DNA from: Dehalococcoidales bacterium
GTDB lineage: Bacteria; Chloroflexota; Dehalococcoidia; Dehalococcoidales; RBG-16-60-22
Direction: 5' to 3'
Length of the DNA: 64,000 nucleotides
NCBI GenBank assembly: GCA_034414775.1
Contig: DAOULX010000008.1
Span: forward strand, 659-64,658
Shown: piece after piece, positions 1 to 64,000 of the stretch
How positions within the stretch are numbered: the stretch's first letter is position 1
How the letters are laid out: each line of letters starts with the position of its first letter
Position numbers and translations under genes: made by a program
The notes under the pieces: model-generated
What the model saw: only the letters and a program-made list of their open reading frames with translations
Databases searched by the model: none
Told to the model about the DNA's origin: nothing

Positions 1-126
1 TCGAATGTAGACTGGTTCCTGTCCATCTAAGATGCAAGTAAGAAAATGTGGTCATGGAGTCAGGTGTATAGTGAATGGCGGCCGCACAACTCCCTTGAAA
101 ACCTAGCGCCGGTGCGATATCATTAA
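1..126 (+). pseudogene. IS3-family transposase OrfB (rve/DDE integrase core) C-terminal remnant; runs off the left edge and carries an in-frame stop
   Basis: Frame 1 reads SNVDWFLSI*DASKKMWSWSQVYSEWRPHNSLENLAPVRYH*. The W..Y...RPH.SL....P tail is the conserved C-terminus of IS3-type transposases. The TAA at 28-30 sits where homologs usually have Glu. Confidence 0.6.
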
Positions 127-276
127 ATGCCTGGGGTCTAGATAAGTGGTGATTCTCTAGGTTTGGCTGATAAAGTTATTTGGTGAAGGGCAGAAAGTCC
201 TAATGTTCTCATAACGACTGATACCGCTTTTAGCGAGGGGCACAATATTAATGACAATTAAACAGGAGGTTGATTA

Positions 277-816
277 ATGACATTAGAGGAATTAGAGAAC
301 AAAATTAAAACTTTGGAAAAATTAGAAGATCGAGTCATTGAATTAGAAAAATGGGAGAATAGAGTTAGAGCTTTGGAGGATCTCGAAGAAATAGAAAAAC
401 TGCAAAGGACATACATGTCTTATTGGGATAATATTGAAGTAGATAAGATTGCAGATTTGTTTACGGAAAATGGGACCGCGGAAGTTCGAGATTCAGGGAT
501 TCGCAGAGGGAAAAAAGAGATCGCAGAATTTTATGTTAGCAAAGGCCCCAACATTAGAAATCGAGACGGCCATTTAAATGGTCAACAGATTGTTCATGTT
601 AATGGAAATGGAGCTGAGGGACATTGGATTGTATATATATTCTTTTTTGGGCAGCCTGTCCAATGGGTGGAGGGTAGAAATGATTGTAAATATATCAAAG
701 TGAATGGTGAATGGAAAATAAGTGAATTAAAATTTAACAGGATTGCGGCTTCGAAACTTGATCTGTTACTCCCTAGCGAGGCCGCCTCCATTAGGAAAAT
801 CGAGGATGCTCGATGA
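277..816 (+). CDS. NTF2-like / SnoaL-like domain protein with N-terminal coiled-coil segment
   Basis: ACAGGAGG lies 7 nt before the ATG. The N-terminus is heptad-like (LEELENKIKTLEKLEDRVIELEKWENRVRALEDLEEIEKL). It is followed by a ~130-aa region (YMSYWDN..ADLFTENGTAEV..WVEGRNDCKYIKVNGEWKI) typical of SnoaL/NTF2-like folds. Paralog of 16662-17180. Confidence 0.7.
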   Translation: MTLEELENKIKTLEKLEDRVIELEKWENRVRALEDLEEIEKLQRTYMSYWDNIEVDKIADLFTENGTAEVRDSGIRRGKKEIAEFYVSKGPNIRNRDGHLNGQQIVHVNGNGAEGHWIVYIFFFGQPVQWVEGRNDCKYIKVNGEWKISELKFNRIAASKLDLLLPSEAASIRKIEDAR

Positions 817-871
817 TAGGGCAAGTAATATTGTGCCTATTAATTAATAACTGAAAACTTTCTTGATCAGC

Positions 872-924
872 TCGATTCGGAATTAAGGAAGCAATCACTC
901 CTATATGTATGTGATTAAGTGATA
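872..924. repeat. ~52-nt segment duplicated at 16573-16623 (tail plus 3' flank of a lost SnoaL-like paralog)
   Basis: tcgattcggaattaaGgaagcaatCactcctAtatGTATgtgattaAgtgata aligns with tcgattcggaattaaAgaagcaatAactcctGtataCgtgattaGgtgata. The similarity ends exactly where the IS3-like end starts (925). Confidence 0.7.
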
Positions 925-1010
925 TGTATGTAGTCAGCGAAAGTGGGGCAATTTAGCCACTTGAGATAACGGACACTTATTGGAGATTGCCCTGTTTGTA
1001 TGTAGTCAGC
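925..1010 (+). mobile_element. solo IS3-family-like terminal inverted repeat (left-end type) with a subterminal repeat of its first 14 nt; no transposase follows
   Basis: TGTATGTAGTCAGCGAAAGTGGGGCAATTTAGCCACTTGAGATAACGGACAC (925-976) aligns with 62786-62838. It aligns more loosely with the IR in front of the orfA stub at 31056 (TGTTGTGGTCTAATAAAACGGACAC). TGTATGTAGTCAGC recurs at 997-1010. Confidence 0.5.
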
Positions 1011-1039
1011 TGGGACTGTTGCCGAAGTACTGTAGTAAG

Positions 1040-1079
1040 CAGTGAATAACCCCCCAGCAAGCTGGGGGGTTATTCACTG
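1040..1079. repeat. perfect palindrome, 19-bp arms with 2-nt centre
   Basis: cagtgaataaccccccagc-aa-gctggggggttattcactg. A degenerate relative at 16219-16250 shares GGGGT..TTCACTGAC. Confidence 0.8.
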
Positions 1080-1496
1080 ACGATATTTTTAACTTAGATT
1101 TCTCTCACATTGCAACAAAAATGGAAAGCGGAGAGATAGTTCCTGATACCAAACTTTTAGAAATTTCCTACGATGGGCCATACGAGATTTCATGCATGCA
1201 ATTATATAATGAACAATGCTTCCCCGAACAATTTTTCTCGATAACTCAAAAAATAGTTAATTATCTATATCTTCGTTGGAAAGAATCTTTTGAATTTGTC
1301 AGCAAGGAAGATGTTGATATTACAGCTGAATTTGATATTTAACTTTAATAAACACTACATATATTTGCAAACATTTTTGCTAACGAACTTTTAAGTACGA
1401 AAAGATGAGTAAAGATACCATCTGGTACAAAACGAAGCTAATTTGAATACGCAAAGGAGTTAATAACTACGATTCTTCACTCGGAGGTACAATACG

Positions 1497-1545
1497 CCTG
1501 TATCTTTTAATCAGGGTGTCGCAGGTTCGAGACCTGCACGGCCTA
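1497..1545 (+). other. tRNA-like 3' fragment (T-arm plus 3' acceptor strand) with no matching 5' half
   Basis: GCAGG-TTCGAGA-CCTGC (1521-1537) is a canonical T stem-loop and is followed by ACGGCCTA. No complementary 5' acceptor strand or regular 7-nt anticodon loop lies upstream. Confidence 0.3.
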
Positions 1546-1587
1546 CTTGATTCAGAAGCCCCACCCATCTCAGGAGATTTCCATAGA

Positions 1588-1636
1588 ATCAGGGTGTCAA
1601 GTCACGAGTCAAACCGACACCCTGATTTTATTGTTT
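1588..1636 (+). terminator. rho-independent terminator-like hairpin
   Basis: The 11-bp stem atcagggtgtc / gacaccctgat (1588-1598 / 1616-1626) is followed by TTTTATTGTTT. Confidence 0.5.
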
Positions 1637-1781
1637 CTCGGACAAAATTTCAAGTAATTTTGGTTTGAATTCTCCAAATATCACAATCTACTTCTTTGTT
1701 ACCCTCGAACAAATAACCAGTATTTGTGTGTTGACATTAAAAGGGGCGCTGGGTTTCTATGTATTCTGCTAATCCTTAATA

Positions 1782-2696
1782 TCAAAGCATACCTCTCAGC
1801 CTTGGGTCGAGTGCATCACGGAGTCCGTCTCCTACCATGTTAAAAGCGAAGACTACCACCATAATCGCGATCCCAGGCGCAAATGAGAGCACCGGATTAG
1901 AAATCAGATACCGGTAACCATCATTAACCATGGCGCCCCAGGCCGCCCCCGGCGGTTTGATACCGATGCCAAGGAAACTGAGCCCGGCCTCGGCCAGGAT
2001 GATGGTCCCCAGTTGCAATGTAATGAGCACAATCATCGGTGGTAAAGCGTTTGGCAGGATATGCGAAAGCATGATGCGCTGGTTGCTGGATCCAATTGCG
2101 TGTTCGGCTAAAATATAATCATTCTCTTTGGTACTGAGGGTCAGACCGTGCATTACTCTGGCGTAACCAGGTAGCGTGCCGATGGCGAGGGCGATAATGA
2201 CGTTCTGGATACCGCCTCCAAGCAGGGCGGCCATAAAAAGGGCAAAAATTATCATCGGAAAGGATATTAGTAGATCCATAATTCTCATAATTATCATATT
2301 GATGATTTTATTGCTGAAGTACCCTGCAATTAGCCCTAGCATTACGCCAACCACGGCGGCAAACCCGGTCGTGGCGAAGCCTACCATAATCGTTGTCCTC
2401 GAACCGTAGATAAGACGGCTGAGAGTATCCCTTCCCAGCGAATCGGTACCCAGTAAATGCTCCGGATTTGGTTGTTGCAGAGTGCTTCTCATATCCTGTT
2501 TATAAGGGTTATAAGGCGCCAGCAGTGGTGCAAATATAGCAGTTACAACGAGGAGAAACAGTATCAAGAGCCCGAAAATAATCAGTCTCCGGGCAAAAAA
2601 TACCCTGCGAAAGCGTCTCCACTCATTTACCCGCGGCGGGGCTTCTGAAAAAACTGTATCGGTATCACTTTTTACCCTGACCATTTCGGATATCAC
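1782..2696 (-). CDS. ABC transporter permease, DppC/OppC-type (peptide/nickel family)
   Basis: 304 aa with multiple hydrophobic spans. The N-terminal SEAPPRVNEWRRF and C-terminal FNMVGDGLRDALDPRLRG are typical of this permease family. It abuts the upstream permease gene. Confidence 0.9.
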   Translation of the reverse strand: MISEMVRVKSDTDTVFSEAPPRVNEWRRFRRVFFARRLIIFGLLILFLLVVTAIFAPLLAPYNPYKQDMRSTLQQPNPEHLLGTDSLGRDTLSRLIYGSRTTIMVGFATTGFAAVVGVMLGLIAGYFSNKIINMIIMRIMDLLISFPMIIFALFMAALLGGGIQNVIIALAIGTLPGYARVMHGLTLSTKENDYILAEHAIGSSNQRIMLSHILPNALPPMIVLITLQLGTIILAEAGLSFLGIGIKPPGAAWGAMVNDGYRYLISNPVLSFAPGIAIMVVVFAFNMVGDGLRDALDPRLRGML

Positions 2697-3653
2697 CTAG
2701 CCGTACCGTATCCTGGGATCGAGCCAGCCATAAGATATATCGACTATTAGATTCACCACCAGAACAATGGTGCCAAATATGAGTGTGGTAGCCTGAACGA
2801 CGACATAGTCCTGGTTGAAAATAGAATTTACCATCATCCTGCCCATACCCGGAATATTAAAAACGGTCTCGATGAACACGGAGCCACCGAAGATCATGCC
2901 GACGGCAAAACCCATCAGGGTAATTACCGGAATCAGGCTGTTTTTTAGCATGTGCTTGATTACGATGGTGCGCTCCCGCAGCCCCTTTGACCAGGCCGTG
3001 CGGATATAGTCCTGCCGGGCGACTTCAAGCACGCTTGACCTCATTTGCCGCGACATCGAGGCCAGGCCAAGTACGCTCCCACAAGCTACAGGCATAATTA
3101 ATTGCCGGGTATTCAGCCAGAAATCCTCGAATGGGGATTCATACCCGCCGATGGGCAGCCAGCCAAGCTTGAGACCGAAGGCATAAATAAGCAAAATACC
3201 CAGCCAGAAAACGGGCACGGTTATCCCCACGTAAGCCAATGGCGTCACAATTTGATCGGCTAACTTACCCCGTCTTAATCCCGCCAGGAGACCAGATAAC
3301 GTCCCCAAGATGGTGGCGACAATAAATGACAGCACTCCAATATGGGCTGTTATGGGAAAACGCTTGACTATCAGCTTGCCAACATTTTCATTGTAAAATA
3401 TCGACCTTCCCAGATCACCCCGCAAAACTTTGCTTACCCAGTTATAATATTGCACCAGGATCGGCTTATCCAGTCCGTGCTCAGCCCGCAGTTGCGCAAG
3501 CGCTTCGGGTCCTATATTCGATATCTGGCTCTGGGCAATATAGATCATCAGTGGGTCGCCGGGTAGGAGCCGCATGGCGAAAAAAATGACCAGTGTCAGC
3601 ATAATAATGATAACCAGTGCCCATATCAATCGCCGGATGATATATGTCGTCAT
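2697..3653 (-). CDS. ABC transporter permease, DppB/OppB-type
   Basis: 318 aa. The MTTYIIRRL start and C-terminal VDISYGWLDPRIRY are typical of DppB-like permeases. It forms an operon with 1782-2696. Confidence 0.9.
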   Translation of the reverse strand: MTTYIIRRLIWALVIIIMLTLVIFFAMRLLPGDPLMIYIAQSQISNIGPEALAQLRAEHGLDKPILVQYYNWVSKVLRGDLGRSIFYNENVGKLIVKRFPITAHIGVLSFIVATILGTLSGLLAGLRRGKLADQIVTPLAYVGITVPVFWLGILLIYAFGLKLGWLPIGGYESPFEDFWLNTRQLIMPVACGSVLGLASMSRQMRSSVLEVARQDYIRTAWSKGLRERTIVIKHMLKNSLIPVITLMGFAVGMIFGGSVFIETVFNIPGMGRMMVNSIFNQDYVVVQATTLIFGTIVLVVNLIVDISYGWLDPRIRYG

Positions 3654-3837
3654 TTTCTACCTCGAAAACTCGTGCTGCGTCTGCCCATAGACACTCTTTA
3701 ACCGTTGTTCCTCCCCCCGTATCGGTTCCACTGATGGTCGCCATAATCCTACCATGGAATATTAGGCTCGTTTACCGGGCGATTACTCAAATGGTCACAG
3801 GCAAGTTCAAAGTTACTACATGTTACTTCAATGTATT

Positions 3838-3902
3838 TTGATTGTCAATCTGAAATCCCTATAATATCCGTTATTGACAAAACGTAATTTATTGCTGATA
3901 AT
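3838..3902 (+). promoter_or_regulatory. two tandem sigma70-like promoters upstream of the binding-protein gene
   Basis: TTGATT(3838-3843)-16 nt-TATAAT(3860-3865) and TTGACA(3874-3879)-17 nt-GATAAT(3897-3902). They would give a ~150-190 nt leader before the ATG at 4057. Confidence 0.4.
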
Positions 3903-4056
3903 CTGATAGTGGTACAAAACCAATAAATATGAAATAGCCCGGCTGACAGAGTACTAACTTTAAAAACTGGGAGGGAGGCGAAAATGTAATGCGCAAGGTA
4001 CCCTCGAAAAAAGCTAATGACTGGTATGTTAATAAAGGAGGTTGGAAAGCAAAATA

Positions 4057-5682
4057 ATGAAGAAATTATTGATTTTAGCTCTAGCAATCATTGTCATCGG
4101 TAGTTTGTTGATTGGCGGTTGTGCTGAGACGACCAAACCGGCTGAGACGACCAAACCGACCGAGCCGGCCAAGACCACCGAGCCGGCCAAGACCACCGAG
4201 CCGACCCCAGCACCCGGCACGCCGAAGAGCGGTGGTACGTTGAGAGTGCTCTGGCAGGCCTGGGTAAGCAACCTGAGTTGGATCCCGGAACAGAGTATGA
4301 ATGATGAGGGCTTTGCCAAAGCCTATGCGGAGACGCTCGTATACTGGTCTGGCTCAGGAGATTTCGAGCCCGAACTGGCTAAGTCCTGGGAGATCGACGA
4401 GGTCAACAAGACCCTGACCTTTTACTTGGAAGAGGGCGTTAAGTTCCACGACGGCACTCCCTTCAATGCCGAGGCCGTAAGATGGAATGTACAGAACCTT
4501 ATAGACAGCAAAAGGTTGGCCAACAGTCAATACGTGGACTCTATCGAGGTGATCGATGATTATACCTTCCGCTACAATCTCAACGCAGTATTTACTCCGT
4601 CAATTATGTTGCACTCTTATGGCTATAACCTCTGCACCATGTTTTCACCCACGGCTTTCGAAAAGAACGGCGGTAGAGATTGGGCTGTTTCCCATTTTGT
4701 CAGCACTGGACCATTTAAATTCGAGAGTTGGGAGCAGGATGTCTCGATGAGAATAGTGAGGAATGATGATTACTGGCGCGGCGACCCCTATCCCTATCTT
4801 GACGCTATAGAATTTATCTTCATTGCTGACTCGACCGTCGCTGCAGCCAAGATGCAGGCCGGAGAAGCGGATGCCTGGCAATACCCGGTGTTGAAAGAGT
4901 CGACGGATTTAGAAAAACTGGGTTTCAATGTAATCGTTGGAGTCGGCGGTATGTATTCCGAACTCATCCCGGACAACGTATCCGAAGGCTCGGTCTACAA
5001 GGATAAAAGGGTCCGCGAGGCGGTGGAGTATGCCATTGATAGGGATTCAATGGCAATAGGACTGGGGTACGGCAAACTAAAAGCTGTGAAACAAGCCGGT
5101 GGTCCAGAAACCAGCCAGGGTTATAACCCGAACTTCAAAATGCGGGAATACAACCCGGAGAAGGCGAAAGAGCTGTTGGCAGAAGCCGGTTATCCCGACG
5201 GCTTTTCGACCACGATTCTCGTCATGCAGGGCGACCAGCAGGACATAGCTACTTCAATTCAGGCAAGTCTAGCAGATGTTGGCATCGAGGCTGAAGTGGA
5301 TGTAGCTGACCCGGGTAGGTTCATCGGCTCGATATACCAGGGCGGCTGGAACGGCGGCCTGTTGTTATGGATGGTCCCGGTTGACCCGGAATTCGCCATT
5401 GGCTGGTTCGTGCATTTCGGCCCGCAGCCTATTTTCCCTTACCCCAGCCTACAATGGCCGGATGAATACCGTGAACTGGTAGAAAAAGTACGCCTGGCAC
5501 CCACTCTTGATGAGATGCGTGCGGCTACCATGGAAATGATGACCCTGGTCACTGAAGGGGCATATCTCATCCCGCTTATGGATTTCCTGAACCTATACGT
5601 CGTCACAGACTATGTAAGGACCGAACGCTACCACGACCACTTCATGGTCTGGCATAACTATAATGATTGGCTGGATAAATAG
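4057..5682 (+). CDS. ABC transporter substrate-binding lipoprotein, family 5 (DppA/OppA/NikA-type)
   Basis: A signal peptide plus lipobox (LLIGG-C) is followed by the linker ETTKPAETTKPTEPAKTTEPAKTTEPTPAPG. The body contains VKFHDGTPFNAEAV and VREAVEYAIDR. I prefer the ATG at 4057 (MKKLLIL), because the ORF-track start at 4042 is a TTG abutting AAGGAGG. Confidence 0.9.
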   Translation: MKKLLILALAIIVIGSLLIGGCAETTKPAETTKPTEPAKTTEPAKTTEPTPAPGTPKSGGTLRVLWQAWVSNLSWIPEQSMNDEGFAKAYAETLVYWSGSGDFEPELAKSWEIDEVNKTLTFYLEEGVKFHDGTPFNAEAVRWNVQNLIDSKRLANSQYVDSIEVIDDYTFRYNLNAVFTPSIMLHSYGYNLCTMFSPTAFEKNGGRDWAVSHFVSTGPFKFESWEQDVSMRIVRNDDYWRGDPYPYLDAIEFIFIADSTVAAAKMQAGEADAWQYPVLKESTDLEKLGFNVIVGVGGMYSELIPDNVSEGSVYKDKRVREAVEYAIDRDSMAIGLGYGKLKAVKQAGGPETSQGYNPNFKMREYNPEKAKELLAEAGYPDGFSTTILVMQGDQQDIATSIQASLADVGIEAEVDVADPGRFIGSIYQGGWNGGLLLWMVPVDPEFAIGWFVHFGPQPIFPYPSLQWPDEYRELVEKVRLAPTLDEMRAATMEMMTLVTEGAYLIPLMDFLNLYVVTDYVRTERYHDHFMVWHNYNDWLDK

Positions 5683-5708
5683 TCCAAAATCCTGATGGAT
5701 AGAAAAGA

Positions 5709-5772
5709 CCGGATGGTTCAGCCTCGTACACAGAAAAATCGGAATGAAGCTGAACCATCCGGCTTAATTTTT
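5709..5772 (+). terminator. rho-independent terminator after the binding-protein gene
   Basis: The 14-bp stem ccggatggttcagc / gctgaaccatccgg (5709-5722 / 5749-5762) is followed by CTTAATTTTT. Confidence 0.6.
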
Positions 5773-6267
5773 AGATACTATATATATGAAAGAGTTCTAT
5801 ATGATAAAACTTCGGCGGGGATAGGGTGACAGAGTATAAGCGTTGAACAACAGGGCTGTTGAGATACTAAAAAAAAGAGGGCGAAATCCATCACTCCTCT
5901 AGCTGTACCATTGCTTACTATCCTGGTTTTTCCGGTTTTTTGAGTTCGGGCAGGAAAGTAATAATCCTCTTTTTTTACGAGACTTGTTTTTATTGTTAGC
6001 AAATAAACACCGGCATATAATGAGGGCCAGAATATAAGTAACAAGTTCATCCAAATGTGATTCTACTGTACCTTATTCGTTTCACGGTCTCCATTGGAAC
6101 ACTAAAAGATATCGCATGCATTCGTTAGTATTTTTCTATTAGATCATAAGAGACAATTCGAAACAGAGGATCTATGGCTGATAGTTCGGCAAAATCGTTG
6201 ACGTGAGCCAATTGATCCTGGTTGTGTATTTTTGAGTATACACTGAGAAAGTTTAGAAGATACCGAG

Positions 6268-6424
6268 GAAGTTCATGATATTTGTACCGGTACCGGGTAT
6301 CCTGGCTCGGTTGCCGACATTTATTGGCTCAGTTACCGGCGGTGGCAGTTCCGCCATGGCGCACGATTTATTCGGAGCCGAGAGTATCGTTCGAAAGCAG
6401 AACGGGGCCGATGTTAAAAATTAG
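6268..6424 (+). pseudogene. fragment of an FAD-dependent oxidoreductase paralogous to 17200-18735 (N-terminal ~50 aa, frameshifted and internally deleted)
   Basis: One frame reads EVHDICTGTGYPGSVAD (GxGxxG). After a +1 shift it reads GSVTGGGSSAMAHDLFGAESIVRKQNGADVKN*. The intact gene has GSTGGTSAMAHDLFGVESIVQKRMGTD. Confidence 0.55.
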
Positions 6425-7880
6425 TTGTTAAACCATTCGGATCAATGGCTGCCTGAAGCTTATGCCACCAGAGGTGGAAATTGGACATTCCCGGTCCGTA
6501 TTTATCAAGCTGGTTCTCCTGGTGAAAAATGAAATAGTGTTCGTTATAGGCCCTCGCAGTCTGCTCATTGAACCATTCTTGCACCGCCTTCCCGGCGTCA
6601 GGGTCAGTAGGGTCGTATCTACAAAATATTTCTGTCTTGCCGAGATGGGCGTTTTCAACTCCCCACCCGAAAAAGGCTCCGGCGTCATCTACTACCTGGC
6701 CTTTTTTAACCAGCTCTTTCTTGGCCTTGCCGGCACCGATAGCCCACTTGATAATCAGATCTCTCTGACCCATAAATGGAATCCCGGTGAGGCCCCCTGC
6801 GGCGCGGAAGGTCTCCCTGATAGAGGCGCTGATCCTGGTGCATTGACACAGCAGGATTCCTTCAACCTCCGGGTCTTCGACCATTTTCAGAGACTTCCCG
6901 TTAGCGCCCTTGATAATCTTCTCCAGCACCTTCTTCTTGTAGGCGAAGTCACCGGCCGAGTTGCCGGCAATGATGATAAAAAAGCCTGGCCCCTGCACTT
7001 CCTTGCTTATCCGTCCAAAGACTTCTATCTCCTCCTCGCCGCAGGTGGTGATATTACAGGCCACCATGGCCGCGTTAAATCCCATCAACACTAAAGCTAT
7101 TTCACTCTCGCCGATCTTGAGTTCCGCCTGCCACATTTTCTCTACCGAGGAGAAGCTGTAATAGCGCGCCATCATGTAAGGGGGTATCTCGCTCAGCGTG
7201 TATTTCGGTGATTTTCCGACCACCGGATAGCTCGCCGGCCCTGGCCAGTGGTAAAGCTTGATGGCCGCCTTGGCAAATACCCCCGGCGTCACGCCAGGCG
7301 GCATCACACTGTTAATGAGACTCCTTAAAGACGGGCCGGGCCCGTCACCGGTGAACCACTCGTCTGTAGAACCGAGTGCACCCAGTCTGACGAGGTCACC
7401 TGCAGGAGTCACCCACTCTATCGCCAGATGGTTCCTGTCTTCACCGCTGGTATATTCATCCATATGTCCATGGCCTCTAAGCAACGCCGTGCAGTTGGAT
7501 CCGGCTCCCTTCACGTTCAAGTTCAAGCCTCTCTTAAACAACTCAGCTTGCAGTTGTCCGGAGATCACGTAAGGCTCAACTACCGCATACATGTTCTTTT
7601 CATTGATTTCGATAATGCGGTTCATCCTTCTCAGGTCCAGCAAAATAATATCCTTGGGGAACCTTCCCATCCACATCCAACCTGTGCAGATAGGCCTGAA
7701 CTGCAACTTGTGCTTGTTACAGAGCTTGACCACGGCCTGAACTCCCGCTGTGTCCTTGGGAAGTATGACGGCGGCAAACTCGCCGTTAAAATAGGCGGGC
7801 GTAATGGCGGAATCAGAGCAGATATTCTCCTCCCCCACCACGTCCTCGAATTCCCGGTATATTTCTTGGCTCAAAGCCAT
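6414..7880 (-). CDS. FAD-binding (PCMH/FAD_binding_4-type) oxidoreductase subunit, GlcE/GlcD-like
   Basis: 488 aa with N-terminal AVILPKDTAGVQAVVKLCNKHKLQFRPICTG..NRIIEINEKNMYAVVEPYV. It shares an operon with an Fe-S CCG protein and a second FAD oxidase. Confidence 0.75.
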   Translation of the reverse strand: MALSQEIYREFEDVVGEENICSDSAITPAYFNGEFAAVILPKDTAGVQAVVKLCNKHKLQFRPICTGWMWMGRFPKDIILLDLRRMNRIIEINEKNMYAVVEPYVISGQLQAELFKRGLNLNVKGAGSNCTALLRGHGHMDEYTSGEDRNHLAIEWVTPAGDLVRLGALGSTDEWFTGDGPGPSLRSLINSVMPPGVTPGVFAKAAIKLYHWPGPASYPVVGKSPKYTLSEIPPYMMARYYSFSSVEKMWQAELKIGESEIALVLMGFNAAMVACNITTCGEEEIEVFGRISKEVQGPGFFIIIAGNSAGDFAYKKKVLEKIIKGANGKSLKMVEDPEVEGILLCQCTRISASIRETFRAAGGLTGIPFMGQRDLIIKWAIGAGKAKKELVKKGQVVDDAGAFFGWGVENAHLGKTEIFCRYDPTDPDAGKAVQEWFNEQTARAYNEHYFIFHQENQLDKYGPGMSNFHLWWHKLQAAIDPNGLTTNF

Positions 7881-7898
7881 GATTCATTACCACCTTTC

Positions 7899-9164
7899 TT
7901 AGATTGCCTTCTCGACCAGTTCGAGGATATCGTATACCTTCAGGCCGCCACCACCTGCCCTGAAGGCTTCATTAAAGGTTTTCTCACACCAGGGACAGGC
8001 GGTCACTATCGCCTCGGCGCCGGAGGCTACCGCTTCATTAATCCTCTCCACCGCCGTCCACCTGGCGAATTCCGGGTTCGATTCATTGACACCGCCGCCG
8101 GCTCCACAGCACCAGGCGTATTCCTTAATCCTGGTCATCTCCATGAGCTTTATGCCAGGAAGGCTCTTGAGAACATCCCTCGGAGGTTCGTAGACGCCTT
8201 TGGTTCCCCGCCGGTATTCCTTCGGCGGGTCGAAAATAAACCTGTCCCCGGGAATCTTTTTCCCTGACCAGTGTATCCAGGGCTCACCCAGCCTGCCGAG
8301 ATAGCACGGGTCATGATAAGTCACGTTTAAATTCACCTTCTTGGCCGGCTTTAGCTTGCCTTCCTTAATCAGCTTATCAATGTATTCGGTAATATGGAGC
8401 ACCTGAAGGTCGCCCTTAAGGTTGAATTTATCGTAGAGCACTTTAAACGCCTGATACCCGTCAGCACAACCGGTTACCAGCGTTTTGATACCGGCTTTTT
8501 TCATCATCGCCATGTTCTTCTTCGCCTGAGAAAGAAAGTCTTCTTGGTAACCCATCTGGTAAGCCCGACCGCCACAGCAAATCTCGGCGTCTCCGGCAAT
8601 GCCGAAATTGACGTTCGCCTTCTGCATTATCTTCACGGCTGCTTTGGCGAGCTTCCACATTTCCCTGTCATAGCTTGTTAAACAGCCGACATGATATAGC
8701 ACGTCCACTTTCTCTTCAGTGGCATTCTTCAAATCGAGCCCGATAGCCCAGTCACCACGCTTGCCCTTGACGGGTACCATGGAGTTTGTCTTCCTGAGTC
8801 CGGCAACAACCTTTTCCAATACCGGGTCCGTTTGACCGTCCTCAACACACTTGATCCTGAACTCATTAATGGGCTGGAGCACTTCCATGTCCATAGCATA
8901 ATTACACGAGACCCCGCAGGCACCGCACATCTGACAGTTATAAACGATATGGCGAAGCCTATCGGTATATTGGACCTGGTTCTTCAACATGGCCGCCGCG
9001 ATATTCAATCTACCGCCGCCGGAGTAGGCATGAAAATTGTACCTCGCTATGCTGGGACACACATAAGAATATTGAAGTCCCTGAATCTTCTGCATTGGTA
9101 TGAACTTGCACGCTGAACACCGGCAGCACATACCGACATCACCCCGGTATTGTTCCAGTCCCAT
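7899..9164 (-). CDS. (Fe-S)-binding CCG-domain protein, GlcF/LutA/HdrD-like
   Basis: It has two ferredoxin-type Cys motifs (CCRCSACKFIP.., CQMCGACGVSC) and two CCG domains (AEICCGGRAY, YAWCCGAGGGV..ACPWC). Confidence 0.85.
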   Translation of the reverse strand: MGLEQYRGDVGMCCRCSACKFIPMQKIQGLQYSYVCPSIARYNFHAYSGGGRLNIAAAMLKNQVQYTDRLRHIVYNCQMCGACGVSCNYAMDMEVLQPINEFRIKCVEDGQTDPVLEKVVAGLRKTNSMVPVKGKRGDWAIGLDLKNATEEKVDVLYHVGCLTSYDREMWKLAKAAVKIMQKANVNFGIAGDAEICCGGRAYQMGYQEDFLSQAKKNMAMMKKAGIKTLVTGCADGYQAFKVLYDKFNLKGDLQVLHITEYIDKLIKEGKLKPAKKVNLNVTYHDPCYLGRLGEPWIHWSGKKIPGDRFIFDPPKEYRRGTKGVYEPPRDVLKSLPGIKLMEMTRIKEYAWCCGAGGGVNESNPEFARWTAVERINEAVASGAEAIVTACPWCEKTFNEAFRAGGGGLKVYDILELVEKAI

Positions 9165-9223
9165 TTTTCGCTCCTTTTTTATTATTCACCTTATTTCCCC
9201 TTGCACTCACTTTCCTCACCACC

Positions 9224-10687
9224 CTAAAAACATAACTTCCCCGGATTCATAATATGGTTGGGATCAAATATCTTCTTGAGTTTATTTAAGACGGCCACGC
9301 TGGCCGCATCCCGGTTAAATACCATCCGGGAGCTTCCTCCATAAGGCCTGGAAAAAAAGGCTCCCCGGTTTAATAAGCCTTTGACAGCCGTAGCAGATAA
9401 CGTCTTAACCCGGTTAATCTCGGTTTGGTTATGGGGATCATAGAATAAATTGAATTCACAGTGACAGCCAGTGCCCTGTACGACCGGTTGGAGGTAAATC
9501 CCCATGTCTGAAGCAGGGTAGCCGGCTTTCTCGACCAAATCATTCATAACCCCAATCTGACCGCCTAGCTTGCTATTGATCGTCAAAAAGAAGATGTCCT
9601 CGCAGGCCCCTTTATGACGTAGCTTCCAGTAAGGCTCCCCGGAAGGCTGCTGAATCATCTTCAATAGCTCATTAGCCGAAATCCCACCAACTGCTTTTAA
9701 AGCCTCTACTCCCAGCCGCTGGGTTATATCCGTGATGTCTTTTATATTCGAACTGACCCTTTCCTCCGGGTAAAATTCGTAGCCGGCTACGTTATAGAAA
9801 AGAGTCCAGGCGGGCAAGGCATCTTTAAGGTTCCGATAGTCCCCGGGCCATTTCTTCGCCATAATAGCCGCCAGATTGGTATTATTGAGGATAAAGCATT
9901 CGTTGACCATCCTCAGCCTTATCAGCCAGGAGGCCATCTCGAGCAGCGAACCCAGATCGGAGCTAACCACGAAGGGCTCCTCCAGACTGGGAAGTATCTC
10001 ACATCTCATCGACGCCCAGGTGACGATGCCCATCGTCCCCTGCGACCCCTGAATTAGCCGTTGCCAGGACGCTATACCAGGCCCGTACGGTGCTTTTTGC
10101 ACCCCCCCAACCGCCCACTGCTCCTCGATTGTCCCCGGCCCGGCCGCCTGCCCTGTCCTGAACTCATCACCGGTCCCGAAGATTACCCCCAGGCAGGCCA
10201 GCGGGTCCATAACATCCCATTGATACTTGGGCATGACAACAGGCTCCCTCTCGAGCAGACTGCCAACAACTGCCTTCGTCTGCCGCGGTAAAAGCGGCAT
10301 GTTGAGCCTGATGCCCTCCTTCACCGCCATCGGTATGAGCTCGCCGAAAGTCACCCCGGCCTCGACCATTGCCACCCGGCGCGGCCGGTCAACATTAATA
10401 ATTTTCTTCATCCCGCTTAAATCTACGATGACCGCACCCCCAATGCCCGGCACGGTGTCACCCCGGAAATGGGGAGGCCCCGAACTCACTGGCACCAGCG
10501 GCGTCTGTGTCTCGTTGGCCAACTTGACGATCTGATGTACGTCATCCGCACTGGCCGGCTTTACCACGCACAGGGGCTTGATCGTGTTGACAAAACTCAT
10601 GTCCCTGGAGTATTCATCTAGCACTGCCTTTTCATAGCATATATTACGGGTTCCAATAACCTTCACCAACTTCTCTTTTTCAATCAT
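9224..10687 (-). CDS. FAD-linked oxidase, GlcD / D-lactate dehydrogenase-like
   Basis: 487 aa containing VVKPASADDVHQIVKLANETQTPLVPVSSG, then GGAVIVDLSGMKKI, and a C-terminal KKIFDPNHIMNPGKL typical of the family. Confidence 0.85.
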   Translation of the reverse strand: MIEKEKLVKVIGTRNICYEKAVLDEYSRDMSFVNTIKPLCVVKPASADDVHQIVKLANETQTPLVPVSSGPPHFRGDTVPGIGGAVIVDLSGMKKIINVDRPRRVAMVEAGVTFGELIPMAVKEGIRLNMPLLPRQTKAVVGSLLEREPVVMPKYQWDVMDPLACLGVIFGTGDEFRTGQAAGPGTIEEQWAVGGVQKAPYGPGIASWQRLIQGSQGTMGIVTWASMRCEILPSLEEPFVVSSDLGSLLEMASWLIRLRMVNECFILNNTNLAAIMAKKWPGDYRNLKDALPAWTLFYNVAGYEFYPEERVSSNIKDITDITQRLGVEALKAVGGISANELLKMIQQPSGEPYWKLRHKGACEDIFFLTINSKLGGQIGVMNDLVEKAGYPASDMGIYLQPVVQGTGCHCEFNLFYDPHNQTEINRVKTLSATAVKGLLNRGAFFSRPYGGSSRMVFNRDAASVAVLNKLKKIFDPNHIMNPGKLCF

Positions 10688-10821
10688 TATTCCCCCCTTT
10701 TATTTCCATCAAATTTAACCACTCCATGTATAAAATACCGCCACTGAGCCAGATTATTCTCGAAAAAAGTAATACATAATTTCGCACAAAGCTATAAGGC
10801 TAGTCTAACATGAGGAGCGTT

Positions 10822-12309
10822 TTAAAGTATACCAAACCAGGCATCATTGGTAATATTTCTGGTGGAGGTATCATCATCAAACGCCAGGTATTTGTTCAGC
10901 CTGACTGAAAATTTGGGCCAGTGAGGTATTCCCGCTATGTTTGGATCACCTTTTTTGGCGAACTGTACCCAATATTTCATCATCATTTCCGATATCTTCC
11001 TGTCTACCTCCGTATAACCTTCGCCATTCACATTGCCGAATACGTATGGAATATCGTCCTCGTGAGTGGCCCCAATATCGCTACAAGTGTTTTTCGGTGG
11101 TGACCGGTTAAACCGGTAGACATATACTCTGCCACCCAGCTTACTTAATGCCCGGGCTAACCTATATACCGGGACTGTCCACAAATTACAGGTACGTAGA
11201 TATATTGCATTCCTCAAAGCTTCTTCCTCCGAACCCGACGGAAAAGAAGCCATGACCTGCGTGGCTTTATCACCGAAGCTCTTTACGACAAATGATTTAT
11301 AATTGCCCATGGTTATGGGTGGCATCATCGGGCGGAAAAAATAGGCCTCATCTTTGTTGCTGCCGATAATCATGGGGAGATTAGCCTTCTCCTTGAGGGT
11401 TTTATCCTGGTCTTTGACGACAGCATCGTCCAGCGCTGGGGCAAAACGGAGTTTCTTCGGTTGCTCATCCTTGGCAACTAAATTTCTGGCCACTTCCATT
11501 AGCTTCGAAGGCGTGGTGCGGCGCATTTCTTCAATACTGGCTGCTCCCAGGGCCTTTTGAAATTCAAGTCCATCATGTAATGCCTCCTGATAAGGTATTT
11601 CCCGGGGCGGTGCCAGCAAGCCCCCGCTCTGACATATCGCTTTACTAAATAGCCCTCGGGCTTTAGGCGACGAGCATAATAAGGCTACGCTCATGGCGCC
11701 GGCGGATTCTCCAAAAATGGTGACGTTATCCCGGTCGCCACCAAAACTCGCGATGTTGTTTTGAACCCATTGCAGCGCGGCAATCTGGTCCCGTATCCCG
11801 TAGTTGCCGCTCAAACCATCTCCAGGCTCGGCCTCGAGCCCGGGGTGTGCCATGTTCCCTAACGGCCCCAGCCGATAGTTGAAGTTAATCAATACTACTC
11901 CTCTTTGTGCGAAAGTCGTTCCATCATATTCAGCTTTGGAACCCGAGCCATTCATCCACCCGCCCCCGTGAATCCAGACCATGACGGGCAGCTTTTCAGC
12001 CATAGATATCGAGCTTGTCCAGATATTCAGGTACAGGCAATCTTCGCTCTGTACCTGCATTCTTTCATTATCCGATGGTTCTGGCGGTCTTAGTTGGTAG
12101 GCAATCGGTCCGAAGCGGTTAACTTTTTTTATGCCTTCCCAGGGCTTTAACGGCTGCGGTGGACGCCAGCGCCATTCCCCGACCGGCGCCATCGCATAGG
12201 GAACGCCGTGGAATTTGAAAACGCCGCCTTCCCGAAATCCTTCAAGCAGACCACCTTTGACTCTTACCATCGGTTTATGCTTGTCGTCGTCTTCATATTC
12301 TATTGGCAT
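10822..12309 (-). CDS. carboxylesterase type B (alpha/beta hydrolase, PnbA-like)
   Basis: It has the oxyanion motif VWIHGGGW and the nucleophile elbow FGESAGA. At 495 aa it has the expected size. Confidence 0.85.
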   Translation of the reverse strand: MPIEYEDDDKHKPMVRVKGGLLEGFREGGVFKFHGVPYAMAPVGEWRWRPPQPLKPWEGIKKVNRFGPIAYQLRPPEPSDNERMQVQSEDCLYLNIWTSSISMAEKLPVMVWIHGGGWMNGSGSKAEYDGTTFAQRGVVLINFNYRLGPLGNMAHPGLEAEPGDGLSGNYGIRDQIAALQWVQNNIASFGGDRDNVTIFGESAGAMSVALLCSSPKARGLFSKAICQSGGLLAPPREIPYQEALHDGLEFQKALGAASIEEMRRTTPSKLMEVARNLVAKDEQPKKLRFAPALDDAVVKDQDKTLKEKANLPMIIGSNKDEAYFFRPMMPPITMGNYKSFVVKSFGDKATQVMASFPSGSEEEALRNAIYLRTCNLWTVPVYRLARALSKLGGRVYVYRFNRSPPKNTCSDIGATHEDDIPYVFGNVNGEGYTEVDRKISEMMMKYWVQFAKKGDPNIAGIPHWPKFSVRLNKYLAFDDDTSTRNITNDAWFGIL

Positions 12310-12385
12310 GAAATTACCCTTTAAATCCTCGCGTCTTCTATTATTAACACAATTCCGGTAACTTCTAATTTTGATAAATGATGCT

Positions 12386-13282
12386 TTAAAGCGTCCCTCT
12401 TAACCTCGGGTCAAGGGCATCTCTGAGAGCATCCCCAACTATGTTAAAGGCAAAGACAACTAACATAATAGCCGCCCCGGGAGCGAAAGAGAGAATCGGT
12501 AGCTTTACCAAGTAGCGATATCCTTCATTGACCATGGCGCCCCATGCAGCGCCCGGTGGTTTTATCCCGATACCGAGAAAGCTGAGGCCTGCCTCGGCAA
12601 GAATGAGGAACCCTAGCTGTAAAGTAACTACCACGATAATCGGCGCGATGGCATTCGGCAAGATATGGCGTAACATAATACGGGGATGACTAGCACCCAT
12701 CGCCCGTGTCGCCAGGATATAGTCATTTTCTTTGATGGAAAGAGCCATGCCGCACATTACCCTGATATAGCCGGGAATGGTGGCGATACCGAGGGCCAGG
12801 ATAACATTCTGGATACCCCCTCCAAGTACCGCCGCTAACAAAAGGGCAAGCACAATCATGGGAAAAGGCATGAGAATATCGGTGAACCTCATGATAAGCA
12901 TATTTATTGTACCGCCAAAATATCCGGCAAGTATGCCCAACGTCACGCCTATTACTGTGGCAATGGAAACGCTCACAAACCCCACCGTCAACGCCGTCCT
13001 CGTACCGTAAATGAGCCGACTTAACGTGTCTCGGCCAATGGGGTCGGTGCCCAGTAGATGTTCACGGCTCGGCTGCTGCAATATATTGCTCAGCTCCTGT
13101 TTATAGGGGTCGTAAGGCGCCAGTTGCGAGGCGAAGATGCCTGTCAACGCCAGGATTATTAGTATCAGGAGACCGAAAATGACTATTCTACGCTGGAAAA
13201 ATACTCTTACGAAGCGCCTCCACTCATTTACCCTCGGAGGAGCTTCAGAAAAACCAGTGGCGGTAATAACATCTGTTTTCAT
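12386..13282 (-). CDS. ABC transporter permease, DppC/OppC-type (paralog of 1782-2696)
   Basis: It shares SEAPPRVNEWRRF and LSFLGIGIKPPGAAWGAMVN with the first cassette and ends ..GDALRDALDPRLRG. Confidence 0.9.
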   Translation of the reverse strand: MKTDVITATGFSEAPPRVNEWRRFVRVFFQRRIVIFGLLILIILALTGIFASQLAPYDPYKQELSNILQQPSREHLLGTDPIGRDTLSRLIYGTRTALTVGFVSVSIATVIGVTLGILAGYFGGTINMLIMRFTDILMPFPMIVLALLLAAVLGGGIQNVILALGIATIPGYIRVMCGMALSIKENDYILATRAMGASHPRIMLRHILPNAIAPIIVVVTLQLGFLILAEAGLSFLGIGIKPPGAAWGAMVNEGYRYLVKLPILSFAPGAAIMLVVFAFNIVGDALRDALDPRLRGTL

Positions 13283-13295
13283 ATTTTAAAATCTC

Positions 13296-14255
13296 TTAAG
13301 CATACTGTATCCTGGGGTCGAGCCAGCCATAGGCGATGTCTACAATCAGATTGGCTAATACTACTACCACAGCGAAGACTAAAGTACATGATTGTACTAC
13401 TGCATAGTCATGAGAAAAGATACTGGTCACCATTAGATAGCCGATACCGGGAATGGAGAACACGGTTTCAACAATCACCGAACCGCCGATGATAAATCCC
13501 AGTTGAAGCCCGAGAACGGTAACAACCGGGATGAGGCTGTTTTTCAGGACGTGTTTCATTATTATGATACGCTCGGCTAAACCCTTGGACCAGGCGGTCC
13601 TAATGTAGTCCTGGCGGATAACTTCAAGCATGCTTGACCTCTGCAGGCGCGCTATCCCGGCTAGCGCCCCGATGGAAAGACAGATAACGGGCATGATTGC
13701 CTGTTTCGTGTGTTGCCAGACATCTGTAAAAGGTGAGGTATAACCGATTATCGGTAACCAATTGAGCTTGAGACCGAAAAGGTAAATCATCAGTACCCCC
13801 AGCCAGAAAATGGGAATGGTGATACCGATATACGATGAGGGCGTTATTATCCTGTCACCCCACCCGCCGCGCCTCATAGCGGCCAGTACGCCGGTCATAA
13901 TACCCAGAACCGTACTGATGACAAATGCTTCCAGTCCCAGGTTTATGGTTACCGGATAACGCTCCCGGAGTAATGTGCCGACCGGTACATGATGAAATAT
14001 TGAATGTCCGAAGTCGAATCTAATTACACCGGAAACCCAGTTAGCGTATTGTACCATGATGGGCTTGTCCAGCCCGAACTCCTGCCGCAGCTTTTCTATC
14101 CCCTCCTCGGATAGAGTGGATAACTGCTGACTCTGGCCGATATAGATGATAAGCGGGTCGCCGGGCAGTAATCTCATGGCGAAAAAAACAATAACTGTTA
14201 CCATCAACAGACAAAATATCGCCAGTAGCACCCGCCGAACAATATACGTTATCAT
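13296..14255 (-). CDS. ABC transporter permease, DppB/OppB-type (paralog of 2697-3653)
   Basis: 319 aa, starting MITYIVRRV and ending VDIAYGWLDPRIQY. Confidence 0.9.
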   Translation of the reverse strand: MITYIVRRVLLAIFCLLMVTVIVFFAMRLLPGDPLIIYIGQSQQLSTLSEEGIEKLRQEFGLDKPIMVQYANWVSGVIRFDFGHSIFHHVPVGTLLRERYPVTINLGLEAFVISTVLGIMTGVLAAMRRGGWGDRIITPSSYIGITIPIFWLGVLMIYLFGLKLNWLPIIGYTSPFTDVWQHTKQAIMPVICLSIGALAGIARLQRSSMLEVIRQDYIRTAWSKGLAERIIIMKHVLKNSLIPVVTVLGLQLGFIIGGSVIVETVFSIPGIGYLMVTSIFSHDYAVVQSCTLVFAVVVVLANLIVDIAYGWLDPRIQYA

Positions 14256-14451
14256 TGTGAAACTCTAGAAATTTGTTCGTCTGAACCAGCGAACATTGAC
14301 CTGGTGTTGGCCAAAATAAAAACCAGATCGGCACGGAATTCTCGGGCCGACCAAGCAACAGGGATATGTATTAACCGGGAACAGGGTAATCTGCGCCTGG
14401 AACAAGATTTTTAACGGCATTTGACCACCCTGTTCCCCGTCATTCTATTTA

Positions 14452-16083
14452 TTACTTTTCCAGCCAGTCGTTCCACATCGACCAGTATGTATAGTCAAGG
14501 TCCTTAAATAAGTCGGTATGGAAGTTTGGCCCGCAAGCGGAAGTTGCCATGTTCATGGTCAACGGAATAAACATGGCATCCAGTCCAGCCTGAGTAACCA
14601 TTTGCTGGGTCAATTTACGCATAGTGGTTATATCCGATGCCTGGATCAGCTTCGCGCAAAGGTCGAGATATGCCTGGGACTTGGCCATGCTCGCGAACTT
14701 CATAATTGGCTCCGGACCTACATGGTCAAGCCAGCCGACAGAGAATTCCGGGTTGATAGCGAGGGTACCTATGAGAAGGCCTTCCCAGCCCATGTTGACG
14801 GAACCCCAGAATCTGCCGACATCAGCAGCATCGATTTCGATATCAATTCCGATTTCTTTCAGGTAATTCTGTATGATAGCCCCTGCGTTCTCTGCGCCTT
14901 GGGGTACCATCAATTTCGTCTTGAAGCCGTCGGCAAAGCCTGCCTCTGCCATTAATTCCCTGGCTTTCGCCACGTTGTAGGCACGTTCCGGATAGTCGGG
15001 GTTGTAACCGGCGGTACCTTCGTGTGTCGGCTGGTTCACGGGCTCCTGGAAGCCAAACCCGAGCGCATCAGCCATCGCCTGGCGGTCAATGGCGTATTCA
15101 ACCGCTTCACGTACTTTCTTGTTGGCGAATGGTGAAGCCGGATCCACGCTATCAGGGTATAACACACTATATATCATCGGGGTCTCGATTACCTGGTAAC
15201 CCAAATTCTTCAGGTCGGCCGCTTGCTGAGCCCTTGTGTACAGCCAGATATCCGCCTGCCCCGCCTGCATCATCGCCGAAGCTGTCGTCGGATCCTTAAC
15301 AGTAATGTACTCTACAGAATCAAGATAGGGGAATCCAGTGCGCCAGTAGCCGTCAAATTTGTTCATCTTAAGAACCACATCGCGCTGGAAATCGGTAGTC
15401 TGGAATGCCCCTGTTGAAGTGGAATGGTTGATAGCCCAATCTTCTCCGTTTTTCTGACAAGCGGTGGGGGAGTACATAAAGACCCGCGTCAGGTTGTAAA
15501 TAACCTGGTTATTCGGGGCATTAAGAGAAATTTTTACAGTGTAGTCATCGGTAGCTTCTATCTTATCAATGTACTTGCCGTTGGATAAAATGCCCGCGTC
15601 CTTGGCTCCCTGGAAGCTCCAGACGACGGCCGTAGCATTTAAGGGAGTCCCATCCTGGAACTTGACGTCTTTCCTCAGGTGAATGGTAATGGTCTTCATG
15701 TCGGATGACATCTCGTAACTTTCCGCAAGACTGGGCGAAAAATCCCCGTTTGTTTTGAGGTCGAATATCCTTTCCGAAAATATCGTTGCGACGCCATTAT
15801 CGCTGAACGATTGTTTCGGATAGTAGCCAATATTCTGGGGGGTATGTGCACCACCAGCAATAACCCTCACATTACCGCCGTATTGGGGCTGACCGGGGGT
15901 GGGTTCTGGTGCAGTCGTCGGCGCTGGTGCAGATGTCGTTGCTGGTGCGGATGTCGTTGCTGGTGCGGATGTCGTTGCTGGTGCAGTCGTCGGCGCTGGT
16001 GCAGGTGTTGTTTCGGCACAACTGCTGAAAATCAAACTAGTCAAGAGTAGTACTATCAGGGACATAACTAACAATTTTTTCAT
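14452..16083 (-). CDS. ABC transporter substrate-binding lipoprotein, family 5 (paralog of 4057-5682)
   Basis: GGAGGG precedes the ATG. The lipobox (IFSS-C) is followed by an (APATTS)n linker. The body contains VKFQDGTPLNATAV and VREAVEYAIDR. Confidence 0.9.
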   Translation of the reverse strand: MKKLLVMSLIVLLLTSLIFSSCAETTPAPAPTTAPATTSAPATTSAPATTSAPAPTTAPEPTPGQPQYGGNVRVIAGGAHTPQNIGYYPKQSFSDNGVATIFSERIFDLKTNGDFSPSLAESYEMSSDMKTITIHLRKDVKFQDGTPLNATAVVWSFQGAKDAGILSNGKYIDKIEATDDYTVKISLNAPNNQVIYNLTRVFMYSPTACQKNGEDWAINHSTSTGAFQTTDFQRDVVLKMNKFDGYWRTGFPYLDSVEYITVKDPTTASAMMQAGQADIWLYTRAQQAADLKNLGYQVIETPMIYSVLYPDSVDPASPFANKKVREAVEYAIDRQAMADALGFGFQEPVNQPTHEGTAGYNPDYPERAYNVAKARELMAEAGFADGFKTKLMVPQGAENAGAIIQNYLKEIGIDIEIDAADVGRFWGSVNMGWEGLLIGTLAINPEFSVGWLDHVGPEPIMKFASMAKSQAYLDLCAKLIQASDITTMRKLTQQMVTQAGLDAMFIPLTMNMATSACGPNFHTDLFKDLDYTYWSMWNDWLEK

Positions 16084-16539
16084 AATACCCTCCTTATTTA
16101 AAATGTAATTGTTAGTGCACGCTCATATTCTGCGCTGAATCCCCCCAAGCTTGTTGGGGGGGGATAAAAATGGCCCCCGTCCGTAACTTGGTGTGGGGTG
16201 GATACCTATCCCCTAATGCCCCGCAGCTTGCCATGGGGTGCTTCACTGACAGGTATTTCACTTCGTTTGTAACCCCCTTGGAAGTTTATTCAACAAGCCA
16301 GCGATAGTTACGGGCACCATTCCTGACTTCTTTAAGGTTAGATGAATAATGGAACAGTGTTCCATTTTTTAATTGGTGATAGTATATAAGTGCGGAAATA
16401 TTTTGTCAAGAGCTTTGAATCGGAGATAGCCTGTATGCGGAAGTTACTTACTATTTTCAATGCTATGATTCGATCAAAGACAGTTGTTACAATGTTCCTG
16501 TGGAAGTAAAATGAACGGGCGGACGTTGTTGATAGACCC

Positions 16540-16587
16540 GAATTGGAAAAATTACAAGATCGAATCATGGCATCGATTCGGAATTAA
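16540..16587 (+). pseudogene. remnant of another SnoaL-like paralog (N-terminal coiled-coil words fused to C-terminal words)
   Basis: It reads ELEKLQDRIMASIRN*. Gene 277-816 has LEKLEDRVIELE near its start and EAASIRKIEDAR* at its end. The duplicated flank 16573-16623 follows directly. Confidence 0.35.
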
Positions 16588-16661
16588 AGAAGCAATAACT
16601 CCTGTATACGTGATTAGGTGATACTTACCCCAAAAATAGTAAGATTCAGGTAAGGAGCAAA

Positions 16662-17180
16662 ATGATAAGAGAAGAATATGAGAAAAAGTTAAAGAGGTTA
16701 GAGGCTGTTTTGGAAGATCATGAAAAACAGCTGAAAAAATTTAAGGATATACAGGAACTCCAAGAGTTGCATTTAAATTATGCCTACTTGCTGTGCACTC
16801 GTGAATGGGAGAAAATTGTGGATTTGTTCACAGATGATGCAGTGGCTATCCTGCATCGACGAGGAAGGTTTGAAGGAAAGAAAGAAATAATAAAAATATT
16901 TAAAGAAATTGTCCAGAATAATGGCGGCAGGGGAAGAGATGGCCATCTCGCATTACAGCCTATTATTAACGTTGATGGAGACGAAGCAACAGCTCAATGG
17001 CTGATGTACATTATGATTTTGGATCCAAAAGGGAAATATGAGAATACTTGGATGCATGGTAGGCATGATATGGAATACGTCCGTATTGACGGGCAGTGGA
17101 AAATTCGATATATGCTTTTTACATCTCCCTGGCCCAGGGAAGCCTGGTCATACCCCAAATTAGAGCCGCTGAAAAAGTAA
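16662..17180 (+). CDS. NTF2-like / SnoaL-like domain protein (paralog of 277-816)
   Basis: AAGGAG precedes the ATG. The coiled N-terminus (EEYEKKLKRLEAVLEDHEKQLKKFKDIQELQEL) is followed by YAYLLCTREWEKIVDLFTDDAV..RIDGQWKI. Confidence 0.7.
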   Translation: MIREEYEKKLKRLEAVLEDHEKQLKKFKDIQELQELHLNYAYLLCTREWEKIVDLFTDDAVAILHRRGRFEGKKEIIKIFKEIVQNNGGRGRDGHLALQPIINVDGDEATAQWLMYIMILDPKGKYENTWMHGRHDMEYVRIDGQWKIRYMLFTSPWPREAWSYPKLEPLKK

Positions 17181-17199
17181 ATCGTGTGGTGGGATCACT

Positions 17200-18735
17200 T
17201 TAAGAGAGATATTTAACCGCGTTTTCTCCGGCAATTCGGCCCGAATTAAGCGCAAAGCCAAGCAGGTGCCCGGTGAGTTCGTAGCAGTAGCTATCCGATT
17301 CCCAGCCACCAGTCGTCGAGCCGGCAGCAAAAAGGCCAGGGATAGGATCGTCATTGGAGTTAATCACCTCCATATTTTCATTTATCTTGATACCACCGAT
17401 GGCGTCACAAATCTGTGAATGACCTTTGATAGCATAGAAAGGAGGCGATTTGATTGGTAATAGATATATCTTGTCCTTGCAGAAAACGGGATCATAAGCT
17501 TTATCGCAGGCAGAGTTGTATTCCGCGATGGACCTCTTCAGTGTTTCAGGTCTTGCCCCGATCCAGTTAGCAATCTCTTCCAGGGTGTTGGCTATCTTTA
17601 ACCACTCAGAGTGATTTTCGGCAATTTCACGCAACCCCTTTCCTATTCCGGGTAAGGGTCTCCCGCTCGTCACCGAACGTGCCATCGCCTGTTGAACTCC
17701 GTAGGCAGCCGGGCGGAGCAGTCCTTCCTCCTCAATGGACCCCAATATGCTCTCGTCAAACAGGCAATACATGGTACCCTCTGGCTGCTGAGCCGATGCA
17801 TTAGCACAGGCAAAGGAAGAGAGGTTATGACCTTCATCGATATATCTTCGGCCTCTCTTATTCACCCACAGCGTTTGAGGCTCCCAGACAAGGTTTGACA
17901 GAAATACACTTATCTCATTATCCTTGCCGGGATTGATGGTAATACGTCCATCTGGCGAGTTGGAGGAAGGCGAGTGCGGGCCGTGAAACATGATATGCCC
18001 CAGGCCAGCCATTTCCGCTCCGACTTCCATGGCCAGCTGTATGCCATCTCCGGTGTTGTGGCGTACCCCGTGATTCAGCATGACTTCCGGGTTGTAATAG
18101 GAACAATGCTTCGCGAGTAATTCTTTGTTCCCGCTATAACCGCCGGTAGTGATAATAATGCTTTTAGCGGTAATCTGATAATCTTTATCCGGGCCGGTAG
18201 CCAAAACCCCGGTTACCTGGCCGTTCTTCTCGCATAAAATTTTTTCCCCGGGGGTTCTGGTGAGCACCTGTATTCCTCGTTCTTTGCATTCATTGGCCAA
18301 CACTCTCATTAAAAAAGCGCCCCGGCCTTCGATGGCATGCCTGACGCGCGGGCATTGATTGATATAATATTGACTAAGATGGAAAGTGATTCCCTTTTCC
18401 ATAAGCCATCTAATAGTGTCGCCTGATTTATCGATAAAAGCCCGCACAATGCGTGGATTCACCTTTGACCAGTGGCACCAGCGCATGGCTATTTTAAAAA
18501 AATCGTCCCTACGGGCATCGGTGCCCATCCGCTTCTGAACGATGCTTTCGACTCCGAATAAATCGTGTGCCATTGCGGAAGTGCCACCGGTGGAGCCTAC
18601 CTTCTCCAGCACAATTATTCTCTTGCCGCCTTTTTCCGCTGCCGCTAAAGCTGCCGCCAGTCCTGCGCCGCCGCCGCCGATGATGACTATTTCAGCTTCC
18701 AGTTTCTCACATTCTCTTTCTCCTGAAGAATTCAT
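17200..18735 (-). CDS. FAD-dependent oxidoreductase, FAD_binding_2 family (fumarate reductase / KstD-like flavoprotein)
   Basis: It has the dinucleotide motif VIIGGGGAGLAAALAAAEKG and the C-terminal GLFAAGSTTGG. 511 aa, convergent with the SnoaL-like gene. Confidence 0.85.
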   Translation of the reverse strand: MNSSGERECEKLEAEIVIIGGGGAGLAAALAAAEKGGKRIIVLEKVGSTGGTSAMAHDLFGVESIVQKRMGTDARRDDFFKIAMRWCHWSKVNPRIVRAFIDKSGDTIRWLMEKGITFHLSQYYINQCPRVRHAIEGRGAFLMRVLANECKERGIQVLTRTPGEKILCEKNGQVTGVLATGPDKDYQITAKSIIITTGGYSGNKELLAKHCSYYNPEVMLNHGVRHNTGDGIQLAMEVGAEMAGLGHIMFHGPHSPSSNSPDGRITINPGKDNEISVFLSNLVWEPQTLWVNKRGRRYIDEGHNLSSFACANASAQQPEGTMYCLFDESILGSIEEEGLLRPAAYGVQQAMARSVTSGRPLPGIGKGLREIAENHSEWLKIANTLEEIANWIGARPETLKRSIAEYNSACDKAYDPVFCKDKIYLLPIKSPPFYAIKGHSQICDAIGGIKINENMEVINSNDDPIPGLFAAGSTTGGWESDSYCYELTGHLLGFALNSGRIAGENAVKYLS

Positions 18736-18820
18736 AATTCTTGACCTCCTATACCAACATACACATTATAGTTATGTCAACCTGCCGGCTGGAGCTGAGC
18801 TTGGATTTCCTGGCGTTCAC

Positions 18821-19018
18821 TTAAGCGGTGATCTCGTCCTCCAGGAGACCTTCCAGAAGCCTCTTGAGCCCCTGCTTGAGCGTGGCGGCGATGGACTTCC
18901 AGATTTCTTCCCGGACATTTACCTCGGTTTCCTTGACTTTTTTCTCCGGAGCCGCTGCTGGCGATTTCATAGGGAGTGTACTTCCCTTCCTGATGTTATT
19001 CTTTATCGGAAAGGGCAC
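18821..19018 (-). pseudogene. IS256/Mutator-type transposase N-terminal stub
   Basis: The 65-aa ORF ends ..EEIWKSIAATLKQGLKRLLEGLLEDEITA*. This resembles the conserved N-terminal helix (..L..LLE.E.TE.LG) of IS256-family transposases. No catalytic part follows. Confidence 0.4.
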
Positions 19019-19272
19019 ATCCCCTGCCTGTTTTCAGCAATTTATCTTATATTACCATGTCCCACTTCGCTGTTATAGTCAAGCGGTTTTTTCAGGGTCG
19101 ATTGTGCCTTGACAACAAAAGTAGAGGGGCGGAGAATAGATAAACCGGACGGACTGGGAGAAGCACCTAAATCAGCACTGGGGCCAGATAAACCAAACTT
19201 GGTTAAAACAATTAATGGCACCGTATGTAGAATCGCATCAGATATGTCAACAAATGATAAGGAGAGCAAATA

Positions 19273-20256
19273 ATGAAAAGGATAAAAGTAGTATTCAGAG
19301 GCAGCTTTGAGCCTGAGGTTTGGGATATGTTCATCAAAGAGGCTCCACAAAATATAGAGGCTTTAATGATAAACCCAAAAGATACAACCGAAGAGGCTAT
19401 CGCCAAGCTAATGGTGGACACTGATTTTCTGATATGCTATAGAGGATGTGGCCGCATCCCAAAGGAGACTATTCAGGGAGCAAAAACTCTCAAGCTAATC
19501 CACCAACTTGGACAGGGTACCAACCATATACCGGTAAAAGCTGCGGCGGAAATGGGGATCCCTGTCACCAATATTGGCGGTGCCAGTGCGACGTCTGTTG
19601 CGGAGTATGCCGTGCTACTGATGCTGGCGGTCTTAAGATATCTGCCAATGCGCATCGCAGCTATTCATGGCGAAAAGCAAGATGTCAACCTCACCAGCAG
19701 ATATTCATATCAGCTATACCAGAAAACGGTTGGACTCGTGGGTTTTGGCAATATCGGGCGTTGGACTGCCAGGCTGCTACGCGGCTTTGATGCAAAGGTA
19801 ATCTTCCACGATAATTATGAGATTCCAAAATCAATTGCTGACGAACTCCAGGCTGCCCAGGTGAGTCTGGATGAACTGCTTTCAAGTGCTGATGTTGTTA
19901 GCCTGCACGTGCCACTGCGCGAGAGCACTCAAGGAATGATAGGTTGGGAGCAGCTGAACAAGATGAAGCCTTCAGCTGTTCTGATAAATACTGCCCGGGG
20001 AGCGGTAGTAGATGAAGAATCGCTTATCGGCGCTCTACAACAGAATATTATCGCCGGTGCAGGGTTGGACGTACTCACAAATGAACCGCCAAGCCCCGAT
20101 AATCCGCTATTGCATATGCAAAACGTAATCGTTACCCCGCATTCCGCAGCATCAAGAATCTGGGAAGATATCTCACCCTTAGTCAAACTCAGCTGGGAGA
20201 ATGTTTCGCTGGTGTTGGACGGTAAAAAACCACATAACATTGTGACTCCAGAGTAG
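19273..20256 (+). CDS. D-isomer-specific 2-hydroxyacid dehydrogenase (NAD-binding)
   Basis: It contains GLVGFGNIGRWTARLL (GxGxxG), RESTQGMI, NTARGAVVDE and TPHSAA. AAGGAGAG precedes the ATG. Confidence 0.85.
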   Translation: MKRIKVVFRGSFEPEVWDMFIKEAPQNIEALMINPKDTTEEAIAKLMVDTDFLICYRGCGRIPKETIQGAKTLKLIHQLGQGTNHIPVKAAAEMGIPVTNIGGASATSVAEYAVLLMLAVLRYLPMRIAAIHGEKQDVNLTSRYSYQLYQKTVGLVGFGNIGRWTARLLRGFDAKVIFHDNYEIPKSIADELQAAQVSLDELLSSADVVSLHVPLRESTQGMIGWEQLNKMKPSAVLINTARGAVVDEESLIGALQQNIIAGAGLDVLTNEPPSPDNPLLHMQNVIVTPHSAASRIWEDISPLVKLSWENVSLVLDGKKPHNIVTPE

Positions 20257-20339
20257 CGATTAGCAACGGATTGTACTCAATTATCAGTTAACACAAGACA
20301 ATAAATATTGGAAAACCGTATTTATAAGGAGGTTCGATT

Positions 20340-22022
20340 GTGGCTTTGAAGCGGGGCAGTGAAGCGCTGATGGAAATTATGCAAAACGAAGGAGTTGAGT
20401 ATGTCTTCGGTATCCCAGGTGTAACCGAAATAATGTTCATGAGTGCTCTCGAAAAGCACCCTGAGATAAAGTATATCCTAGGTCTTCAAGAAGTTATTTG
20501 TGCCGGTATGGCGGAAGGCTACGCCAGGATGTCTGGTAAACCGGGATTCCTTAATCTACATACCGCCCCCGGTTTGTCAGCCGCGATGCCCATATTAATT
20601 AATGCCCATATGGGCAACGTACCATTGATAGTAACTGCAGGGCAACAAGATACCCGTCTGCTGCTAAAAGACCCTCACCTGACCGGTGACCTGGTCGGAA
20701 TGGCAAAATCATTCTCCAAATGGCAGACCGAAGTCTTAAGAACTGAGGACATACCTCTTGCCATGGAGCGTGCCTTTAAAATGGCAATGCAACCTCCAAG
20801 CGGACCAGTCTTCTTATCCTTGCCGCATGATGTTATGTGCAATGAGATGGATTTTGAATATACTCCGCGTAAACCGCTCTTGAACGAGCTACGACCAGAC
20901 CGAAATGCTATCACCCAGGCGGTGAATTTACTTGCCAATGCAAAACCTAACAAAACCATAGCAATGTTCGTCGAGAGCGGTATAGCTAGGAACGATGCTT
21001 TATCAGAGGCAGTCCATTTCGCCGAATTGACAGGGGCGCGTGTATACCAGCCGTGGATGTCTGATATTAACTTCCCTATCCAGCACCCACAGTACATCGG
21101 TGGCATACAACTCTCCAGCCCCGAAACCAGAGACATGTTCCAATCAGTTGATGTACTGGTGATAATAGGATGCCCGTCATTATATAATTTACCTTACTTT
21201 GAATTTAGATCAATTTTACCCAAAGATATTAAAATATTACAGCTAGATGATAATCCCTGGGAAATTGCCAAAAACTTCCCAATAACGGTTGGTATCCAGG
21301 GTCATATAAAGGCATCCCTCAGGGAACTGATTGATAATCTGGAAGAGAAGATGACAACTGAGGCCAAACAAGCGGTAAAAAGCAGGATAAATGATATATC
21401 TGTACAGAAACAAGCCGTTTCAGAAGCTTTTCGTAAGCAAGACGAGGCAGAAAAGGATAACATCCCCATTTCCGTTTCATGGTTAATGAGAGAATTAAAC
21501 CGTGTTATTACACGTGATACCGTAATCGTGGATGATTGCTGGTCATCATCACGAACCCTACAGCGTGTACTGGATATTACCGATGTTAAAGGTTTTATCC
21601 GTTCTCGCCGGGGAGGGAGTATAGGATGGGGATTGCCAGGTGCTATCGGCGCCAAATTGGGTGCACCTAATCGGCCTGTAGTAGCTGTGTGCGGAGACGG
21701 CAGTGCCATGTGGTCAATCCAAGCTTTATGGACAGCAGCACACTGCAAAATACCAGTTACTTTTCTCATAATATCCAATGCAAATTACCGACAAGCCAAG
21801 CTTATGTGGAAAGTGTTCTTAGGTGGAGATTTAACTGAGAAGCGTATTGGCATGGATCTGGACGATCCCGTAATCAACTTCTGCAAGTTAGCTGAAGCAA
21901 TGGGTGTCTATGGAGAGAAGGTGCAACACCCAGATAACTTGGGACAGGTGTTGACAGATGCCATCGATTCCAATGCACCACGTCTGATTGAAGCGATTGT
22001 AGAAAACAAAAACACTCCTTGA
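20340..22022 (+). CDS. thiamine-diphosphate-dependent enzyme (acetolactate synthase / benzoylformate decarboxylase-like)
   Basis: GTG start 7 nt after AAGGAGG. It has an N-terminal Pyr domain (GVEYVFGIPG) and the C-terminal ThDP motif GDGSAMWSIQALWTAAHCKIPVTFLIISNANY. Confidence 0.85.
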   Translation: MALKRGSEALMEIMQNEGVEYVFGIPGVTEIMFMSALEKHPEIKYILGLQEVICAGMAEGYARMSGKPGFLNLHTAPGLSAAMPILINAHMGNVPLIVTAGQQDTRLLLKDPHLTGDLVGMAKSFSKWQTEVLRTEDIPLAMERAFKMAMQPPSGPVFLSLPHDVMCNEMDFEYTPRKPLLNELRPDRNAITQAVNLLANAKPNKTIAMFVESGIARNDALSEAVHFAELTGARVYQPWMSDINFPIQHPQYIGGIQLSSPETRDMFQSVDVLVIIGCPSLYNLPYFEFRSILPKDIKILQLDDNPWEIAKNFPITVGIQGHIKASLRELIDNLEEKMTTEAKQAVKSRINDISVQKQAVSEAFRKQDEAEKDNIPISVSWLMRELNRVITRDTVIVDDCWSSSRTLQRVLDITDVKGFIRSRRGGSIGWGLPGAIGAKLGAPNRPVVAVCGDGSAMWSIQALWTAAHCKIPVTFLIISNANYRQAKLMWKVFLGGDLTEKRIGMDLDDPVINFCKLAEAMGVYGEKVQHPDNLGQVLTDAIDSNAPRLIEAIVENKNTP

Positions 22023-22330
22023 CATTATATGCTCCCCGGTAACTGGGTAAAAGTAGAGTGATTTTTAAGTAATCGAAGAAAGCATTAGCTTCATGAAATG
22101 TTGCTCGTGAACATTAAATTTGTGTGATTCGTAGACATCGTTTCAAGAGGTCTTGGAGCTACCATCAAAAAAATGTGGAAATATTCAACGGCAGCGAGTA
22201 CCATATTAGGTAGCCCAAAAAACAGCCGAAGGAGGTACTTGCCGCCGCCATGGGATAGTACAAACTTTCAATACATGCTGATAGCAACAACTCCAGATCG
22301 CAAGAATATATATTGGATAAGGAGAAGTAG

Positions 22331-24937
22331 ATGGGTAAGACCGAAAACAGCCGAGAAAATACCGTTATCAGGTCTTTAGCCCTCGGAGGTGGTTTAGGTG
22401 GCGGCGGGCCATGTGCGGTGGACGTTAAAGACGGTAAAATAATCAGGATCAAACCCTTGCACTATGACTGGAAATATAAAAAAGAAGAACTAAATCCTTG
22501 GAAAATTACCAGGAATGGCCAAACCTTTGAACCTCTTATGAAAACGGTAGTGGCTCCTTTCTCACTGGCATACAAAAAGCGAGTCTATTCTCCCAATAGA
22601 ATTAAATATCCCTTAAAGAGGAAAGACTGGGACCCTAATGGGAAAAGAAATCCTCAGAACCGGGGCAAGACCAAGTATCAGAGAATCTCCTGGGACGAGG
22701 CTGCTCAAGTAATAGCGGATGAAATAAAAAGAGTTAAGGCAACATATGGTCCACTGGCAATCTTGTTGCAGGGGGATGGGCACGGGGAATGCAAGACCAT
22801 CCATGCATCTCACGGATGCCCTGCGATTCTCTTAGATAAAATGGGAGGCTTTACCCAGCAGATAAGAAACCCGGACAGTTGGGAAGGCTGGTATTGGGGC
22901 TCCAAGCATGTGTGGGGACAGGGCTGGGTGGGCATGATGAGGCCCTCGACTAATCTGGTCAAGGACATCACCGAGAACTGCGAATTGGTCCTCTGTTGGG
23001 GCTGTGATCCGGAAACCACCTCTTGGGGATTTACCGGCCAGTTTGCCAGCCGGCTAAGCTACTTCTGGAAGGATGTTGGCATAAATCAAGTCTATATTTG
23101 CCCTGACCTTAATTATGGAGCGGCGGTTCATGCGGATAAGTGGATCCCTATTCTTCCAAATACCGACGCCGCCTTACAGTTAGCTATTATATATCAATGG
23201 ATAAAGAAAGATACTTACGATAAGCAGTATGTGGACACTCATACCGTGGGATTTGACAAGGTTAAAGCTTATGTAATGGGGGAAGAAGATGGTATAGCCA
23301 AGTCCCCAGAGTGGGCCTCCAAGAAATGTGGCGTTCCTGAATGGACTATCAAAGCTCTGGCAAAGGAGTTTGCCTCAAGGATCACCTCCATTGTCCATTA
23401 TTTTGGCGGCTCCATGGTTAGAGGGGCTTACTCACACGAGCCAGCTAGGCTGGAAGCTATCTTACTGGGCATGCAGGGGCTGGGGAAACCCGGTGTCCAT
23501 CAGTTCCAGATAGGTTATGTAGGAATGCCCAGAAGTAAAGCCGCCATAGACTCATCATTTTTTAATGTTAATGTGAGTGAAAGTATTAAAAGGCCACAAG
23601 CAGTCACCCTAGAATTGAGTGAAAAGCAAGGTATTCCCAAAACCCTTATACATAAAGCTATTCTTAATCCCCCACTTAATTTTTGGGGCAGTGGTGCCAT
23701 AAATGCTACCTATGAGGACCAATTTAAGAAGTACACCTATCCCATCCCTAAAGATCAGGGTGGTACGGAGATCCATATGATCTGGACGGACTCTCCTTGC
23801 CGGACCACCTGCTGGAACTGCGGCAACGAGATCGTCGAATCTTATCGTAGTCCCAAGATAGAATGTATGATAGCCCAGCATCCCTGGTTGGAAAATGACT
23901 GCCTATATGCTGATATAATCCTGCCGGTCAGTACCACCTTGGAGGTGGAAGATATTGTAATTAATCTCAGGCAGGGAGTACAGTTCCAGAGCATCGTGCT
24001 GCAGAAACAAGCTATCCAACCAATAGGAGAATCGCGGAGCGATTTGGAAGCAGTTTATGAGATAGCCAAAAAACTGGGCAATTATGATGAGATCAACGAT
24101 AGTAAGAGCTCTGAAGAATTAGAGAAATCGGTCTTCGATTATATGGGAGCGCAGAAGTTCATTAACTGGGAAGAGTTCAAAGAAAAGGGCTACCTCCCCT
24201 TCCCGATTGCTGAAGATTGGGAAAAAGATCCAGCGGGTTTAATAAAATTCTATGAGGATCCGGTAATGAACCCTCTGACTACTCCCTCGGGTAAGCTGGA
24301 GTTCTATTCCGAAAGACTAGCTAAATATTTCCCCCATGATCAAGAGAGACCGCCGATTCCTAAGTGGATAGAAAAGAGTGAAATGCATGATGAAAGACTC
24401 TCCAGCAAACGGGCGCAAGTATATCCCCTGCTTCTGATGTCCAACCACGGAAGATGGAGAGTACATGCCCAATGCGACGACATACCGTGGACAAGAGAAA
24501 TTCCGACTTGCAAGGTAAAGGGATGGGATGGTTATCTATACGAGCCTGTTTGGATACATCCTAAAGATGCAGAAAAAAGAGGCATAAAAGATGGAGATAT
24601 TGTTAAAGTATTAAATGAGCGTGGTATTGTTCTTGGGGGAGCGCGTGTCTGGGAAAGAATAATGCCCGGTGTAACCTATGTCGACCATGGCGCGAGAGTA
24701 GACTACATCATTCCAGGAAAACTTGATCGGGGAGGGGCAATCAACACCATCGCTCCAGATGGAATTACTTCTAAATATTGTGGTGGGCAGGCCACCAGCG
24801 GTTACCTGGTGGAAGTCGAAAAGTTGACTCTCTCGCAACTTGAAGGTTGGAAGAATCAATACCCGGATGCTTTTGTCAGGGGATACGATTCATCATGCGG
24901 ATTACTTTTTGAATCCTGGGTAACTGAAGAAAGTTGA
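22331..24937 (+). CDS. molybdopterin (bis-MGD) enzyme without Fe-S cluster motif, pyrogallol-phloroglucinol transhydroxylase large-subunit-like
   Basis: 868 aa with no N-terminal Cys cluster and no twin-arginine motif. It has DMSO-reductase-family architecture. The strings VKDGKIIRIKP, YPLKRKDWDPNGKRNPQNRG and NPDSWEGWYWGSKHVWGQGW match my recollection of AthL. This needs checking. Confidence 0.75.
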   Translation: MGKTENSRENTVIRSLALGGGLGGGGPCAVDVKDGKIIRIKPLHYDWKYKKEELNPWKITRNGQTFEPLMKTVVAPFSLAYKKRVYSPNRIKYPLKRKDWDPNGKRNPQNRGKTKYQRISWDEAAQVIADEIKRVKATYGPLAILLQGDGHGECKTIHASHGCPAILLDKMGGFTQQIRNPDSWEGWYWGSKHVWGQGWVGMMRPSTNLVKDITENCELVLCWGCDPETTSWGFTGQFASRLSYFWKDVGINQVYICPDLNYGAAVHADKWIPILPNTDAALQLAIIYQWIKKDTYDKQYVDTHTVGFDKVKAYVMGEEDGIAKSPEWASKKCGVPEWTIKALAKEFASRITSIVHYFGGSMVRGAYSHEPARLEAILLGMQGLGKPGVHQFQIGYVGMPRSKAAIDSSFFNVNVSESIKRPQAVTLELSEKQGIPKTLIHKAILNPPLNFWGSGAINATYEDQFKKYTYPIPKDQGGTEIHMIWTDSPCRTTCWNCGNEIVESYRSPKIECMIAQHPWLENDCLYADIILPVSTTLEVEDIVINLRQGVQFQSIVLQKQAIQPIGESRSDLEAVYEIAKKLGNYDEINDSKSSEELEKSVFDYMGAQKFINWEEFKEKGYLPFPIAEDWEKDPAGLIKFYEDPVMNPLTTPSGKLEFYSERLAKYFPHDQERPPIPKWIEKSEMHDERLSSKRAQVYPLLLMSNHGRWRVHAQCDDIPWTREIPTCKVKGWDGYLYEPVWIHPKDAEKRGIKDGDIVKVLNERGIVLGGARVWERIMPGVTYVDHGARVDYIIPGKLDRGGAINTIAPDGITSKYCGGQATSGYLVEVEKLTLSQLEGWKNQYPDAFVRGYDSSCGLLFESWVTEES

Positions 24938-24996
24938 AAAGGTGCATATAAGGCCTCAGCCTTTGATGAAATAATGAATACGGGGGATTATAAAGA

Positions 24997-27411
24997 TTGA
25001 GCAGTATTAATTCAGCAGTAGACGGGGAGAGGATAATAAGAACTGCTTGTCATCTCTGTCACGGTGGTTGTATCTTACTGGCCCATGTTAAAGAGGGGAG
25101 ACTTATTAAATTAACAGGTGACCCCGAGGGGCCATTAAACAGAGGCGGTATGTGCGAAAAAGCATTTTCTGCCGTTGACTATGTATATAGCCCCTATCGC
25201 CTCAAACATCCTATGAAAAGGGTTGGAGAAAGGGGTGAAGGGAAATGGCAAAGAATCTCTTGGGATGAAGCTCTTGACACCATAGCTGGAAAATTGCAGG
25301 TCATAAAAGACAAATATGGAGGAGAGAGTATTGCATATGCTACTGGCACCGGTAGAGTAGCCGTCGAAACGCCGCAAGAGTTTTTTAGTGCTGTATTGGG
25401 TACACCGAATTGTATAGGTATTGGTCACATGTGCCTTAGTACCACCAGAAGACCCGTTGTTTATTCAACTCTAGGAACAGTACCCGGAAATATGGATAAA
25501 GGTATTTGCCGTGATTTTGAACGAGCTCAGTGTATCGTAGTTTGGGGAGATTCAATTATCGACTCGCGTGGTGATTATATGGGGCTCGCAGGGAAAAGGA
25601 TTTCTTCAGCACTCAATCGAGGAGCAAAGCTGATAGTCATAGACCCGGTATTAACAAAGGTGGCAGCGAAGTCCCATCTATGGCTGCAAGTCAGGCCTGG
25701 AACTGATATCGCTCTTGCATTGTCATGGATACATATAATTATAAATGAAAACCTATATGATATGGATTTTGTAATAAACTGGACCAATGCACCTTTTCTC
25801 GTCAGGTCTGATACGGGAAAGCTGCTAAGGGAAAAGGACATTTTACCCGATGCGTCACCTGATAATTTTGTTGTTTGGAATGCTGATGATAATACCTACC
25901 ATATATGGAACTCCGATATGCTCTCCTACGACTCGCACATTGCACAACCTGCTTTGACCGGAAGTTACTCAGTCAGCTTGGCAAACGATAGAATAATTGA
26001 ATGTAAGCCAGTCTGGCAAGTCATCAAAGATAATGTTAGAGAATGGACGCCGGAAAGGGCAGCCGAGATAACATGGATTCCCCCTGAAAAAATTGTAGAA
26101 TCTGCCATGATGTATGCCAAGATTAAGCCCGCATGTCTTGAATGGGGGCTTGGGACCTCTCAATGCACACGGTCAACAGCTACAAATCAGGCAATTTTAC
26201 ATCTTAAAGCAATTACTGGAAACCTTGATATTCCTGGAGGTAACCCTTTCTGGATTAATCCAGGAGTACTGGGAAGACCTGTCTTCTCCGCTTATCCCCC
26301 TGGGCAAGAAAAAAAGCGTATAAATGGCGGTTTCCCTTTTAATTGTTATGAAATATTGCCTGTCTTTGCTACCCATGCACCTACAGCGTGGAGGGCTGTT
26401 TTAACAGAGGAACCCTATCCAATCAAAGCGCTAGTCGGCCATAGCAGCAATCCATTATTAGGACATGAAAATCCAGGCAATTATATCCTCGAAGCATTGA
26501 AAAAGTTAGAGTTCATTGTATGGATAGATATTACGATGACGCCATCAAATGAGTGGGCAGACATTGTCTTACCCGCATCAACACCTTTGGAAAGGGACTG
26601 GATATCTGAATTTGACAGGGGCGTCTTTGCCGGCAAGGCCGTAATTCAACCACAGTGGGAAAGCAGATCTGACCTTGAAATTTATAGGGATTTATGTCAA
26701 AAGATGGGGCGTGAGGATGCATGGCCATGGAAGACTGATCGAGAGTGGTGTGACTATAGGTTAAAAGGTGCAGGAATAACTTTTGATGAGTTGACTGAAA
26801 CTTGTTTCAAACCTGCACTGGATGTTTGGAAAAAATATGAAAAGGGCTTGATACGTAAGGATGGTAGACCAGGATTTCAGACAAATTCAGGGAAAGTTGA
26901 ACTATATTCATCTCTTTTTGAGAAAGCAGGCATTCAACCTCTACCGCATTTTAGTTATCCGCCTGAAAGTTACGAAACCACGCCCGATTTAGCAAAAGAA
27001 TACCCATTAATATTAATTACTGGAGCTCGGGAATTAAATTATCCATTCTTTCAGACACAATACCAGATTTTACCCCGTTTGCGTAAAATGCAGCCTTATC
27101 CTTTGGTGCTTATTCACCCGGATACGGCACGTTCCTTGGAAATAAAAGACAATGATTGGGTATGGATAGAGACAAAAAAAGGCAAAGCCAAATTCAGAAC
27201 TCAAGTTACAGAAAGAATACATCCAAAGGTAGTTTCCGCCTCACATGACTGGTGGAATCCAGAATTTCCCGGTCCTGATCACGGGGCATTTGAGTCAAAT
27301 GTGAACCTCCTTGTTGACCCCGTCAGCTTTACTGACCCAGCTTCAGGTACAACAGAACTTAGAGGACTATTATGCAGGGTATATAAGTTCGAAGCAATCG
27401 CTGAAACTTAA
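24997..27411 (+). CDS. molybdopterin/tungstopterin (bis-MGD) enzyme with N-terminal [4Fe-4S] motif, acetylene-hydratase-like clade
   Basis: TTG start after GGGGGA. It has the Cys motif CHLCHGGC...C(EKA) and a candidate metal-ligand Cys in GIGHMCLST. The C-terminal GKVELYSSLFEKAGIQPLPHFSYPPES..LAKEYPLILITGARE resembles acetylene hydratase as I recall it. Confidence 0.75.
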   Translation: MSSINSAVDGERIIRTACHLCHGGCILLAHVKEGRLIKLTGDPEGPLNRGGMCEKAFSAVDYVYSPYRLKHPMKRVGERGEGKWQRISWDEALDTIAGKLQVIKDKYGGESIAYATGTGRVAVETPQEFFSAVLGTPNCIGIGHMCLSTTRRPVVYSTLGTVPGNMDKGICRDFERAQCIVVWGDSIIDSRGDYMGLAGKRISSALNRGAKLIVIDPVLTKVAAKSHLWLQVRPGTDIALALSWIHIIINENLYDMDFVINWTNAPFLVRSDTGKLLREKDILPDASPDNFVVWNADDNTYHIWNSDMLSYDSHIAQPALTGSYSVSLANDRIIECKPVWQVIKDNVREWTPERAAEITWIPPEKIVESAMMYAKIKPACLEWGLGTSQCTRSTATNQAILHLKAITGNLDIPGGNPFWINPGVLGRPVFSAYPPGQEKKRINGGFPFNCYEILPVFATHAPTAWRAVLTEEPYPIKALVGHSSNPLLGHENPGNYILEALKKLEFIVWIDITMTPSNEWADIVLPASTPLERDWISEFDRGVFAGKAVIQPQWESRSDLEIYRDLCQKMGREDAWPWKTDREWCDYRLKGAGITFDELTETCFKPALDVWKKYEKGLIRKDGRPGFQTNSGKVELYSSLFEKAGIQPLPHFSYPPESYETTPDLAKEYPLILITGARELNYPFFQTQYQILPRLRKMQPYPLVLIHPDTARSLEIKDNDWVWIETKKGKAKFRTQVTERIHPKVVSASHDWWNPEFPGPDHGAFESNVNLLVDPVSFTDPASGTTELRGLLCRVYKFEAIAET

Positions 27412-27698
27412 TGTAGAAACCAGATAAAATTCATAAGCGTTTTTTTTTACTGATCATGCTGATGAAACTGCATCAGAAACTACTTTTCCATTTATATCAT
27501 CCTAATTCTTTCTATCATATACTTTATTGGTGATTAGCACGCATCCTCGATACTCAGTAGCACTCGGTATAGCTGTGGACTGCTTGTGCCATTGGCCCCA
27601 AATACATCTAGACTTCCCTTCGCTCACTAGCTTCTCGCAATTGAACATACCTCAACTATATTCGACCAAATCAGAACGATACCCGAATGGCGGTTAAT

Positions 27699-27772
27699 TT
27701 GACATTATCTCTGCTATATGTTATATAGTAACTTAATAATGGGAATATAATTCCTCTTGTCGGAATATTAGG
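27699..27772 (+). promoter_or_regulatory. sigma70-like promoter plus palindromic candidate operator upstream of the UbiD gene
   Basis: TTGACA(27699-27704)-17 nt-TATATA(27722-27727) is followed by GGGAATATAATTCC..CGGAATATTAGG (27741-27772), which has GGAAT/ATTCC arms. Confidence 0.35.
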
Positions 27773-27810
27773 TATATTATACATATAAAAATAAGAGAGG
27801 AGGTAACTTT

Positions 27811-29271
27811 ATGCCTGGCAGAGACTTAAGGAGCTGGATAGTCCAATTGGAAGCTGAGGGTGAGTTTAAGAAAGTAACCGCACCAGTAGATTGGAACGAA
27901 GAAATATCCCAAATTATCCGGAAAGTATATGCCCAAAATGGTCCAGCTCTTCTATTTGATAATATCAGGGATTACCATAATACTCGGGGCCGAAGACTAT
28001 TTGTCAACGGTTTGGGAACAACAGGTCGTGTAAATATGATGCTCAATCTACCGAAGGATACTCCTATTCCAAAGCTGATAAAGACGATCAGAGATAGAAT
28101 GAAGTCACCAATAAAACCTGTGACGGTTAGCACCGGACCGGTCAAAGAAAATATTGTCAAAGGTGACGATATTGACCTTTTTCAATTCCCGGTGCCCAAA
28201 TGGCATGCGCATGATGCTGCGCGTTATATTAATACTTTCTATTCGGCAGTGACCAAGGATCCGGATACCGGCCAGTTAAATTGTGGTATCTATCGAGGTG
28301 GGATACTCAGTAAGAACAAGATAAGCAACCTATTGATACCCATGAAAGATTGGGGCGCTACTTATTCTAAGTACCAGCTTATAAAAAAACCAATGCCAGT
28401 AGCATTCGTCTATGGCTGGGATCCGGCTCTACTAGCAATTTCGGGAGTTCCATGTATCGGGCCCGAGTATGACCTGGCAGGAGCATTAAGGCAAGCTCCA
28501 GTGGAATTGGTTAAATGCGAATCCTCAGATATAGAGGTCCCTGCTTCAGCAGAAATAGTGGTTGAAGGCACTATTTCTCCGGATCCCCAAAGCTACGAAG
28601 TCGAAGGGCCATTCGGTGAGGCTTCCGGGTACTATGGTGTGGCTAGAACAAGACCGGTGGTAGAAGTTAGTTGCATCACGCACAGAAATGATCCCATTTT
28701 CCGAGGGGGTTATGTCGGTACTGAGAGTACTGTTACAGATGAACTCAAGACCATGGTGGGTAACACCATGTCAGCCGGTGTTTGGAGTATATTGGATACG
28801 CAAGAAATTCCGGGTATACTTGACGTCCAAACAGGGCACATAACAGCAATCAAGATTCACAAAACCTACCAAGGCCAGCCCAGGCAGATAAGCGCGGCTT
28901 TATGGGGATCCAAGTTTGCGGGTCAAGCTAACAGCAAGATAATCATGGTGGTTGAAGAAGATGTGGATATTCATAATCCCATGGATCTTCAGAAAGCCCT
29001 ACATGATAAACTAGATATTAAAGGAGGTCTAGTCTCATATCCCTTATACATCGGATCACCAGCGGACCCAAGTATTCCCTATGAGATGAGAAATGAGCTA
29101 AAATATGGGGCTGCCATGCAAGAAAAGCTGCTAATTGACGCTACGACCGATTGGGAAATTCACCCCATTCGCTCTGAGTGGGGTGGTAGCAGATTCCCCC
29201 CCAAGGCTATTGAAGCTTCAAGAGAAATAGAGGAATTGGTAGATAGAAGGTGGAAAGAATATAATATATAG
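27811..29271 (+). CDS. UbiD-family (prFMN-dependent) decarboxylase
   Basis: GAGGAGG precedes the ATG. The N-terminal RDLRSWIVQLEAEGEFKKVTAPVDWNEEISQI..GPALLFDNI is typical of UbiD. 486 aa. Confidence 0.85.
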   Translation: MPGRDLRSWIVQLEAEGEFKKVTAPVDWNEEISQIIRKVYAQNGPALLFDNIRDYHNTRGRRLFVNGLGTTGRVNMMLNLPKDTPIPKLIKTIRDRMKSPIKPVTVSTGPVKENIVKGDDIDLFQFPVPKWHAHDAARYINTFYSAVTKDPDTGQLNCGIYRGGILSKNKISNLLIPMKDWGATYSKYQLIKKPMPVAFVYGWDPALLAISGVPCIGPEYDLAGALRQAPVELVKCESSDIEVPASAEIVVEGTISPDPQSYEVEGPFGEASGYYGVARTRPVVEVSCITHRNDPIFRGGYVGTESTVTDELKTMVGNTMSAGVWSILDTQEIPGILDVQTGHITAIKIHKTYQGQPRQISAALWGSKFAGQANSKIIMVVEEDVDIHNPMDLQKALHDKLDIKGGLVSYPLYIGSPADPSIPYEMRNELKYGAAMQEKLLIDATTDWEIHPIRSEWGGSRFPPKAIEASREIEELVDRRWKEYNI

Positions 29272-29679
29272 ATTCATCTGTTCGTTAATATGAATCGAAT
29301 CATGGTATTACATCCCGATTAACTTTTTAATGGTTAAAATAAGTTTGATGGCTATTTTCAAAGGATCATTCAACTGACATTGAGACAGTTTTTATAATGT
29401 AGCTATAATATAAAAGTAAACTAAAAGGAAGTAACATCAAGAGGTGTGGATATAATCGGCGTTAGCGAGTGACCCTTTCTGTTAGTGAAGAAAATAATTG
29501 CGAAGGAAGTACTCACTACCGCCATGGAAAGCAAGCCACAAAAAGGATCTAGCCGTTAATTATTGTCCGGGAAAACCTGGAAGAATGAGGACGAAGGAAA
29601 GTACAGGAATTCATCCAGCCTCTTCTAGAGGAGGAAATCACCGATATTGCCTATATTTTATTAATGTTGGAGGTTTGAT

Positions 29680-30873
29680 ATGAGCGCATTAAATCAACTG
29701 ATAAAGATGTACATTCCGAATTCGGTCGTTGGATTAGGGGCTATTAACTCCATCAGTGAAACTATCAAAGGTTTTGCTCCGACAAAAATTCTTGTTCTTT
29801 CCGATGAAGGTTTGAGGAAAGCCGGGATTGTAGATAAGGTTATACCCTACCTTAAAAGTGCCGGCTATCCATTTGATATTTATGATAAATGTGAAACGGA
29901 GCCAACTATTAGCCACATTGAGACATTAGCACATAGTATTAAAACTAAACACTACGATCTCCTTATCGGTTTGGGAGGAGGCAGTGTCATGGATACTACC
30001 AAGGTCGCGAGTTTAATTGCTGCCAACAAGGGTGTAAACACTTATGACTTGATTAACGGCCAAAAGGTAGAAAATACCATTCGAAAGATACTTATTCCTA
30101 CTACTGCCGGTACTGGCTCGGAATGGAGCTATGCCGCCGTGGTTTCGGACGATAAAGCAGATAAAATGACAAAACTGATCTCAACCCAGCAAAACTTTGC
30201 TGATGCAGTGATCATAGACCCGGAACTAACCTTCGATTTACCTCCCAGGATTACAGCGGATACCGGGATCGATGCTCTTACACACTGTATGGAGGGCTAT
30301 TTCGGAGCTAGATCGAATGTACTTTCTGATATGATTAATGGAACAGCCTTGCAGCTTATTGCCGATAACTTACGTTCTGCCTACCTTCAGGGAACCCAAA
30401 ATCACGAAGCCCGATTTAATATGTCGGTTGCTGCCGCTCTTGCAATTCAGGGTGGAGGTCTTTCTGGTTCACCACTCGCACATATTTTAAATGAACCTCT
30501 TGGAAAAAGAGTGCACATATCCCACGGTACTGCCTGTGGCTTATTACTGGTGCCAGTCATGAAGTTTAATCTCCCAAGTAATCCGAAGAGGTTCGCCCAG
30601 ATTGCCCGAATAATGGGAGAAGATATCCATTTGCTCTCTGATCTTGAAGCAGCTGCCAGGTCAACGGAGGCAGTATACAAACTGATTAAAGACATTAAAA
30701 TGCCGACAAAACTTGCTGAGGCGACGGATATCGAGCTTACTGAGACAGATATCTCGATAATGGCGGAACAAGTCTCTAAAGCCTTTCCCATACTAAATTT
30801 AACAAATACCCGGCCAGTCACTCTCTCAGATGTAACACAAATCTATAGGCATGCTATTTGGGGAGAAAACTAG
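29680..30873 (+). CDS. iron-containing (group III) alcohol dehydrogenase
   Basis: It has the GLGGGSVMDTTK motif and the metal-site histidines IDALTHCMEGY and RVHISHGTACG. 397 aa. Confidence 0.85.
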   Translation: MSALNQLIKMYIPNSVVGLGAINSISETIKGFAPTKILVLSDEGLRKAGIVDKVIPYLKSAGYPFDIYDKCETEPTISHIETLAHSIKTKHYDLLIGLGGGSVMDTTKVASLIAANKGVNTYDLINGQKVENTIRKILIPTTAGTGSEWSYAAVVSDDKADKMTKLISTQQNFADAVIIDPELTFDLPPRITADTGIDALTHCMEGYFGARSNVLSDMINGTALQLIADNLRSAYLQGTQNHEARFNMSVAAALAIQGGGLSGSPLAHILNEPLGKRVHISHGTACGLLLVPVMKFNLPSNPKRFAQIARIMGEDIHLLSDLEAAARSTEAVYKLIKDIKMPTKLAEATDIELTETDISIMAEQVSKAFPILNLTNTRPVTLSDVTQIYRHAIWGEN

Positions 30874-31055
30874 TCCAGCTATTTTTCAAACCCAACATCA
30901 TAAAAAAGAGTTAAAGATATTTATGGTAGGAATAAATTCCATTCCTGATCCGGCTTCCTTGTAAAGATATGGATACAAAAACCGTATTTCAAGGGTAAAT
31001 CTGTCTCTTGTCCGGCCCTTCTTGGTCTCTATCACTTTTGAATAATTTACGGCCC

Positions 31056-31385
31056 TGTTGTGGTCTAATAAAACGGACACCTTAAGAAGAGTCAGGTAAA
31101 ATAGAAGAAAGCAGGAGGTGTTCGATTGACCGAGCAAAAGAGGGGACGTTACACCGCGGAGTTCAAGAATTCTTCCACTTGCGTATCCGGCTGGGATGAA
31201 CCCGAAACCGGTTGGCCAGTTCGGCTATCGTTTCTTCACCCTTTGATGCTTCCAGGGCTACCCTGGCCTTGAATGATGGGCTGTGTTTCCTTCGGTTCTT
31301 TGTCATGTCCTGCTCCTTTCTCTCTTCCTATTTTTAGGGCAGGACCCGCTCTTAGCTACGTGTCCAAATTCCGGGGACCACCTCA
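31056..31385. mobile_element. two IS3-family left-end stubs joined head-to-head (IR plus truncated orfA on each strand)
   Basis: On the + strand, IR TGTTGTGGTCTAATAAAACGGACAC (31056) and AGGAGG precede TTG-TEQKRGRYTAEFKN (31126-31170). On the - strand, IR TGAGGTGGTCCCCGGAATTTGGACAC (outer end 31385) and AAGGAG precede MTKNRRKHSPSFKARVALEASKGEETIAELANRFGVHPSRIRKWKN (31306-31169). The two stubs meet at the GAATTC at 31167-31172. Confidence 0.65.
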
Positions 31386-31513
31386 CGCCATGATGACACA
31401 GCCAAGCGGAACCGGTTATTGAAGCCCGTGAACGCAAAATGCTACTATGAGGGCAAGACCATGTTTCGATTATATTCTCAACAGTTAATCTGTCGATTCT
31501 CAGGGATTCCGTC

Positions 31514-33445
31514 ATGAACGATTTCGGCTATGCCGGTGAGATACTCCGGGTAGACCTGACGACTGGATCCGTCAGCAAGCTAATCACGTCCGATTACGCC
31601 GAACGGTTCCTGGGTGGCCGGGGCATCGCCGCTAAAATTCACTGGGATGAAACTCCCCTCCCCGTCCAGGCCTACAATCCCGGCAACTGCCTGGTCTTCG
31701 CCACCGGGCCGTTAACGGGATTCACCCGGTTGTCAGGCTGCCGTTGGGAGGTCTGCGCCACGGCGCCGGGTGGCGACCGGGACCGCTTTTCTTACGCCAA
31801 TTTCGGGGGGAGCTGGGGGGCCTGGCTCAAATTCAGCGGCTACGACGCGCTGGCCGTTACCGGTCGTGCTGAGCGCCCCGTCTATCTCCTCATCGAAAAC
31901 GGAGACGTTGAAATCAGGGACGCCGCCTTCCTCCGTAGCAAGACCACCTCCGAGACCCAGGAAATGCTGAAGGCAGAACTGGGGAAAGGGGCCAAGGTGC
32001 TCTGCATCGGACCGGCCGCCGAGAACCTGTTGCCCTTCGCCACCATCCTCGCCGAAGATAACGCCTCCGGTACAGGCGGCCTCGGCGGCGTCATGGGATC
32101 GAAGAATCTCAAAGCAATCGTTATCCGGACCGGTGAACTGAAAAGACCGGTGGCTGCCGAACCGGAGCTTCTCAAGACGCTTACAGAACAGGTCTACCGG
32201 CTACAGACGGAGAACTGGGAAGACCACGGCCACGAATTGGTCGCCATGGCCGGAAGGACGCATCGCACCGCCTGCTACGGATGCATCAAGGGCTGCACCC
32301 GCGGGATGTACCGGACTGAGGACGGGCGTCAGTTCAAGTTTTACTGCCAAGCCACTGCCGTCTACCGCGGTCCGGCGGCGAAATACAACGGGAATGCCGG
32401 GGATATCGATAAACTGGCAACGCGACTCTGTGATGAATACGGGCTGGATACCGCCGTACTCCAGCCGATGATCGAATGGCTGGATCGCTGCTATGAAGCG
32501 GGCCTGCTCAATGAACAACTGACCGGTCTGCCAATGGAGCGGATCGGCAGTCCGGAGTTTATCAGGGAGCTGACAAGGAAGCTTGCCTTCCGCGAGGGCT
32601 ACGGTGATGTCCTGGCCGCGGGTACATTCGAGGCCGCCGCTCGTGTCGGCCGGGACGCTGTTGAGCTCATCGGGACGACTATCGCCACACGGGCCGGGGA
32701 GTGCCGCGACCATGATCCCAGACTGTTACCACCCAATATCCTCATCTATGCCACGGAACCACGCCGGTCGGTCTATCTGCTCCACTCGACGGCCTTTCCG
32801 TTGACAAGGTGGCTGAACTGGCAGGCTGGCGCCGATAATGCGTTCCTTACCACCGATATCCTCCGGACCATCGCTGAGAGGGAATGGGGCAGCCGGGACG
32901 CTTTCGATTTTACCACCCGCGGCGGGATGGCTTTGGCCACGAAAAAGATCCAGGACTACGGGTATATAAAATCGAGCCTGGTGCTCTGCGACATGGCCTG
33001 GCCGATCTATCAGGTCCACTCGCTGGATAGCAGCATCGGGGCGTATACCCTGGAAAGCCGCCTTGTCTCGGCTATCACCGGGCGGCCGATGACCGAAGCG
33101 GAATTGGAAAAAACCGGCGAAAGGGTATTTAACCTGCAACGGGCGATACTAAACCGGCAGGGGTGGGGAGGTAGGTCGGGGGATAGCCTCGTCGAGCCGC
33201 TTTTCACCGAGCCCCTTGACGGGACGTTCTATGACCCCGAGAGCATTGTCCCCGGCGGTGATGACGACCCGGCTCCAAGAAAGGGCGCCGTCATCGGAAG
33301 AGAGGATTTTGAGAAGCTGAAGGACGAGTACTATACGTTGCGTGGTTGGGACGTGGCTACCGGACTTCAGAAAGATTCCAAACTGATTGAGCTGGGGCTC
33401 GGAGACATCGCCCGGGTGTTGGAGGAAAGCGGCCTCTTAAAGTAG
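31514..33445 (+). CDS. aldehyde:ferredoxin oxidoreductase family (tungstopterin) enzyme
   Basis: It has the N-terminal AFOR motif GEILRVDLTTGSV..FLGGRGIAAKI and the cluster motif TACYGCIKGC. 643 aa. Confidence 0.85.
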   Translation: MNDFGYAGEILRVDLTTGSVSKLITSDYAERFLGGRGIAAKIHWDETPLPVQAYNPGNCLVFATGPLTGFTRLSGCRWEVCATAPGGDRDRFSYANFGGSWGAWLKFSGYDALAVTGRAERPVYLLIENGDVEIRDAAFLRSKTTSETQEMLKAELGKGAKVLCIGPAAENLLPFATILAEDNASGTGGLGGVMGSKNLKAIVIRTGELKRPVAAEPELLKTLTEQVYRLQTENWEDHGHELVAMAGRTHRTACYGCIKGCTRGMYRTEDGRQFKFYCQATAVYRGPAAKYNGNAGDIDKLATRLCDEYGLDTAVLQPMIEWLDRCYEAGLLNEQLTGLPMERIGSPEFIRELTRKLAFREGYGDVLAAGTFEAAARVGRDAVELIGTTIATRAGECRDHDPRLLPPNILIYATEPRRSVYLLHSTAFPLTRWLNWQAGADNAFLTTDILRTIAEREWGSRDAFDFTTRGGMALATKKIQDYGYIKSSLVLCDMAWPIYQVHSLDSSIGAYTLESRLVSAITGRPMTEAELEKTGERVFNLQRAILNRQGWGGRSGDSLVEPLFTEPLDGTFYDPESIVPGGDDDPAPRKGAVIGREDFEKLKDEYYTLRGWDVATGLQKDSKLIELGLGDIARVLEESGLLK

Positions 33446-33776
33446 TCTGCTTCGTTCACTCCTCGGAATCGCCATTCGGTTCCTTTTCATCGATCAAGTG
33501 CAAAACGTTTTTCCTGACTTCCCGCAGGGTGTTGTCCAGTTCTATAATATCCGAGGTGTAGAGATAGGCAAGGAATATCCTGACACCCTGGAATTCCGTG
33601 ACTGTGCCCGAAGTTCCTTCGCCGTGGTCTTAATAGCGTCCCTGTCCGGCTGAGCCATGTACTTAAGATTTTAAACGGATACTAATAGATTATCGATGTT
33701 AAAGTCATATACGAAATAATTCATTTTATTAATTAGTGTCAGAGTTGAAAAAGATTAGTTAATTCGGGTGTGGGCC

Positions 33777-34928
33777 TTAGCCCCGGAGGAAGTCCCGGAG
33801 AAAAACAAGGCTGTGAGTTACCGCCCGCTGGACTACCTGCTGTGGGCCTCCCGGGTAGCCTGTCTCGATTACCTGGTTTTTTACTTCCCGGTCCGCCGCG
33901 ATGATTACCATTCCCCCCTCCCCGCCACCATCAATGGCGATGCCCACGTCGGCGGAGAACTGGCGCCGCACTGATCGCGCCATTTCCAGAACCTTCTCGT
34001 GGCTGCTGACGCCCTCGGCGGGGAGGATAAAACCGCCACGGAAATAACGACGGACGTCCGGATTACCCACTAGGGTCTGCGCCAGTAAACCCGTGGTAAA
34101 AGTCTCGGAGGCGGCCAGGGAGAGTTGCTTTTCAGTGAGGATACTCCCCACCACACCTTCTAAAGTATCTTCATCCGCCCCCCAAATATGATCTCCCATC
34201 ACCTCCCTAATCTCAGCCTCGCGTCCGGCAACTCTTGCCTCAGCATCTGCCCGGTCGTTGCCCTTAGTAGTGATACGCAGGTGGATGCCGTCATACTTGG
34301 CATAGACCCCCAGCGTGGGATCGGCCTGGGATAAGTACGGGGTGAGTAGTTCGTCAACTTTTCCCTCGGTCATGCCCCAGGTCTTCAGGGTCCGGGAGAT
34401 AATGATAGCGCCACTTTTCGCCTCTAGCCGGGGCTGCACTTCATTATGCCACATATCCTGCAGTTCTATTGGAGGGCCGGGTAAAGCCGCAATTATCCGG
34501 CCATCTTTCTCCACCCACCAGCCCGGCGCCGTGCCGCATTTGTTCGGCAGGGCCTTTGCGGACGGGACAAGCATGGCCTGTTTGATATTATTTTCCGGCA
34601 TTTCAATACCGCGACGTGTAAAGAAGCCGGTTAGCTCCTCCTTTATTTCCGGGACAATGGTCATCGTTTCGCCCAACAGCCCGGCAATCACCTCCCGGGT
34701 GATGTCCCCCAGAGTCGGGCCCAGGCCGCCGGTAGTGAAAATCAGGTCCGACCTTTCCCAGGCCTGCCGGAGCAGGCCGGAGTACCTGGCGAAATTGTCC
34801 CCCACCGCCGAGGTATAATACAGGTCTATTCCCAGCGCCGCGAGCCGCCCAGCGATAAAGGGCGTGTTGGAATCGGTGATTTCCCCGAGCAATAGCTCGG
34901 TGCCGCTGGTAATGATTTCGGCTTTCAT
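33777..34928 (-). CDS. cinA: CinA family protein (MoCF-biosynthesis-like N-domain plus PncC-like nicotinamide-nucleotide amidase domain)
   Basis: It begins MKAEIITSGTELLLGEITDSNTPFIAGRLAALGI. I prefer the ATG at 34928, which is preceded by GGAGGAG. The ORF-track start at 35054 adds 42 unsupported residues. Confidence 0.8.
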   Translation of the reverse strand: MKAEIITSGTELLLGEITDSNTPFIAGRLAALGIDLYYTSAVGDNFARYSGLLRQAWERSDLIFTTGGLGPTLGDITREVIAGLLGETMTIVPEIKEELTGFFTRRGIEMPENNIKQAMLVPSAKALPNKCGTAPGWWVEKDGRIIAALPGPPIELQDMWHNEVQPRLEAKSGAIIISRTLKTWGMTEGKVDELLTPYLSQADPTLGVYAKYDGIHLRITTKGNDRADAEARVAGREAEIREVMGDHIWGADEDTLEGVVGSILTEKQLSLAASETFTTGLLAQTLVGNPDVRRYFRGGFILPAEGVSSHEKVLEMARSVRRQFSADVGIAIDGGGEGGMVIIAADREVKNQVIETGYPGGPQQVVQRAVTHSLVFLRDFLRG

Positions 34929-35178
34929 GTCGTCATAGCTCCTCCAGCCCCCATTATCAGTGATAATGGGGCGGGTGCTCAAGTCCGGGCTGGATTTACC
35001 TGCCCTTATCCCCCAATCCGTCCCCATATAATCCCTGTTGATGGTTCGGGACATAAGTTACAGACACTCATCATGAAATACTCCTAGAATCGAATTGAAA
35101 AAGCGGCTTTCGCCCGACCTGCCTGAGGTTTAAGTCATCCCTAGTGGCATGCTAATATAGCTTAGAGGAGGAAGGCAC

Positions 35179-35625
35179 ATGAAAAATGTTCTTTTGGTTT
35201 ACTTCAGCCTGAGCGGCAATACCCAGACCATGGCGCAGTATGTAGCCGAAGGCGTCCGTTTTAGCGGGCAGGATGTAACGGTCAAAAAGGCGGCGGAAAT
35301 CAAGGAAGCCTCGGAGCTGGCCGGCTACGACGGCTACATCTTTGCTTCACCCACCTACTACCTGGATATCGGCGCCCCGATGAAGACCTTTCTTTTCCTG
35401 GCGCGGCAGGCCGACCTCGCCGGTAAGCTGGCCGGGGCGTTTGGCTCCTACACCCATGACGGCAACGCCCCGCGGATGATATTCGATACCATGCAGAATG
35501 TTTTTAAGATGGAGCCTTTCGAACTGGGGGCCTTCAACCTAGTTGAGGCTAAGGTAGCCACCAACGAAGGTATGCGCGCCTGCCAGGCCTACGGCCGGAC
35601 CTTCGGCGAGGCGCTGGAAAGGTAA
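35179..35625 (+). CDS. flavodoxin (short-chain)
   Basis: 148 aa with the FMN phosphate loop LLVYFSLSGNTQTMA. GAGGAGG precedes the ATG. Confidence 0.85.
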   Translation: MKNVLLVYFSLSGNTQTMAQYVAEGVRFSGQDVTVKKAAEIKEASELAGYDGYIFASPTYYLDIGAPMKTFLFLARQADLAGKLAGAFGSYTHDGNAPRMIFDTMQNVFKMEPFELGAFNLVEAKVATNEGMRACQAYGRTFGEALER

Positions 35626-35659
35626 ACATCTTTCCCCGTCCGGTTAAGGCAGGCACGCC

Positions 35660-36472
35660 ATGCATATTGTCTGTTGCATCAAGCAGGTGCCGGATACCGC
35701 CCAGGTAAAGATCGATCCGGATACCAATACCCTGGTGCGCTCCGGCATGGAATCCATCTGCAATCCGTATGACCTCGTCGCCGTGGAGGCCGCCGTCCAG
35801 CTTATCGAAAGACACGGCGGAAAGGTCACCGTGATAACGATGGGGCCTCCCCAGGCGGAAACGGCCCTGCGGGAGTGCCTGGCGCTGGGCGCCGCCGATG
35901 CCGTGCTGCTTTCGGACAGGGCCTTTGCCGGCGCCGATACTCTGGCCACCAGCTACACTCTGGCCCAGGCAATCACCATGATTGCCCAGGAGGAACCGGT
36001 TGACCTCGTCCTCTGTGGCAAGCAGGCCATCGACGGGGACACCGCGCAGACCGGGCCGGGCGTCGCCACGCGGCTGGGCTTTGACCAGCTAACCTACGTT
36101 TCCAAAATAGTCGATATCGATCCTGAGAACCGGACCATACGCGTGCAAAGAGAGGTAGAGGGTGGCCAGGAGATAGTTGAGGGGAGACTCCCCGCCCTGC
36201 TGACCGCCGAACTGGAACTGGCCACGCCTCGCTACGCCTCTCTGCCAGACCTAATACAGGCTTTAAGATACTCCGTCAAGACCTGGGGCGCCGCCGAGAT
36301 TTCCGGCCAGCCGGAAAAGCTGGGACTCAAGGGCTCGCCGACCTCGGTCAAGGAGATATTTACCCCACCGCTGCGCCAGGGTGGTCCGGTGTTCGATGGT
36401 GCTGATGAATTACTTGACGCCATCTTTAAGAACGAGAAAGCGCTGCTTGAAGAATTGCTGAAAAAGGGATAG
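35660..36472 (+). CDS. fixA: electron transfer flavoprotein beta subunit (FixA/EtfB)
   Basis: It begins MHIVCCIKQVPDTAQVKIDPDTNTLVR and contains NPYDLVAVEAAV. 270 aa. Confidence 0.9.
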   Translation: MHIVCCIKQVPDTAQVKIDPDTNTLVRSGMESICNPYDLVAVEAAVQLIERHGGKVTVITMGPPQAETALRECLALGAADAVLLSDRAFAGADTLATSYTLAQAITMIAQEEPVDLVLCGKQAIDGDTAQTGPGVATRLGFDQLTYVSKIVDIDPENRTIRVQREVEGGQEIVEGRLPALLTAELELATPRYASLPDLIQALRYSVKTWGAAEISGQPEKLGLKGSPTSVKEIFTPPLRQGGPVFDGADELLDAIFKNEKALLEELLKKG

Positions 36473-36474
36473 CC

Positions 36475-37725
36475 ATGCCGAAGAACTTTAAAGGCCGGGA
36501 CATCGCTGAGATCGTCCCGGAAAAGTGTATCGCCTGCCAGATGTGCATCGGGGAGTGCCCCGTCAGCGCTATTAAAATGAAGGGCGATGCGGCGCAAATC
36601 GATCCGGAGGCCTGCATCGCCTGCGGCAAGTGCTTTGATATCTGTCCGGTGGGCGCCGTCATCTTTGAAAAACCACGCAAGAAAAGACCGGCCGCCCCCG
36701 GACAGCCCCGCCCCGCCGGTGACCACGCCGGCGTCGCCGTCTTCATCGAAGTATGGGAGGGACAGGGTGCTGAGGTATCCTGGGAGCTGGTCGGCAAGGC
36801 GCGGGAGATCGCCGATAAGCTCGGGACGCCGGTGCTGGGATTTCTGCCCGGTTCCGATGTAACGCCAATCGCCGATGAGGCCATTGCCTATGGCTGCGAT
36901 ACGGTCTACGTCGTCAACGACTCCCTGTTGAAACAATATCTTTCCATGACTTACGGCCAGGCGTTGGCTCAGCTCTGCCGCGAGGCCAAGCCGGAGATGC
37001 TGCTGCTCGGTGCGACCGGCCTGGGCCGCGACCTTTCCGGCGTGGTGGCTACCCGGCTGGAGACCGGGTTGACGGCGGACTGCACCGACCTGGATGTAGA
37101 CATTGAGAACCGCTGGCTTCTTATGACCCGGCCCACCTTCGGCGGCAACATCATGGCCACCATCCTCTGCCGCCAGCATTACCCCCAGATGAGCACTGTC
37201 CGGCCGAGGGTCTTCCAGATACCCGAAAAAGACTCCGCTCGAAAGGGAGAAATCCGCCAGGTTAAGCTGGAGCCAATCGAAGGAGACCTGCCGAAAATCA
37301 TCGATTTTATCCCCGCGGCAGCCACCGGCGTCGATATCACCCAGGTCCCGGTACTGGTCGTGGTGGGCAAAGGCGCCTGCGATTCTAAGAACCTGCCCAT
37401 GCTCGAGGAGATGGCGGGGCTACTCGGCGGCACCGTAGCCTGCTCCCGCCCGGTAGTGGAGGCGGGGCTGATGCCCTACGAGCGCCAGGTAGGCCAGACG
37501 GGCCGGACCGTTGCTCCCAAGCTTTACATCGGTGTCGGGGTCTCCGGCTCGGTGCAGCACCAGGCCGGCATGCAGGGCGCCGCCAAGATAATCGCCATCA
37601 ACACCGACCGCCACGCCCCACTGGTGCAAATCGCTGATTACTCCATCATCGGGGACTACGCAGAGATAGTGCCGGAGATTATAAAGGGGCTGAAGACTAA
37701 GACCAGGCAGGCAAGCGCACCATGA
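36475..37725 (+). CDS. fixB: electron transfer flavoprotein alpha subunit (FixB/EtfA) with N-terminal 2x[4Fe-4S] ferredoxin domain
   Basis: It has CIACQMCIGECP and CIACGKCFDICP at the N-terminus, and the C-terminal LYIGVGVSGSVQHQAGMQGAAKIIAINTD FAD-binding signature. Confidence 0.9.
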   Translation: MPKNFKGRDIAEIVPEKCIACQMCIGECPVSAIKMKGDAAQIDPEACIACGKCFDICPVGAVIFEKPRKKRPAAPGQPRPAGDHAGVAVFIEVWEGQGAEVSWELVGKAREIADKLGTPVLGFLPGSDVTPIADEAIAYGCDTVYVVNDSLLKQYLSMTYGQALAQLCREAKPEMLLLGATGLGRDLSGVVATRLETGLTADCTDLDVDIENRWLLMTRPTFGGNIMATILCRQHYPQMSTVRPRVFQIPEKDSARKGEIRQVKLEPIEGDLPKIIDFIPAAATGVDITQVPVLVVVGKGACDSKNLPMLEEMAGLLGGTVACSRPVVEAGLMPYERQVGQTGRTVAPKLYIGVGVSGSVQHQAGMQGAAKIIAINTDRHAPLVQIADYSIIGDYAEIVPEIIKGLKTKTRQASAP

Positions 37726-39026
37726 AAGAGTCTTTCGACGTCGCCATCGTCGGGGCGGGGCCGGCCGGTATCTCGGCCGCCTGCACTCTGGCCGATGCCG
37801 GCGTCAAGACCATCGTCTTCGAGCGGGGGGAGTTCCCCGGGGCTAAAAACGTCTCCGGCGGTGTTCTCTATGGCCATGACCTGTCTCAAATAATACCGGA
37901 CTACATCGAACGCGACTGCCCTATCGAGCGGAATATTGTGGAGATGAGACTCTGGTACCTCTCCGTGCAGAGCGGTTATAGTTTGGGCTACCGGGATACC
38001 GCCTTCATGAACGAGCGCAAGAACAATGCTTTTACTATTACGCGCGCCCGGTTCGACCGCTGGTTCGCGGAGCAGGCGGTGAAAAAGGGCGCCCTGGTGG
38101 TGCCCGCCACCAACGTGATCGACCTGTTGAGAGATGGCGACAACAGCGTGGCGGGGGTGGTTACCGGCCGCGAGGACGGCGAGGTCCGGGCCAAAGTCAC
38201 CATCCTGGCCGACGGCGTCAACTCGCCGCTGGCCGCCAGGGCGGGGTTCCGCCCGGAGCCCCGGCCGGAAGATGTCGCCCTGGCCGTCAAGGAGATTATC
38301 GAGCTTCCCCCGGAGGTCATCGAGCAGCGCTTCGGGGTCGATAAAGAAAATGGCGTGACCACCGAGGTCCTCGGCGAGATAACGGCGGGCATGGACGGCG
38401 TGGCGGCCATCTACACCAACCGCGCTTCTGTTTCCCTGTCCATCGGGGCCAACCTGGCCGATTTTGTATCCTTACAGGTCAGGCCTTATGAAATGATCGA
38501 GTCCTTCAAGCAGCACCCGATGGTGGCCCCGCTTATAGAAGGGGGACACCCCCAGGAATACCTGGCCCACTGGCTGGCCGAAGGCGGCTACGATACCATC
38601 CCCCGGCTCTTTGGAAACGGCTATCTTATCGCCGGGGACTCTGCCATGCTCTTCAACGCCCTGCACCGCGAGGGCAACAACTTGGCTATGGCTTCGGGGA
38701 AAATGGCGGCGGAGGCGGCTATCGAGGCCCTGGAGCGTGGAGACGCATCGAAGCGGGGTCTCTCGGGATACGGCGAAAGGTTGGCCAAATCTTATGTAAT
38801 CAAAGACTTGAGGAAATACCGCCGCTTCGGGCGGTTCCTCTATCACCACAAAGAGCTTTTTAACGAGCTCCCGGCGCTGGCCTCAATGGTGGCCCGCAAG
38901 ATGCTTACCGTCGATGGCGTTCCCAAGAAACGAAAGCAGCGGTTGATCTGGCGGGAGATACGGCGTAAGATGGGAATCTGGAGGCTTCTCCGGCTGTTCT
39001 GGCAGGCGTGGAGGGCGGTAAAATGA
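37722..39026 (+). CDS. fixC: FixC-type FAD-dependent oxidoreductase (ETF:quinone oxidoreductase-like)
   Basis: It contains FDVAIVGAGPAGISAA. The ATGA overlap with fixB indicates coupling. 434 aa. Confidence 0.85.
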   Translation: MKESFDVAIVGAGPAGISAACTLADAGVKTIVFERGEFPGAKNVSGGVLYGHDLSQIIPDYIERDCPIERNIVEMRLWYLSVQSGYSLGYRDTAFMNERKNNAFTITRARFDRWFAEQAVKKGALVVPATNVIDLLRDGDNSVAGVVTGREDGEVRAKVTILADGVNSPLAARAGFRPEPRPEDVALAVKEIIELPPEVIEQRFGVDKENGVTTEVLGEITAGMDGVAAIYTNRASVSLSIGANLADFVSLQVRPYEMIESFKQHPMVAPLIEGGHPQEYLAHWLAEGGYDTIPRLFGNGYLIAGDSAMLFNALHREGNNLAMASGKMAAEAAIEALERGDASKRGLSGYGERLAKSYVIKDLRKYRRFGRFLYHHKELFNELPALASMVARKMLTVDGVPKKRKQRLIWREIRRKMGIWRLLRLFWQAWRAVK

Positions 39027-39304
39027 GTATGAAAATTGAGGACAAGCTTTTCCTCGACCGTTTCAGGGTGGATACCGAAAGCCACCTTAAGATTATCGAC
39101 GGGGACAGGTGTCTCAAAGACTGCCGGGAGCAGCCGTGCCTCTATTTCTGCCCGGCCAATGTCTACCGGCTGGAGGGCGACCGTATCAGCGTCAACTACG
39201 AGGGCTGCCTGGAATGCGGCTCCTGCCGTATCGGCTGCCCCCATATGAACATCGATTGGCGCTTCCCGCGGGGCGGCTACGGCGTCAGCCATAAGTTCGG
39301 CTAA
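39023..39304 (+). CDS. fixX: FixX ferredoxin-like protein
   Basis: It contains CREQPCLYFCPANVY..CLECGSCRIGCP. I prefer the ATG at 39023, which overlaps the fixC stop (ATGA) and follows GGAGGG. The ORF-track start is 39008. Confidence 0.85.
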   Translation: MSMKIEDKLFLDRFRVDTESHLKIIDGDRCLKDCREQPCLYFCPANVYRLEGDRISVNYEGCLECGSCRIGCPHMNIDWRFPRGGYGVSHKFG

Positions 39305-39327
39305 CGAAATACAAGGGGGAAGGTCCC

Positions 39328-39567
39328 ATGGCCCGGGAAGTAAGGCAGATACGGATCGACCGGATACATCCCAACCGCCGCCTCGTTTTTCAAGAGGAGG
39401 TAATTCAAAGCCTTTGCAGCGATATCGAGGCGAACGGACTCCGGGAGCCGATTACCGTCGAGCTGACCGAATTCCGATTCGAGATCATCGACGGCGAAAA
39501 ACGCTGGCGGGCCTGTAAGAAGATAGGCTGGGAAAGGATCAACGCCGTGATTGTCGAGGAATGGTAG
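39328..39567 (+). CDS. ParB N-terminal (ParB/Srx-fold) domain-only protein, possibly a truncated gene
   Basis: 79 aa containing IRIDRIHPN and IIDGEKRWRACKKIGWERINAVIV (compare the GERRxRA box). It ends where full-length ParB proteins continue into their HTH, and hairpin repeats start about 30 nt later. Confidence 0.55.
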   Translation: MAREVRQIRIDRIHPNRRLVFQEEVIQSLCSDIEANGLREPITVELTEFRFEIIDGEKRWRACKKIGWERINAVIVEEW

Positions 39568-39627
39568 AGAAATGCCATGATTAGATGTCAAGGGCATAAA
39601 AAAGGGGAGGAGATTACCGCCCCCCTT

Positions 39628-39666
39628 CTGGATTCCCGCTTTCGCGGGAATGACGTCGGGAATGAC
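39628..39666. repeat. GC-rich hairpin repeat (GTCATTCCCGCGAAAGCGGGAATCCAG type) plus partial duplicate
   Basis: ctggattcccgctttcgcgggaatgac is followed by gtcgggaatgac. The same module occurs at 45909-45936 (ctggattccagctttcgctggaatgaca). Confidence 0.8.
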
Positions 39667-39677
39667 GTTGGGTTTTT

Positions 39678-40676
39678 TTACTTTTTCCTGTTCTTCAGCG
39701 CCTCCCGCTTGTCGATGCATTCCTTGACCGAGACGGCGATATCCTCGGCGCGGAGGCCGAAATGCACCTTGAGCTCGTCGATTTCCGGGGTGATTTTCCC
39801 GGACTGGCTGAACTCATCCTCGACGCCGACCTTGACGACAGGCGTGGGCAGGTTTTCAGCAAGGACGGCTGCCACCCCATCCCCCAGCCCGCCGATGATG
39901 CTGCCGTTCTCCGCCGTAACAACAGCACCGGTAGCCTCGGCGGCTGCGATAATGGCCTCCTCATCGAGCGGCTTGAGGGTACACATGTCCAGGATACCCA
40001 CGTCCAGACCGTCTTTCTCCAGAATATCGATCGACCGGATCGCCTCGGTCAGCATATAGCCGGTGGCGATGATAGTGGCATCTTGACCATCCTTAATGGC
40101 GAAAGCCTTGCCGATATCGAAGGGAAGATCCTCGGCGAATATTTTCATCGAAGGCGGACTCGACTCTTGCCGCAACAGCACCGGGCCGATATACTGTAAC
40201 ATGGCCTCGGCGGCCTTCTCCGCCTCGACGGCATCCGAGGGATTCATAATCACCAGATTAGGCAGTACCCGCGTACTGCCGATACCTTCGACGGTATTGT
40301 GAGAGATGCCCGTCTCACCCCAGACGCCTTCGCGCCCGATGAACTTCACGTTAAAGCGGTCGACCAGGATGCTCTGCCTTATCTGGTTGTACGCACGACC
40401 GACATCGGCGAAAAGGAAGCTATAGATGATGGGGATAAACCCTTCCGCGGCCAATCCACCCGCCACCGCTGCCCCGTTCTGCTCGGCGATGCCGCACTCT
40501 ATCATGCGCTCCGGCGCGTTCTCCTTGAACCACAGCAGGCCCGGGAAACCCATGTCCTCCAGGACGGCGAGAATGCGTTTATCTTTAGCTGCCGCCGCCG
40601 TGATCGCCTTTTCGATGCCCTGTGCCACTGGGCTGGGCTTGTCCTCTATCTGAACGTACTTGTTAAAGGTCGGCAT
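39678..40676 (-). CDS. transketolase, C-terminal (pyrimidine-binding) subunit
   Basis: 332 aa containing CGIAEQNGAAVAGGLAAEGFIPIIYSF. It overlaps the N-terminal subunit gene by 14 nt. Confidence 0.9.
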   Translation of the reverse strand: MPTFNKYVQIEDKPSPVAQGIEKAITAAAAKDKRILAVLEDMGFPGLLWFKENAPERMIECGIAEQNGAAVAGGLAAEGFIPIIYSFLFADVGRAYNQIRQSILVDRFNVKFIGREGVWGETGISHNTVEGIGSTRVLPNLVIMNPSDAVEAEKAAEAMLQYIGPVLLRQESSPPSMKIFAEDLPFDIGKAFAIKDGQDATIIATGYMLTEAIRSIDILEKDGLDVGILDMCTLKPLDEEAIIAAAEATGAVVTAENGSIIGGLGDGVAAVLAENLPTPVVKVGVEDEFSQSGKITPEIDELKVHFGLRAEDIAVSVKECIDKREALKNRKK

Positions 40677-41565
40677 ATTTTTCTCTCCCTTCCCGGATGC
40701 CCTTCATAATGACCTCACCCCGCCCCAGGTGAATGTGCTCGCGCTCCCAGGCCGGAACGCCGTGACCCTTTACGGTGTGGGCAATGATGCATTTGGGCCG
40801 GTAATCGCCGTAGAGCTTGTTGGTCAGGTCCAGGGTATCGAGGATCTGGCGGATGTCGTGGCCGTCGATCTCGGTGACCCACCAGCCGAAGGCCTTCCAC
40901 TTATCAACGAGGGGTTCTATGTTCATTATTTCATTGGTGGGGCCGTCCAGCGAGAACTTGTTGTAATCGACGATGGCAATCAGGTTATCCAGCTTGTACT
41001 TGGCGGCGAACATGGCGGCCTCCCAGACCATGCCTTCCTGGCACTCTCCATCGCCGAGTATGCAGTAAGAGCGGTAAAGGGGATCGAAGCGGACAACATA
41101 GCGCTGCTGGGATCTGCCCTGGCTGACGTTGATATCCGCGATGGCGGATTTCAGCTTCTCGGCGTAGGCCATCCCCACGGCAAAGGACAGACCCTGTCCC
41201 AGGGAGCCTCCTGAATAGTCGATACCCGGGGTGCACCAACGGTCGGCGTGGCCCTGGAACGGCGAGCGATAGCAATAATACGTCTTGAGGGTTTCTTTGG
41301 GGTAGACGTCCAGCTCCACCAGGGCGCCGTAAATGGCCTCGCAGCAGTGCGCCTTGGAGAGCACGACGCGGTCCCGCTCCGGCCAGTCGCAGTTTTTCGT
41401 GTCGAACTTGATGTGATGGAAATACAGGGCGGTGATAAGCTCGATGATGGACATCGTACCACCGCCGTGTCCCATCTGGGCGAACTCGAAGATATCAAAG
41501 CAGTTTTTTCGAACCAGGTTGGCCTTCTTTTCCAGGTCCCGGATCAGTTTATCATCATGCGCCAT
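40663..41565 (-). CDS. transketolase, N-terminal (ThDP-binding) subunit
   Basis: It contains MGHGGGTMSIIELITALYFH and ILGDGECQEGMVWEAAMFA. I prefer the start MAHDDKL at 41565; the ORF-track start is 41589. Confidence 0.9.
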   Translation of the reverse strand: MAHDDKLIRDLEKKANLVRKNCFDIFEFAQMGHGGGTMSIIELITALYFHHIKFDTKNCDWPERDRVVLSKAHCCEAIYGALVELDVYPKETLKTYYCYRSPFQGHADRWCTPGIDYSGGSLGQGLSFAVGMAYAEKLKSAIADINVSQGRSQQRYVVRFDPLYRSYCILGDGECQEGMVWEAAMFAAKYKLDNLIAIVDYNKFSLDGPTNEIMNIEPLVDKWKAFGWWVTEIDGHDIRQILDTLDLTNKLYGDYRPKCIIAHTVKGHGVPAWEREHIHLGRGEVIMKGIREGREKYADL

Positions 41566-41758
41566 ATTTTTGCCGCCCTTTCGTTTCAATATCGACTGTA
41601 TCCAGGGTGAGCTTGCTGCCGCAGCGCGGGCAGGCGTTGCCGTAGAACCCCAGCACCGTCTCCTCGGAGGGTATCGCCCGCATGTAGAGCCGGCGTTTTA
41701 TCTCCTCCCCGAAGTAGAGTAGCATGCGGCACTTCTTACAGTTGATCTTTTCGGTCAT
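41555..41758 (-). CDS. small zinc-ribbon protein (CxxC...CxxC)
   Basis: 67 aa with CKKC and CPRC pairs. Its stop overlaps the transketolase start (ATGGCGCATGA), which suggests translational coupling. Confidence 0.5.
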   Translation of the reverse strand: MTEKINCKKCRMLLYFGEEIKRRLYMRAIPSEETVLGFYGNACPRCGSKLTLDTVDIETKGRQKYGA

Positions 41759-41831
41759 CGTTACCTCGCTTTCTGTTATGGTTATTAGCTTTTAGCCATT
41801 AGCTGTTACTTTTCACCACCCCACCTTATAC

Positions 41832-41948
41832 CCTTTGTCATCCTGAGCACCCTTTGTCATCATGAGCGGAGCGAAGGATCTCGGGGCGTGGTGGATCCAA
41901 ACTCCCCACCCCGAGATTCTTCGGTCGCTACGCTCCCTCAGAATAACA
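41832..41948. repeat. inverted pair of TGTCATYCTGAG-type repeat modules
   Basis: tgtcatcctgagc (41836) and tgtcatcatgagcggagcgaaggatctcggggcgtggtgg (41856-41894) face ccccaccccgagattcttcggtcgctacgctccctcagaataaca (41904-41948). Confidence 0.8.
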
Positions 41949-41955
41949 TGGGCGT

Positions 41956-42969
41956 TTACGGCTTAATCAAAATCTTGATTGATTTGCCGGCTTTATGAAG
42001 CTCGAAGGCCTTCCGTATCTCGGCCAGGGGGACGATGTCCGTTATCAGAGGCTCGATCTCGAGCTTGGGCAGCATTTTCAGCGCTCGCGGGAACGAGTAC
42101 GGCGAGACGAAAGTGGAGGTAATAGTAAGCTCCTTGGCGTACATCAGGAACGGGGAAACGACGATCTCCACATCCTTACCGTACACGGCCGCCCAGAGTA
42201 TCGTAGCGCCGTTATCGGCCAGCGCGATGGCCTGTTTGGCGGCGTTCACATTGCCGCTGGCATCGATAACCGTATTAAAGCCGCGTCCGTCGGTCAGCTT
42301 CTTCCCGGCCTCTATGATGTCCTCGTTGAAGGGGTCCACCGCCACGTCCGCCCCGAGCTTTTTGGCCAGGGCGCGCTTTTCGGCGATCGGCTCGGACAGC
42401 AGCGTCCGTGCCGCGCCGGCATGAAGGGCCATCTCCAGGCAAAGCAGGCCGATGGGACCTCCCCCGCAGATAGCGACGGTGCTGCCGGTGCCGACGTTGG
42501 CCCGGTCAATAGCGTGTACGGCCACCGAGACCGGCTCGAGGAAGGAGCCGACCTCCATGCTGATATCATCTGGCAGCAGGTAGATGGCGCTCTCCGGATA
42601 GACAGCATATTCGGCAAAGGACCCGCTGGCATGTTCGCCACGCCGGCAGAAGTTCTCCATCCCGTTGCGGCAATAGTCACACGCCCCGCAGGAACTGCGG
42701 AAGTCCATGGCTACCCTCTGGCCGACCCGGTAATCTTTAATATTGCTGCCCGTGGCAGCAATTGTCCCCGAGGCTTCGTGGCCGAGTATCCTGGGCTGTT
42801 CATAGGCCTCCGGCGGCACCAGGCCGAAACGCCCCTCCAGGTTTTCAGGATCGGTGCCGCAGATTCCGCAATAGGCTATCTTGACCTTGATATCATTCGG
42901 CCCCATTTCCGGCTCAGGGACTTCTTCCATGTTGATGTTCCCGATGCCTCTCATGACCGCTGCTTTCAT
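41956..42969 (-). CDS. zinc-dependent alcohol dehydrogenase (MDR family, sorbitol/threonine dehydrogenase-like)
   Basis: It contains CGICGTD, GHEASG, the structural zinc site CGACDYCRNGMENFC and the nucleotide motif ICGGGPIG. Confidence 0.85.
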   Translation of the reverse strand: MKAAVMRGIGNINMEEVPEPEMGPNDIKVKIAYCGICGTDPENLEGRFGLVPPEAYEQPRILGHEASGTIAATGSNIKDYRVGQRVAMDFRSSCGACDYCRNGMENFCRRGEHASGSFAEYAVYPESAIYLLPDDISMEVGSFLEPVSVAVHAIDRANVGTGSTVAICGGGPIGLLCLEMALHAGAARTLLSEPIAEKRALAKKLGADVAVDPFNEDIIEAGKKLTDGRGFNTVIDASGNVNAAKQAIALADNGATILWAAVYGKDVEIVVSPFLMYAKELTITSTFVSPYSFPRALKMLPKLEIEPLITDIVPLAEIRKAFELHKAGKSIKILIKP

Positions 42970-43027
42970 AGCAGAATCCTCCTTCGTTACTTACGAGTTA
43001 ACAGCTTTAGTTTTAACCCCCAAATAA

Positions 43028-43492
43028 CTACTGCTTCATCTCGCGGAACTCGATAGCTATGCCCCCGGTGGGCGTCGGGTCCGAGTAGATAAAAGGGCCG
43101 CCCGCTGCGGCGCCCTTCGTCCAGATGCCGACTCCGTTGCTCTTAAAATTGGCGATTTCACCGTCAAGGTCATTGGTGACGAATCCGATGTGATGCAGGC
43201 CCTCACCGGTTTCATCCAGGGACTCCTTGAGGGCCTGGTCGCCCTCGGTTGGCTCCAAGAGCTCGAGTTCCACGTCGCCGAGGCGGACACTGCTGATGGT
43301 GGTCGTCCATTCGGCGGGCTTGCCGTGCAGCTCTCCCTGGAAAGAGACCGGGAACGCCTTTTGCCCCCTCGGCCCCTCGAACGGCCCGATCCCCAGGGTT
43401 TCCAGATATTCTATCGCCTTCTTGATGTCCTTGACGACAATCCCCACGTGGTGGAGCTTCCCGTAAGATCTCCGAAAGGTGTTATCCGCCAT
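43028..43492 (-). CDS. VOC (glyoxalase/bleomycin-resistance/dioxygenase) family protein, methylmalonyl-CoA-epimerase-like
   Basis: 154 aa containing LHHVGIVVKDIKKAIEYL and GLHHIGFVTND. Confidence 0.75.
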   Translation of the reverse strand: MADNTFRRSYGKLHHVGIVVKDIKKAIEYLETLGIGPFEGPRGQKAFPVSFQGELHGKPAEWTTTISSVRLGDVELELLEPTEGDQALKESLDETGEGLHHIGFVTNDLDGEIANFKSNGVGIWTKGAAAGGPFIYSDPTPTGGIAIEFREMKQ

Positions 43493-43576
43493 AGCGCCTC
43501 CCTTTACGTCTTAACTACGGGGAAAAAGATGCCACGACCAGTGTATCCGGGGTGCTGAATGTTGTCAAACCAGCGC

Positions 43577-44326
43577 CTACCCCCTCCCCAGGTACGGCTG
43601 TTGGCGAGGTAGCTGGACGAGCTCCAGAACGTTGACGCCAGACGGCTGGCAAGCCATATAGACGGCGGCGGCAGCAATCTCCTCCTGAGACATAGCGACG
43701 TCTTTACCCGAGCCACTGGAATCCGAGCCGCCGACTCCGCGTGGAACCCTCTCATCTTTCTGCACGTTACCCGGGTGGAGGATGCCGCAGTTGATATTGA
43801 AATCACGGCCTTCCAGGGCAGTGGTATGGGTCAGCCCGACGAGGCCGAACTTGGCGCTGCTGTAGGCGGCGTTGTTCTGGCGGACGCGGGAGGCGGAGAT
43901 ACTGCCGATATTAATGATGCGCCCGCCCCCCTGGGCTTTCATAATGCGAAAGGCATTGCGCGTGCAGATGAAGGCCGCCCGCAGACCGGTGTTGATTACG
44001 TTATCCCAGGCCTCGGTGGATAGCTGTTCGATGGGACCGCTGTCGAAGACTCCGGCGTTGTTGACCAGAATGTCCAGCCGGCCGAACCGTTCCATCGTTT
44101 TTCCAAAGAGGTTTTCGATTTGGGATTCCTCGCGCATATCCGTCGGGACGACCTCGGCCTCGGAGCCGGCTTCCCTGACGAAGGCAGCCGTTTTTTCCAG
44201 TCCTTCGGCCGTCCGTGCCGCGAGGACGAGCCTGGCACCCTCCCTGGCCAGGGCGATGGCGATGGCCTTACCAATGCTGCGGCTGGCACCGGTCACCAGG
44301 GCTACTTTACCTTCGAGCTTTTCCAC
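43577..44326 (-). CDS. short-chain dehydrogenase/reductase (SDR)
   Basis: It contains VALVTGASRSIGKA, NNAG and the catalytic YSSAK. Confidence 0.85.
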   Translation of the reverse strand: MEKLEGKVALVTGASRSIGKAIAIALAREGARLVLAARTAEGLEKTAAFVREAGSEAEVVPTDMREESQIENLFGKTMERFGRLDILVNNAGVFDSGPIEQLSTEAWDNVINTGLRAAFICTRNAFRIMKAQGGGRIINIGSISASRVRQNNAAYSSAKFGLVGLTHTTALEGRDFNINCGILHPGNVQKDERVPRGVGGSDSSGSGKDVAMSQEEIAAAAVYMACQPSGVNVLELVQLPRQQPYLGRG

Positions 44327-44401
44327 GGAACCTCCTTTGAAATATTACGTACTGGCCTGAGGACGTACGTGCTCCTTTTCTCAACTTCTCTTTTTTTATA
44401 A

Positions 44402-44800
44402 TCAAACCAAATTCCGCCATGCAAATATAATCAGGGCTATTCCAAAACCCAGTGTCCAGAAATTGATGAGTAATTCAAACCTCATCTCATTAGAGGTACG
44501 TAAAAAACGATACAGTTTATTTTGAATATTAAAAGTAACATCCATGAGCCCGAGAAATATCAGGGAACTCGCTGCGAGAAGTGTGAAGAAAAAACCAAAG
44601 GAGTGTCCTGCTAAAAGGATGATAGCACCGGCAAGAGCAACAGCGGCGGTCCAGAAATCGGCGACTGGAAACGCTTTCTGAAATTTCACATACCAGTCTT
44701 CATTTATGACTTGGACTCCTCCCTTAACGTAGAAATCAATCCAATAGTAGACCAGGCCCACTGCCGTTAAAATCAATAATATGGAAACCGTTGTAAGCAT
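44402..44800 (-). CDS. small integral membrane protein, unknown function (about 4 hydrophobic spans)
   Basis: 132 aa with hydrophobic segments (VSILLILTAVGLVYYW, AAVALAGAIILLAG, FFFTLLAASSLIFLGL, FWTLGFGIALIIFAW). It lies in an AT-rich patch and has no clear RBS. Confidence 0.5.
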   Translation of the reverse strand: MLTTVSILLILTAVGLVYYWIDFYVKGGVQVINEDWYVKFQKAFPVADFWTAAVALAGAIILLAGHSFGFFFTLLAASSLIFLGLMDVTFNIQNKLYRFLRTSNEMRFELLINFWTLGFGIALIIFAWRNLV

Positions 44801-45029
44801 AACAGCCCATGCTCTAGCATCTTCCGGCTAACCAGAATTACGTGTAATTTTCTTCGCTAAAGGATTATATAGGAGAAGCCAAAAAAACACAAAGAAGACG
44901 GGGGAAAGGATGCATAATAACAATAGTGCATTGCAGACCGAGTACTTCTGCGTAATCAGTCCGATCACCAAGAAAAGTGGTTTTATCCGACCCCCTTATG
45001 GATAATCGGGCAATACACCAAGCCTGAGG

Positions 45030-48000
45030 TTACCGGAAATCCTTCGAAGCCGGCACCTTGTCCAAAGCAGTAAACGGCTCCACCCGCGTGATGACGAGGT
45101 TGCAGGTCCCCTCCCGCCGGGTGAGACGCCCGCTGACCACCAGGAACGGCATCTTGAACTTGGGCTCGTGGCGCCCGTAGACCTTGGGGAAGACCATGCA
45201 GGGGATGTGCCCGAACTCGTCCTCCAGGGTGATGAAGGTCACCTTGCCCTGCGGCCGCTGCCGGCGGATGACCATCCCGGCCGTCGTCACCGGGGCGCCG
45301 TCCCCGAGCCGCGCAATGTCACGGCTGGTGCGCACTTCCGGCCCGAAACCGGGCCGCAGCCGGGACATGATGTGCCCGGCGGGAAAGAGGCTGAGGACGC
45401 TGTACTCTTCTTTCATGCGCTCCCACTCGCCGGGGGCCTCCAGCTCCACCAGGTCCTGCGCGACGGGCAGGGGAAGGGGCAGCTGGGAGTTGACCGGCCG
45501 GTAGCGCAGGCCGATCTCCCATTTGACCTTGCGGCGGTTCGACTCCAGGCCGTCGAAGGCCCCGGCGCCGGCCAGGTTGAGGGCGACCTCTTCCAGCACG
45601 CCGGTGCGCTCCAGGAAGTCCCCGATGCCGCGGAACTCGCCGTTTTCACGCGCCTTTTCGATGGCCTCGGCGGCGGCCCCACCCAGCCCCAGGACGTTGA
45701 GGAAACCCAGGCGCAGGGCGGCGTGAATAAATCCCTCTCTAGCTCTCCCCTTACGAAGGGGAGAGGATGGGCCTTCAAGCCCTTCTTTTGATTTAGCACC
45801 ATCTGTTTCCCTCCTTCGTAAGGAGGGATTAAGGGAGAATTCCTCAACTCTCCCCCTTCCGTAAAGGGGGATTAAGGGGGATTTTCCCCCTCCTCTCCCA
45901 ACATCCGACTGGATTCCAGCTTTCGCTGGAATGACACTAAACGAACTGTCATTCTGAGGGAGCGCCGCGACCGAAGAATCCCGGAGAGAGGCGGTACACT
46001 CCCCACCCCGAGATCCTTCGCGGAGTTTACCCTGAGTGTAGCCGAAGGGCTCAGGATGACAACTATGGAGCTCAGGATAACAAAAAAGGGAATCGGGATG
46101 ACATTCTTCTATAACGCACTTGGCCCGGCTCTTGTTTATATCCGGATTCAGCACCCGTATCCCGTGCCGTCGGGCGTCCTCCTTGAGTGTCTCCAGGTTA
46201 TAGAAGCCCATCGGCTGCTGGTTGAAGATGGCCACGAAGAACTCCAGCGGGTAATGGTACTTCATCCAGGCCGCCTGGTAGGCCGTCACCCCGAAGGCGA
46301 AGGCGTGCGATTCCGGGAACATGTACTGCCCGTTGAACTTCTTAAAGACCTTTTCGGCCGATGCCTCGTCGACGCCTTTTTCGGCGGCCCCGGCGAGGAA
46401 TTTTTGCCGGTAGTCCTCGATGAGCGCCTCGTTGTGCTTTCTGCCGAAGGCGCGGCGCAGCCGGTCCGCCTCGCTGGGCGAAAAGCCGGCCACGTCGATA
46501 GCGAGCTGGTTGACCTGGTCCTGAAAGAGGACGATGCCCAGGGTGCGCTCCAGGGCCCGCCGCTCCAGCGGGTGGTCGTAGGTGACTGGCTTGCGCCCGG
46601 TGCGCCGGGACAGGTACTCGTGCACGCCGTGGTTAACGCCCACCCCCGGCCGCACCGCCCCCACCTCGTGGGCCATGTCCAGCAGGTTGCGCGGCCGCAG
46701 CCGGGTGATGGTCTGCATCTGAGCGGCCGATTCCACCTGGAAGATGCCGATGGTGTCCCCACGGCAGAGCATGTCGTAGACGTCATTGTCCTCGAAGTCG
46801 ATGCGGGAGAGGTCGATGCGGCGGCCGGTGCGCTCTTTGATAAGGCCGACGGCCTCCTGCATCTGGGAAAGGGCCCCCAGGGCCAGGAAATCGATCTTGA
46901 CGAAACCGGCGTCATCGATGCTGTCCTTGTCCCACTGGCAGACGTAGCGGCCCTCGATGGCGCCCCGCTGCACCGGCACGATGTCGATGAGGGGGCTGGA
47001 CGAGAGAATCATGCCGCCGGGGTGCTGGCCCAGGTACTTGGGAAAGCCGTCCAGCTCGGCGGCGAGGGCAATCAGGTCCCGCCAGACCGGGGCGTCCGTC
47101 CGGTCCTTAAAAGCGGGTATCTTCTTCATCTTTTCTTCGAGCTTGCGGGCGCTGCCCCAGTCCACGTTTTTGGCAAGCTGGTCGACCTCCGGCTCCGGCA
47201 GGCCCAGCGCCTTACCGAGGTCGCGCACGGCCCCCTTGACCATGTAGGTATTGATGGTGCCGGTCAGGGCAGCGTGCCGCCAGCCCCATTTCTCGTGGGT
47301 GCGCAGGATGAGGTCCTCGCGGATGCTGCGGGGAAAATCGAGGTCGATGTCCGGCACGTTGGTCATGACGTCCTCGGGAAGGAACCTCTCCAGCGAGAGG
47401 CGGTACTGGAGGGGGTCGATGTGCGAGAGGCCGATGAGGTAGCCGACCAGCAGTGCCACCGAGGAGCCGCGCCCCCGCCCCGGCGGGGCCTCCTCGAGGG
47501 TCAGGGAGGGGTCGCTGAGCCCCTGCTCGATCATGACCTCCCGCCCCAGATTGATGACCTCGTGGTACATCAGCAGGAAGCCGGCCAGGTTATAGCGGTT
47601 AATCAGACGGAACTCCTCGTCGAGGCGAGCGCGCACGGCCGGGGTGACGGAGCCGTAGCGCCGCACGGCCGCCTCCGCGCAGAGCTTTTCCAGGTAGCTC
47701 TCCGGGGTGAAGCCTTCCGGCACGGGGTAGTCCGGAAAGGTGTAATCCAGGTTCCGCGTCAGGTCGAACGAGCACCTCCCGGCGATTTCCACGGTATTGG
47801 CCAGGGCCTCCGGGCAGTCGCGAAAGAGCTCCTCCATCTCCGAGATAGGCCGCAGGTAGAACTCGGAGTTGGGGCGCCTTTCCCGGTGCGTCTCCTCAAG
47901 ACTCTTGCACTCTTTAATGGCGACCAGACAGTCCTGGAGACGGTGGCGCTCGCGGACGTGGTAGTGGACGTTGCCGGTAGCGGCCACCCGGGCGCCGGTC

Positions 48001-48566
48001 TCCCGGGCCAGCCCCAGCAGGGCCAGGTTGCGGGCCGTATCCCCGTAGACCAGGTTCTGCTGCAGCTCGATGTAGTAGCTGTCCGTCCCGAACCAGTCCA
48101 GATACCGACGGACAAGCTCCCTGGCCGCGTCCGGGGGCGCCTTGCCGATTAACTGCGCCAACTCGCCTTTCGGGCAGCCGGACAGGGCGATGAGGCCTTC
48201 CGCGTGGGCGGGGAGGAGGGCGGAATCGAGCTCGGGCTCGTAGCGCTCGCCGGAGGCATGGGCGGCGGTGATGAGACGGCAGAGGTTGCGGTAGCCCCGG
48301 CTGTCCTTCACCAGCAGGGTCAGGTGGCCGCCGCCTTTGAGGGTCATCTCCGTGCCGATGATGCCGGGCACCTCCAGGGAGCGGGCCAGCCGGGCGAAGC
48401 GCATCGCCCCGCAGAGGTTATCATGGTCGGTGACGGCCAGGGCGCGGTAGCACAGGTCTTTGGCGCGCGCCAGCAGCTCCTCCAGCGACGAAGCGCCGTC
48501 GTGGAAGGAGTAGTAGCTGTGGCAGTGAAGCTCGGCGTAAGGCATGGTTCCAAATCGGTCTGTCAT
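45030..48566 (-). CDS. dnaE2: error-prone DNA polymerase III alpha-type subunit DnaE2 (ImuC) carrying a repeat-derived in-frame insertion
   Basis: It has the PHP N-terminus YAELHCHSYYSFHDGASSLEELL..ALAVTDHDNLCG and is collinear with the DnaE body. The first ATG (48566) lies inside a repeat module, so the ATG at 48545 (MPYAELH) is the more likely start. Confidence 0.85.
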   Translation of the reverse strand: MTDRFGTMPYAELHCHSYYSFHDGASSLEELLARAKDLCYRALAVTDHDNLCGAMRFARLARSLEVPGIIGTEMTLKGGGHLTLLVKDSRGYRNLCRLITAAHASGERYEPELDSALLPAHAEGLIALSGCPKGELAQLIGKAPPDAARELVRRYLDWFGTDSYYIELQQNLVYGDTARNLALLGLARETGARVAATGNVHYHVRERHRLQDCLVAIKECKSLEETHRERRPNSEFYLRPISEMEELFRDCPEALANTVEIAGRCSFDLTRNLDYTFPDYPVPEGFTPESYLEKLCAEAAVRRYGSVTPAVRARLDEEFRLINRYNLAGFLLMYHEVINLGREVMIEQGLSDPSLTLEEAPPGRGRGSSVALLVGYLIGLSHIDPLQYRLSLERFLPEDVMTNVPDIDLDFPRSIREDLILRTHEKWGWRHAALTGTINTYMVKGAVRDLGKALGLPEPEVDQLAKNVDWGSARKLEEKMKKIPAFKDRTDAPVWRDLIALAAELDGFPKYLGQHPGGMILSSSPLIDIVPVQRGAIEGRYVCQWDKDSIDDAGFVKIDFLALGALSQMQEAVGLIKERTGRRIDLSRIDFEDNDVYDMLCRGDTIGIFQVESAAQMQTITRLRPRNLLDMAHEVGAVRPGVGVNHGVHEYLSRRTGRKPVTYDHPLERRALERTLGIVLFQDQVNQLAIDVAGFSPSEADRLRRAFGRKHNEALIEDYRQKFLAGAAEKGVDEASAEKVFKKFNGQYMFPESHAFAFGVTAYQAAWMKYHYPLEFFVAIFNQQPMGFYNLETLKEDARRHGIRVLNPDINKSRAKCVIEECHPDSLFCYPELHSCHPEPFGYTQGKLREGSRGGECTASLRDSSVAALPQNDSSFSVIPAKAGIQSDVGRGGGKSPLIPLYGRGRVEEFSLNPSLRRRETDGAKSKEGLEGPSSPLRKGRAREGFIHAALRLGFLNVLGLGGAAAEAIEKARENGEFRGIGDFLERTGVLEEVALNLAGAGAFDGLESNRRKVKWEIGLRYRPVNSQLPLPLPVAQDLVELEAPGEWERMKEEYSVLSLFPAGHIMSRLRPGFGPEVRTSRDIARLGDGAPVTTAGMVIRRQRPQGKVTFITLEDEFGHIPCMVFPKVYGRHEPKFKMPFLVVSGRLTRREGTCNLVITRVEPFTALDKVPASKDFR
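45731..46103. repeat. composite block of hairpin / TGTCATYCTGAG modules lying inside the dnaE2 reading frame
   Basis: Hairpins lie at 45743-45765, 45808-45828, 45851-45871 and 45876-45890. The GGAATCCAG-type hairpin lies at 45909-45936. tgtcattctgagggagcgccgcgaccgaagaatc starts at 45947, its inverted partner ends at 46061, and further heads lie at 46066-46080 and 46088-46103. Confidence 0.8.
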
Positions 48567-48649
48567 TCCGAGCGATAGCGAAGAATCTCGGAGAGGGGCG
48601 GCGGAAAAGTCCCACCGCCCCGGGACCCTTCGCTCCGCTCAGGGTGACA
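48561..48649. repeat. inverted pair of TGTCATYCTGAG-type repeat modules in the dnaE2 5' region
   Basis: tgtcattccgagcgatagcgaagaatctcggagaggggcggcgg faces cccaccgccccgggacccttcgctccgctcagggtgaca. Confidence 0.8.
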
Positions 48650-48717
48650 ACGAAAAACGGTTTTTAATTTTAAGCTATGGCTTTAAGCTCATTCAGGATT
48701 TAGAGCTTAGAACTTCC

Positions 48718-49002
48718 CTAATAATCCTGTTGATACCACTCCCCGCTGATAATGTCCTTGTAAAGCACCGCCCGGTGCCCGGAGGCGAGGCGGACACTGT
48801 AATAGAGGCGCGCCACCGGCTCGCGGCGCCACCACTCGTCGTCGATGCGCCAGCAGTCCTTGATGTCCGTCACGACCTGACGCCGCTTTGCCCGGACGGC
48901 GGCCGGCAGCCCTTCGGCGTCTTCCTCGACGTGCACCGGCTCCGGGGCATTTACCGGTTTGCTGGCGTCAGCGCGTAGCGTCTCTCCGGTATCCGGGACC
49001 AC
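48718..49002 (-). CDS. small Trp-rich conserved-looking protein between imuB and dnaE2 (function unknown)
   Basis: 94 aa containing CWRIDDEWWRREPVARLYYSVRLASGHRAVLYKDIISGEWYQQ. The ATG start overlaps the imuB 3' end by 52 nt. An alternative GTG at 48936, after GGAG, would avoid the overlap. Confidence 0.55.
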   Translation of the reverse strand: MVPDTGETLRADASKPVNAPEPVHVEEDAEGLPAAVRAKRRQVVTDIKDCWRIDDEWWRREPVARLYYSVRLASGHRAVLYKDIISGEWYQQDY

Positions 49003-50129
49003 GGCTCGACCTCCTTGACCGTGAACACCTGGGGATTGCCCAGCCGGAACTCAAGCTGGCGGATATCGTCCATCAGGTGGTCTTTGGCCCTGACCCTGGA
49101 GAACAGGCTGCGCTGCCGTCCCCGCGGGTAGCCCAGGCCGGTGATCCGCAGGCCCACCTGCTCCACGGGGCCGGGCTGGGGATAGCTCTCCAGTACCCGC
49201 TTGATGCGGTTAACGGCGGCCCGGATATCCATGGCCGGCTCCTTGAACTGGATGCCCCTCTCCCAGTGCTCCGCCCCCCAGGTACGCGTCCACAGGGTCA
49301 GGCCACGGATACCCCTCCCCCGGGAGCCGTCCCGCGCCATGGCCTTGACGAGAAGATCCTCCACCGCCACCAGGACGGCCTCCAGGGAGACGGTCACCGA
49401 GGTCAACGCGGTGCTCTCCTCGATGGTCTCCTCGCCGCCGCGGGGATACAGCGGCGTGTCGTCTTCGCCCCGCGCCAGCGCCGCTATCCTCCGGCCCTCC
49501 TCGCCGAACTGGGACTGGAGGGGGCCGGGGGCCAGGGCCGCCAGCTGCCCCAGGGTATTTATCCCGAAATCGTGCAGGCGGTCTTTAATCCTGATGGAGA
49601 CGGGCAGGACGTCGCAGGGCAACTCCCGGAGGAAATCCCCCGCCTCCCCCGCCAGTATCCGGTGCCCGCCGGGAGGGCCGCGGCGGGTGGCCAGATACGC
49701 CAGGAACTTGTTCCCGGCAATCCCCAGGCAGGGGGAGAAGATATCGGGTACGGCTTCCCTCATCGCCGCCAGCAGGGCGTCATCATCCGGGTAGATAAGC
49801 TGGAGCCCGTCCACGCCGACGTAGGCACAGCCCAGCTCGTCGCCTTCCACCAGAGGGCTCCTCTCTTCCAGCGCGTCCAGTATCTCATCGAAGGCGGACC
49901 AGTAGCGGGGCATATCGGCGGGGAGCAGTCGGGCCTCCCCATAGCGGGCCAGGGCCTGCTGGAGGGGCATGCCGGATTGCAGGCCTTCCAGCCCGGGGGA
50001 GTAGTCCAAGACGAGCTTCTGCGAGCCCGCGGCGGCGGTTATCACCGCCGGGCGGCCCTGGATATCCGGTTGCTTCCGGACCTCGCACATGAGGGGAAAA
50101 TGCGGCAGCAGTATACAGAGTATTCTCAT
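48951..50129 (-). CDS. imuB: ImuB, Y-family-polymerase-like mutasome subunit
   Basis: It begins MRILCILLPHFPLMCEV, where DinB has its catalytic acidic residues, as expected for ImuB. The IMS-like body contains GIAGNKFLAYLA and HDFGINTLGQLAAL. The start at 50129 is preferred over the ORF-track start at 50165. Confidence 0.8.
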   Translation of the reverse strand: MRILCILLPHFPLMCEVRKQPDIQGRPAVITAAAGSQKLVLDYSPGLEGLQSGMPLQQALARYGEARLLPADMPRYWSAFDEILDALEERSPLVEGDELGCAYVGVDGLQLIYPDDDALLAAMREAVPDIFSPCLGIAGNKFLAYLATRRGPPGGHRILAGEAGDFLRELPCDVLPVSIRIKDRLHDFGINTLGQLAALAPGPLQSQFGEEGRRIAALARGEDDTPLYPRGGEETIEESTALTSVTVSLEAVLVAVEDLLVKAMARDGSRGRGIRGLTLWTRTWGAEHWERGIQFKEPAMDIRAAVNRIKRVLESYPQPGPVEQVGLRITGLGYPRGRQRSLFSRVRAKDHLMDDIRQLEFRLGNPQVFTVKEVEPWSRIPERRYALTPANR

Positions 50130-50151
50130 GGTTTCACCCCGGCAAGTAACC

Positions 50152-50181
50152 ATTATATAGAACATTAGTTCTGTTTGTCAA
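50152..50181 (-). promoter_or_regulatory. SOS-type promoter: TTGACA / TATAAT with a Cheo-type LexA box in the spacer
   Basis: On the minus strand, TTGACA (50181-50176) is followed by an 18-nt spacer containing the palindrome AGAAC-ATTA-GTTCT (50159-50172) and then TATAAT (50157-50152). The imuB ATG is at 50129. Confidence 0.65.
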
Positions 50182-50364
50182 GTCCCCCGTCCGTTCGTGA
50201 TTGCAAAACCACGTATGACAACTGTAAACTAGGCACTATGTAATGCTTTTGCAACTTTTCCAGGCCGGGTTTTATGATTTTGTAACAAACGGTTTGCTAA
50301 CATTGAAGACGATACCGGAGGGCAAACGCCGTTCGATGCGGTGAACCGCCGTAAGGAGGCAAGC

Positions 50365-51303
50365 ATGAAAAAAATCACCGGCCTGCTCATGGTCACGCTG
50401 GTCGCTATCATCCTCGTAATGTCAGCCTGCAACGGTGACGGCACCGGCTCCAGCAAAGGGCCGATCACCGTCGGCTCGAAGATAGATACCGAAGGCGGCC
50501 TGCTGGCGCAAATGATCATCGCCATGCTTAAAGATAACGGCTTCGATGTCGTTGATAAAGCCCAGTTCGGCCCAACTGACATTGTCCGCAAGGCAATCAA
50601 CAGCGGGGAACTGGATATCTATCCGGAGTATACCGGTAACGGCGCTTTCTTCTTCGACGAGGCGGACTCCCCGGTCTGGAAAAACGCCCGGCAGGGGTAC
50701 GAGCGTGTCAAGGAGCTCGATATGGACGCAAACAATATTGTCTGGCTGACCCCCGCCCCCGCCAATAACACCTGGGCCATCGCCATTCCCAAAGACCTTG
50801 CCGATTCCAAGGGACTTAAAACCCTAGACGATTTTGCGGCTTACGTTAACGGTGGCGGGTATGTTAAGCTGATCGGCTCCGAGGAGTTTGTCACCAGCGC
50901 CGCCGCCCTGCCTTCTTTCGAACAGGCCTACGGTTTCACTCTGATGCAGGAACAACTGGTGACCGTCTCCAGTGGCGATACCGCCCAGACGGAAAAGGCC
51001 GCCTATGAGGGCACCGACGGCGTTAACGCCGCCATGGCTTACGGCACCGACGGGAGCCTGAGCGCTTTCAACCTGGTAATCCTGGATGACCCGCGCGGTG
51101 CCCAGCCGGTCTATGAGCCGGCCCCGATAATCCGCGGCGAGGTCTACGACCAGTACCCCGAGATAGGCGACATATTGGAACCCGTCTTTAAGGGCCTGGA
51201 CCTGGAAACGCTGCAGGACCTGAACGGCAGGATCGCCGTCGAAGGCCAGAGCGCCTTTGATGTAGCCAATGACTACCTGAAACAGGAAGGATTTCTGAAT
51301 TAA
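50365..51303 (+). CDS. osmoprotectant (glycine betaine/choline-type) ABC transporter substrate-binding lipoprotein
   Basis: AAGGAGG lies 5 nt before the ATG at 50365. The lipobox (VMSA-C) is followed by ITVGSKIDTEGGLLAQMIIAMLKDNGF..SGELDIYPEYTGNG, typical of OpuBC/OpuCC/OsmX-type proteins. Confidence 0.8.
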   Translation: MKKITGLLMVTLVAIILVMSACNGDGTGSSKGPITVGSKIDTEGGLLAQMIIAMLKDNGFDVVDKAQFGPTDIVRKAINSGELDIYPEYTGNGAFFFDEADSPVWKNARQGYERVKELDMDANNIVWLTPAPANNTWAIAIPKDLADSKGLKTLDDFAAYVNGGGYVKLIGSEEFVTSAAALPSFEQAYGFTLMQEQLVTVSSGDTAQTEKAAYEGTDGVNAAMAYGTDGSLSAFNLVILDDPRGAQPVYEPAPIIRGEVYDQYPEIGDILEPVFKGLDLETLQDLNGRIAVEGQSAFDVANDYLKQEGFLN

Positions 51304-51329
51304 AGCCGGCCGCAGGACGCGGCCGCAGT

Positions 51330-52535
51330 ATGGACAGGATGCGGCAGCCCTATAGCTCGGACCGCCTGGCGCTTACCGGCTCGCTCATCGGGCTGGCCTC
51401 GCTCATCCCCAGCTGGCTGACATTGCGACCAAACCGCCTGGCGGCCGGCATCGACCAGAGCATCTGGGAAAGTCTGGGCCCAGTAGAAGGTGGGGTAATA
51501 ACCGGGCTCTGGCTGTTTTGCCTTCTCATCGGACTAATGACCCAGCCCTCGGAGTCCGATTCCAAAGACTGGCAAGGCCTTGGGCTTGGTATCGCTGCCA
51601 ACGGCATTATAATCCTCATTTTCTGGTCGGTCGGGCTGGGCAGCGCCCGGCTGCTGGCCGACCAGCCATCCATCGCCAGGGTATCGCTTGGCGTTGGTTT
51701 CTGGATAGCCCTGGCCGGCGCCTACACCCTGGTCTATGCAGCCCGCCGCCGATTGACCGACCGAGGCATCTGGCGTCACCTGGTATCCTGGAGCGGACTC
51801 ATTATCGCCGCTGGCCTGCTTGGCGCTGGCTGGTTGGGCAACGTTTCCGTGCTGGAGGAATATGCCGGAAACCAGGCCCGTTTTTTCCAGGAGGTGGTGC
51901 AGCATGCCCGCCTTTTCGGGAGCAGCGTAATCATCGCCACGCTACTGGGTATCCCACTAGGCGTCTGGGCCACCCGCAGCCGCTTTGCCGAGCGGCCGGT
52001 ATTTTTCGTCACCAATATCGTGCAAACGGTGCCCAGCCTGGCCCTTTTCGGACTGCTGATCGCCCCGCTTTCGGCGCTGTCCTTCGCCTACCCCGCGCTC
52101 CGAGATATCGGCATACGGGGCGTCGGCGTGGCCCCGGCCATCATCGCCCTGACGATCTACTCGTTACTGCCAATTGTGCGGAATACCTTTGTCGGCATCC
52201 GCCACGTCGATCCCGCCGCCATTGACGCCGGACTGGGCATGGGCATGAGCCGCCGGCAGGTCTTCTTCAGAATAGAGGCGCGGCTGGCCGCCCCGCTGGT
52301 GTTGGAAGGCGTCCGCACCGCGGCAGTACAGGCGGTCGGGCTGACCACGGTAGCGGCTCTCATCGGGGCCGGCGGGTTGGGTTGGTTCGTCTTTCAGGGG
52401 ATCGGCCAGGCTGCCGCGGACCTGATCATCCTGGGGGCGATACCGGTGATTATCATAGCCCTGTTCGTAGACGCCCTTATGCGCATTATCATCAAACTGG
52501 GGACGCCCCCCGGGGTAAGGAGGGAAAGCGAGTGA
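51330..52535 (+). CDS. ABC transporter permease (Opu/Osm-type) with ~190-aa N-terminal membrane extension
   Basis: The C-terminal half is a BPD_transp_1-type permease (SLALFGLLIAP..IRNTFVGIRHVDPAAIDAGLGMGMS). The N-terminal half adds extra hydrophobic spans. Confidence 0.8.
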   Translation: MDRMRQPYSSDRLALTGSLIGLASLIPSWLTLRPNRLAAGIDQSIWESLGPVEGGVITGLWLFCLLIGLMTQPSESDSKDWQGLGLGIAANGIIILIFWSVGLGSARLLADQPSIARVSLGVGFWIALAGAYTLVYAARRRLTDRGIWRHLVSWSGLIIAAGLLGAGWLGNVSVLEEYAGNQARFFQEVVQHARLFGSSVIIATLLGIPLGVWATRSRFAERPVFFVTNIVQTVPSLALFGLLIAPLSALSFAYPALRDIGIRGVGVAPAIIALTIYSLLPIVRNTFVGIRHVDPAAIDAGLGMGMSRRQVFFRIEARLAAPLVLEGVRTAAVQAVGLTTVAALIGAGGLGWFVFQGIGQAAADLIILGAIPVIIIALFVDALMRIIIKLGTPPGVRRESE

Positions 52536-53629
52536 TTACGTTAGAACGCGTGAACAAACGCTACGGTGAAACGGTCGCTGTCAGCGAACTTTCCCTGGAA
52601 ATCGGGGAGGGCGAGGTCTGTATCCTCATCGGGCCGTCCGGCTGTGGAAAAACGACAACACTACGCATGATGAACCGACTCGTCAGGCCAACCTCAGGCC
52701 GCATTTTAATCGATGGTAAAGATACCAGCCGAATTTCCCCGGAGAAGCTGCGCCTCTCGATCGGTTATGCCATCCAGAGCGTCGGCCTTTTTCCTCACCT
52801 GACCGTATCACAAAATATCAGCGTCGTACCACAGCTCCTGCACTGGGAAAAAGGCCGGGTGAGGCAGCGCATTGAAGAGCTATTGGAGCTGGTGGGACTG
52901 GACGCCACCGAATACTCCCATAAATACCCCTCCCAACTCTCCGGGGGAGAAGCTCAGCGTATCGGGGTGGCCCGGGCGCTGGCGGCAGACCCACCCATCA
53001 TGCTCATGGACGAACCATTCGGCGCCGTCGATCCACTTACCCGCGAGAGGCTCCAGGCCCAGTTCCTGCGTATCCAGCAGGAAGTGAAAAAGACCATTGT
53101 CCTGGTGACGCATGACCTCGATGAGGCCATCCGCCTGGCCGACCGCATTGCCATCATGGAGTCAGGACGGCTGGTGCAGTACGATACTCCGGAAACGATA
53201 CTTTCCCGGCCCGTCAACATGTTCGTCCGAGACTTTGTCGGTACCGACCGCGCCCTGAAGCGTCTTTCCCGTATCAGCATCAAAAGCTACATTAAAAAAG
53301 CTCCCTCAGTCTCCATAGAAAGCAAGCCGCAGGAGGCGCTGGCTGGTGCCGGGGACTTCCGCTGGCTGTGGGTGGTGAACGATAACGGGAGTCTCATCGG
53401 CTGGGTCGACAGGGACAACCTGACGAAAGCGGCTTCCATCAGCGAGGTCATGGACCATAGGGGGGCTAGCGAGATCTCGATAACTGAAAACGCCAGCCTC
53501 AAAGAGGCTTTGTCAAGGATGCTGGGCCTTGGTTTCCGACATCTCCCCGTCATTGACGAGGAAGGCCGCCTCCTCGGAGAGCTGGCCCTGCATGACGTCG
53601 AGTCCGCCACCATGGACGGAGACGATTAA
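52532..53629 (+). CDS. ABC transporter ATP-binding protein with C-terminal CBS pair (OpuCA/OsmV-type)
   Basis: GTG start after AAGGAGGGA, overlapping the permease stop. It has Walker A GPSGCGKTT, the signature LSGGEAQR and Walker B IMLMDEP. The CBS region contains FRHLPVIDEEGRLLG. Confidence 0.9.
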   Translation: MITLERVNKRYGETVAVSELSLEIGEGEVCILIGPSGCGKTTTLRMMNRLVRPTSGRILIDGKDTSRISPEKLRLSIGYAIQSVGLFPHLTVSQNISVVPQLLHWEKGRVRQRIEELLELVGLDATEYSHKYPSQLSGGEAQRIGVARALAADPPIMLMDEPFGAVDPLTRERLQAQFLRIQQEVKKTIVLVTHDLDEAIRLADRIAIMESGRLVQYDTPETILSRPVNMFVRDFVGTDRALKRLSRISIKSYIKKAPSVSIESKPQEALAGAGDFRWLWVVNDNGSLIGWVDRDNLTKAASISEVMDHRGASEISITENASLKEALSRMLGLGFRHLPVIDEEGRLLGELALHDVESATMDGDD

Positions 53630-53632
53630 ACA

Positions 53633-54394
53633 ATGTTCCGATTGCAGGCTCAGGCCAGGCGGTGGATCTTTCTCGTTATTGCGGTAGCGGCGTTTATCGT
53701 GATCATTGCCAATATGGGCTGGTGGCAGACCGCCTTGCACTACCTGTTCCCGTCGGAGACCACCGTACTCCACCCGCGTGCCAATCTCGGGGTGCTCGTC
53801 TGGGAGCACATTCAGCTCGTCGTTATTTCGAGTGCTATTACCATTATCCTAGGCATACCGCTGGGAATATGGGTCACCCGCCCCGGCGGACGGGACTTCC
53901 TACCGCTGGTGACGGATATCGTTTCCTTCGGGCAGACCTTCCCGCCGGTGGCCGTCCTGGCGCTGACCGTGCCCATGCTGGGTTTCGGCCTGGTACCCAC
54001 CGTCGTCGCCCTGTTCCTCTACGGCCTTCTCCCGGTCGTCCGCAACACCATCGCCGGGCTGCGGGCCGTGCCTCCCCATCTCCTCGATGCGGCTTACGGC
54101 CTGGGCATGGGGCGGTTCCAGGCGCTCTACCGGGTGGAAATCCCCCTGGCCGTGCCGGTGATTATCGCAGGGGTACGTATTTCGGTGATTATAAACATCG
54201 GGACGGCAATGATAGGGGCGGTCATCGGCGCCGGCGGCCTCGGCTCGCCAATCGTCGCCGGCCTGGTGCGTGATAACCTGGCCTTCATCATCGAGGGGGC
54301 CCTGCCGGCGGCCATGCTGGCCATCCTGGCCGACCAGCTCCTGGGCAACATCGAGAGCCTCTTTGCCTACGAAGGAAGGGCTGCATCGGTATAG
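53633..54394 (+). CDS. ABC transporter permease (Opu/Osm-type)
   Basis: 253 aa containing FLYGLLPVVRNTIAGLRAVPPHLLDAAYGLGMG, an EAA-like loop. Confidence 0.85.
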   Translation: MFRLQAQARRWIFLVIAVAAFIVIIANMGWWQTALHYLFPSETTVLHPRANLGVLVWEHIQLVVISSAITIILGIPLGIWVTRPGGRDFLPLVTDIVSFGQTFPPVAVLALTVPMLGFGLVPTVVALFLYGLLPVVRNTIAGLRAVPPHLLDAAYGLGMGRFQALYRVEIPLAVPVIIAGVRISVIINIGTAMIGAVIGAGGLGSPIVAGLVRDNLAFIIEGALPAAMLAILADQLLGNIESLFAYEGRAASV

Positions 54395-54395
54395 T

Positions 54396-54487
54396 AAACA
54401 GTTGTCAGTTTACAGTTTACAGTTTACAGTCCCCACCCCGACCCCTTTTCTAGAAAACTGTAGGCTGTATACGGTATACTGTAAACC
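54396..54487. promoter_or_regulatory. CAGTTTA heptamer tandem (3.5 units) plus inverted ACTGTAAAC copy just upstream of the second etfB
   Basis: cagtttacagtttacagtttacagt (54406-54430) and actgtaaac (54478-54486) are exact reverse complements of each other's core. A related aaaactgtagg lies at 54455-54465. Confidence 0.35.
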
Positions 54488-54489
54488 AA

Positions 54490-55281
54490 ATGCTGAATAT
54501 TATCGTCTTTGCCAAGGTCGTCATCGATCCCGAAGCCCCCGCCTCCACTTTCAAACTCGATCCCGAAGGACAAAGGGTCGTGCCCGGAGCCGGCGTACCG
54601 CCCGTGGTGAATCCCTACGACGAGAACGCTCTGGAAGCCGCTTTGAGACTTAAAGAAGTCCAACCCTGTAATATAACGGTTATCAGCGCCGGCAAGACCG
54701 TACCGAAGGCCATCGTCAGGAAATGCCTGGCGGTAGGCGCCGACAACCTGGTCGTCATCGAAGACGAAACGCTCGATAACGCCGATAGCCATACTACCGC
54801 CCGGATACTCGCGGCGGCTGTGCGAAAACTGGAAGATTTCGACCTTATCCTGGCTGGCCGCATGGCGTCGGATACCAATGCCGGTCAGGTCGGCGCCGGT
54901 ATAGCCGAATTACTGGGCATTCCTGCCGTCACTACCGCCCGTAAAATAGAAGTCAATGGGAACCATGTACGCATAGAAAGCGCCCTGGCCGACGGCCATG
55001 AGGTTGTTGAGAGCGGCCTGCCCTGCCTGATCACCGTCAGCCATGAACTGGGGGAGATAAGGCCTGCCGGCGTCAAAGGGCTGATGGCGGCCCAGAAACA
55101 GCCTTTTACCGCCTGGAAGGCTGCCGACCTGGAGGTGGAATCATTGTCCCTGCAAAGGAACCGGACAATACGCCTGTTCATCCCGGAAAAAGCGGTGAAC
55201 TGCGAAATGCTCGACGGCGCTACGCCAGAGGAAGCCGGGGCCGCCCTGGCACTCAAGCTGCGGGAGACTGCCGGGATATAG
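54490..55281 (+). CDS. etfB: electron transfer flavoprotein beta subunit, second copy, without an adjacent alpha subunit
   Basis: It begins MLNIIVFAKVVIDPEA and contains NPYDENALEAALRLKE, LILAGRMASD and GAGIAELLGIPAVT. 263 aa. Confidence 0.85.
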   Translation: MLNIIVFAKVVIDPEAPASTFKLDPEGQRVVPGAGVPPVVNPYDENALEAALRLKEVQPCNITVISAGKTVPKAIVRKCLAVGADNLVVIEDETLDNADSHTTARILAAAVRKLEDFDLILAGRMASDTNAGQVGAGIAELLGIPAVTTARKIEVNGNHVRIESALADGHEVVESGLPCLITVSHELGEIRPAGVKGLMAAQKQPFTAWKAADLEVESLSLQRNRTIRLFIPEKAVNCEMLDGATPEEAGAALALKLRETAGI

Positions 55282-55286
55282 AATAA

Positions 55287-55323
55287 TGTCATTCTGAAGG
55301 CACGAAGCGACCGAAGAACCTCG
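55287..55323. repeat. single TGTCATTCTGA-type repeat module at the etfB / pseudogene junction
   Basis: tgtcattctgaaggcacgaagcgaccgaagaacctcg. Confidence 0.75.
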
Positions 55324-55337
55324 TTGTTAAGGGCAAA

Positions 55338-55526
55338 CAAATCCATCCCTGTCACCTGGGGCGCTACCTGGGTTAGGACGGCTTCTATGATGCCCCACGC
55401 CGCGTCCTCGCCGCCCTGCCGGGTGTAGAGCTGGTGGAAATGGAGCGCCGCCGCGAGAACGCCTGGTGCTGCGGGGCGGGGGCGGGTGTCAGTCAGGCCA
55501 ACCCGGAACTTGCCCTGTGGACGGCT
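55338..55526 (+). pseudogene. C-terminal fragment of a CCG-domain Fe-S oxidoreductase (paralog of 7899-9164), with internal deletion and stop
   Basis: It reads [62 protein letters not shown]. The intact paralog has TYHDPCYLGRLGE..(30 aa)..GVYEPPRDVLKSLPGIKLMEMTRIKEYAWCCGAGGGVNESNPEFARWTA. Confidence 0.7.
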
Positions 55527-55811
55527 AAGGTCATCATGTTGATGGGGGACGTGGCTATTAAAATGATGAACGCCTCCTGGAAAAACCAGACCGGGAAGAA
55601 GGTAATATCCGCCGGACCGACCTATAAAATACGAGAGCAGCCGTTTTATCTCGAGGGTAAACGCATCTTTCCGTCCTACACACCGGCCGGTGAAAACTTC
55701 CTCATCGAGAAATCGAAAAGGCGGATGGTCGCCGAGGACGTCCGGGAAGCACTTAAATATCTGGCATCATAGCACTTCGCGGCTTTGACTCCAATCCCCA
55801 GCTATAGGACT

Positions 55812-57014
55812 TTACCTTCGCGCTGTCTCGCGTAATGGGACCAGGATGAACAGCGATACCAGGGAAAGGCCTGCCCAGAAAAAGAACGGAACTCCCGGAG
55901 CGATATCGGCCAGACTATTGCCGATGGGTGGAGAAACGACCGAACCGATATGGGAAACAGAGAAGATGACACCGAGGGCTATTCCGGAAAAAGCCGGCCC
56001 GATTCCTTCCGTCTCCAGTAGAGTGGTGACGATAATCGACATAAAGCCGTCCAGAAACATTCCCGCCATCATTGCCAGGACCCATATCGCGACACCACTG
56101 GCCAGCGGCAGGAGACTGACAGACACCGTGGTTACCACCACTGCCGGGATTATGATCGCCTTCCTCGATCGGAGCTTGTCCGATAGTAGCGACAGCGGTA
56201 TAACCAGCGTTGTACTCAGCGCGTAAAACACGGCCAGGGTACTATCGGCGACAGCCGGGTCCCATCCCTGCCCGCGTAAGTAAAGCGGCAGGTACCCCAT
56301 CACCCCAAACATACAGCCGATCCGGAATAGCAGACCTAAGGATATCAGCCAGAGTGTTTTAATACGGGCTAGCCTGGAGAGTAATGGAATTAAGGGTAAC
56401 CTGGTGGGGGTTTCAGCAAATTCCGCTGATGGTACCGGGCCTCTCATGGAAAAGGCCCAGACCAGTCCCATCAATGCCGAGAGGGCCCCGTAGAAAAACA
56501 TCACGTTTCTCCAGCCACCCAGCAGTGGCGAGAGCACCGTAGCGCTTATCAGCGGTCCGAGGGTCAACCCCAGGCCCATCCCCATGGCGGATATACCCAT
56601 GGCCGTTCCCAACCGGGGACCCTTAAACCATATCCCGATCGCCTTGGAAATAGTGATGGGGACTATCAGCCTGGCGATCCCATTGATGAAAACGGTAATC
56701 AACAGGATTAAGTAATTACCGGATAGACCCCTCATCGCACCGGTGATACCGACCAGGATGCTGAACAAACATAAAAGACGTCTTAGTCCGAAACGGTCGC
56801 TGATGACACCGCCGATGATGCTGACGAAGATCCCCGCCAGGTTGGCTATTCCCCAGATTGAGCCGATCTGCACCAGGTCCAGGCCCAGATCGTCCGAAAT
56901 TTCCTTAAAAAGGACCGGCATCGAGGACATTGGTATAGCGGCAACGAACGTACCGGTCAAAGTCAGCAGCGCCAGTATCGGCCAGTTAAAGGCGGGACGC
57001 TGATTATATATCAT
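55812..57014 (-). CDS. MFS transporter
   Basis: 400 aa with about 12 hydrophobic spans. It has an MFS-type loop motif, GVISDRFGLRR, after TM2. Confidence 0.8.
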   Translation of the reverse strand: MIYNQRPAFNWPILALLTLTGTFVAAIPMSSMPVLFKEISDDLGLDLVQIGSIWGIANLAGIFVSIIGGVISDRFGLRRLLCLFSILVGITGAMRGLSGNYLILLITVFINGIARLIVPITISKAIGIWFKGPRLGTAMGISAMGMGLGLTLGPLISATVLSPLLGGWRNVMFFYGALSALMGLVWAFSMRGPVPSAEFAETPTRLPLIPLLSRLARIKTLWLISLGLLFRIGCMFGVMGYLPLYLRGQGWDPAVADSTLAVFYALSTTLVIPLSLLSDKLRSRKAIIIPAVVVTTVSVSLLPLASGVAIWVLAMMAGMFLDGFMSIIVTTLLETEGIGPAFSGIALGVIFSVSHIGSVVSPPIGNSLADIAPGVPFFFWAGLSLVSLFILVPLRETARR

Positions 57015-57123
57015 GGAGTTCCTTTGTGCAGGTAGTGATAGAGTCTCCCAAGAAAGTATATGTTGCTACTGTAATAGCTGTCAAAGAAAAGTGTAATGAC
57101 CGGGCTCAAGGCTGCCAGTACGC

Positions 57124-57693
57124 TCAATCAGCCGTCGTGGCGACGGCCGGTCTTTCGGCCGGAGACTGGATGGTTTCGGTTACCAGAGAGATGAGACTGT
57201 CTGCCATAGGGTGTCCCGGGGCGTCTACGTGAAAGCAAGCGTCCATCCCCATCCAGATGTCGCGTAAAAGTGGCAGTATTTTTAATCGGCCATCGAAGAT
57301 TGCTTTTTGAACGCTGGCAATGTGGAAAAGCCCCACCCCCTGCCCGCTTTCGACCAGGCTGATGCCCCACTCGGAGCTGTTGACTTCCACGATAATCGGA
57401 GTCGGCATGGCGCACCCGCCGATCCGGAGCTTTTTCAAGAGAATGCGCCGTATAGCGGATGTTTCCGGCCCGAGTACCAGAGGATAGCCGCAGAGACTCA
57501 TGAAATCCACACACTCCCTCCGGGCGATGGGGCTGGATGGCGAAGCTACCAGCACCAGCTTTTGCCGTAGGGAGATGTTTACGGACCTTAGCTTGGCGCT
57601 ACCATAGTCTATGCTGACGACAATACCCAGGTTTATCTGTGAGTTGATGACCTCCTGGGCGATCTCGAAAGAAGCCGAACTGCGAATGGCCAA
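57124..57693 (-). pseudogene. LysR-family regulator lacking the N-terminal HTH (substrate-binding domain only)
   Basis: 189 aa starting within the effector domain (ASFEIAQEVINSQINLGIVV..LVLVASP). I found no winged-HTH segment in any frame upstream. Confidence 0.55.
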
Positions 57694-57992
57694 TCTAACA
57701 TGCGGTTAAAAGGAGCCATACCCTTACATCCCGCAAGGCCCGGAATAACCTCAATAGCCAGAGTTTCTCTATAACATCATAGATACTTTTGTATTGCAAT
57801 TATTGGGTGGGCCACGATGAATTACAAGGTAATTGATGGCTAAAGCCCCTATTGTTTATCCTTGAAATTTTCGATTTGAGCGTTTAATATTAGGGAGTCA
57901 AGTTTCAGACTACGGATACCGATCACCTTGAAATAACTTACCGGCCGTAAAGGGTCCGGATCCCAGTATTGTAGCCAAGGAGGTATAGAAAG

Positions 57993-58622
57993 TTGGCAAA
58001 TGATTTATCCAGGTCACTGGCGGACCTGGAGGAAGAGAAATCGCTGGCGATTGTCGAAGAGAGGCTGAAGGCGGGCGCCGATCCCATGACCATCCTTGAG
58101 GAATCCCGGCGCGGTATGGAGACCGTGGGCAAACGTTTCGCCGAAGGCAAATACTTCATCCCGGACCTGGTATACTCCGGCGAAATACTGAAGAGTATCA
58201 ACGAGCTGGTCAAGCCAAACCTGTCAGGCGAAGGCGGAACCAAGAGCGGCGGCAAGGTCGTCTTCGGTACCGTGGCTGGCGATATCCACGATATCGGCAA
58301 AGACATCGTCGTCTTCATGCTCGATGTCAGTGGCTTCGATGTGGTCGACCTGGGTGTCGATGTGCCGGTTGACAAGTTCGTCGCGGCGATCAAAGACAGC
58401 GGCGCCCCGATCGTCGGACTGAGCGGCTTCCTCACCCTGGCATACGATTCCATGAAGCGGACCGTGGACGCCATCAAAGAGGCCGGCCTCAGAGACAAGA
58501 CCAAGATTATGATCGGCGGCGGCCAGATCACCAACGAGGTGGTCGGTTATACCGGCGCCGACGCCTACGGCAAAGATGCCGTCGAGGGCGTCTCTCTGGC
58601 CAGGAAATGGGCCGGCGTATAA
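57993..58622 (+). CDS. corrinoid (cobalamin-binding) protein of a methyltransferase system (MtbC/MtmC/MtvC-like)
   Basis: TTG start 8 nt after AAGGAGG. An N-terminal B12-binding_2 helical cap is followed by a Rossmann domain with the DxHxxG motif (AGDIHDIGKDIV) and SGFLT. Confidence 0.85.
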   Translation: MANDLSRSLADLEEEKSLAIVEERLKAGADPMTILEESRRGMETVGKRFAEGKYFIPDLVYSGEILKSINELVKPNLSGEGGTKSGGKVVFGTVAGDIHDIGKDIVVFMLDVSGFDVVDLGVDVPVDKFVAAIKDSGAPIVGLSGFLTLAYDSMKRTVDAIKEAGLRDKTKIMIGGGQITNEVVGYTGADAYGKDAVEGVSLARKWAGV

Positions 58623-58661
58623 CAGCGGCCGCCCAGCCAATTAAGCGCAGGGGGTCATAAA

Positions 58662-59996
58662 ATGGAAAAGAAATGGGAAGCGATGACGCCGGATGAAAAG
58701 CAGGAAGCGAACTTAGCCAAGTGGACTTCCGGAGAAGGCGTTGAGTTTATTTCACCGGAGGCCAAGCAAGCCTTCCAGGAAAGGGCAACCAGGCTCAAAG
58801 ACGCCATTCAAATAAAGAAAACACCGGACCGGGTACCGATCTTTACGATTCACGGTTACTATCCCGCCGTTTATGCCGGATTCACTCCCCGGGATGTAAT
58901 GTACGACTATGAAAAGTGCGCCGCAGCCTGGAAAAAGTACGTGCTGGACTTTGCCCCGGACGCGCATATCGGCGCGGTCGTGCCCGGCCCGGGGAAGATG
59001 TATGAGACCCTTGATTTAAAACTGTATTCATGGCCCGGCCACGGGGTGGCGCCCGAGTACGGCTATCAGTGCAACGAAGGTGAGTATATGCTGGCGGATG
59101 AATACGACGCCCTCATCGAAGACCCGTCCCGCTATTACGCCAATACCTACCTGCCGCGTGTCTATGGAGCGCTGGAAGGCCTATCCACCCTCGCCATAAC
59201 CGACCCGATGGAAATATACGGCTCAGCTTTCGTCTTTATACCCTTTGGCTTGCCGCCTGTTCAGGCCGCCTACAAGGCCCTCTTCGAGGCCGGGGCTGAG
59301 GCGCTAAAATGGGCTGGTGCTATGGGAGCTCATGGCGCCGAAATGGCCGCCAACGGCTTTCCCGCTTTCTGGGACGGCGCCGCCAAACCGCCGTTCGATA
59401 TGATCGGCGACACCCTGCGGGGTACCAAAGGCATTATGGTGGACATGTACCGCCAGCCCAATAAGCTCATCAAGGCTTTGGACGTGATGGTACCGATAGT
59501 GGTCAAAAATGCGTTGGCCAGTTCTGCGGCCGCGGGAGTTCCCATCGTAGCCATAGTGATGCACAAAGGCGCTGACGGATTCCTCTCCGACGAGCAGTAC
59601 CAGAAGTTTTACTGGCCCACATTTAGACAGGTCCTCATGGGCTTGATCAATGAGGGAATTGTACCGTTCCTGTTCATCGAGGGCGGCTACAACTCCCGCC
59701 TGGAAATTATCAAGGACCTGCCCAAAGGAAAGGTCATCTATTGGGTGGACCGGACAGATATGGCCAAGGCGAAGAAAATACTCGGCGATGTCGGCTGCAT
59801 CGGCGGCAACGTACCCCCTGATTTATTAGCCGTGGGTACGCCGCAACAGATAGAGGAATATGTGAAGAAGCTCATCGATACCGTCGGCAAAGGCGGCGGT
59901 TACATCCTGGGCAACGGGACGGTAATCGATGAAGCCAAGCCGGAAAACATCCACGCTATGATTGACACCACCAAAGAATATGGTATCTATAAATAG
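58662..59996 (+). CDS. uroporphyrinogen-decarboxylase (URO-D) family methyltransferase (MtaA/MtvB-like)
   Basis: 444 aa directly downstream of the corrinoid protein. The assignment to the URO-D-like TIM-barrel family rests on overall length, context and my family recognition, and needs HMM confirmation. Confidence 0.65.
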   Translation: MEKKWEAMTPDEKQEANLAKWTSGEGVEFISPEAKQAFQERATRLKDAIQIKKTPDRVPIFTIHGYYPAVYAGFTPRDVMYDYEKCAAAWKKYVLDFAPDAHIGAVVPGPGKMYETLDLKLYSWPGHGVAPEYGYQCNEGEYMLADEYDALIEDPSRYYANTYLPRVYGALEGLSTLAITDPMEIYGSAFVFIPFGLPPVQAAYKALFEAGAEALKWAGAMGAHGAEMAANGFPAFWDGAAKPPFDMIGDTLRGTKGIMVDMYRQPNKLIKALDVMVPIVVKNALASSAAAGVPIVAIVMHKGADGFLSDEQYQKFYWPTFRQVLMGLINEGIVPFLFIEGGYNSRLEIIKDLPKGKVIYWVDRTDMAKAKKILGDVGCIGGNVPPDLLAVGTPQQIEEYVKKLIDTVGKGGGYILGNGTVIDEAKPENIHAMIDTTKEYGIYK

Positions 59997-60094
59997 AAGA
60001 CCACGTTTCAAGCCTGGTAAAAAGGAGAGTGTGCCTGGCCATTCAGGAGCTGTACACTCTCCCGTTCATTCAAAAGTTTTAGTGGGGGCGTACC

Positions 60095-61549
60095 ATGAAA
60101 AAGATTCCTACGATAGTCGGGGCGGTGATATGCATCGTTATTGTCATGGTCTCGCTGGCCCGGCCTTTCGAAGCCAGGGCTGACGGCGGACCGGTGGTCG
60201 GGCCTGCCCTGTGGCGTTACCTCAGCGAAGGGCAACAGGTGGCCGTCGTCACTCTAAAGGACGCCGAAAGCGCCGAGGTCGTCCTTTTCATTTCCCTCCT
60301 GGACACTACCGGGGAATCCCACGAGGTAACTTTCTTCATACCGCTCGGCTTCGGGGCCGCCGAGTTCGGCGTTTACGAGCAGGAACTCTTTAGCTTCGAT
60401 CAGGCTAATACGAGGGATCTCGACAGGATCATCTACGACGACGTCCAGCGAAAGCAGCAAGCCATCAACGCCCTTTTTAGCGCTACGCTGCTGACTAACG
60501 GCATCTGGCTGCTGCCTCTATGGCTGCCTGCCATCCTGACCGGTTGCGCCGAAGCGGCGCCGCTGGCCACCTTCGAGACGGAAAGCTCGCAGGTGAGTAT
60601 CTACGGCCTGGAGGAGGATACCGACCTGGACGCACTTATCGCCACCACCGGCCTCGACCCGTCCGTGCGGGAAACGCTACGGCGCCTCCAGGGACAGCAA
60701 ATTGCGGTAGTCAACCTGCAAACGCAAGCCCGGGGTACCGGGGGAAGCTCCGGGGAAGGTGGTCTGCCCGGAGAGACCGGTATTCGCTTCAAATGGACTA
60801 CCTCGCTGGCGCAATCCGGCGGCACCTATCACTACCCGCTGGGCACGGGCAGCGCCTGGTACCACCCCATCGAGATTACCCGCATCTACGTGGTCGCTCC
60901 TCCGGGGCTGGACTTCGACGTACAGTACCCGGAGCTGGGGGCGGACCGCTCCGGGTATTCCGGTCGCAACCAGAGAATCGTTGGAAATACCCAGATCCCC
61001 GCATACGCCATAGATGAAGCCAACGGCGATTTCGGACGGGTATGGCGGGCCATCTATACCCAAAGCAACGCCGCCGAAGATATCGCCATTACCACCAAAC
61101 CCCAAAGCTCCTTTAGCAGGATATCCGCCAGCCTGCATTCTACCGGGATGAGCGGATTGTCGTTGGTATTCGGCCTAATACTGGCGCTGGCCTGCTGGCT
61201 GCTCGCCTGGCGCTTTTTAATGCCCCGTCTGCTGCGCGGGACATACCGCGGCGACCCAAGCAAATTGTGGCAGCATGCTCTGGTATATACAGGAATTAAT
61301 ATTGCATTGTTGATACCCGGGGCTATCCTGTACGTCATATGGTCATTCACCGGAAATGTGATCACCCTGGCGATACTTTTCCTGCTGTTCGGAGGAGTGG
61401 CGGCGGCCATTTTCGCCGCCAGTAACATCCGCCGCCTCAGCGAAAATCGCGCTCTGGCTCTGCGGGCTTTCGCCCTGGTGACACTGGCCAGCAACGGTAC
61501 CTATCTGGTACTGGCAATGGGCTACGCGGCGCTGACGGGAATCATATAA
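60095..61549 (+). CDS. exported protein with C-terminal multi-span membrane anchor, unknown function
   Basis: It has a signal peptide (MKKIPTIVGAVICIVIVMVSLARPFEARA), a ~330-aa soluble part and about 4 C-terminal hydrophobic spans. I recognise no catalytic motif. Confidence 0.7.
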   Translation: MKKIPTIVGAVICIVIVMVSLARPFEARADGGPVVGPALWRYLSEGQQVAVVTLKDAESAEVVLFISLLDTTGESHEVTFFIPLGFGAAEFGVYEQELFSFDQANTRDLDRIIYDDVQRKQQAINALFSATLLTNGIWLLPLWLPAILTGCAEAAPLATFETESSQVSIYGLEEDTDLDALIATTGLDPSVRETLRRLQGQQIAVVNLQTQARGTGGSSGEGGLPGETGIRFKWTTSLAQSGGTYHYPLGTGSAWYHPIEITRIYVVAPPGLDFDVQYPELGADRSGYSGRNQRIVGNTQIPAYAIDEANGDFGRVWRAIYTQSNAAEDIAITTKPQSSFSRISASLHSTGMSGLSLVFGLILALACWLLAWRFLMPRLLRGTYRGDPSKLWQHALVYTGINIALLIPGAILYVIWSFTGNVITLAILFLLFGGVAAAIFAASNIRRLSENRALALRAFALVTLASNGTYLVLAMGYAALTGII

Positions 61550-61616
61550 GTCGACAGCTTCAACTCAACGGTTAATACCCCGGGCTGTAACCGAAAACCG
61601 TTTCCCGGATATCTTA

Positions 61617-62384
61617 CTAAAGCATCACCGTGCCACCGTCGACGCAGATGACCTGACCCGAAATAAAATCCGATTCCGCCGAGGCCAGCAATACCCCCAC
61701 CCCCAGCAGGTCGCCTGGCTCTTCGCGCCGGGCAATGGACGCTTCCGAGATGGCCAGCTCGTAAATATTATCGATACCAGCCTTACTTAAGCTGGCCTCC
61801 GTAGCTACCAGCCCCGGGGCAATGCCATTGACGTTGATACCCGAGGGACCCAGAGCTCTGGCCAGGGCGTGAGTCAATGTATAGACGGCTCCTTTACTGC
61901 AGGCATAAGGCAAGAACATCTGCGCCGCGGGCACTCTGGCCACAATAGAGGCCATATTTATAATTTTGCCACTGCCTGCCTTTATCATGTGGGGAGCAAT
62001 CGCCTTGCAGCATAACCATACGCCTGTTAAATTGACTTTGAGTATGCGCTCCCAGTCCGCCGCCGTCCACGAGTCCCAGGGCACGGCCTCGACCCCCTGC
62101 CAGATTCCAGCATTATTAACAAGGATATCCACATTGCCGTAACGCTTGATAACCTCATCGGCCATCTGCTGCGTCGATTTTTCATCGGAAACATCGGTCA
62201 GTATAGAGTAGGCCTTCCCGCCTTTCTGTTTGATCTCTGCGGCGGTAGCCTCGGCCCAATCGATGTTAATATCCGGCAGGAGTAGTTTGGCGCCTTCCTC
62301 CGCGTATCTGAGCGCAAACGCCTTACCGATACCACGCCCGCCCCCGGTTACAATGGCAACCTTGTCTTTTAGTGCTGGCGACAT
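61617..62384 (-). CDS. short-chain dehydrogenase/reductase (SDR)
   Basis: It contains VAIVTGGGRGIGKA, NNAG and the catalytic YACSK. Confidence 0.85.
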   Translation of the reverse strand: MSPALKDKVAIVTGGGRGIGKAFALRYAEEGAKLLLPDINIDWAEATAAEIKQKGGKAYSILTDVSDEKSTQQMADEVIKRYGNVDILVNNAGIWQGVEAVPWDSWTAADWERILKVNLTGVWLCCKAIAPHMIKAGSGKIINMASIVARVPAAQMFLPYACSKGAVYTLTHALARALGPSGINVNGIAPGLVATEASLSKAGIDNIYELAISEASIARREEPGDLLGVGVLLASAESDFISGQVICVDGGTVML

Positions 62385-62519
62385 TCATACCTCCTGTATA
62401 TCGTCGGTCTTTCGTCCCCGGTAATGGTCACGATCCACTACCGACTCACAACCGAGAGAAATCTACATTACCAGTGTCCCGGTGTCAAGTTATTCGGCTC
62501 TGGAGGGAACAGGCTCCGT

Positions 62520-62548
62520 TTGACAACCCCCAGGCGTTAGCCTATTAT
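62520..62548 (+). promoter_or_regulatory. sigma70-like promoter for tRNA-Pro
   Basis: TTGACA(62520-62525)-17 nt-TATTAT(62543-62548), 34 nt upstream of the tRNA 5' end. Confidence 0.45.
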
Positions 62549-62581
62549 TAAACTCGTACAGGTTCTTCCCACGGGTCTTGG

Positions 62582-62658
62582 CGGGGCGTGGCGCAGCATG
62601 GTAGCGCGTCTGAATGGGGTTCAGAAGGTCCCCGGTTCAAATCCGGGCGCCCCGACCA
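62582..62658 (+). tRNA. tRNA-Pro (anticodon GGG), CCA encoded
   Basis: Hand-folded cloverleaf. Acceptor stem CGGGGCG/CGCCCCG, D stem GCGC/GCGC, anticodon stem TCTGA/TCAGA with loop AT-GGG-GT, T arm CCCGG-TTCAAAT-CCGGG, then ACCA. Confidence 0.9.
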
Positions 62659-62785
62659 TACGAATAAAACTTGGTGGCGAGACCATCTGATACCTTAAAA
62701 ATGGGCGGGTCCGCAAATGAAAAATGATTACCGCCGCACGCCCGACGGCAAAGCCGGGGACTTCCCTCAAGTCTCTGATAATAGC

Positions 62786-62838
62786 TGTATGTGGTCAGCG
62801 AAAACGGGACAATTCGGCCATTTGAGTTAATGGACACT
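62786..62838 (+). mobile_element. solo IS3-family-like terminal inverted repeat, second copy of the 925-976 sequence, 128 nt downstream of tRNA-Pro
   Basis: TGTATGTGGTCAGCGAAAACGGGACAATTCGGCCATTTGAGTTAATGGACACTC aligns with TGTATGTAGTCAGCGAAAGTGGGGCAATTTAGCCACTTGAGATAACGGACACTT. No transposase follows. Confidence 0.5.
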
Positions 62839-63034
62839 CAAAGGGGAGCGCGTAAGCAAAATATCACTATACCTTTCTACCTGAAAATAAAGGCACCCAC
62901 AAAAAGTATTTAAGTACGAATCCCCTATGGTGGAGCGGGTTGTACGAAGTCAGGACTTTTCCCATTACTTGGGGGCGTTAACTATGGCCATTTTTGTAAA
63001 AATTCTCTGATAACAGACCAGTTATTTTCTTTTA

Positions 63035-64000
63035 TTATTTAGCAACCATCATACCGGGAAGAAAAAGGCTTATTGCGGGAAAGGCTATTATAATCGCCAA
63101 AAAGATAAGTTCCACAATGAAGAATGGCGTCACACCACGGACGAGATCACCGGTTGGAATATTAAAGACAGTTCTCATGGCAATCAAGTCCATGGCCATC
63201 GGTGGTGTAATCAGTCCTAACTGTGTGTTGACGACGAAAATTATCCCAAACCAGACGGGGTCGAAACCTAGCCCAATAACTACTGGGAAGAAGATAGGTA
63301 TAGTAAGAAAGGTAATGGTTATCGGGTCCAGGATAAATCCCAACATCAGGTAAGCAACATTCATGACGATAATGACTACCCAAGGGGATATTTCTGATGT
63401 CTCAAGAAAATTGAATAAATTTCTGGCTATATTAGCCCCCTCCACCACGTACGTGAATAATGAAGCCCCAATAAGGATAAACATAAACATACCATTAATG
63501 TTCGCGGCTTCCTTTATGGCGCGGAGTATACCGCTCCAGCGAAGGCGAAAACGGGTAACCGCCAATATCAGGACGATGACACAACCGACTCCCGCTGACT
63601 CGGTAGGAGTGGCTATCCCGAAGTAGATTACCCCGAGAATAGACAGGATGATTAGTATAGCGGGCCAGACCCGGCTGAGAGAAACGAACCTCTCTCGCCA
63701 AGAATAGCTACCCAAGGCCGGACCAAACTGAGGCTTTACGGTACAAATCGATACGGCCAGGAGGGAGAGCATCCCTATCAAGAGGGCTCCCGGTATTAAT
63801 CCGGCGATGAAGAGATGACCTAAGGATGTTTCGGTAAGAACGGAGTAAATAATCATCACGGCACTTGGGGGGATAAGCGGGCCGAGGACACCCCCAGCCA
63901 AAAGGGCTCCGGCGCCAAGTGACCGGTTGTAGCCGTGTCTTTCAAATTCCGGTAGCGCTATCTTGCCCACCACCATAATACAGGCGGAACTGGTGCCAAG
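63035..64000 (-). CDS. TRAP transporter large permease (DctM-type), N-terminus beyond the window edge
   Basis: It contains GAGALLAGGVLGPLIPPSAVMIIYSVLTETSLGHLFIAGLIPG and many hydrophobic spans. The reading frame stays open to position 64000. Confidence 0.85.
   Translation of the reverse strand, partial: LGTSSACIMVVGKIALPEFERHGYNRSLGAGALLAGGVLGPLIPPSAVMIIYSVLTETSLGHLFIAGLIPGALLIGMLSLLAVSICTVKPQFGPALGSYSWRERFVSLSRVWPAILIILSILGVIYFGIATPTESAGVGCVIVLILAVTRFRLRWSGILRAIKEAANINGMFMFILIGASLFTYVVEGANIARNLFNFLETSEISPWVVIIVMNVAYLMLGFILDPITITFLTIPIFFPVVIGLGFDPVWFGIIFVVNTQLGLITPPMAMDLIAMRTVFNIPTGDLVRGVTPFFIVELIFLAIIIAFPAISLFLPGMMVAK

What the first reader, a model, noticed from the sequence alone, without database searches (positions are those of the whole stretch)
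24997..27411. Acetylene-hydratase-like W/Mo enzyme in which the residue after the second cluster cysteine is His, not Asp
The N-terminus reads C-H-L-C-H-G-G-C...C. As I recall the acetylene hydratase structure, the motif is C-Q-S-C-D-I-N-C, and the Asp after the second Cys (Asp13) activates the W-bound water. Here that position is His. A Cys in GIGHMCLST aligns with the metal-ligand Cys region (MYMCIGN in AH). The C-terminal third (GKVELYSSLFEKAGIQPLPHFSYPPES..LAKEYPLILITGARE) is strikingly AH-like. That combination suggests the same scaffold used for different chemistry or a different substrate.
Basis: partly seen in the sequence, partly recalled or inferred. Interest (0 to 1): 0.55.

Follow-up and report, generated by a model that had tools for sequence, protein, structure and literature searches.

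The report
Acetylene-hydratase relative, probably a polyphenol dehydroxylase
This gene encodes a cytoplasmic molybdenum/tungsten enzyme whose closest solved structure is acetylene hydratase, but it belongs to a large His-bearing sister group that includes the gut catechol dehydroxylases, and it sits beside a pyrogallol-transhydroxylase-like gene in what looks like a polyphenol-degradation cluster.

Summary
ORF 24997-27411 (+) encodes an 804-aa bis-MGD enzyme. Its motif C18-H-L-C21-H22-G-G-C25...C53 aligns without a gap to acetylene hydratase (AH) C9-Q-S-C12-D13-I-N-C16...C46, and Cys146 aligns to the tungsten ligand Cys141. AH is the best solved-structure match by sequence (312 bits) and by fold (TM 0.79/0.87).

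The His is not a one-off substitution. All 43 full-length members of the query's clade read HGGC, and most of a much larger related group carry His. All 117 readable sequences among AH's nearest 120 relatives carry Asp. Characterised Gordonibacter catechol dehydroxylases (Dodh GPGCHNGC, Cldh GPGCHEGC) also have His and score higher against the query (356-411 bits) than AH does.

In a bootstrapped tree the Asp clade, the Gordonibacter clade and the query clade each get 100% support. Their branching order is unresolved.

All 13 clade members at about 53-63% identity with readable downstream sequence are followed by a small poly-ferredoxin gene, which points to redox chemistry rather than hydration. 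The query's closest relatives sit next to pyrogallol-transhydroxylase-like genes (7 of 13 contexts against 3 of 79 in the wider family).

Best reading: a reductive dehydroxylase, or a related oxygen-atom-transfer enzyme, acting on a polyhydroxy-aromatic. The subclade is uncharacterised. Interest is moderate.

The parts
24997..27411 (+). Gene for the 804-aa AH-related bis-MGD enzyme ('Cdh-like'). TTG start, no twin-arginine signal, so it is predicted cytoplasmic.
24982..24986 (+). Shine-Dalgarno-like GGGGG, 10 nt upstream of the TTG start.
   Evidence: read directly from the sequence
25048..25155 (+). N-terminal [4Fe-4S] (FS0) motif C18-x2-C21-x3-C25-x27-C53. All four Cys are conserved in the clade.
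25060..25062 (+). His22 codon (CAC), the position of AH Asp13. His in 40/40 aligned clade members, followed by invariant Gly23-Gly24.
25159..25161 (+). Lys55, equivalent to AH Lys48, which lies between the cluster and the pterin. K or R across the family.
25432..25434 (+). Cys146, predicted Mo/W ligand, equivalent to AH Cys141. Invariant in every homolog examined.
25579..25581 (+). Met195 at the position of AH Trp179. Trp in 60/60 of the AH clade, Met in 39/40 of the query clade.
25792..26013 (+). 74-residue insertion (aa 266-339) relative to AH. It is also absent from Gordonibacter-type dehydroxylases, and present in E. lenta-type dehydroxylases and perchlorate reductase PcrA.
27010..27363 (+). 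C-terminal molybdopterin-dinucleotide-binding domain (aa 672-789).
22331..24937 (+). Pyrogallol-hydroxytransferase large-subunit-like gene (868 aa), 59 nt upstream with no terminator-like site in the gap. It keeps the NPDSWEGW segment holding Asp174/Ser175 (the Mo ligand) of the P. acidigallici enzyme.
27811..29271 (+). UbiD-family (prenyl-FMN) decarboxylase, 400 nt downstream.
29680..30873 (+). Iron-containing alcohol dehydrogenase.
20340..22022 (+). ThDP enzyme most similar to benzoylformate decarboxylase.
19273..20256 (+). D-2-hydroxyacid dehydrogenase, a possible mandelate-type dehydrogenase.
31514..33445 (+). Aldehyde:ferredoxin oxidoreductase (tungsten-enzyme family).

Best explanation
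The gene encodes a cytoplasmic, Cys-ligated Mo (or W) bis-MGD enzyme with an N-terminal [4Fe-4S] cluster. It belongs to the His-bearing sister group of acetylene hydratase, the group that contains the catechol dehydroxylases.

Proposed mechanism, following the one suggested for catechol dehydroxylases (PMC7028382):
1. A hydroxyl of a polyhydroxylated aromatic binds reduced Mo(IV). [inferred]
2. His22 occupies the second-shell position where AH has Asp13. It acts as the general acid/base that assists tautomerisation and protonation. [His22 position shown by alignment only; role inferred]
3. The C-O bond is cleaved by oxygen-atom transfer, giving Mo(VI)=O. [inferred]
4. Two electrons arrive through the [4Fe-4S] cluster and Lys55 and regenerate Mo(IV) plus water. 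[inferred]

In most clade members the electrons would come from a small poly-ferredoxin beta subunit. In this window no such gene is present, so the donor would be a soluble ferredoxin or flavodoxin, or the Fe-S subunit of another complex. [inferred]

The enzyme is co-transcribed with a pyrogallol-transhydroxylase-like Mo enzyme. It lies in a cluster with a UbiD decarboxylase, a benzoylformate-decarboxylase-like ThDP enzyme, 2-hydroxyacid and alcohol dehydrogenases and an AOR. This suggests that it adjusts the hydroxylation pattern of an aromatic intermediate during anaerobic polyphenol or aromatic-acid catabolism. [inferred]

Shown: the homology, the residue mapping, the clade-level conservation and the gene neighbourhoods. 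Inferred: the substrate class, the direction of the reaction, the role of His22 and the electron donor.
For: - Closest solved structure is AH, by sequence (311.8 bits) and by fold (TM 0.79/0.87, rmsd 3.3 A). The residue mapping therefore has a firm template.
- Characterised Gordonibacter dehydroxylases score higher against the query than AH does: unnamed Gordonibacter-type protein 411 bits, Cldh 387, Dodh 356, AH 312. They share the C-H-x-G-C motif.
- Motif survey: query clade HGGC 43/43; about-40%-identity group His 59/71; AH's top 120 hits Asp 117/117.
- Profile alignment: D13->H22, I14->G23 (40/40 Gly) and W179->M195 (39/40 Met), which would open the small AH pocket. C141, K48 and W293 are retained.
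- Tree: the query clade lies outside the Asp clade, and both have 100% bootstrap support.
- 13 of 13 clade members at about 53-63% identity with readable downstream DNA have a Fer4_11 poly-ferredoxin gene right after the catalytic gene. This matches the alpha-beta arrangement described for Gordonibacter dehydroxylases (PMC7028382; PMC11574389).
- TH-like genes are enriched near the tight clade: 7/13 contexts against 3/79 in the wider family, Fisher p = 2e-5.
- PMC7028382 reports that a homolog lies in the Thauera 3,5-dihydroxybenzoate degradation operon and that strains lacking it grow poorly on that substrate.
- Environmental homologs annotated as catechol dehydroxylases are expressed together with pyrogallol transhydroxylase in polyphenol-amended peat (PMC12203004).
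Against: - No member of the query's own clade has been characterised.
- The deep branching among the AH, Gordonibacter-type, E. lenta-type and query clades is unresolved (bootstraps 1-30%).
- The window has no Fe-S beta-subunit gene anywhere in 64 kb. The query is therefore organised like monomeric AH.
- Unlike the Gordonibacter enzymes, it keeps all four cluster cysteines. Unlike the E. lenta enzymes, it has no TAT signal.
- The role of His22 rests only on homology to Asp13. The AF2 model has no cofactors and is of low confidence around Cys146.
- Substrate, reaction direction and metal (Mo or W) are not determined.
Confidence: 0.55

Rival explanations
1. Coupled two-molybdoenzyme transhydroxylation. 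The TH-like enzyme hydroxylates a polyphenol with water, releasing 2 e-. The AH-related enzyme reductively removes a different hydroxyl, consuming 2 e-. The two Mo centres are wired through Fe-S clusters (the query's own cluster, plus a BthL-like or Fer4_11 subunit where present). The net result is a hydroxyl shift, for example pyrogallol -> tetrahydroxybenzene -> phloroglucinol, without a catalytic cosubstrate.
For: - The gene pair is adjacent and co-oriented in the window (59-nt gap), in L003 and in L008.
- The order TH-like / BthL-like / small ORF / Cdh-like is seen in L004. TH-like plus BthL-like genes are adjacent in L118, and a BthL-like gene is upstream in L116.
- The enrichment is significant: 7/13 against 3/79.
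- Both enzymes act on ring hydroxyls in their characterised relatives.
Against: - About half of the clade's contexts lack any TH-like gene within 5-10 kb.
- The window has no Fe-S subunit to connect the two enzymes.
- The TH alpha subunit has no cluster of its own.
- Adjacency is equally well explained by two consecutive steps of one pathway.
- No interaction has been tested.
Confidence: 0.15
2. A non-redox, AH-like hydratase or lyase for a different substrate. His replaces Asp as the general acid/base, and the [4Fe-4S] cluster serves only to keep the metal reduced, as it does in AH.
For: - AH is the nearest solved structure.
- The protein is cytoplasmic, has the complete cluster motif and the Cys ligand, and has no electron-transfer partner gene in the window, which is the AH organisation.
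- W293, K48, R606 and F611 equivalents are kept.
Against: - Asp13 is absent from every clade member. It is specific to the AH subfamily, and activity is lost in D13A.
- Trp179, invariant in the AH clade, is Met here.
- Close clade relatives have a poly-ferredoxin partner, which a redox-neutral enzyme would not need.
- The clade is excluded from the AH clade with 100% bootstrap support.
Confidence: 0.12
3. An anaerobic, water-dependent hydroxylase or dehydrogenase running in the oxidative direction. It would pass electrons from an aromatic or alicyclic substrate through the cluster to ferredoxin, flavodoxin or ETF.
For: - The same scaffold supports oxidative hydroxylation elsewhere in the superfamily.
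- A FixABCX-type ETF system and a flavodoxin lie 8-12 kb downstream.
- FAD_binding_2 flavoprotein plus small ferredoxin genes accompany the closest relatives in L003 and L007.
Against: - The nearest characterised relatives are reductases.
- The known hydroxylating members (ethylbenzene dehydrogenase, TH and resorcinol hydroxylase types) belong to other branches and use Asp or Ser ligands, not Cys. This last point is from established knowledge of the family and was not tested here.
Confidence: 0.1
4. An ordinary respiratory reductase for an inorganic substrate (polysulfide, thiosulfate, tetrathionate or arsenate type).
For: - PsrA is the second-best PDB hit (236 bits) and scores slightly better than AH over the N-terminal domain.
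- NCBIfam shows sub-threshold similarity to PhsA.
Against: - There is no TAT signal, no NrfD-type membrane anchor and no periplasmic Fe-S subunit.
- Every NCBIfam hit is far below its cutoff.
- AH and the catechol dehydroxylases score much higher than PsrA over the full length.
- The gene context is aromatic catabolism.
Confidence: 0.03

Closest known systems
Acetylene hydratase (Syntrophotalea/Pelobacter acetylenica AHY, PDB 2e7z)
   Same: - Fold: TM 0.79/0.87.
- Same domain order.
- Complete C-x2-C-x3-C...C [4Fe-4S] motif.
- Cys metal ligand (C141/C146).
- Lys48/Lys55 and Trp293/Trp383.
- Strongly similar C-terminal domain.
- Cytoplasmic, no TAT signal; in this window, no partner subunit gene.
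   Different: - Asp13 -> His22, Ile14 -> Gly23 and Trp179 -> Met195. All three are fixed in the query clade.
- 74-residue insertion (aa 266-339).
- About 30-34% identity.
- Falls outside the 100%-supported Asp clade.
- Close clade relatives have an electron-transfer subunit.
Gordonibacter-type catechol dehydroxylases (Dodh, Cldh; Eadh1/2 of urolithin producers)
   Same: - His immediately after the second cluster Cys (C-H-x-G-C).
- Cys ligand.
- No TAT signal, predicted soluble.
- Small 4Fe-4S partner gene directly downstream in most of the query's clade.
- Transporter genes nearby.
- Higher scores to the query than AH (356-411 bits against 312).
   Different: - The Gordonibacter enzymes lack the first cluster Cys (T/S-G-P-G-C-H...) and are reported to lack the Fe-S motif. 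The query keeps all four Cys.
- They lack the 266-339 insertion.
- 30-37% identity.
- They form a separate clade with 100% support.
- This window has no beta gene.
- Pairing with a transhydroxylase-like gene is not described for them.
Eggerthella lenta-type catechol dehydroxylases (Dadh, Cadh, Hcdh)
   Same: - bis-MGD enzymes with an N-terminal Cys cluster motif.
- They share the WTNAPFLV... insertion that AH and the Gordonibacter type lack.
- They act on ring hydroxyls.
   Different: - TAT-exported, membrane-anchored three-subunit complexes.
- Motif C-x2-C-G-K-M-E-C, with Gly rather than His and a 4-residue spacing.
- About 950-1020 aa.
- More distant in sequence.
Pyrogallol-phloroglucinol transhydroxylase (P. 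acidigallici AthL/BthL, PDB 4v4c)
   Same: Same superfamily and acts on polyphenol hydroxyls. The adjacent gene (22331-24937) is a full-length homolog of its large subunit (423 bits).
   Different: The query itself is only remotely related (40 bits). TH has a Ser ligand and no cluster in the alpha subunit. The window lacks the BthL beta subunit.

Membership tests
Acetylene hydratase subfamily | Asp directly after the second [4Fe-4S] cysteine (Asp13), H-bonded to the W-bound water. D13A is inactive. | tested here: not met
   His22 aligns to Asp13. His in 43/43 of the query clade against Asp in 117/117 of AH's nearest relatives. The feature is defined in PMC12096430.
Acetylene hydratase subfamily | Cys ligand to the metal (Cys141) | tested here: met
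   Cys146 aligns to it and is invariant.
Acetylene hydratase subfamily | N-terminal [4Fe-4S] motif Cys9/12/16/46 | tested here: met
   C18/C21/C25/C53 with the same spacing.
Acetylene hydratase subfamily | Residues of AH's hydrophobic ring that are invariant across the AH clade (Trp179, Trp293) | tested here: not met
   Trp179 -> Met195 (Trp 60/60 in the AH clade, Met 39/40 here). Trp293 is kept as Trp383.
Acetylene hydratase subfamily | Phylogenetic placement inside the AH clade | tested here: not met
   The Asp clade has 100% bootstrap support and excludes the query clade. The tree is NJ on 660 columns, not ML.
Acetylene hydratase subfamily | Acetylene hydration activity | not testable with these tools
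   Requires an enzyme assay.
Catechol dehydroxylase class (bis-MGD; PMC7028382) | [quoted passage not shown] | tested here: met
   phmmer scores: Gordonibacter-type 356-411 bits, AH 312, PsrA 236, all others below 190.
Catechol dehydroxylase class (bis-MGD; PMC7028382) | Membership of a characterised dehydroxylase clade (Gordonibacter-type or E. lenta-type) | tested here: not met
   The query clade is separate from the 100%-supported Gordonibacter-type clade and from Dadh/Cadh. The backbone of the tree is unresolved.
Catechol dehydroxylase class (bis-MGD; PMC7028382) | Co-located Fe-S electron-transfer subunit (alpha-beta or alpha-beta-gamma architecture) | tested here: inconclusive
   Present directly downstream in 13/13 clade members at about 53-63% identity with readable flank. 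Absent from the whole window.
Catechol dehydroxylase class (bis-MGD; PMC7028382) | Reductive removal of a ring hydroxyl from a catechol | not testable with these tools
   Requires biochemistry. No member of the query clade has been assayed.
Polysulfide/thiosulfate reductase (PsrA/PhsA) | TAT export, NrfD-type membrane anchor, and a score reaching the family cutoff | tested here: not met
   No RR motif in the 17 residues before Cys18. PhsA model scores 278.6 bits against a cutoff of 694. No anchor gene is present.

The most novel reading that the evidence does not exclude
The AH-related His enzyme and the adjacent transhydroxylase-like enzyme form a conserved two-molybdoenzyme module in sediment Chloroflexota and their relatives. 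The module moves a hydroxyl around an aromatic ring by coupling water-dependent hydroxylation at one Mo centre to reductive dehydroxylation at the other, through Fe-S wiring. This would be a cosubstrate-independent alternative to the classical pyrogallol-phloroglucinol transhydroxylase. His22 would be the catalytic acid/base that separates dehydroxylases from hydratases on this scaffold.
Probability: 0.15. Interest if true: 0.7.

Novelty: new variant of a known kind. Interest (0 to 1): 0.45.

Why it matters
- **A sequence rule for annotation.** Asp against His at one position next to a cluster cysteine separates true acetylene hydratases from the much larger dehydroxylase-like group. Many database entries labelled 'acetylene hydratase-like' or 'anaerobic selenocysteine-containing dehydrogenase' could be re-sorted this way, and estimates of acetylenotrophy from metagenomes would become more reliable. 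None of the papers I read states this rule.
- **A testable mechanistic residue.** His22 is a candidate catalytic residue for the catechol dehydroxylases. Their mechanism is still only a proposal, and no structure of one is in the PDB copy searched here.
- **A possible new route in anoxic polyphenol turnover.** The repeated pairing of this clade with transhydroxylase-like genes in uncultured sediment bacteria and archaea points to an unstudied step in polyphenol and lignin-derived aromatic degradation. That process bears on carbon storage in peat and sediments.

Tried and rejected
- An exact look-up of the window protein's contig found nothing on record. Cluster look-ups gave no names or accessions, so the source organism stays unidentified. 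The nearest named relatives are Dehalococcoidia/Chloroflexota and Deltaproteobacteria MAGs.
- Searching the eLife alignments for contiguous CHGGC-type strings found nothing. That dataset either gaps the motif or does not sample this clade.
- The two Thauera AR-1 papers on the 3,5-dihydroxybenzoate cluster are not held. That precedent rests on the eLife summary only. One literature query failed on syntax.
- A large MAFFT alignment split the Asp and His motifs into separate gap columns. I rejected that as an artefact because both motifs have identical spacing. I re-read the motif directly and used hhalign.
- A shifted Asp was considered and rejected, because there is no Asp near the motif.
- Rfam found no Moco/Wco riboswitch or any other RNA apart from one tRNA. 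The promoter and terminator scans were at background level.
- The UbiD enzyme's best solved relative (7pda) is deposited only as 'UbiD family decarboxylase'. Protocatechuate decarboxylases score far lower, so it does not pin down the substrate.
- The AF2 model has no cofactors and is of low confidence at the Cys146 loop. It could not be used to measure the His22-to-metal geometry.
- NJ bootstraps for the deep nodes are 1-30%. I make no claim about which characterised clade is the sister of the query clade.
Full report
**1. The observation**

The ORF at 24997-27411 (+) is real. It starts at a TTG preceded by GGGGG. It encodes 804 residues with the three domains of a bis-MGD catalytic subunit: Molybdop_Fe4S4 at 13-65, Molybdopterin at 68-568 and Molydop_binding at 672-789. 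No NCBIfam equivalog comes near its cutoff; the best, Fdh-alpha, scores 284 bits against 666.

Acetylene hydratase (AH, 2e7z) is the best match among all PDB sequences, at 311.8 bits. Polysulfide reductase PsrA follows at 236 bits and everything else is below 190. HMMER aligns ACHLCHGGCILLAHVK with VCQSCDINCVVEAEVK. This pairs His22 with Asp13 (PDB index plus 3 gives the published numbering, verified) and Cys146 with the tungsten ligand Cys141.

A profile-profile alignment of the query clade against the AH clade gives probability 100% over 689 columns at 34% identity, with the same pairing. Both motifs are C-x2-C-x3-C, so a shifted Asp is impossible.

An AlphaFold2 model (pLDDT 83.7, pTM 0.89) has AH as its best structural neighbour (TM 0.79/0.87, rmsd 3.3 A), ahead of perchlorate reductase and PsrA.

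**2. His is a clade signature, not a single substitution**

The protein database holds thousands of relatives that are closer to the query than AH is. About 49 proteins at 55-74% identity form a tight clade. They are followed by a large group at about 40%.

Among cluster representatives at 50% identity, the 150th best still scores 352 bits, and 2144 have E <= 1e-30.

I read the residues between the aligned second and third cysteines in each group:
- Query clade: HGGC in 43 of 43 full-length sequences.
- About-40%-identity group: His in 59 of 71.
- Broader representatives: His is the most common residue (43 of 135), but others occur.
- AH's nearest 120 relatives: Asp in 117 of 117 readable sequences.

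Further fixed differences appear in the profile alignment:
- Ile14 -> Gly23: Gly in 40/40 of the query clade.
- Trp179 -> Met195: Trp in 60/60 of the AH clade, Met in 39/40 of the query clade.
- Retained: Cys141, Lys48, Trp293, Arg606 and Phe611 equivalents.
- A 74-residue insertion at 266-339 relative to AH.

A 2025 review states that Asp13 is specific to the AH subfamily, that D13E is tolerated and that D13A is inactive (PMC12096430). The protein therefore fails a defining test for AH membership.

**3. The nearest characterised enzymes**

Maini Rekdal et al. (eLife 2020, PMC7028382) showed that the molybdenum-dependent catechol dehydroxylases form a group whose closest characterised relative is AH. 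They also reported many uncharacterised environmental homologs.

Their deposited alignment shows Gordonibacter Dodh as GPGCHNGC and Cldh as GPGCHEGC. His follows the second Cys and the first Cys is missing. E. lenta Dadh and Cadh read CCRGCGKMEC.

I de-gapped these sequences and scored them against the query. An unnamed Gordonibacter-type protein gives 411 bits, Cldh 387, Dodh 356 and AH 312.

I built a neighbour-joining tree of 152 sequences on 660 columns with 100 bootstraps. It gives 100% support to three separate clades: the Asp (AH) clade, the Gordonibacter-type clade (all His) and the query clade. The order in which they join is unresolved, with bootstraps of 1-30%.

The query combines features of the characterised types:
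- Complete [4Fe-4S] motif, as in AH and the E. lenta type. The Gordonibacter type is reported to lack it (PMC11574389).
- His, as in the Gordonibacter type.
- The 266-339 insertion, as in the E. lenta type and PcrA.
- No TAT signal, as in AH and the Gordonibacter type.

None of the papers I read mentions the Asp/His contrast.

**4. Gene context**

The gene lies 59 nt downstream of an 868-aa homolog of the pyrogallol-phloroglucinol transhydroxylase large subunit. That homolog carries PF21423 and scores 423 bits to 4v4c over its full length. The NPDSWEGW segment with Asp174 and Ser175 is conserved.

The flanking genes are:
- Upstream: a D-2-hydroxyacid dehydrogenase and a benzoylformate-decarboxylase-like ThDP enzyme.
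- Downstream: a UbiD decarboxylase, an Fe-alcohol dehydrogenase and an aldehyde:ferredoxin oxidoreductase.

This looks like an anaerobic aromatic-acid or polyphenol catabolic cluster.

I fetched 126 related loci and scanned them with tblastn.

In the part of the clade at about 53-63% identity, all 13 contexts with readable downstream DNA have a Fer4_11 poly-ferredoxin gene directly after the catalytic gene. TRAP transporters are adjacent in the two such loci whose gene calls were read (L001, L002). This is the alpha-beta layout described for the Gordonibacter enzymes.

TH-like or BthL-like genes recur near the closest relatives:
- L003 (74% identity): TH-like gene directly upstream.
- L004 (72%): TH-like, BthL-like and a small ORF upstream, and a second TH-like gene downstream.
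- L008 (59%, a Dehalococcoidia MAG): TH-like, then Cdh-like, then Fer4_11.
- Also L002, L089 and L118, and a BthL-like gene upstream in L116.

Overall, 7 of 13 informative tight-clade contexts have a TH-like gene, against 3 of 79 in the wider family (Fisher p = 2e-5).

The window contains no Fe-S beta gene. Its only ferredoxin-type motifs belong to a GlcF/HdrD-like protein and a FixABCX-type ETF system with a flavodoxin gene just upstream, at 35-39 kb.

**5. Interpretation**

The most economical reading is a redox-active oxygen-atom-transfer enzyme of the catechol-dehydroxylase kind that acts on a polyhydroxy-aromatic. His22 would be the second-shell acid/base. Gly23 and Met195 would enlarge the pocket that in AH fits only acetylene. 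The cluster and Lys55 would deliver the electrons. I give this a confidence of 0.55.

The rivals are:
- A coupled hydroxylase/dehydroxylase module with the TH-like neighbour (0.15). This is the most novel reading.
- A redox-neutral hydratase with new specificity (0.12).
- An oxidative hydroxylase (0.10).
- An inorganic respiratory reductase (0.03).

Substrate, reaction direction, metal and the role of His22 are inferred, not shown.

**6. Novelty and score**

The class is known, and environmental members are already annotated as CDH (PMC12203004). Hug et al. 2013 noted AH-like and pyrogallol hydroxytransferase genes on Chloroflexi scaffolds.

Three things are new here:
- A clean Asp/His sequence rule that separates AH from the dehydroxylase-like group.
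- A distinct, uncharacterised clade with a hybrid set of features.
- A statistically supported pairing of that clade with transhydroxylase-like genes.

I rate this a new variant of a known kind, with interest 0.45.

Noticed in passing
window 1-31000 vs 32000-64000: G+C content rises from about 41-51% in the first half to about 56-66% in the second half. The change falls around 31-32 kb, just after the aromatic-catabolism cluster. This could be a horizontally acquired low-GC island or a chimeric MAG contig.
   Followed up: no
window 35179-39301 (+): Five genes in a row: a flavodoxin, an ETF-beta, an ETF-alpha with an N-terminal 2x[4Fe-4S] domain, a FixC-like flavoprotein and a 111-aa FixX-like ferredoxin. 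Together they form a FixABCX-type, possibly electron-bifurcating, system that could supply low-potential electrons to the Mo/W enzymes nearby.
   Followed up: partly
window 45030-50165 (-): A DnaE2-like DNA polymerase III alpha subunit (1178 aa) lies next to an ImuB-like IMS-family protein (404 aa). This resembles an imuB-dnaE2 damage-inducible mutagenesis cassette.
   Followed up: no
window 22331-24937 (+): The TH-like large subunit has no BthL-type Fe-S beta subunit gene anywhere in the window. In the HMMER alignment, P. acidigallici Arg153 and Tyr404 align to Ser and Met, although the Tyr404 region is gapped. It may therefore not use the classical substrate or cosubstrate.
   Followed up: partly
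P0269-P0388 (AH's nearest relatives): The Asp-bearing AH clade is large and includes proteins from aerobic or facultative Proteobacteria (Bradyrhizobium, Paraburkholderia, Cupriavidus). Asp13, Trp179, Trp293, Lys48 and Cys141 are invariant, but the other hydrophobic-ring positions (Ile14, Ile113, Ile142, Trp472) vary. Many of these proteins may not be acetylene hydratases.
   Followed up: partly
L003 948-2930 and L007 2068-4029: A 565-581-aa FAD_binding_2/Succ_DH_flav_C flavoprotein plus a 66-75-aa 2x[4Fe-4S] ferredoxin sits just upstream of the query's closest relatives. The window has a 511-aa FAD_binding_2 protein on the opposite strand (17200-18735). Flavoproteins annotated as fumarate reductase/succinate dehydrogenase are strongly induced by catechin in E. 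lenta (eLife supplementary file 2b).
   Followed up: no
L004 3832-4146, L003 476-787: A conserved 104-aa ORF with no Pfam match lies between the BthL-like gene and the next gene in two loci. It is absent from the window.
   Followed up: no
L118 8001-11809: A short fragment, 70% identical to the query's N-terminal region, is followed directly by TH-like and BthL-like genes. It could be a truncated or decayed copy of the Cdh-like gene, or an assembly break.
   Followed up: no
window 1782-5682 and 12386-16083: Two separate Opp/Dpp-type ABC transporter sets (SBP_bac_5 plus two permeases each), a carboxylesterase (10822-12309), two SnoaL-like proteins (277-816, 16662-17180) and a GlcD/GlcF-like FAD/CCG oxidoreductase set (6414-10687) lie upstream. 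They may handle esterified or conjugated aromatic substrates.
   Followed up: no
window 62582-62655 (+): A single tRNA gene is the only Rfam hit in the window.
   Followed up: no

Follow-up and report, generated by a model that had tools for sequence, protein, structure and literature searches.

A decayed double stub of two IS3-family insertion sequences at a mosaic boundary

Insertion sequences of the IS3 family carry two reading frames, orfA and orfB, and a programmed -1 frameshift. A 330-bp unit at positions 31056-31385 of the DNA analysed here (the window, 64,000 nt in total) resembles them in its TG...CA ends, in the HTH of orfA (PF01527) and in a ribosome-binding site a few bases upstream of the start codon. 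The full-length relatives of its two arms, found on metagenomic contigs L005 and L009, encode an orfB with an rve domain, and the complete copy on L005 has in addition an A7G site and a length of 1252 nt. The unit differs in that only 114 + 219 nt survive, without orfB, right end or target duplication, and neither part is functional. IS-derived MITEs offer a second comparison, since the unit is likewise short, effectively non-coding and has inverted IS ends on both sides; it differs in deriving from two IS lineages, in being present as one copy, in having no target-site duplication and in breaking within two coding regions, and MITEs arise by internal deletion of one IS, unlike the fusion seen here. 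The unit is also like IS-bounded island edges and IS deletion scars, in that IS remnants lie at a compositional and phylogenetic discontinuity and the relatives of the two flanks continue differently, but the border lacks an integrase, tRNA or direct repeat, and the break falls inside the elements rather than reflecting adjacent deletion by a transposase. Finally, Tobes and Pareja (2006; PMC1525189) deal with IS3-family insertion into REP sequences, by IS1397 and similar elements. Compared with that account, the right-hand IS of our unit likewise abuts an apparent half REP-like repeat that is intact in three relatives, but here there is a single insertion and the match covers only 10-13 nt.

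Direct reading of positions 30700-31800 showed that the unit consists of two different IS3-family left ends, placed face to face and joined inside orfA, each arm comprising an inverted repeat, a ribosome-binding site and the first codons of orfA (15 on the left, 46-47 on the right). The coordinates, codon counts and GAATTC site that an earlier, sequence-only reading of this DNA had given for both stubs were all correct. The unit is bounded by TG at 31056-31057 and CA at 31384-31385, and thus has ends of the IS3 type. The left-hand (L-type) stub, on the forward strand at 31056-31169 (114 nt), comprises an inverted repeat (31056-31091), the ribosome-binding site AGGAGG (31113-31118), a TTG start at 31126 and 15 orfA codons. 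It begins with TGTTGTGGTC...GGACAC (the longer read from 31056 being TGTTGTGGTCTAATAAAACGGACAC, then AGGAGG), and its coding part reads MTEQKRGRYTAEFKN. The right-hand (R-type) stub, on the reverse strand at 31385-31167 (219 nt), comprises an inverted repeat (31385-31349), a ribosome-binding site, an ATG start at 31306 and 46-47 native orfA codons. It begins with TGAGGTGGTC...GGACAC (the longer minus-strand read from 31385 being TGAGGTGGTCCCCGGAATTTGGACAC), and its coding part reads MTKNRRKHSPSFKARVALEASKGEETIAELANRFRVHPSRIRKWKNS, ending ...HPSRIRKWKNS, whilst the stop codon of this ORF (31165-31163) is contributed by the left arm. The terminal repeats of the two stubs were identical at 21/37 aligned positions, with conserved blocks in common and an outward-facing core of TG..GTGGTC...GGACAC.T....AAGAG in both; the shorter core TG..GTGGTC...GGACAC was common to both stub ends and to contigs L001-L009. 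A degenerate inverted-repeat pattern matched exactly the two stub ends in the window, and none of 100 shuffles produced any match. A search of the window ORFs found no orfB or rve ORF within 31056-31385, so the arms are remnants and not elements. No second copy of either IS or of the unit was found elsewhere in the window, the small ORFs across the unit had no match in the protein collection, and scanning its surroundings for promoters and terminators revealed nothing of note.

The two arms have different relatives. The L-type stub matched the left end of a complete IS3 element on the JGI metagenome contig L005 with 82% identity over 114 nt (E 6e-27), the similarity stopping past TTCAAGAA. The L005 element has a matching right end (IRR), an orfA of 99 aa (HTH_Tnp_1, PF01527, E 2.3e-17), an orfB of 283 aa (rve, E 2.8e-27) and its A7G slippery (frameshift) motif at 512. 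The L-type stub is itself below Pfam-usable length, and its HTH assignment is made through its 82% nucleotide identity to the L005 orfA; the L-type OrfB is ~52% identical to annotated IS3-family transposases in plasmid entries. The end-pattern search behind these comparisons returned no matches in GTDB representatives and six contigs in JGI metagenomes, of which only L005 is a close L-type relative. Contigs L002-L004 and L006, all from one metagenome (Ga0209536), are contig-end fragments of another related IS. All four break off 62 nt into one and the same IS3-type left end, as typically happens when a multicopy IS disrupts assembly, and this IS represents a third relative with a terminal repeat intermediate between the L and R types.

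For the R-type stub, Pfam HTH_Tnp_1 (PF01527) was recognised above the gathering score (E 2.3e-7). Its protein showed 80-89% identity to many IS3 OrfA proteins and fell into a 90%-identity cluster that includes full-length OrfA proteins of 94 aa from numerous metagenomes; the name of one cluster member gives a Chloroflexota MAG as its source. DNA relatives (L007-L009) could be aligned to the stub, and L009 also carries orfB (rve, E 3.4e-11); the R-type OrfA was 55-56% identical to plasmid entries annotated as 'IS3 family' or 'IS3-like element ISRj2 family' transposase. Three replacements in the stub (L21S, E35R and Q40R) fall at positions with little or no variation among ~19 relatives, which suggests pseudogene drift. 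The unit is functionless: it is unable to transpose, and the most it can produce is an HTH fragment of 47 aa in which decay mutations are already present. For annotation, the small transposase ORF at 31163-31306 is accordingly to be treated as a pseudogene fragment.

Each arm adjoins what appears to be its own former target. On the left, the last intact gene of the low-GC side is an Fe-dependent alcohol dehydrogenase (Fe-ADH; 29680-30873, forward strand; Pfam Fe-ADH 4.6e-40, ADH_Fe_C 1.7e-36; GC3 0.40). Its nearest relatives (75% aa identity) lie on Logan contigs L015-L019 (43.5% G+C), where an intact gene for an aldehyde:ferredoxin oxidoreductase (AOR) follows 74 nt downstream. At the corresponding position in the window, 30923-31006 on the forward strand, lies a decayed stretch of ~28 codons with an in-frame stop that adjoins the L-type end. 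It reads MVGINSIPDPASL*RYGYKNRISRVNLS and is identical to the first 28 residues of the L016 AOR at 13/28 positions (tblastn E 9e-5, in a small search). Judged by similarity and position together, this stretch is evidently the 5' remnant of an AOR gene that once lay downstream of the Fe-ADH and was cut by the L-type IS.

On the right, the first gene of the high-GC side is an intact AOR (31514-33445, forward strand; Pfam AFOR_N 1.6e-61, AFOR_C 2.6e-51; GC3 0.72). It is only ~30% identical to the L016 AOR found behind the ADH, and is thus a different paralogue, and shows 76-82% aa identity to the AORs of contigs L013, L014 and L020 (62-64% G+C), in which the gene order AOR-MarR-CinA-ImuB-DnaE2 is syntenic. 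The regions upstream of AOR in these three contigs align to the window starting at the IS end. They include a promoter-like block at 31419-31448 (forward strand; TTGAAG, 18-nt spacer, TACTAT), within which TTGAAGCC and AAAATGCTACTAT do not vary between the window and contigs L013, L014 and L020, and which may act as the AOR promoter. Immediately next to the IS end, a probable half of a REP-like repeat lies at 31386-31398 on the reverse strand (reverse complement TGTCATCATGGCG, resembling TGTCATCATGAGCG at 41855), and an intact repeat, CTGGATTCYGGCTTKCGCSGGAATGACA, is present at the homologous site upstream of AOR in L013, L014 and L020. A gapless REP pattern search found the copy at 41855 only, the half-repeat at 31386 differing by a 1-nt indel. 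That the R-type IS cut a REP-like repeat upstream of AOR is a suggestive reading of this 10-13 nt match. The REP-like family (TGTCATTCTGAGGGAGCG...CGACCGAAGAATC and variants) occurs in both orientations and only in the high-GC right half, with copies at 41854-41888, 41904-41949, 45947-45991, 48616-48650 and 55286-55323. Neither set of relatives shows the juxtaposition of ADH and AOR seen in the window: L015-L019 have the ADH followed by the paralogous AOR, and L013 has ABC exporters upstream of AOR. Since the flanking remnants lie in unrelated contexts, the two elements inserted independently and were fused later.

The right-hand region also differs from these relatives downstream of AOR. Of the MarR gene situated between AOR and CinA in L013, L014 and L020, only a 149-nt remnant (75% identity) is left at 33547-33694. 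In these relatives imuB-dnaE2 follows directly after CinA, whilst in the window (35179-44326 and 45030-50165) ~10 kb lies between the two, with genes for a flavodoxin, an etfBA/fixCX-like cluster, a split transketolase and dehydrogenases; the imuB-dnaE2 cassette itself is inverted and has 63-68% G+C.

The unit coincides with an abrupt change in composition. G+C content was 46.5% for 1-31055 versus 58.0% for 31386-64000, the left half being uneven (48.5% for 1-16 kb and 44.4% for 16001-31055), and the shift occurred within ~200 nt of the unit. The maximum-likelihood change point for the whole window fell at 31524 (2-log-unit support interval 31486-31608), and a local scan of 26-36 kb placed it at 31110 (support 31100-31531). 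Near the unit, GC3 went from 0.36-0.41 in the three genes to its left to 0.67-0.73 in the three genes to its right. Tetranucleotide correlation gave two blocks split at 32 kb, and Karlin delta* was 81-103 for the 16-31 kb blocks versus right-half blocks, compared with 26-63 among right-half blocks. G+C change point, GC3, tetranucleotides and Karlin distances therefore agree on the sharp step that the sequence-only reading had placed at the unit. Its figure of 65-73% G+C for the right side was ~10 points too high: the mean is 58%, 1-kb windows range over 48-68%, and values of 66-68% are confined to 31.6-31.9 kb (200-nt windows) and 47-50 kb (1-kb windows). The left half also contains two paralogous modules, each with a SnoaL_4 protein and a peptide-type ABC transporter (permeases and a family-5 binding protein), the paired stretches being 277-816 and 16662-17180, 313-343 and 16543-16573, 872-906 and 16573-16607, and 1782-5682 and 12386-16083, with short conserved non-coding stretches close to the SnoaL genes. 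The binding-protein gene at 14452-16083 (reverse strand) has in its 5' part a tandem 18-nt repeat of ~6-7 units (15894-16012), which probably encodes a repetitive linker after the signal peptide.

The unit marks the border of two DNA segments with different ancestry. At least one of the two was probably acquired horizontally, although which side is foreign we can only infer. The proposal that this is the edge of an acquired island agrees with the composition step and with relatives that lack the juxtaposition, but the border itself has none of the usual hallmarks looked for, namely an integrase, a tRNA or a direct repeat. There was no integrase among the 45 ORFs scanned in the window, and a tRNA and Rfam search of the window found no tRNA or ncRNA near the join, its sole match being a tRNA-Pro (GGG) at 62582-62658 in the high-GC half, the only RNA gene in the window.

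The join was found in two further assemblies, which were reached via a partial ADH (P0078) and the 47-aa stub ORF. The Logan contig SRR14802573_230036 (1302 nt) corresponds to window positions 29974-31275 with 1 mismatch and spans the join; it ends inside the R-type stub, so that the right boundary at 31385 is supported by two NCBI assemblies only. Contig CAYMSP010000014.1 of GCA_964393175.1 (36,129 nt) corresponds to 29770-41306 with 3 mismatches and no gaps, running from 1.3 kb inside the left flank through the two stubs and across the right flank. Four SNPs distinguish the three assemblies (30182, 30197, 30235 and 30726), all in the Fe-ADH gene of the left flank, and 10 kb of the right half was identical throughout; the three assemblies thus represent three left-flank haplotypes with one identical scar. 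Both other contigs end within the first 300 nt of the Fe-ADH gene (29770-29974). The SNPs and contig ends suggest strain-level variation, or a paralogue (e.g. L012, from the same run) that disturbs assembly of the left block. Independence of the three assemblies is judged by assembler and haplotype, and the samples may be the same or related. Outside this locus the unit was not encountered, the junction 30-mer giving 0 matches in GTDB representative genomes and JGI metagenome contigs. Exact-protein look-ups of the flanking Fe-ADH, the AOR and P0196 gave no match. A literature search for the run and assembly accessions returned nothing.

The two arms meet at a 10-nt palindrome, AAGAATTCTT (31165-31174), that contains GAATTC at 31167-31172. 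The L arm reaches 31169 and the R arm reaches 31167 or further, so that GAA at 31167-31169, and possibly the whole of AAGAA at 31165-31169, is assignable to both parents (an overlap of 3-5 nt). The length of this overlap is approximate, as the nearest L-type relative is only 82% identical and the L-type IS could itself carry GAATTC. The R-type relatives L007 and L008 read TGGAAGAATTCC at this site, and most R-type proteins read KWKNSLAEGAA, whilst L005 continues past its TTCAAGAA with GGAC; by this comparison, GAATTC is seen to be native to the R-type IS at this codon. Because GAATTC is palindromic, the overlap of the arms acts as a direct microhomology on one strand. Direct microhomology at a breakpoint is the usual mark of an illegitimate, slippage- or end-joining-type deletion, and the overlap points to an illegitimate, microhomology-type join as the putative mechanism. 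The break is internal to both elements, which excludes a transposase working at IS ends as its cause. Nesting of one IS within the other was likewise rejected, because the join runs from the interior of one element to the interior of the other, with no IS end involved.

We propose the following sequence of events. An L-type IS would have inserted into the 5' end of an AOR gene just downstream of the Fe-ADH, in low-GC DNA, and an R-type IS would have inserted ~128 nt upstream of another AOR, in high-GC DNA and apparently in a REP-like repeat. A single illegitimate join would then have fused L-type orfA codon 15 to R-type orfA codon 46-47, with the loss of the two transposase genes, the two right ends and any intervening DNA. 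The most likely route would be a deletion between two facing elements on one replicon. No genome with both intact elements was found, and the pre-deletion state is hypothetical. A recombination scar between two IS copies was one of the origins suggested by the sequence-only reading, and it is this suggestion that the data favour, in the form of two different IS3 elements on their own targets with a 3-5 nt overlap.

Joining of two molecules, with foreign low-GC DNA ending in the L-type IS being end-joined into a resident R-type IS during transfer, is the alternative that best survives, though we consider it unlikely. It accords with the gap of ~20 G+C points between the relatives of the two flanks (43.5% versus 62-64%) and with the REP-like family being confined to the right half, and the SNPs in the left flank together with the contig breaks at 29770-29974 hint that the left block is variable or accessory. 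Yet no second end could be identified for the fragment that would have come in, G+C also varies within the left half, and the present data do not separate such an integration joint from deletion. A different question is whether the join was a selected, IS-mediated replacement of one paralogue by another in place rather than a random scar. It is a striking coincidence, and one not foreseen by random deletion, that the place of a truncated AOR has been taken by a second AOR with unchanged position and orientation; even so, this may be chance, and selection is a doubtful explanation to which we give little credence. Were it true, the Fe-ADH would have lost its cognate AOR to the L-type IS, a ~30% identical high-GC AOR with its own conserved promoter would have been placed 640 nt downstream, and an ADH-AOR pair (acid to aldehyde to alcohol) would have been rebuilt from two lineages.

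The sequence-only reading had also raised a chimeric assembly, and an artefact that links two organisms, arising in the library or as a chimeric read or contig, would suit metagenomic data in which G+C and tetranucleotides both change sharply at a repeat-type sequence, as well as the Logan contig that stops in the R stub at 31275. Against this, the identical gapless join is present in three assemblies made with different pipelines and carrying three slightly different left-flank haplotypes; the arms share only the 10-nt palindrome, which we judge too short for assembler joining, and a one-off chimeric molecule would not be expected to reach assembly depth. An artefact is thus very improbable, and we take the join, on the agreement of these assemblies, to be real and no assembler chimera. 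Given that other assemblies reproduce it, composition alone is no reason to split the contig here.

Ligation of two EcoRI-type ends, either in cloning or in vivo after restriction breaks, is less credible still. The join does lie exactly at GAATTC, and the sequence-only reading was literally right to describe the arms as fused at such a site, but the site is native to the right-hand IS there, which deprives it of meaning and leaves no evidence of restriction and ligation. Moreover, the sole L-type relative reads AAGAAGGAC here and not GAATTC, shotgun assemblies without restriction cloning are assumed, two random EcoRI ends both falling in the first 50 codons of an IS3 orfA would be very unlikely, and the window shows no significant depletion of GAATTC (14 sites versus 21.9 +/- 5.4 expected). 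Scarcely tenable at all is a MITE-like, non-autonomous element moved whole by an IS3 transposase acting in trans: the geometry noted at first sight is there (small size, no transposase and outward terminal inverted repeats with a common core), but the flanks differ (GCCC|TG...CA|CGCC, hence CCC and CGC with no target-site duplication), the repeats, which match at 21/37 positions only, belong to separate IS lineages, the window contains no further copy and the collections searched lack the junction 30-mer, and the arms still sit on their own original targets, the left one on the AOR remnant and the right one, with less certainty, on the half REP.

We therefore regard the 330-bp unit as probably a dead relic of two different IS3-family insertion sequences that were fused after independent insertions. 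It is a decayed IS3 double stub at a mosaic boundary, real, well explained and ordinary. Little depends on the unit itself, but it provides a clean case of IS3 elements leaving fused stubs at an ancestry border in an uncultured anaerobe, one that the names of homologues suggest to be probably Chloroflexota/Dehalococcoidia-like, and it indicates that the flanking ADH and AOR genes differ in history despite their operon-like appearance.

Follow-up and report, generated by a model that had tools for sequence, protein, structure and literature searches.

Palindromic repeats at the imuB-dnaE2 locus

The window (the whole 64,000-nt stretch of Dehalococcoidales DNA analysed here) carries a gene for the error-prone DNA polymerase DnaE2, its imuB-like partner upstream, and a series of short palindromic units lying within and around them (Table 1). 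The encoded DnaE2 has PHP, NTPase, finger, HHH_6 and OB domains and is 100% identical to P0001. The imuB-dnaE2 gene order is common to loci L001, L002 and L243, and the spacer between the two genes also bears repeats in L002, L244, L248, L250 and L259.

Table 1. Repeat units and associated genes in the window
Feature	Position	Strand	Remarks
Loose c-like hairpin	39602..39627	+	AAGGGG, 14-nt loop, CCCCTT; read from sequence
Module b unit CGTCATTCCCGCGAAAGCGGGAATCCAG, CGTC-1 REP	39628..39655	-	Definition from PMC3733652
Tandem partial tag-proximal module b copy ACGTCATTCCCGA	39656..39668	-	TRF 12-nt period, 2.3 copies
Partial tag-proximal module a copy TGTCATCCTGAGCACCCT	41836..41853	+	TRF 19-nt period at 41830-41867
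Module a dimer, tags outward	41854..41949		Units 41854-41888 (+), 41904-41949 (-)
dnaE2, error-prone DNA polymerase III alpha, 1171 aa	45030..48545	-	Pfam
In-frame, stop-free segment, 390 nt	45717..46106	-	Composite of at least 8 repeat units
Module c hairpins in dnaE2	45743-45765, 45808-45828, 45851-45871		Within 45743..45895
GGGGGATTTTCCCCC inside dnaE2	45872-45895		Adjoins module c hairpins
Module b unit with TGTC tag in dnaE2	45909..45936	-	Encodes SVIPAKAGIQ
Module a dimer in dnaE2	45946..46062		Units 45946-45984 (+), 46005-46062 (-)
Two partial tag-proximal copies TTGTTATCCTGAG, ATGTCATCCCGAT	46071..46104	-	21-nt period
Module a dimer, imuB-dnaE2 spacer	48560..48650		Units 48560-48596 (+), 48610-48650 (-)
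imuB-like gene (IMS family), upstream partner of dnaE2	48951..50165	-	Pfam
Possible remnant, module a tail/spacer part CCCCACCCCGA...	54431..54445	+	Weak; cf. 41901-41916, 46000-46015
Solo module a unit, long inner-stem form	55286..55323	+	5 nt past etfB stop

The original prediction distinguished three recurring modules, and a window-wide census bore this out. For module a (pattern TGTCATYCTGAG…GAAGRATCT), the seed TGTCATYCTGAG with at most one mismatch gave 10 matches against 0.42 expected, a count reached in none of 100 shuffles; nine of the ten fall at 41836-55298, and the three inverted pairs and the lone copy are present where they had been proposed. The 27-nt module b sequence was found at both of its proposed sites (39628-39654 and 45909-45935, minus strand in each case; 0.00 expected). 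Module c forms perfect 8- to 10-bp stems at the three positions in dnaE2, together with the looser hairpin at 39602-39627. Tandem Repeats Finder (TRF) showed that the tag-proximal end also recurs as short partial copies in tandem, with a period of 12 nt at 39645-39672 and the 19-nt period listed in Table 1. Within the window, modules a, b and c occur only between 39.6 and 55.4 kb. The proposed confinement to a GC-rich block is true within the window, but it is not a property of the elements, which also occur in low-GC hosts and viral contigs. The three modules are not one family as had been suggested, because a and b share a YGTC tag and a stem starting A-T/T-A, whereas c differs. Other perfect hairpins remain in the window, for example at 1040-1079 and 16141-16161, and are unrelated to the modules.

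Intergenic copies lie 5 to 8 nt past stop codons or directly before dnaE2. The dimer at 41854..41949 begins 7 nt downstream of the stop codon of a Zn-dependent alcohol dehydrogenase (ADH) gene (41956-42969, minus strand) and sits upstream of a small ORF and split transketolase genes. Between imuB and dnaE2, the dimer stops 15 nt short of the dnaE2 start codon, on its upstream side. Here the apex of unit 48560-48596 is GCGATAGC, and unit 48610-48650 has a compensated ACCCT/AGGGT stem. The hairpin at 39602..39627 occupies a convergent spacer downstream of fixABCX-like genes, and a T-run at 39672-39679 adjoins the partial module b copy next to it. About 50 nt past the solo unit at 55286..55323 lies a CCG-domain pseudogene fragment (~55371-55530), 5'-truncated and interrupted by stops, which by tblastx is a paralogue of 7899-9164; no etfA remnant was found downstream of etfB (54490-55281). 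The deletion breakpoint proposed at 55.3 kb is plausible.

Structure and affiliation of the modules

In module a units, a 5' TGTC tag and a CT tail, both unpaired and invariant, flank a stem of 5 outer bp, a tandem G·A/A·G and 2 inner bp, closed by a GNA or GNNA loop. Among 275 unique units, conservation is limited to about 28 nt, and the Y/R pair is T-A in 145, C-G in 124 and mismatched in 6. The outer triplets are fully complementary in 180 of 244 units collected without selection on the 3' side, in combinations that include ATG/CAT, ACC/GGT and GTC/GAC. A formal covariation count found 94.8% of cells paired, compared with 85.9% in shuffles, and double (compensatory) changes at all five variable pairs. 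The covariation score was 0.349 against 0.168 in shuffles; none of 500 shuffles reached it, and slid controls gave at most 0.13. Nearest-neighbour folding of single units was no better than that of shuffles (z of about 0 to +1.6), because the model gives sheared G·A pairs and GNA loops no credit. The structure of module a therefore rests on covariation together with published mini-hairpin chemistry. The apex of module a is GCGNAGC or GCGNNAGC, sequences that form extraordinarily stable DNA mini-hairpins, resistant to nucleases and poorly bound by SSB (Hirao and co-workers; PMC13037366). The apex of module b, GCGAAAGC, and the GCGATAGC apex of module a at 48.57 kb are also mini-hairpin sequences. 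The apices of both modules match these motifs exactly, although the published motif is a physicochemical feature of complementary-strand origins in single-stranded DNA phages and not a dispersed repeat family (PMC13037366).

The two module b copies fold at -9.0 and -7.8 kcal/mol (z = -6.2 and -6.4). The unit at 39628..39655 has a CGTC tag, an 8-bp stem beginning A-T then T-A, a GAAA loop and a CCA tail. Module b has all the defining features of CGTC-1 REPs as set out by Di Nocera, De Gregorio & Rocco (2013; PMC3733652): a CGTC or TGTC tag, an 8-bp stem with the A-T/T-A start, a 4-nt loop and a CCA tail. It also encodes peptides known from CGTC-1, VIPAKAGI and DSRFR.ND. That study equates CGTC-1 with Neisseria dRS3 and Rickettsia conorii RPE-6 and lists VIPAKAGI for R. 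conorii. Module a is a TGTC-tagged variant of the superfamily to which CGTC-1 belongs. Like the four CGTC families described there, it has a YGTC tag, a stem of nine positions that starts A-T/T-A and a short tail left unpaired, and it forms tags-outward dimers and leaves no target-site duplications (TSDs). It differs in the tandem G·A that interrupts the stem, the 3-nt GNA loop and a CT(C) rather than CCA tail. Going by the text descriptions of CGTC-2 to CGTC-4, it would be distinct from each of them. The CGTC study states that repeats with more than one stem mismatch were dropped, and no a-type peptide appears among the intragenic REPs that it tabulates (PMC3733652). No Rfam family matches the repeat units. 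Module c and other units recognizable by their peptides (GEARRG...GEGDKGGEV, YPPDPLPLAREGG) represent additional families of GC-rich hairpins from the same lineage.

An in-frame insertion hot spot in dnaE2

The copies predicted inside dnaE2 are indeed located there, but the gene is unbroken and its ORF continues through them. The segment at 45717..46106 supplies 130 codons where empty sites have 3, between ...AKCVIE and LRLGF. Its part at 45743..45895 encodes SPLIPLYGRGR...SSPLRKGRAREGF, peptide units of which recur in the homologues P0006, P0019, P0030 and P0047; unit 46005-46062 carries a nested insert, CCCTTCGGCTACACTCAGGGTAAACTCC, within its apex; and the copies at 46071..46104 encode the 7-residue peptide repeats CHPDSLF and CYPELHS. 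In the AF2 model the insert is a coil (pLDDT ~25) between strands 811-814 and 942-945, and the stacks, at the tip of a beta-hairpin, are predicted to form a disordered surface loop.

We surveyed dnaE2 in 71 Dehalococcoidales-like loci picked irrespective of the insert site. The site is empty in 44 and filled in 27 with differing mixes of repeat families, and all 27 inserts (111-405 nt) are in frame and stop-free. State changes on the tree indicate at least 13 gains or losses, and insert content and length vary even among close relatives. Complete pairs elsewhere are distributed 26/21/20 by length modulo 3, with only about two of six frames open. There is a second in-frame insertion site at a turn in the PHP domain; when aligned with Taq Pol III alpha, each of the two sites falls in a loop. 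Across ~790 kb of Dehalococcoidales loci, all 33 intragenic insertions are in dnaE2 and none in other genes, alongside 57 intergenic copies. This striking preference, which 'random insertion plus selection' does not account for, weighs against the explanation favoured below. The key point that the original prediction lacked is that the dnaE2 copies form an insertion without stops, kept in frame, at a hot spot that is hit repeatedly.

Arrangement and host range

Among 405 units, 304 are solo. Pairs with tags outward number 101 and pairs with tags inward 19; tandem partial copies are numerous. Complete pairs measure 45-160 nt and have ~28-nt inverted termini that start with TGT and end with ACA. 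Both the window and unrelated hosts contain partial copies of the tag-proximal arm, repeated in tandem at periods of 12-24 nt. Nested 'CCTGA...GAAGG' modules are present among the units, and nested insertion is evident from comparison of L001 with the window.

The 25-nt core of module a has exact matches in viral contigs and in metagenome-assembled genomes and isolates that span more than 15 phyla; low-GC hosts, for instance Phocaeicola and Planktothrix, are among them. The units occur in long-read chromosomes, in isolates (Hymenobacter glaciei JCM 17225, Mucilaginibacter sp. L196) and in cultured cyanobacterial plasmids. They are mostly intergenic and near gene ends: in genomes 12 of 228 lie inside long ORFs, compared with 126 of 228 random positions, and in viral contigs 31 of 209, compared with 109 of 209. 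Intragenic copies fall in turns or linkers and always preserve the frame; real in-frame cases outside dnaE2 are found in the linker of a terminase large subunit, a portal protein and the linkers of an NtrC-like regulator.

Origin and spread of the repeats

In our view the modules are probably palindromic repeats of the REP type, non-coding and non-autonomous. Each unit has a 5' tag (CGTC or TGTC) that stays unpaired, a stem whose first two pairs are A-T and T-A, a small loop, and a short tail that is likewise unpaired. The units are dispersed, their stems are kept by compensatory change, and they build outward-tag dimers, tandem partials and nested composites without TSDs. The units would spread as single-stranded hairpin DNA, cut or copied and then pasted at replication forks or gaps in a REP/IS200-like manner, with a putative trans-acting nuclease or recombinase recognizing tag and stem; we put this mechanism forward tentatively. 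Purifying selection would remove each insertion that breaks a needed gene, which would be why the dnaE2 stacks are all multiples of three, stop-free and at a beta-hairpin tip. Intergenic copies beside stop codons probably act as putative 3' RNA hairpins that stabilize or terminate transcripts.

The REP/BIME-like, modular and stackable organization envisaged originally agrees with the CGTC-1 features of module b and with the stacking, nesting and tags-outward dimers. The MITE-like alternative offered beside it would make the units deletion derivatives of DDE-transposase insertion sequences, with TGT...ACA terminal inverted repeats (TIRs), mobilized in trans and leaving TSDs. Although the inverted termini of complete pairs resemble those of many DDE elements and an IS3-type HTH_Tnp_1 fragment lies in the window at 31163-31306, three quarters of the units are solo, each 'TIR' is itself a covarying hairpin, and the units nest and form 12-21-nt partial tandem copies. 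No TSD of 2-8 nt at any offset exceeded the shuffle control in 83 complete pairs, and no gene, transposases included, recurs as a neighbour of the units, all of which makes classical MITEs very improbable. The RAYT/IS200-type transposase that might have accompanied the repeats was likewise missing from the fetched DNA, where approximate query sequences found no Y1/RAYT homologue in 15,577 ORFs (2.7 Mb); in PMC3733652, CGTC REPs are viewed as having no dedicated transposase. Spread might instead have needed no enzyme, copies multiplying by hairpin-induced slippage, template switching and gene conversion, with the sequence conserved since only a Py-GA-Pu tandem mismatch plus a GCGNAGC mini-hairpin behaves so. 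The tag-proximal partials here and in unrelated hosts, the nested modules, the lack of a transposase, and the nuclease resistance and poor SSB binding of mini-hairpins (PMC13037366) all speak for this. Slippage, however, covers local duplication and not dispersal to unlinked loci, and it leaves unexplained the invariant unpaired TGTC tag and CT tail and the near-identical units in unrelated phyla and phages; we think it unlikely as a full account, while giving it some weight.

It is quite improbable that the hairpin is a site-selected RNA or DNA signal (a terminator, mRNA stabilizer or protein site, perhaps for a near-universal protein such as gyrase, primase or RNase) rather than selfish DNA. 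Positions just past the ADH and etfB stops or 5' of dnaE2, strong conservation with covariation, the mainly 3', transcribed REPs of other species and the GCGNNAGC hairpins that mark primase-dependent origins in G4-type phages (PMC13037366) would suit such a signal. Close relatives nevertheless differ in copy number and location, a single codon position having undergone at least 13 gains or losses; units are found in either orientation, fragmented, nested or within ORFs; and most copies have no following T-run and none has an Rfam match. We also doubt that selection maintains the dnaE2 insert as a protein feature, a disordered loop of variable content tuning the ImuB-DnaE2 mutasome, for which the repeats would merely be raw material. 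All 27 inserts are in frame in the sole gene targeted in the Dehalococcoidales loci, and unrelated REPs lie in other dnaE2 and repair genes, but most orthologues lack an insert, the inserts are unconserved among close relatives, these DNA units lie between genes elsewhere, the prediction for the loop is disorder, and frame preservation shows merely that dnaE2 is needed. Faulty assembly or binning, or two genomes joined into a chimera, could account for the confinement to GC-rich DNA: GC rises from ~45% to ~58% near 30-31 kb, a second assembly's contig with the identical dnaE2 stops at window position ~29,770, and five dnaE2 contigs from other samples end exactly at the repeat site. This is scarcely credible given an identical repeat-bearing 1171-aa DnaE2 in two assemblies, units in long-read chromosomes, isolates and cultured plasmids, and covariation and frame preservation beyond what assemblers can make.

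Relation to known repeats

The REP-type reading has parallels in several systems. GTAG-tagged REP/BIME and REPIN elements, mobilized by the HUH Y1 enzyme RAYT (TnpA-REP), are likewise small hairpins with an unpaired tag that form dimers, lack TSDs, are mostly extragenic and are suspected of a single-strand mechanism. They differ in their tag, in the RAYT that neither flanks nor accompanies our units in the fetched DNA, and in being species-specific, whereas the module a core is near-identical across phyla. Rickettsia palindromic elements, like other intragenic MITE/REP insertions, also insert in frame within unrelated genes at fold-compatible positions, but RPE-1 is ~150 bp and genus-restricted; the units described here are 25-45 nt, stack and nest, and in Dehalococcoidales show high turnover at two codon-level hot spots of a single gene. 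The small dispersed repeats (SDRs) of heterocystous cyanobacteria, according to what Elhai et al. reportedly described in 2008, are 21-27 nt long, look mobile, lack TSDs and nest within one another and within hairpins. Module a units are present in cyanobacterial plasmids and resemble SDRs in these general traits.

Vertical descent of a selfish element can hardly explain why 25-mers are nearly identical in more than 15 phyla; this counts against the favoured explanation and implies horizontal spread or a strong common constraint. In PMC3733652, CGTC REPs are reported from Proteobacteria, Chlorobi, Bacteroidetes, Spirochaetes and Thermotogae and not from Chloroflexota. The window resembles those cases in its tags-outward dimers, the lack of a linked transposase and intragenic copies, which in those cases too lie in repair genes including dnaE2; it differs from them in mixing CGTC-1 with at least four other hairpin families in one 390-nt coding segment, and the published dnaE2 cases occupy other protein positions. 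Unrelated families of REPs were recorded there in dnaE2 of Sphingomonas wittichii and Opitutus terrae, and REPs also in uvrA, uvrB, uvrD, recB and polA, which those authors considered non-fortuitous (PMC3733652). The dnaE2 stacks of the Dehalococcoidales thus extend a phenomenon known since that 2013 report, the presence of REPs inside dnaE2 and other repair genes.

Repeats in the window and their gene context

The window has about 40 to 50% GC over 1-31 kb and 56 to 66% thereafter. The original prediction described a family of hairpin repeats confined to the GC-rich block, and its coordinates proved accurate. The module a seed TGTCATYCTGAG, with at most one mismatch allowed, matched the window 10 times against an expectation of 0.42, with 9 of the matches falling within 41836-55298, and the module b 27-mer was found at 39628-39654 and 45909-45935, where 0 occurrences were expected. 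Repeat finding recovered the inverted arms at 41.9, 46.0, 48.6, and 55.3 kb, and module c consists of perfect 8- to 10-bp hairpins at three positions. No member of the module a, b, or c families was detected in the 64-kb window outside 39.6-55.4 kb. Tandem partial copies are also present, with a TRF period of 12 nt at 39645-39672 and of 19 nt at 41830-41867.

Genes and repeats of the 39.6-55.4 kb region, and complete module a dimers in Planktothrix
Feature	Position	Strand	Remark
fixABCX-like genes	up to 39.3 kb		Pfam
Intergenic repeat cluster	39.6 kb		Convergent spacer
Split transketolase	39678-41589	minus	Pfam
Intergenic repeat cluster	41.9 kb		7 nt past ADH stop
Zn-ADH	41956-42969	minus	Pfam
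dnaE2	45030-48545	minus	Pfam
Module c hairpin	45743-45765
Module c hairpin	45808-45828
Module c hairpin	45851-45871
Intergenic repeat cluster	48.6 kb		15 nt ahead of dnaE2 start
imuB-like gene	48951-50165	minus	Pfam
OpuA-type ABC transporter	50.3-54.4 kb		Pfam
etfB	54490-55281		Pfam
Intergenic repeat cluster	55.3 kb		5 nt past etfB stop
Complete module a dimer	AP017994.1 8088-8167		L325, Planktothrix agardhii NIES-204 plasmid3
Complete module a dimer	NZ_LR882964.1 17175-17254		Planktothrix agardhii

A deletion breakpoint had been proposed at 55.3 kb, and this is plausible: no etfA remnant was found downstream of etfB and its repeat unit, and directly after this solo module a unit lies instead a 5'-truncated, stop-interrupted fragment of a CCG-domain Fe-S oxidoreductase gene (55371-55530), an intact paralogue of which lies at 7899-9164. 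The AT-rich tracts noticed in the original prediction are located at 54398-54430 and 54470-54487, 41780-41810, and 48665-48715. Upstream of etfB, the heptamer ACAGTTT is repeated 4.7 times, and an inverted partner of it, ACTGTAAAC, follows 40 nt downstream. Stretches rich in TTAGC/GCTAA directly precede the small ORF at 41760 and the dnaE2 leader; these tracts may belong to promoters or operators instead of to the repeats.

Other signals were observed elsewhere in the window. A perfect hairpin with an 18-bp stem, CAGTGAATAACCCCCCAGC-AAGC-TGGGGGGTTATTCACTG, at 1040-1079 is unrelated to the repeat families, and a smaller CCCCCCAAGCTTGTTGGGGGG hairpin occurs at 16141-16161. In-frame 18-nt tandem repeats at 15894-16012 (5.9 copies) and 4123-4203 (two adjoining arrays of 2 to 2.5 copies) presumably encode peptide repeats. 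Several direct repeats with a fixed spacing of about 10.6 kb (1948-2753 and 12552-13352) and inverted repeats pairing 5149-5433 with 14704-14979 and 6340-6413 with 18516-18589 look like paralogous transporter and oxidoreductase gene sets in the AT-richer half. Near both window ends is a 62-nt direct repeat, 79% identical (925-986 and 62786-62847), whose right copy lies 130 nt downstream of tRNA-Pro(GGG) (62582-62658); the two copies could flank an integrated region of approximately 62 kb as att-like ends. Where GC shifts, at about 30-31 kb, lies a 47-aa fragment of IS3-type HTH_Tnp_1 (31163-31306, minus strand), and in a second assembly the contig with the identical dnaE2 (GCA_964393175.1, CAYMSP010000014.1, 36 kb) stops at about window position 29,770; possible readings of the interval 29770-31306 are the boundary of an island, variation between strains, or a chimeric join.

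Module b is a CGTC-1 repeat in a new host

The GTAG- and CGTC-tagged REP superfamilies were defined by Di Nocera et al. 2013 (PMC3733652). CGTC REPs are described there as having a tag that is often TGTC, 8- to 9-bp stems opening with an A-T and then a T-A pair, 4- to 5-nt loops, a CCA tail, a mostly tags-outward dimeric arrangement, and no dedicated transposase; family CGTC-1 is equated with Neisseria dRS3 and R. conorii RPE-6.

Module b reads (C/T)GTC-ATTCCCGC-GAAA-GCGGGAAT-CCAG and forms a strong hairpin (-9.0 kcal/mol, z = -6.2). Its tags, on the minus strand, are CGTC at 39652-39655 and TGTC at 45933-45936, both within the range of CGTC-1, in which CGTC may be replaced by TGTC or CCTC. 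The two copies, ATTCCCGC-GAAA-GCGGGAAT and ATTCCAGC-GAAA-GCTGGAAT, share the 8-bp stem with its A-T then T-A start and the 4-nt loop of CGTC-1, the second copy carrying a compensatory C-G to A-T change relative to the first, and both end in ...GGAATCCAG, a short unpaired 3' tail that fits CCA. The peptides VIPAKAGI, SFPRKRES, and DSRFRRND, which appear in the intragenic REP table of PMC3733652, are module b peptides. Module b is a CGTC-1 member in a new host, the same paper reporting no CGTC REPs from Chloroflexi. Of 80 related loci, 8 contained module b, with 12 units in total, and viral contigs gave at least 120 stretches with module b; modules a and b are seldom together outside the Dehalococcoidales lineage. 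The corresponding viral census of module c is uninformative, since chance alone would be expected to produce its 16 specified palindromic bases.

Module a is an apparently undescribed variant

Module a reads TGTC-ATYCT-GA-GC-GNA-GC-GA-AGRAT-CT, with a 5-bp outer stem, tandem G·A/A·G, two G-C pairs, and a three-base loop. A folding program returned this shape without special energy (z about 0), and the structure was therefore tested by comparing copies. Information content in the 275 unique copies, which came from 240 public loci, was limited to about 28 nt and was zero elsewhere, and the free Y/R pair was T-A in 145 copies, C-G in 124, and mismatched in 6. Among 244 copies unselected on the 3' side, the outer triplets were fully complementary in 180, with combinations such as ATG/CAT, ACC/GGT, and GTC/GAC. 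The 63 distinct 25-mers displayed double changes at all 5 variable pairs, 94.8% paired cells compared to 85.9% in shuffles, and a covariation score of 0.349 versus 0.168, which 0 of 500 shuffles reached (slid controls, at most 0.13); the bases GTC, CTGA, and GAAG were fixed by the search patterns. The inner part is a variable mini-hairpin that can hold nested CCTGA...GAAGG modules. Its apex sequences, GCGNAGC and GCGNNAGC, are known as extraordinarily stable, nuclease-resistant DNA mini-hairpins that are poorly bound by SSB (PMC13037366). Resemblances to a hammerhead, a K-turn, an IncP nic site, a CsrA site, and a LexA box, judged by eye, were dropped, since each is broken by covarying or variant positions.

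Module a has the YGTC tag and the A-T then T-A stem start of the superfamily: GTC itself is part of the search pattern, T directly precedes it in 73 of 83 pairs, and columns 4-24 and 5-23 are A-U and U-A in 53 and 51 of the 63 sequences, respectively. As in the superfamily, tags-outward dimers predominate (101 at 45-250 nt, versus 19 tags-inward pairs within 250 nt); 304 solo units and tandem partial copies of the tag-proximal arm were also seen. In place of an uninterrupted 8- to 9-bp stem, a 4- to 5-nt loop, and a CCA tail, it has tandem G·A at positions 9-10 and 18-19, a 3-nt GNA loop, and a CT(c) tail. On account of these departures, module a is a variant of the CGTC-tagged superfamily that lies outside families 1 to 4 as these are described in text. 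The pipeline of PMC3733652 threw out repeats with more than one stem mismatch, and its intragenic REP table lacks module a-type peptides. Literature searches for the repeat peptides and DNA strings found no description of module a, and it is apparently undescribed.

In-frame insertion in dnaE2

The 1178-codon dnaE2 ORF stays open throughout the 390-nt stack (45717-46106), at which the Pfam HHH_6 domain is split. At this site, the DNA of orthologue L002 reads ...ATT GAA|AGC GGC GCT|CTG CGC..., and in the window these flanks are 390 nt apart. L001, an orthologue closer to the window, has the 3' part of the stack in common, with units nested within a module c hairpin. The window is placed in Dehalococcoidales by the similarity of its DnaE2 to that of MAGs of this order. 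About half of the best 120 DnaE2 homologues are 1042 to 1045 aa long, and the others have 18 to 242 additional residues at exactly the same point, made of recognizable repeat peptides. To escape ascertainment bias, 80 metagenome dnaE2 loci were fetched by using the 798 residues upstream of the insertion site as the sole query. Both flanks were present in 71 loci, of which 44 were empty and 27 were filled (111 to 405 nt), and all 27 filled sites were in frame and without stops. A neighbor-joining tree indicated at least 13 gains or losses. Five further contigs (L258, L263, L276, L279, and L315) stop no more than 150 nt past the N-terminal flank, and thus the repeats appear to break short-read assemblies.

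An intrinsic in-frame bias of the elements was considered and rejected, since the lengths of complete module a pairs elsewhere are spread evenly modulo 3 (26/21/20) and, with stops in most frames, on average only about 2 of 6 frames are open. The dnaE2 frame is therefore kept by selection and is not a property of the element. The 44 empty sites were searched for a shared DNA target or hairpin, and none was detected; neither the three turn codons nor the sequence on either side is constant.

A second in-frame site lies in a turn of the PHP domain, E-V/I-T-L|KGG|H-L-T-L-L. L261 carries a full module a pair there, L270 and L253 carry single a units, and L248 and L258 have an 8-residue hairpin. 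Both sites align with loops of Taq Pol III alpha (PDB 2hpi), the main site with the turn of a beta-hairpin ahead of the HhH motif and the second with a PHP loop in which Taq itself has 14 extra residues. An AlphaFold model, used for this statement alone because of its poor overall quality (mean pLDDT 57, shallow alignment), predicts a coil for the insert, at pLDDT about 25, flanked by strands 811-814 and 942-945. The same repeat families occurred 57 times between genes over about 790 kb of related loci, with the imuB-dnaE2 spacer as a hot region, and no gene other than dnaE2 carried them. Empty and filled sites at the DNA level, a preserved frame, and loop positions recall the Rickettsia RPEs, a precedent for in-frame insertion in behavior, not in sequence family.

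A 94-aa ORF without a Pfam match (48718-49002, minus strand) overlaps the end of imuB and precedes dnaE2. It is conserved in several relatives, including L002 (5060-5344) and L243 (544-828), and might belong to the mutagenesis cassette as its third component.

Occurrence beyond the window

The 25-nt module a pattern was found in at least 120 stretches of viral contigs and likewise in at least 120 stretches of species-representative genomes; these counts are lower bounds, and the taxa are a sample. Among the matches listed were MAGs or isolates of Nitrospirota, Chloroflexota, Acidobacteriota, Saccharibacteria, Gracilibacteria, and Omnitrophota; the Bacteroidota Phocaeicola plebeius, Mucilaginibacter sp. 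L196, and Hymenobacter glaciei JCM 17225; and members of Bacillota, Planctomycetota, Verrucomicrobiota, Gemmatimonadota, Alpha- and Deltaproteobacteria, and Fibrobacter. The 25-nt core is essentially identical across more than 15 phyla and phage contigs. Among cultured plasmids and phages, a strict search with a C/G-type dimer gave no match. A relaxed search detected module a on plasmids of cultured Planktothrix, Calothrix, Gloeothece, Phocaeicola, Hymenobacter, and Granulicella, and found it essentially absent from cultured phages; matches in Streptomyces phages were rejected, as they were located in the arbitrary spacer of the query. The P. agardhii dimers lie within annotated CDSs, for a 1546-aa hypothetical protein and an MmeI-type restriction-modification enzyme, and are accompanied by 21-nt tandem partial copies. 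Small dispersed repeats of cyanobacteria were reportedly treated by Elhai in 2008, and the units may overlap with them.

Module a units are strongly depleted from long ORFs, in which 12 of 228 units lie in genomes (126 of 228 random positions) and 31 of 209 in viral contigs (109 of 209 random positions). Genuine in-frame units were found in terminase large-subunit linkers, in both linkers of a sigma-54 activator, and in an SPP1-type portal protein, where the site is filled in L019 and empty in L011. Two homologous phage tail or baseplate genes (L005, 577-587; L080, 11594-11604) carry a single unit at the same position as a compensated pair, TGTCATTCT...AGAATCT encoding CHSERSEES and TGTCATCCT...AGGATCT encoding CHPERSEGS; a third tail-protein relative, in L011, has an unrelated 10-residue segment there.

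Mobility and competing explanations

REPs rank with the longest-standing puzzles of bacterial genomes, and their CGTC branch is not known to have a mobilizing enzyme. The modules studied here are probably REP-type hairpin repeats of at least three families that pile up in spacers and within one another and, inside genes, persist only where a turn or linker accepts an in-frame loop. The MITE-like alternative of the original prediction did not hold up: TIR-like ends are present, but target-site duplications are absent, counts in 83 module a pairs equaling the shuffle control at all tested offsets (0 to 3) and lengths (2 to 8), and DDE-type MITE transposition is effectively excluded. The association with a RAYT/IS200-type transposase that had been proposed for checking did not emerge either, phmmer with RayT, IS200, and IS608 TnpA (approximate query sequences) giving no Y1 transposase match at E < 0.01 among 15,577 ORFs in 2.66 Mb of fetched loci. 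The units thus differ from RAYT-mobilized REPs and REPINs in having a YGTC rather than a GTAG tag and no RAYT in the fetched DNA. Clustering of ORFs around 240 unit-bearing loci revealed no recurring neighbor gene, just phage structural genes of related viral contigs and generic SDR genes. In Rfam 15, the sole match in the window at the gathering score was tRNA-Pro, and an E-value scan of 39.5-55.5 kb returned chance-level miRNA and snoRNA matches alone.

Tentatively, we favor movement by a single-strand, tag-and-hairpin-specific cut or copy and paste that would be carried out by a factor acting in trans; enzyme-free slippage or template switching seems to us rather unlikely. These readings do not account for the near-identity of the module a core across phyla or for the exclusive preference for dnaE2 in the Dehalococcoidales lineage, which echoes a published bias toward repair genes. 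In PMC3733652, REP clusters are given within dnaE2 of Sphingomonas wittichii (aa 166-246) and Opitutus terrae (aa 934-971), and intragenic REPs also within uvrA, uvrB, uvrD, recB, and polA, an association judged non-fortuitous. A further reading, which we consider a long shot, is that the TGTC mini-hairpin is a single pan-bacterial, phage-borne, horizontally traveling ssDNA element and that its repeated occupation of dnaE2 reflects a mechanistic link to SOS or gap repair. During the SOS response, copies of the units would then be placed in single-stranded or transcribed loci, perhaps through the ImuB-DnaE2 machinery acting near its own gene; alternatively, the inserted loops might tune mutasome activity and hence be kept. 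Related REPs in the other repair genes would fit the same link.

Significance

Units of this kind produce many spurious small ORFs, lengthen proteins in MAG annotation, and break metagenome contigs, as in the five dnaE2 contigs that stop at the site. The shared 25-nt core, compensated stem, and mini-hairpin apex of module a point to a structure-specific, possibly universal partner. Dehalococcoidales dnaE2 is a natural experiment, with two codon-level hot spots, about 40% occupied, at least 13 gains or losses, and inserts that are always in frame. These data greatly strengthen the proposal, made in 2013, that the presence of REPs in genes for repair polymerases is no accident, and allow it to be tested through insert-bearing versus insert-free dnaE2 alleles.
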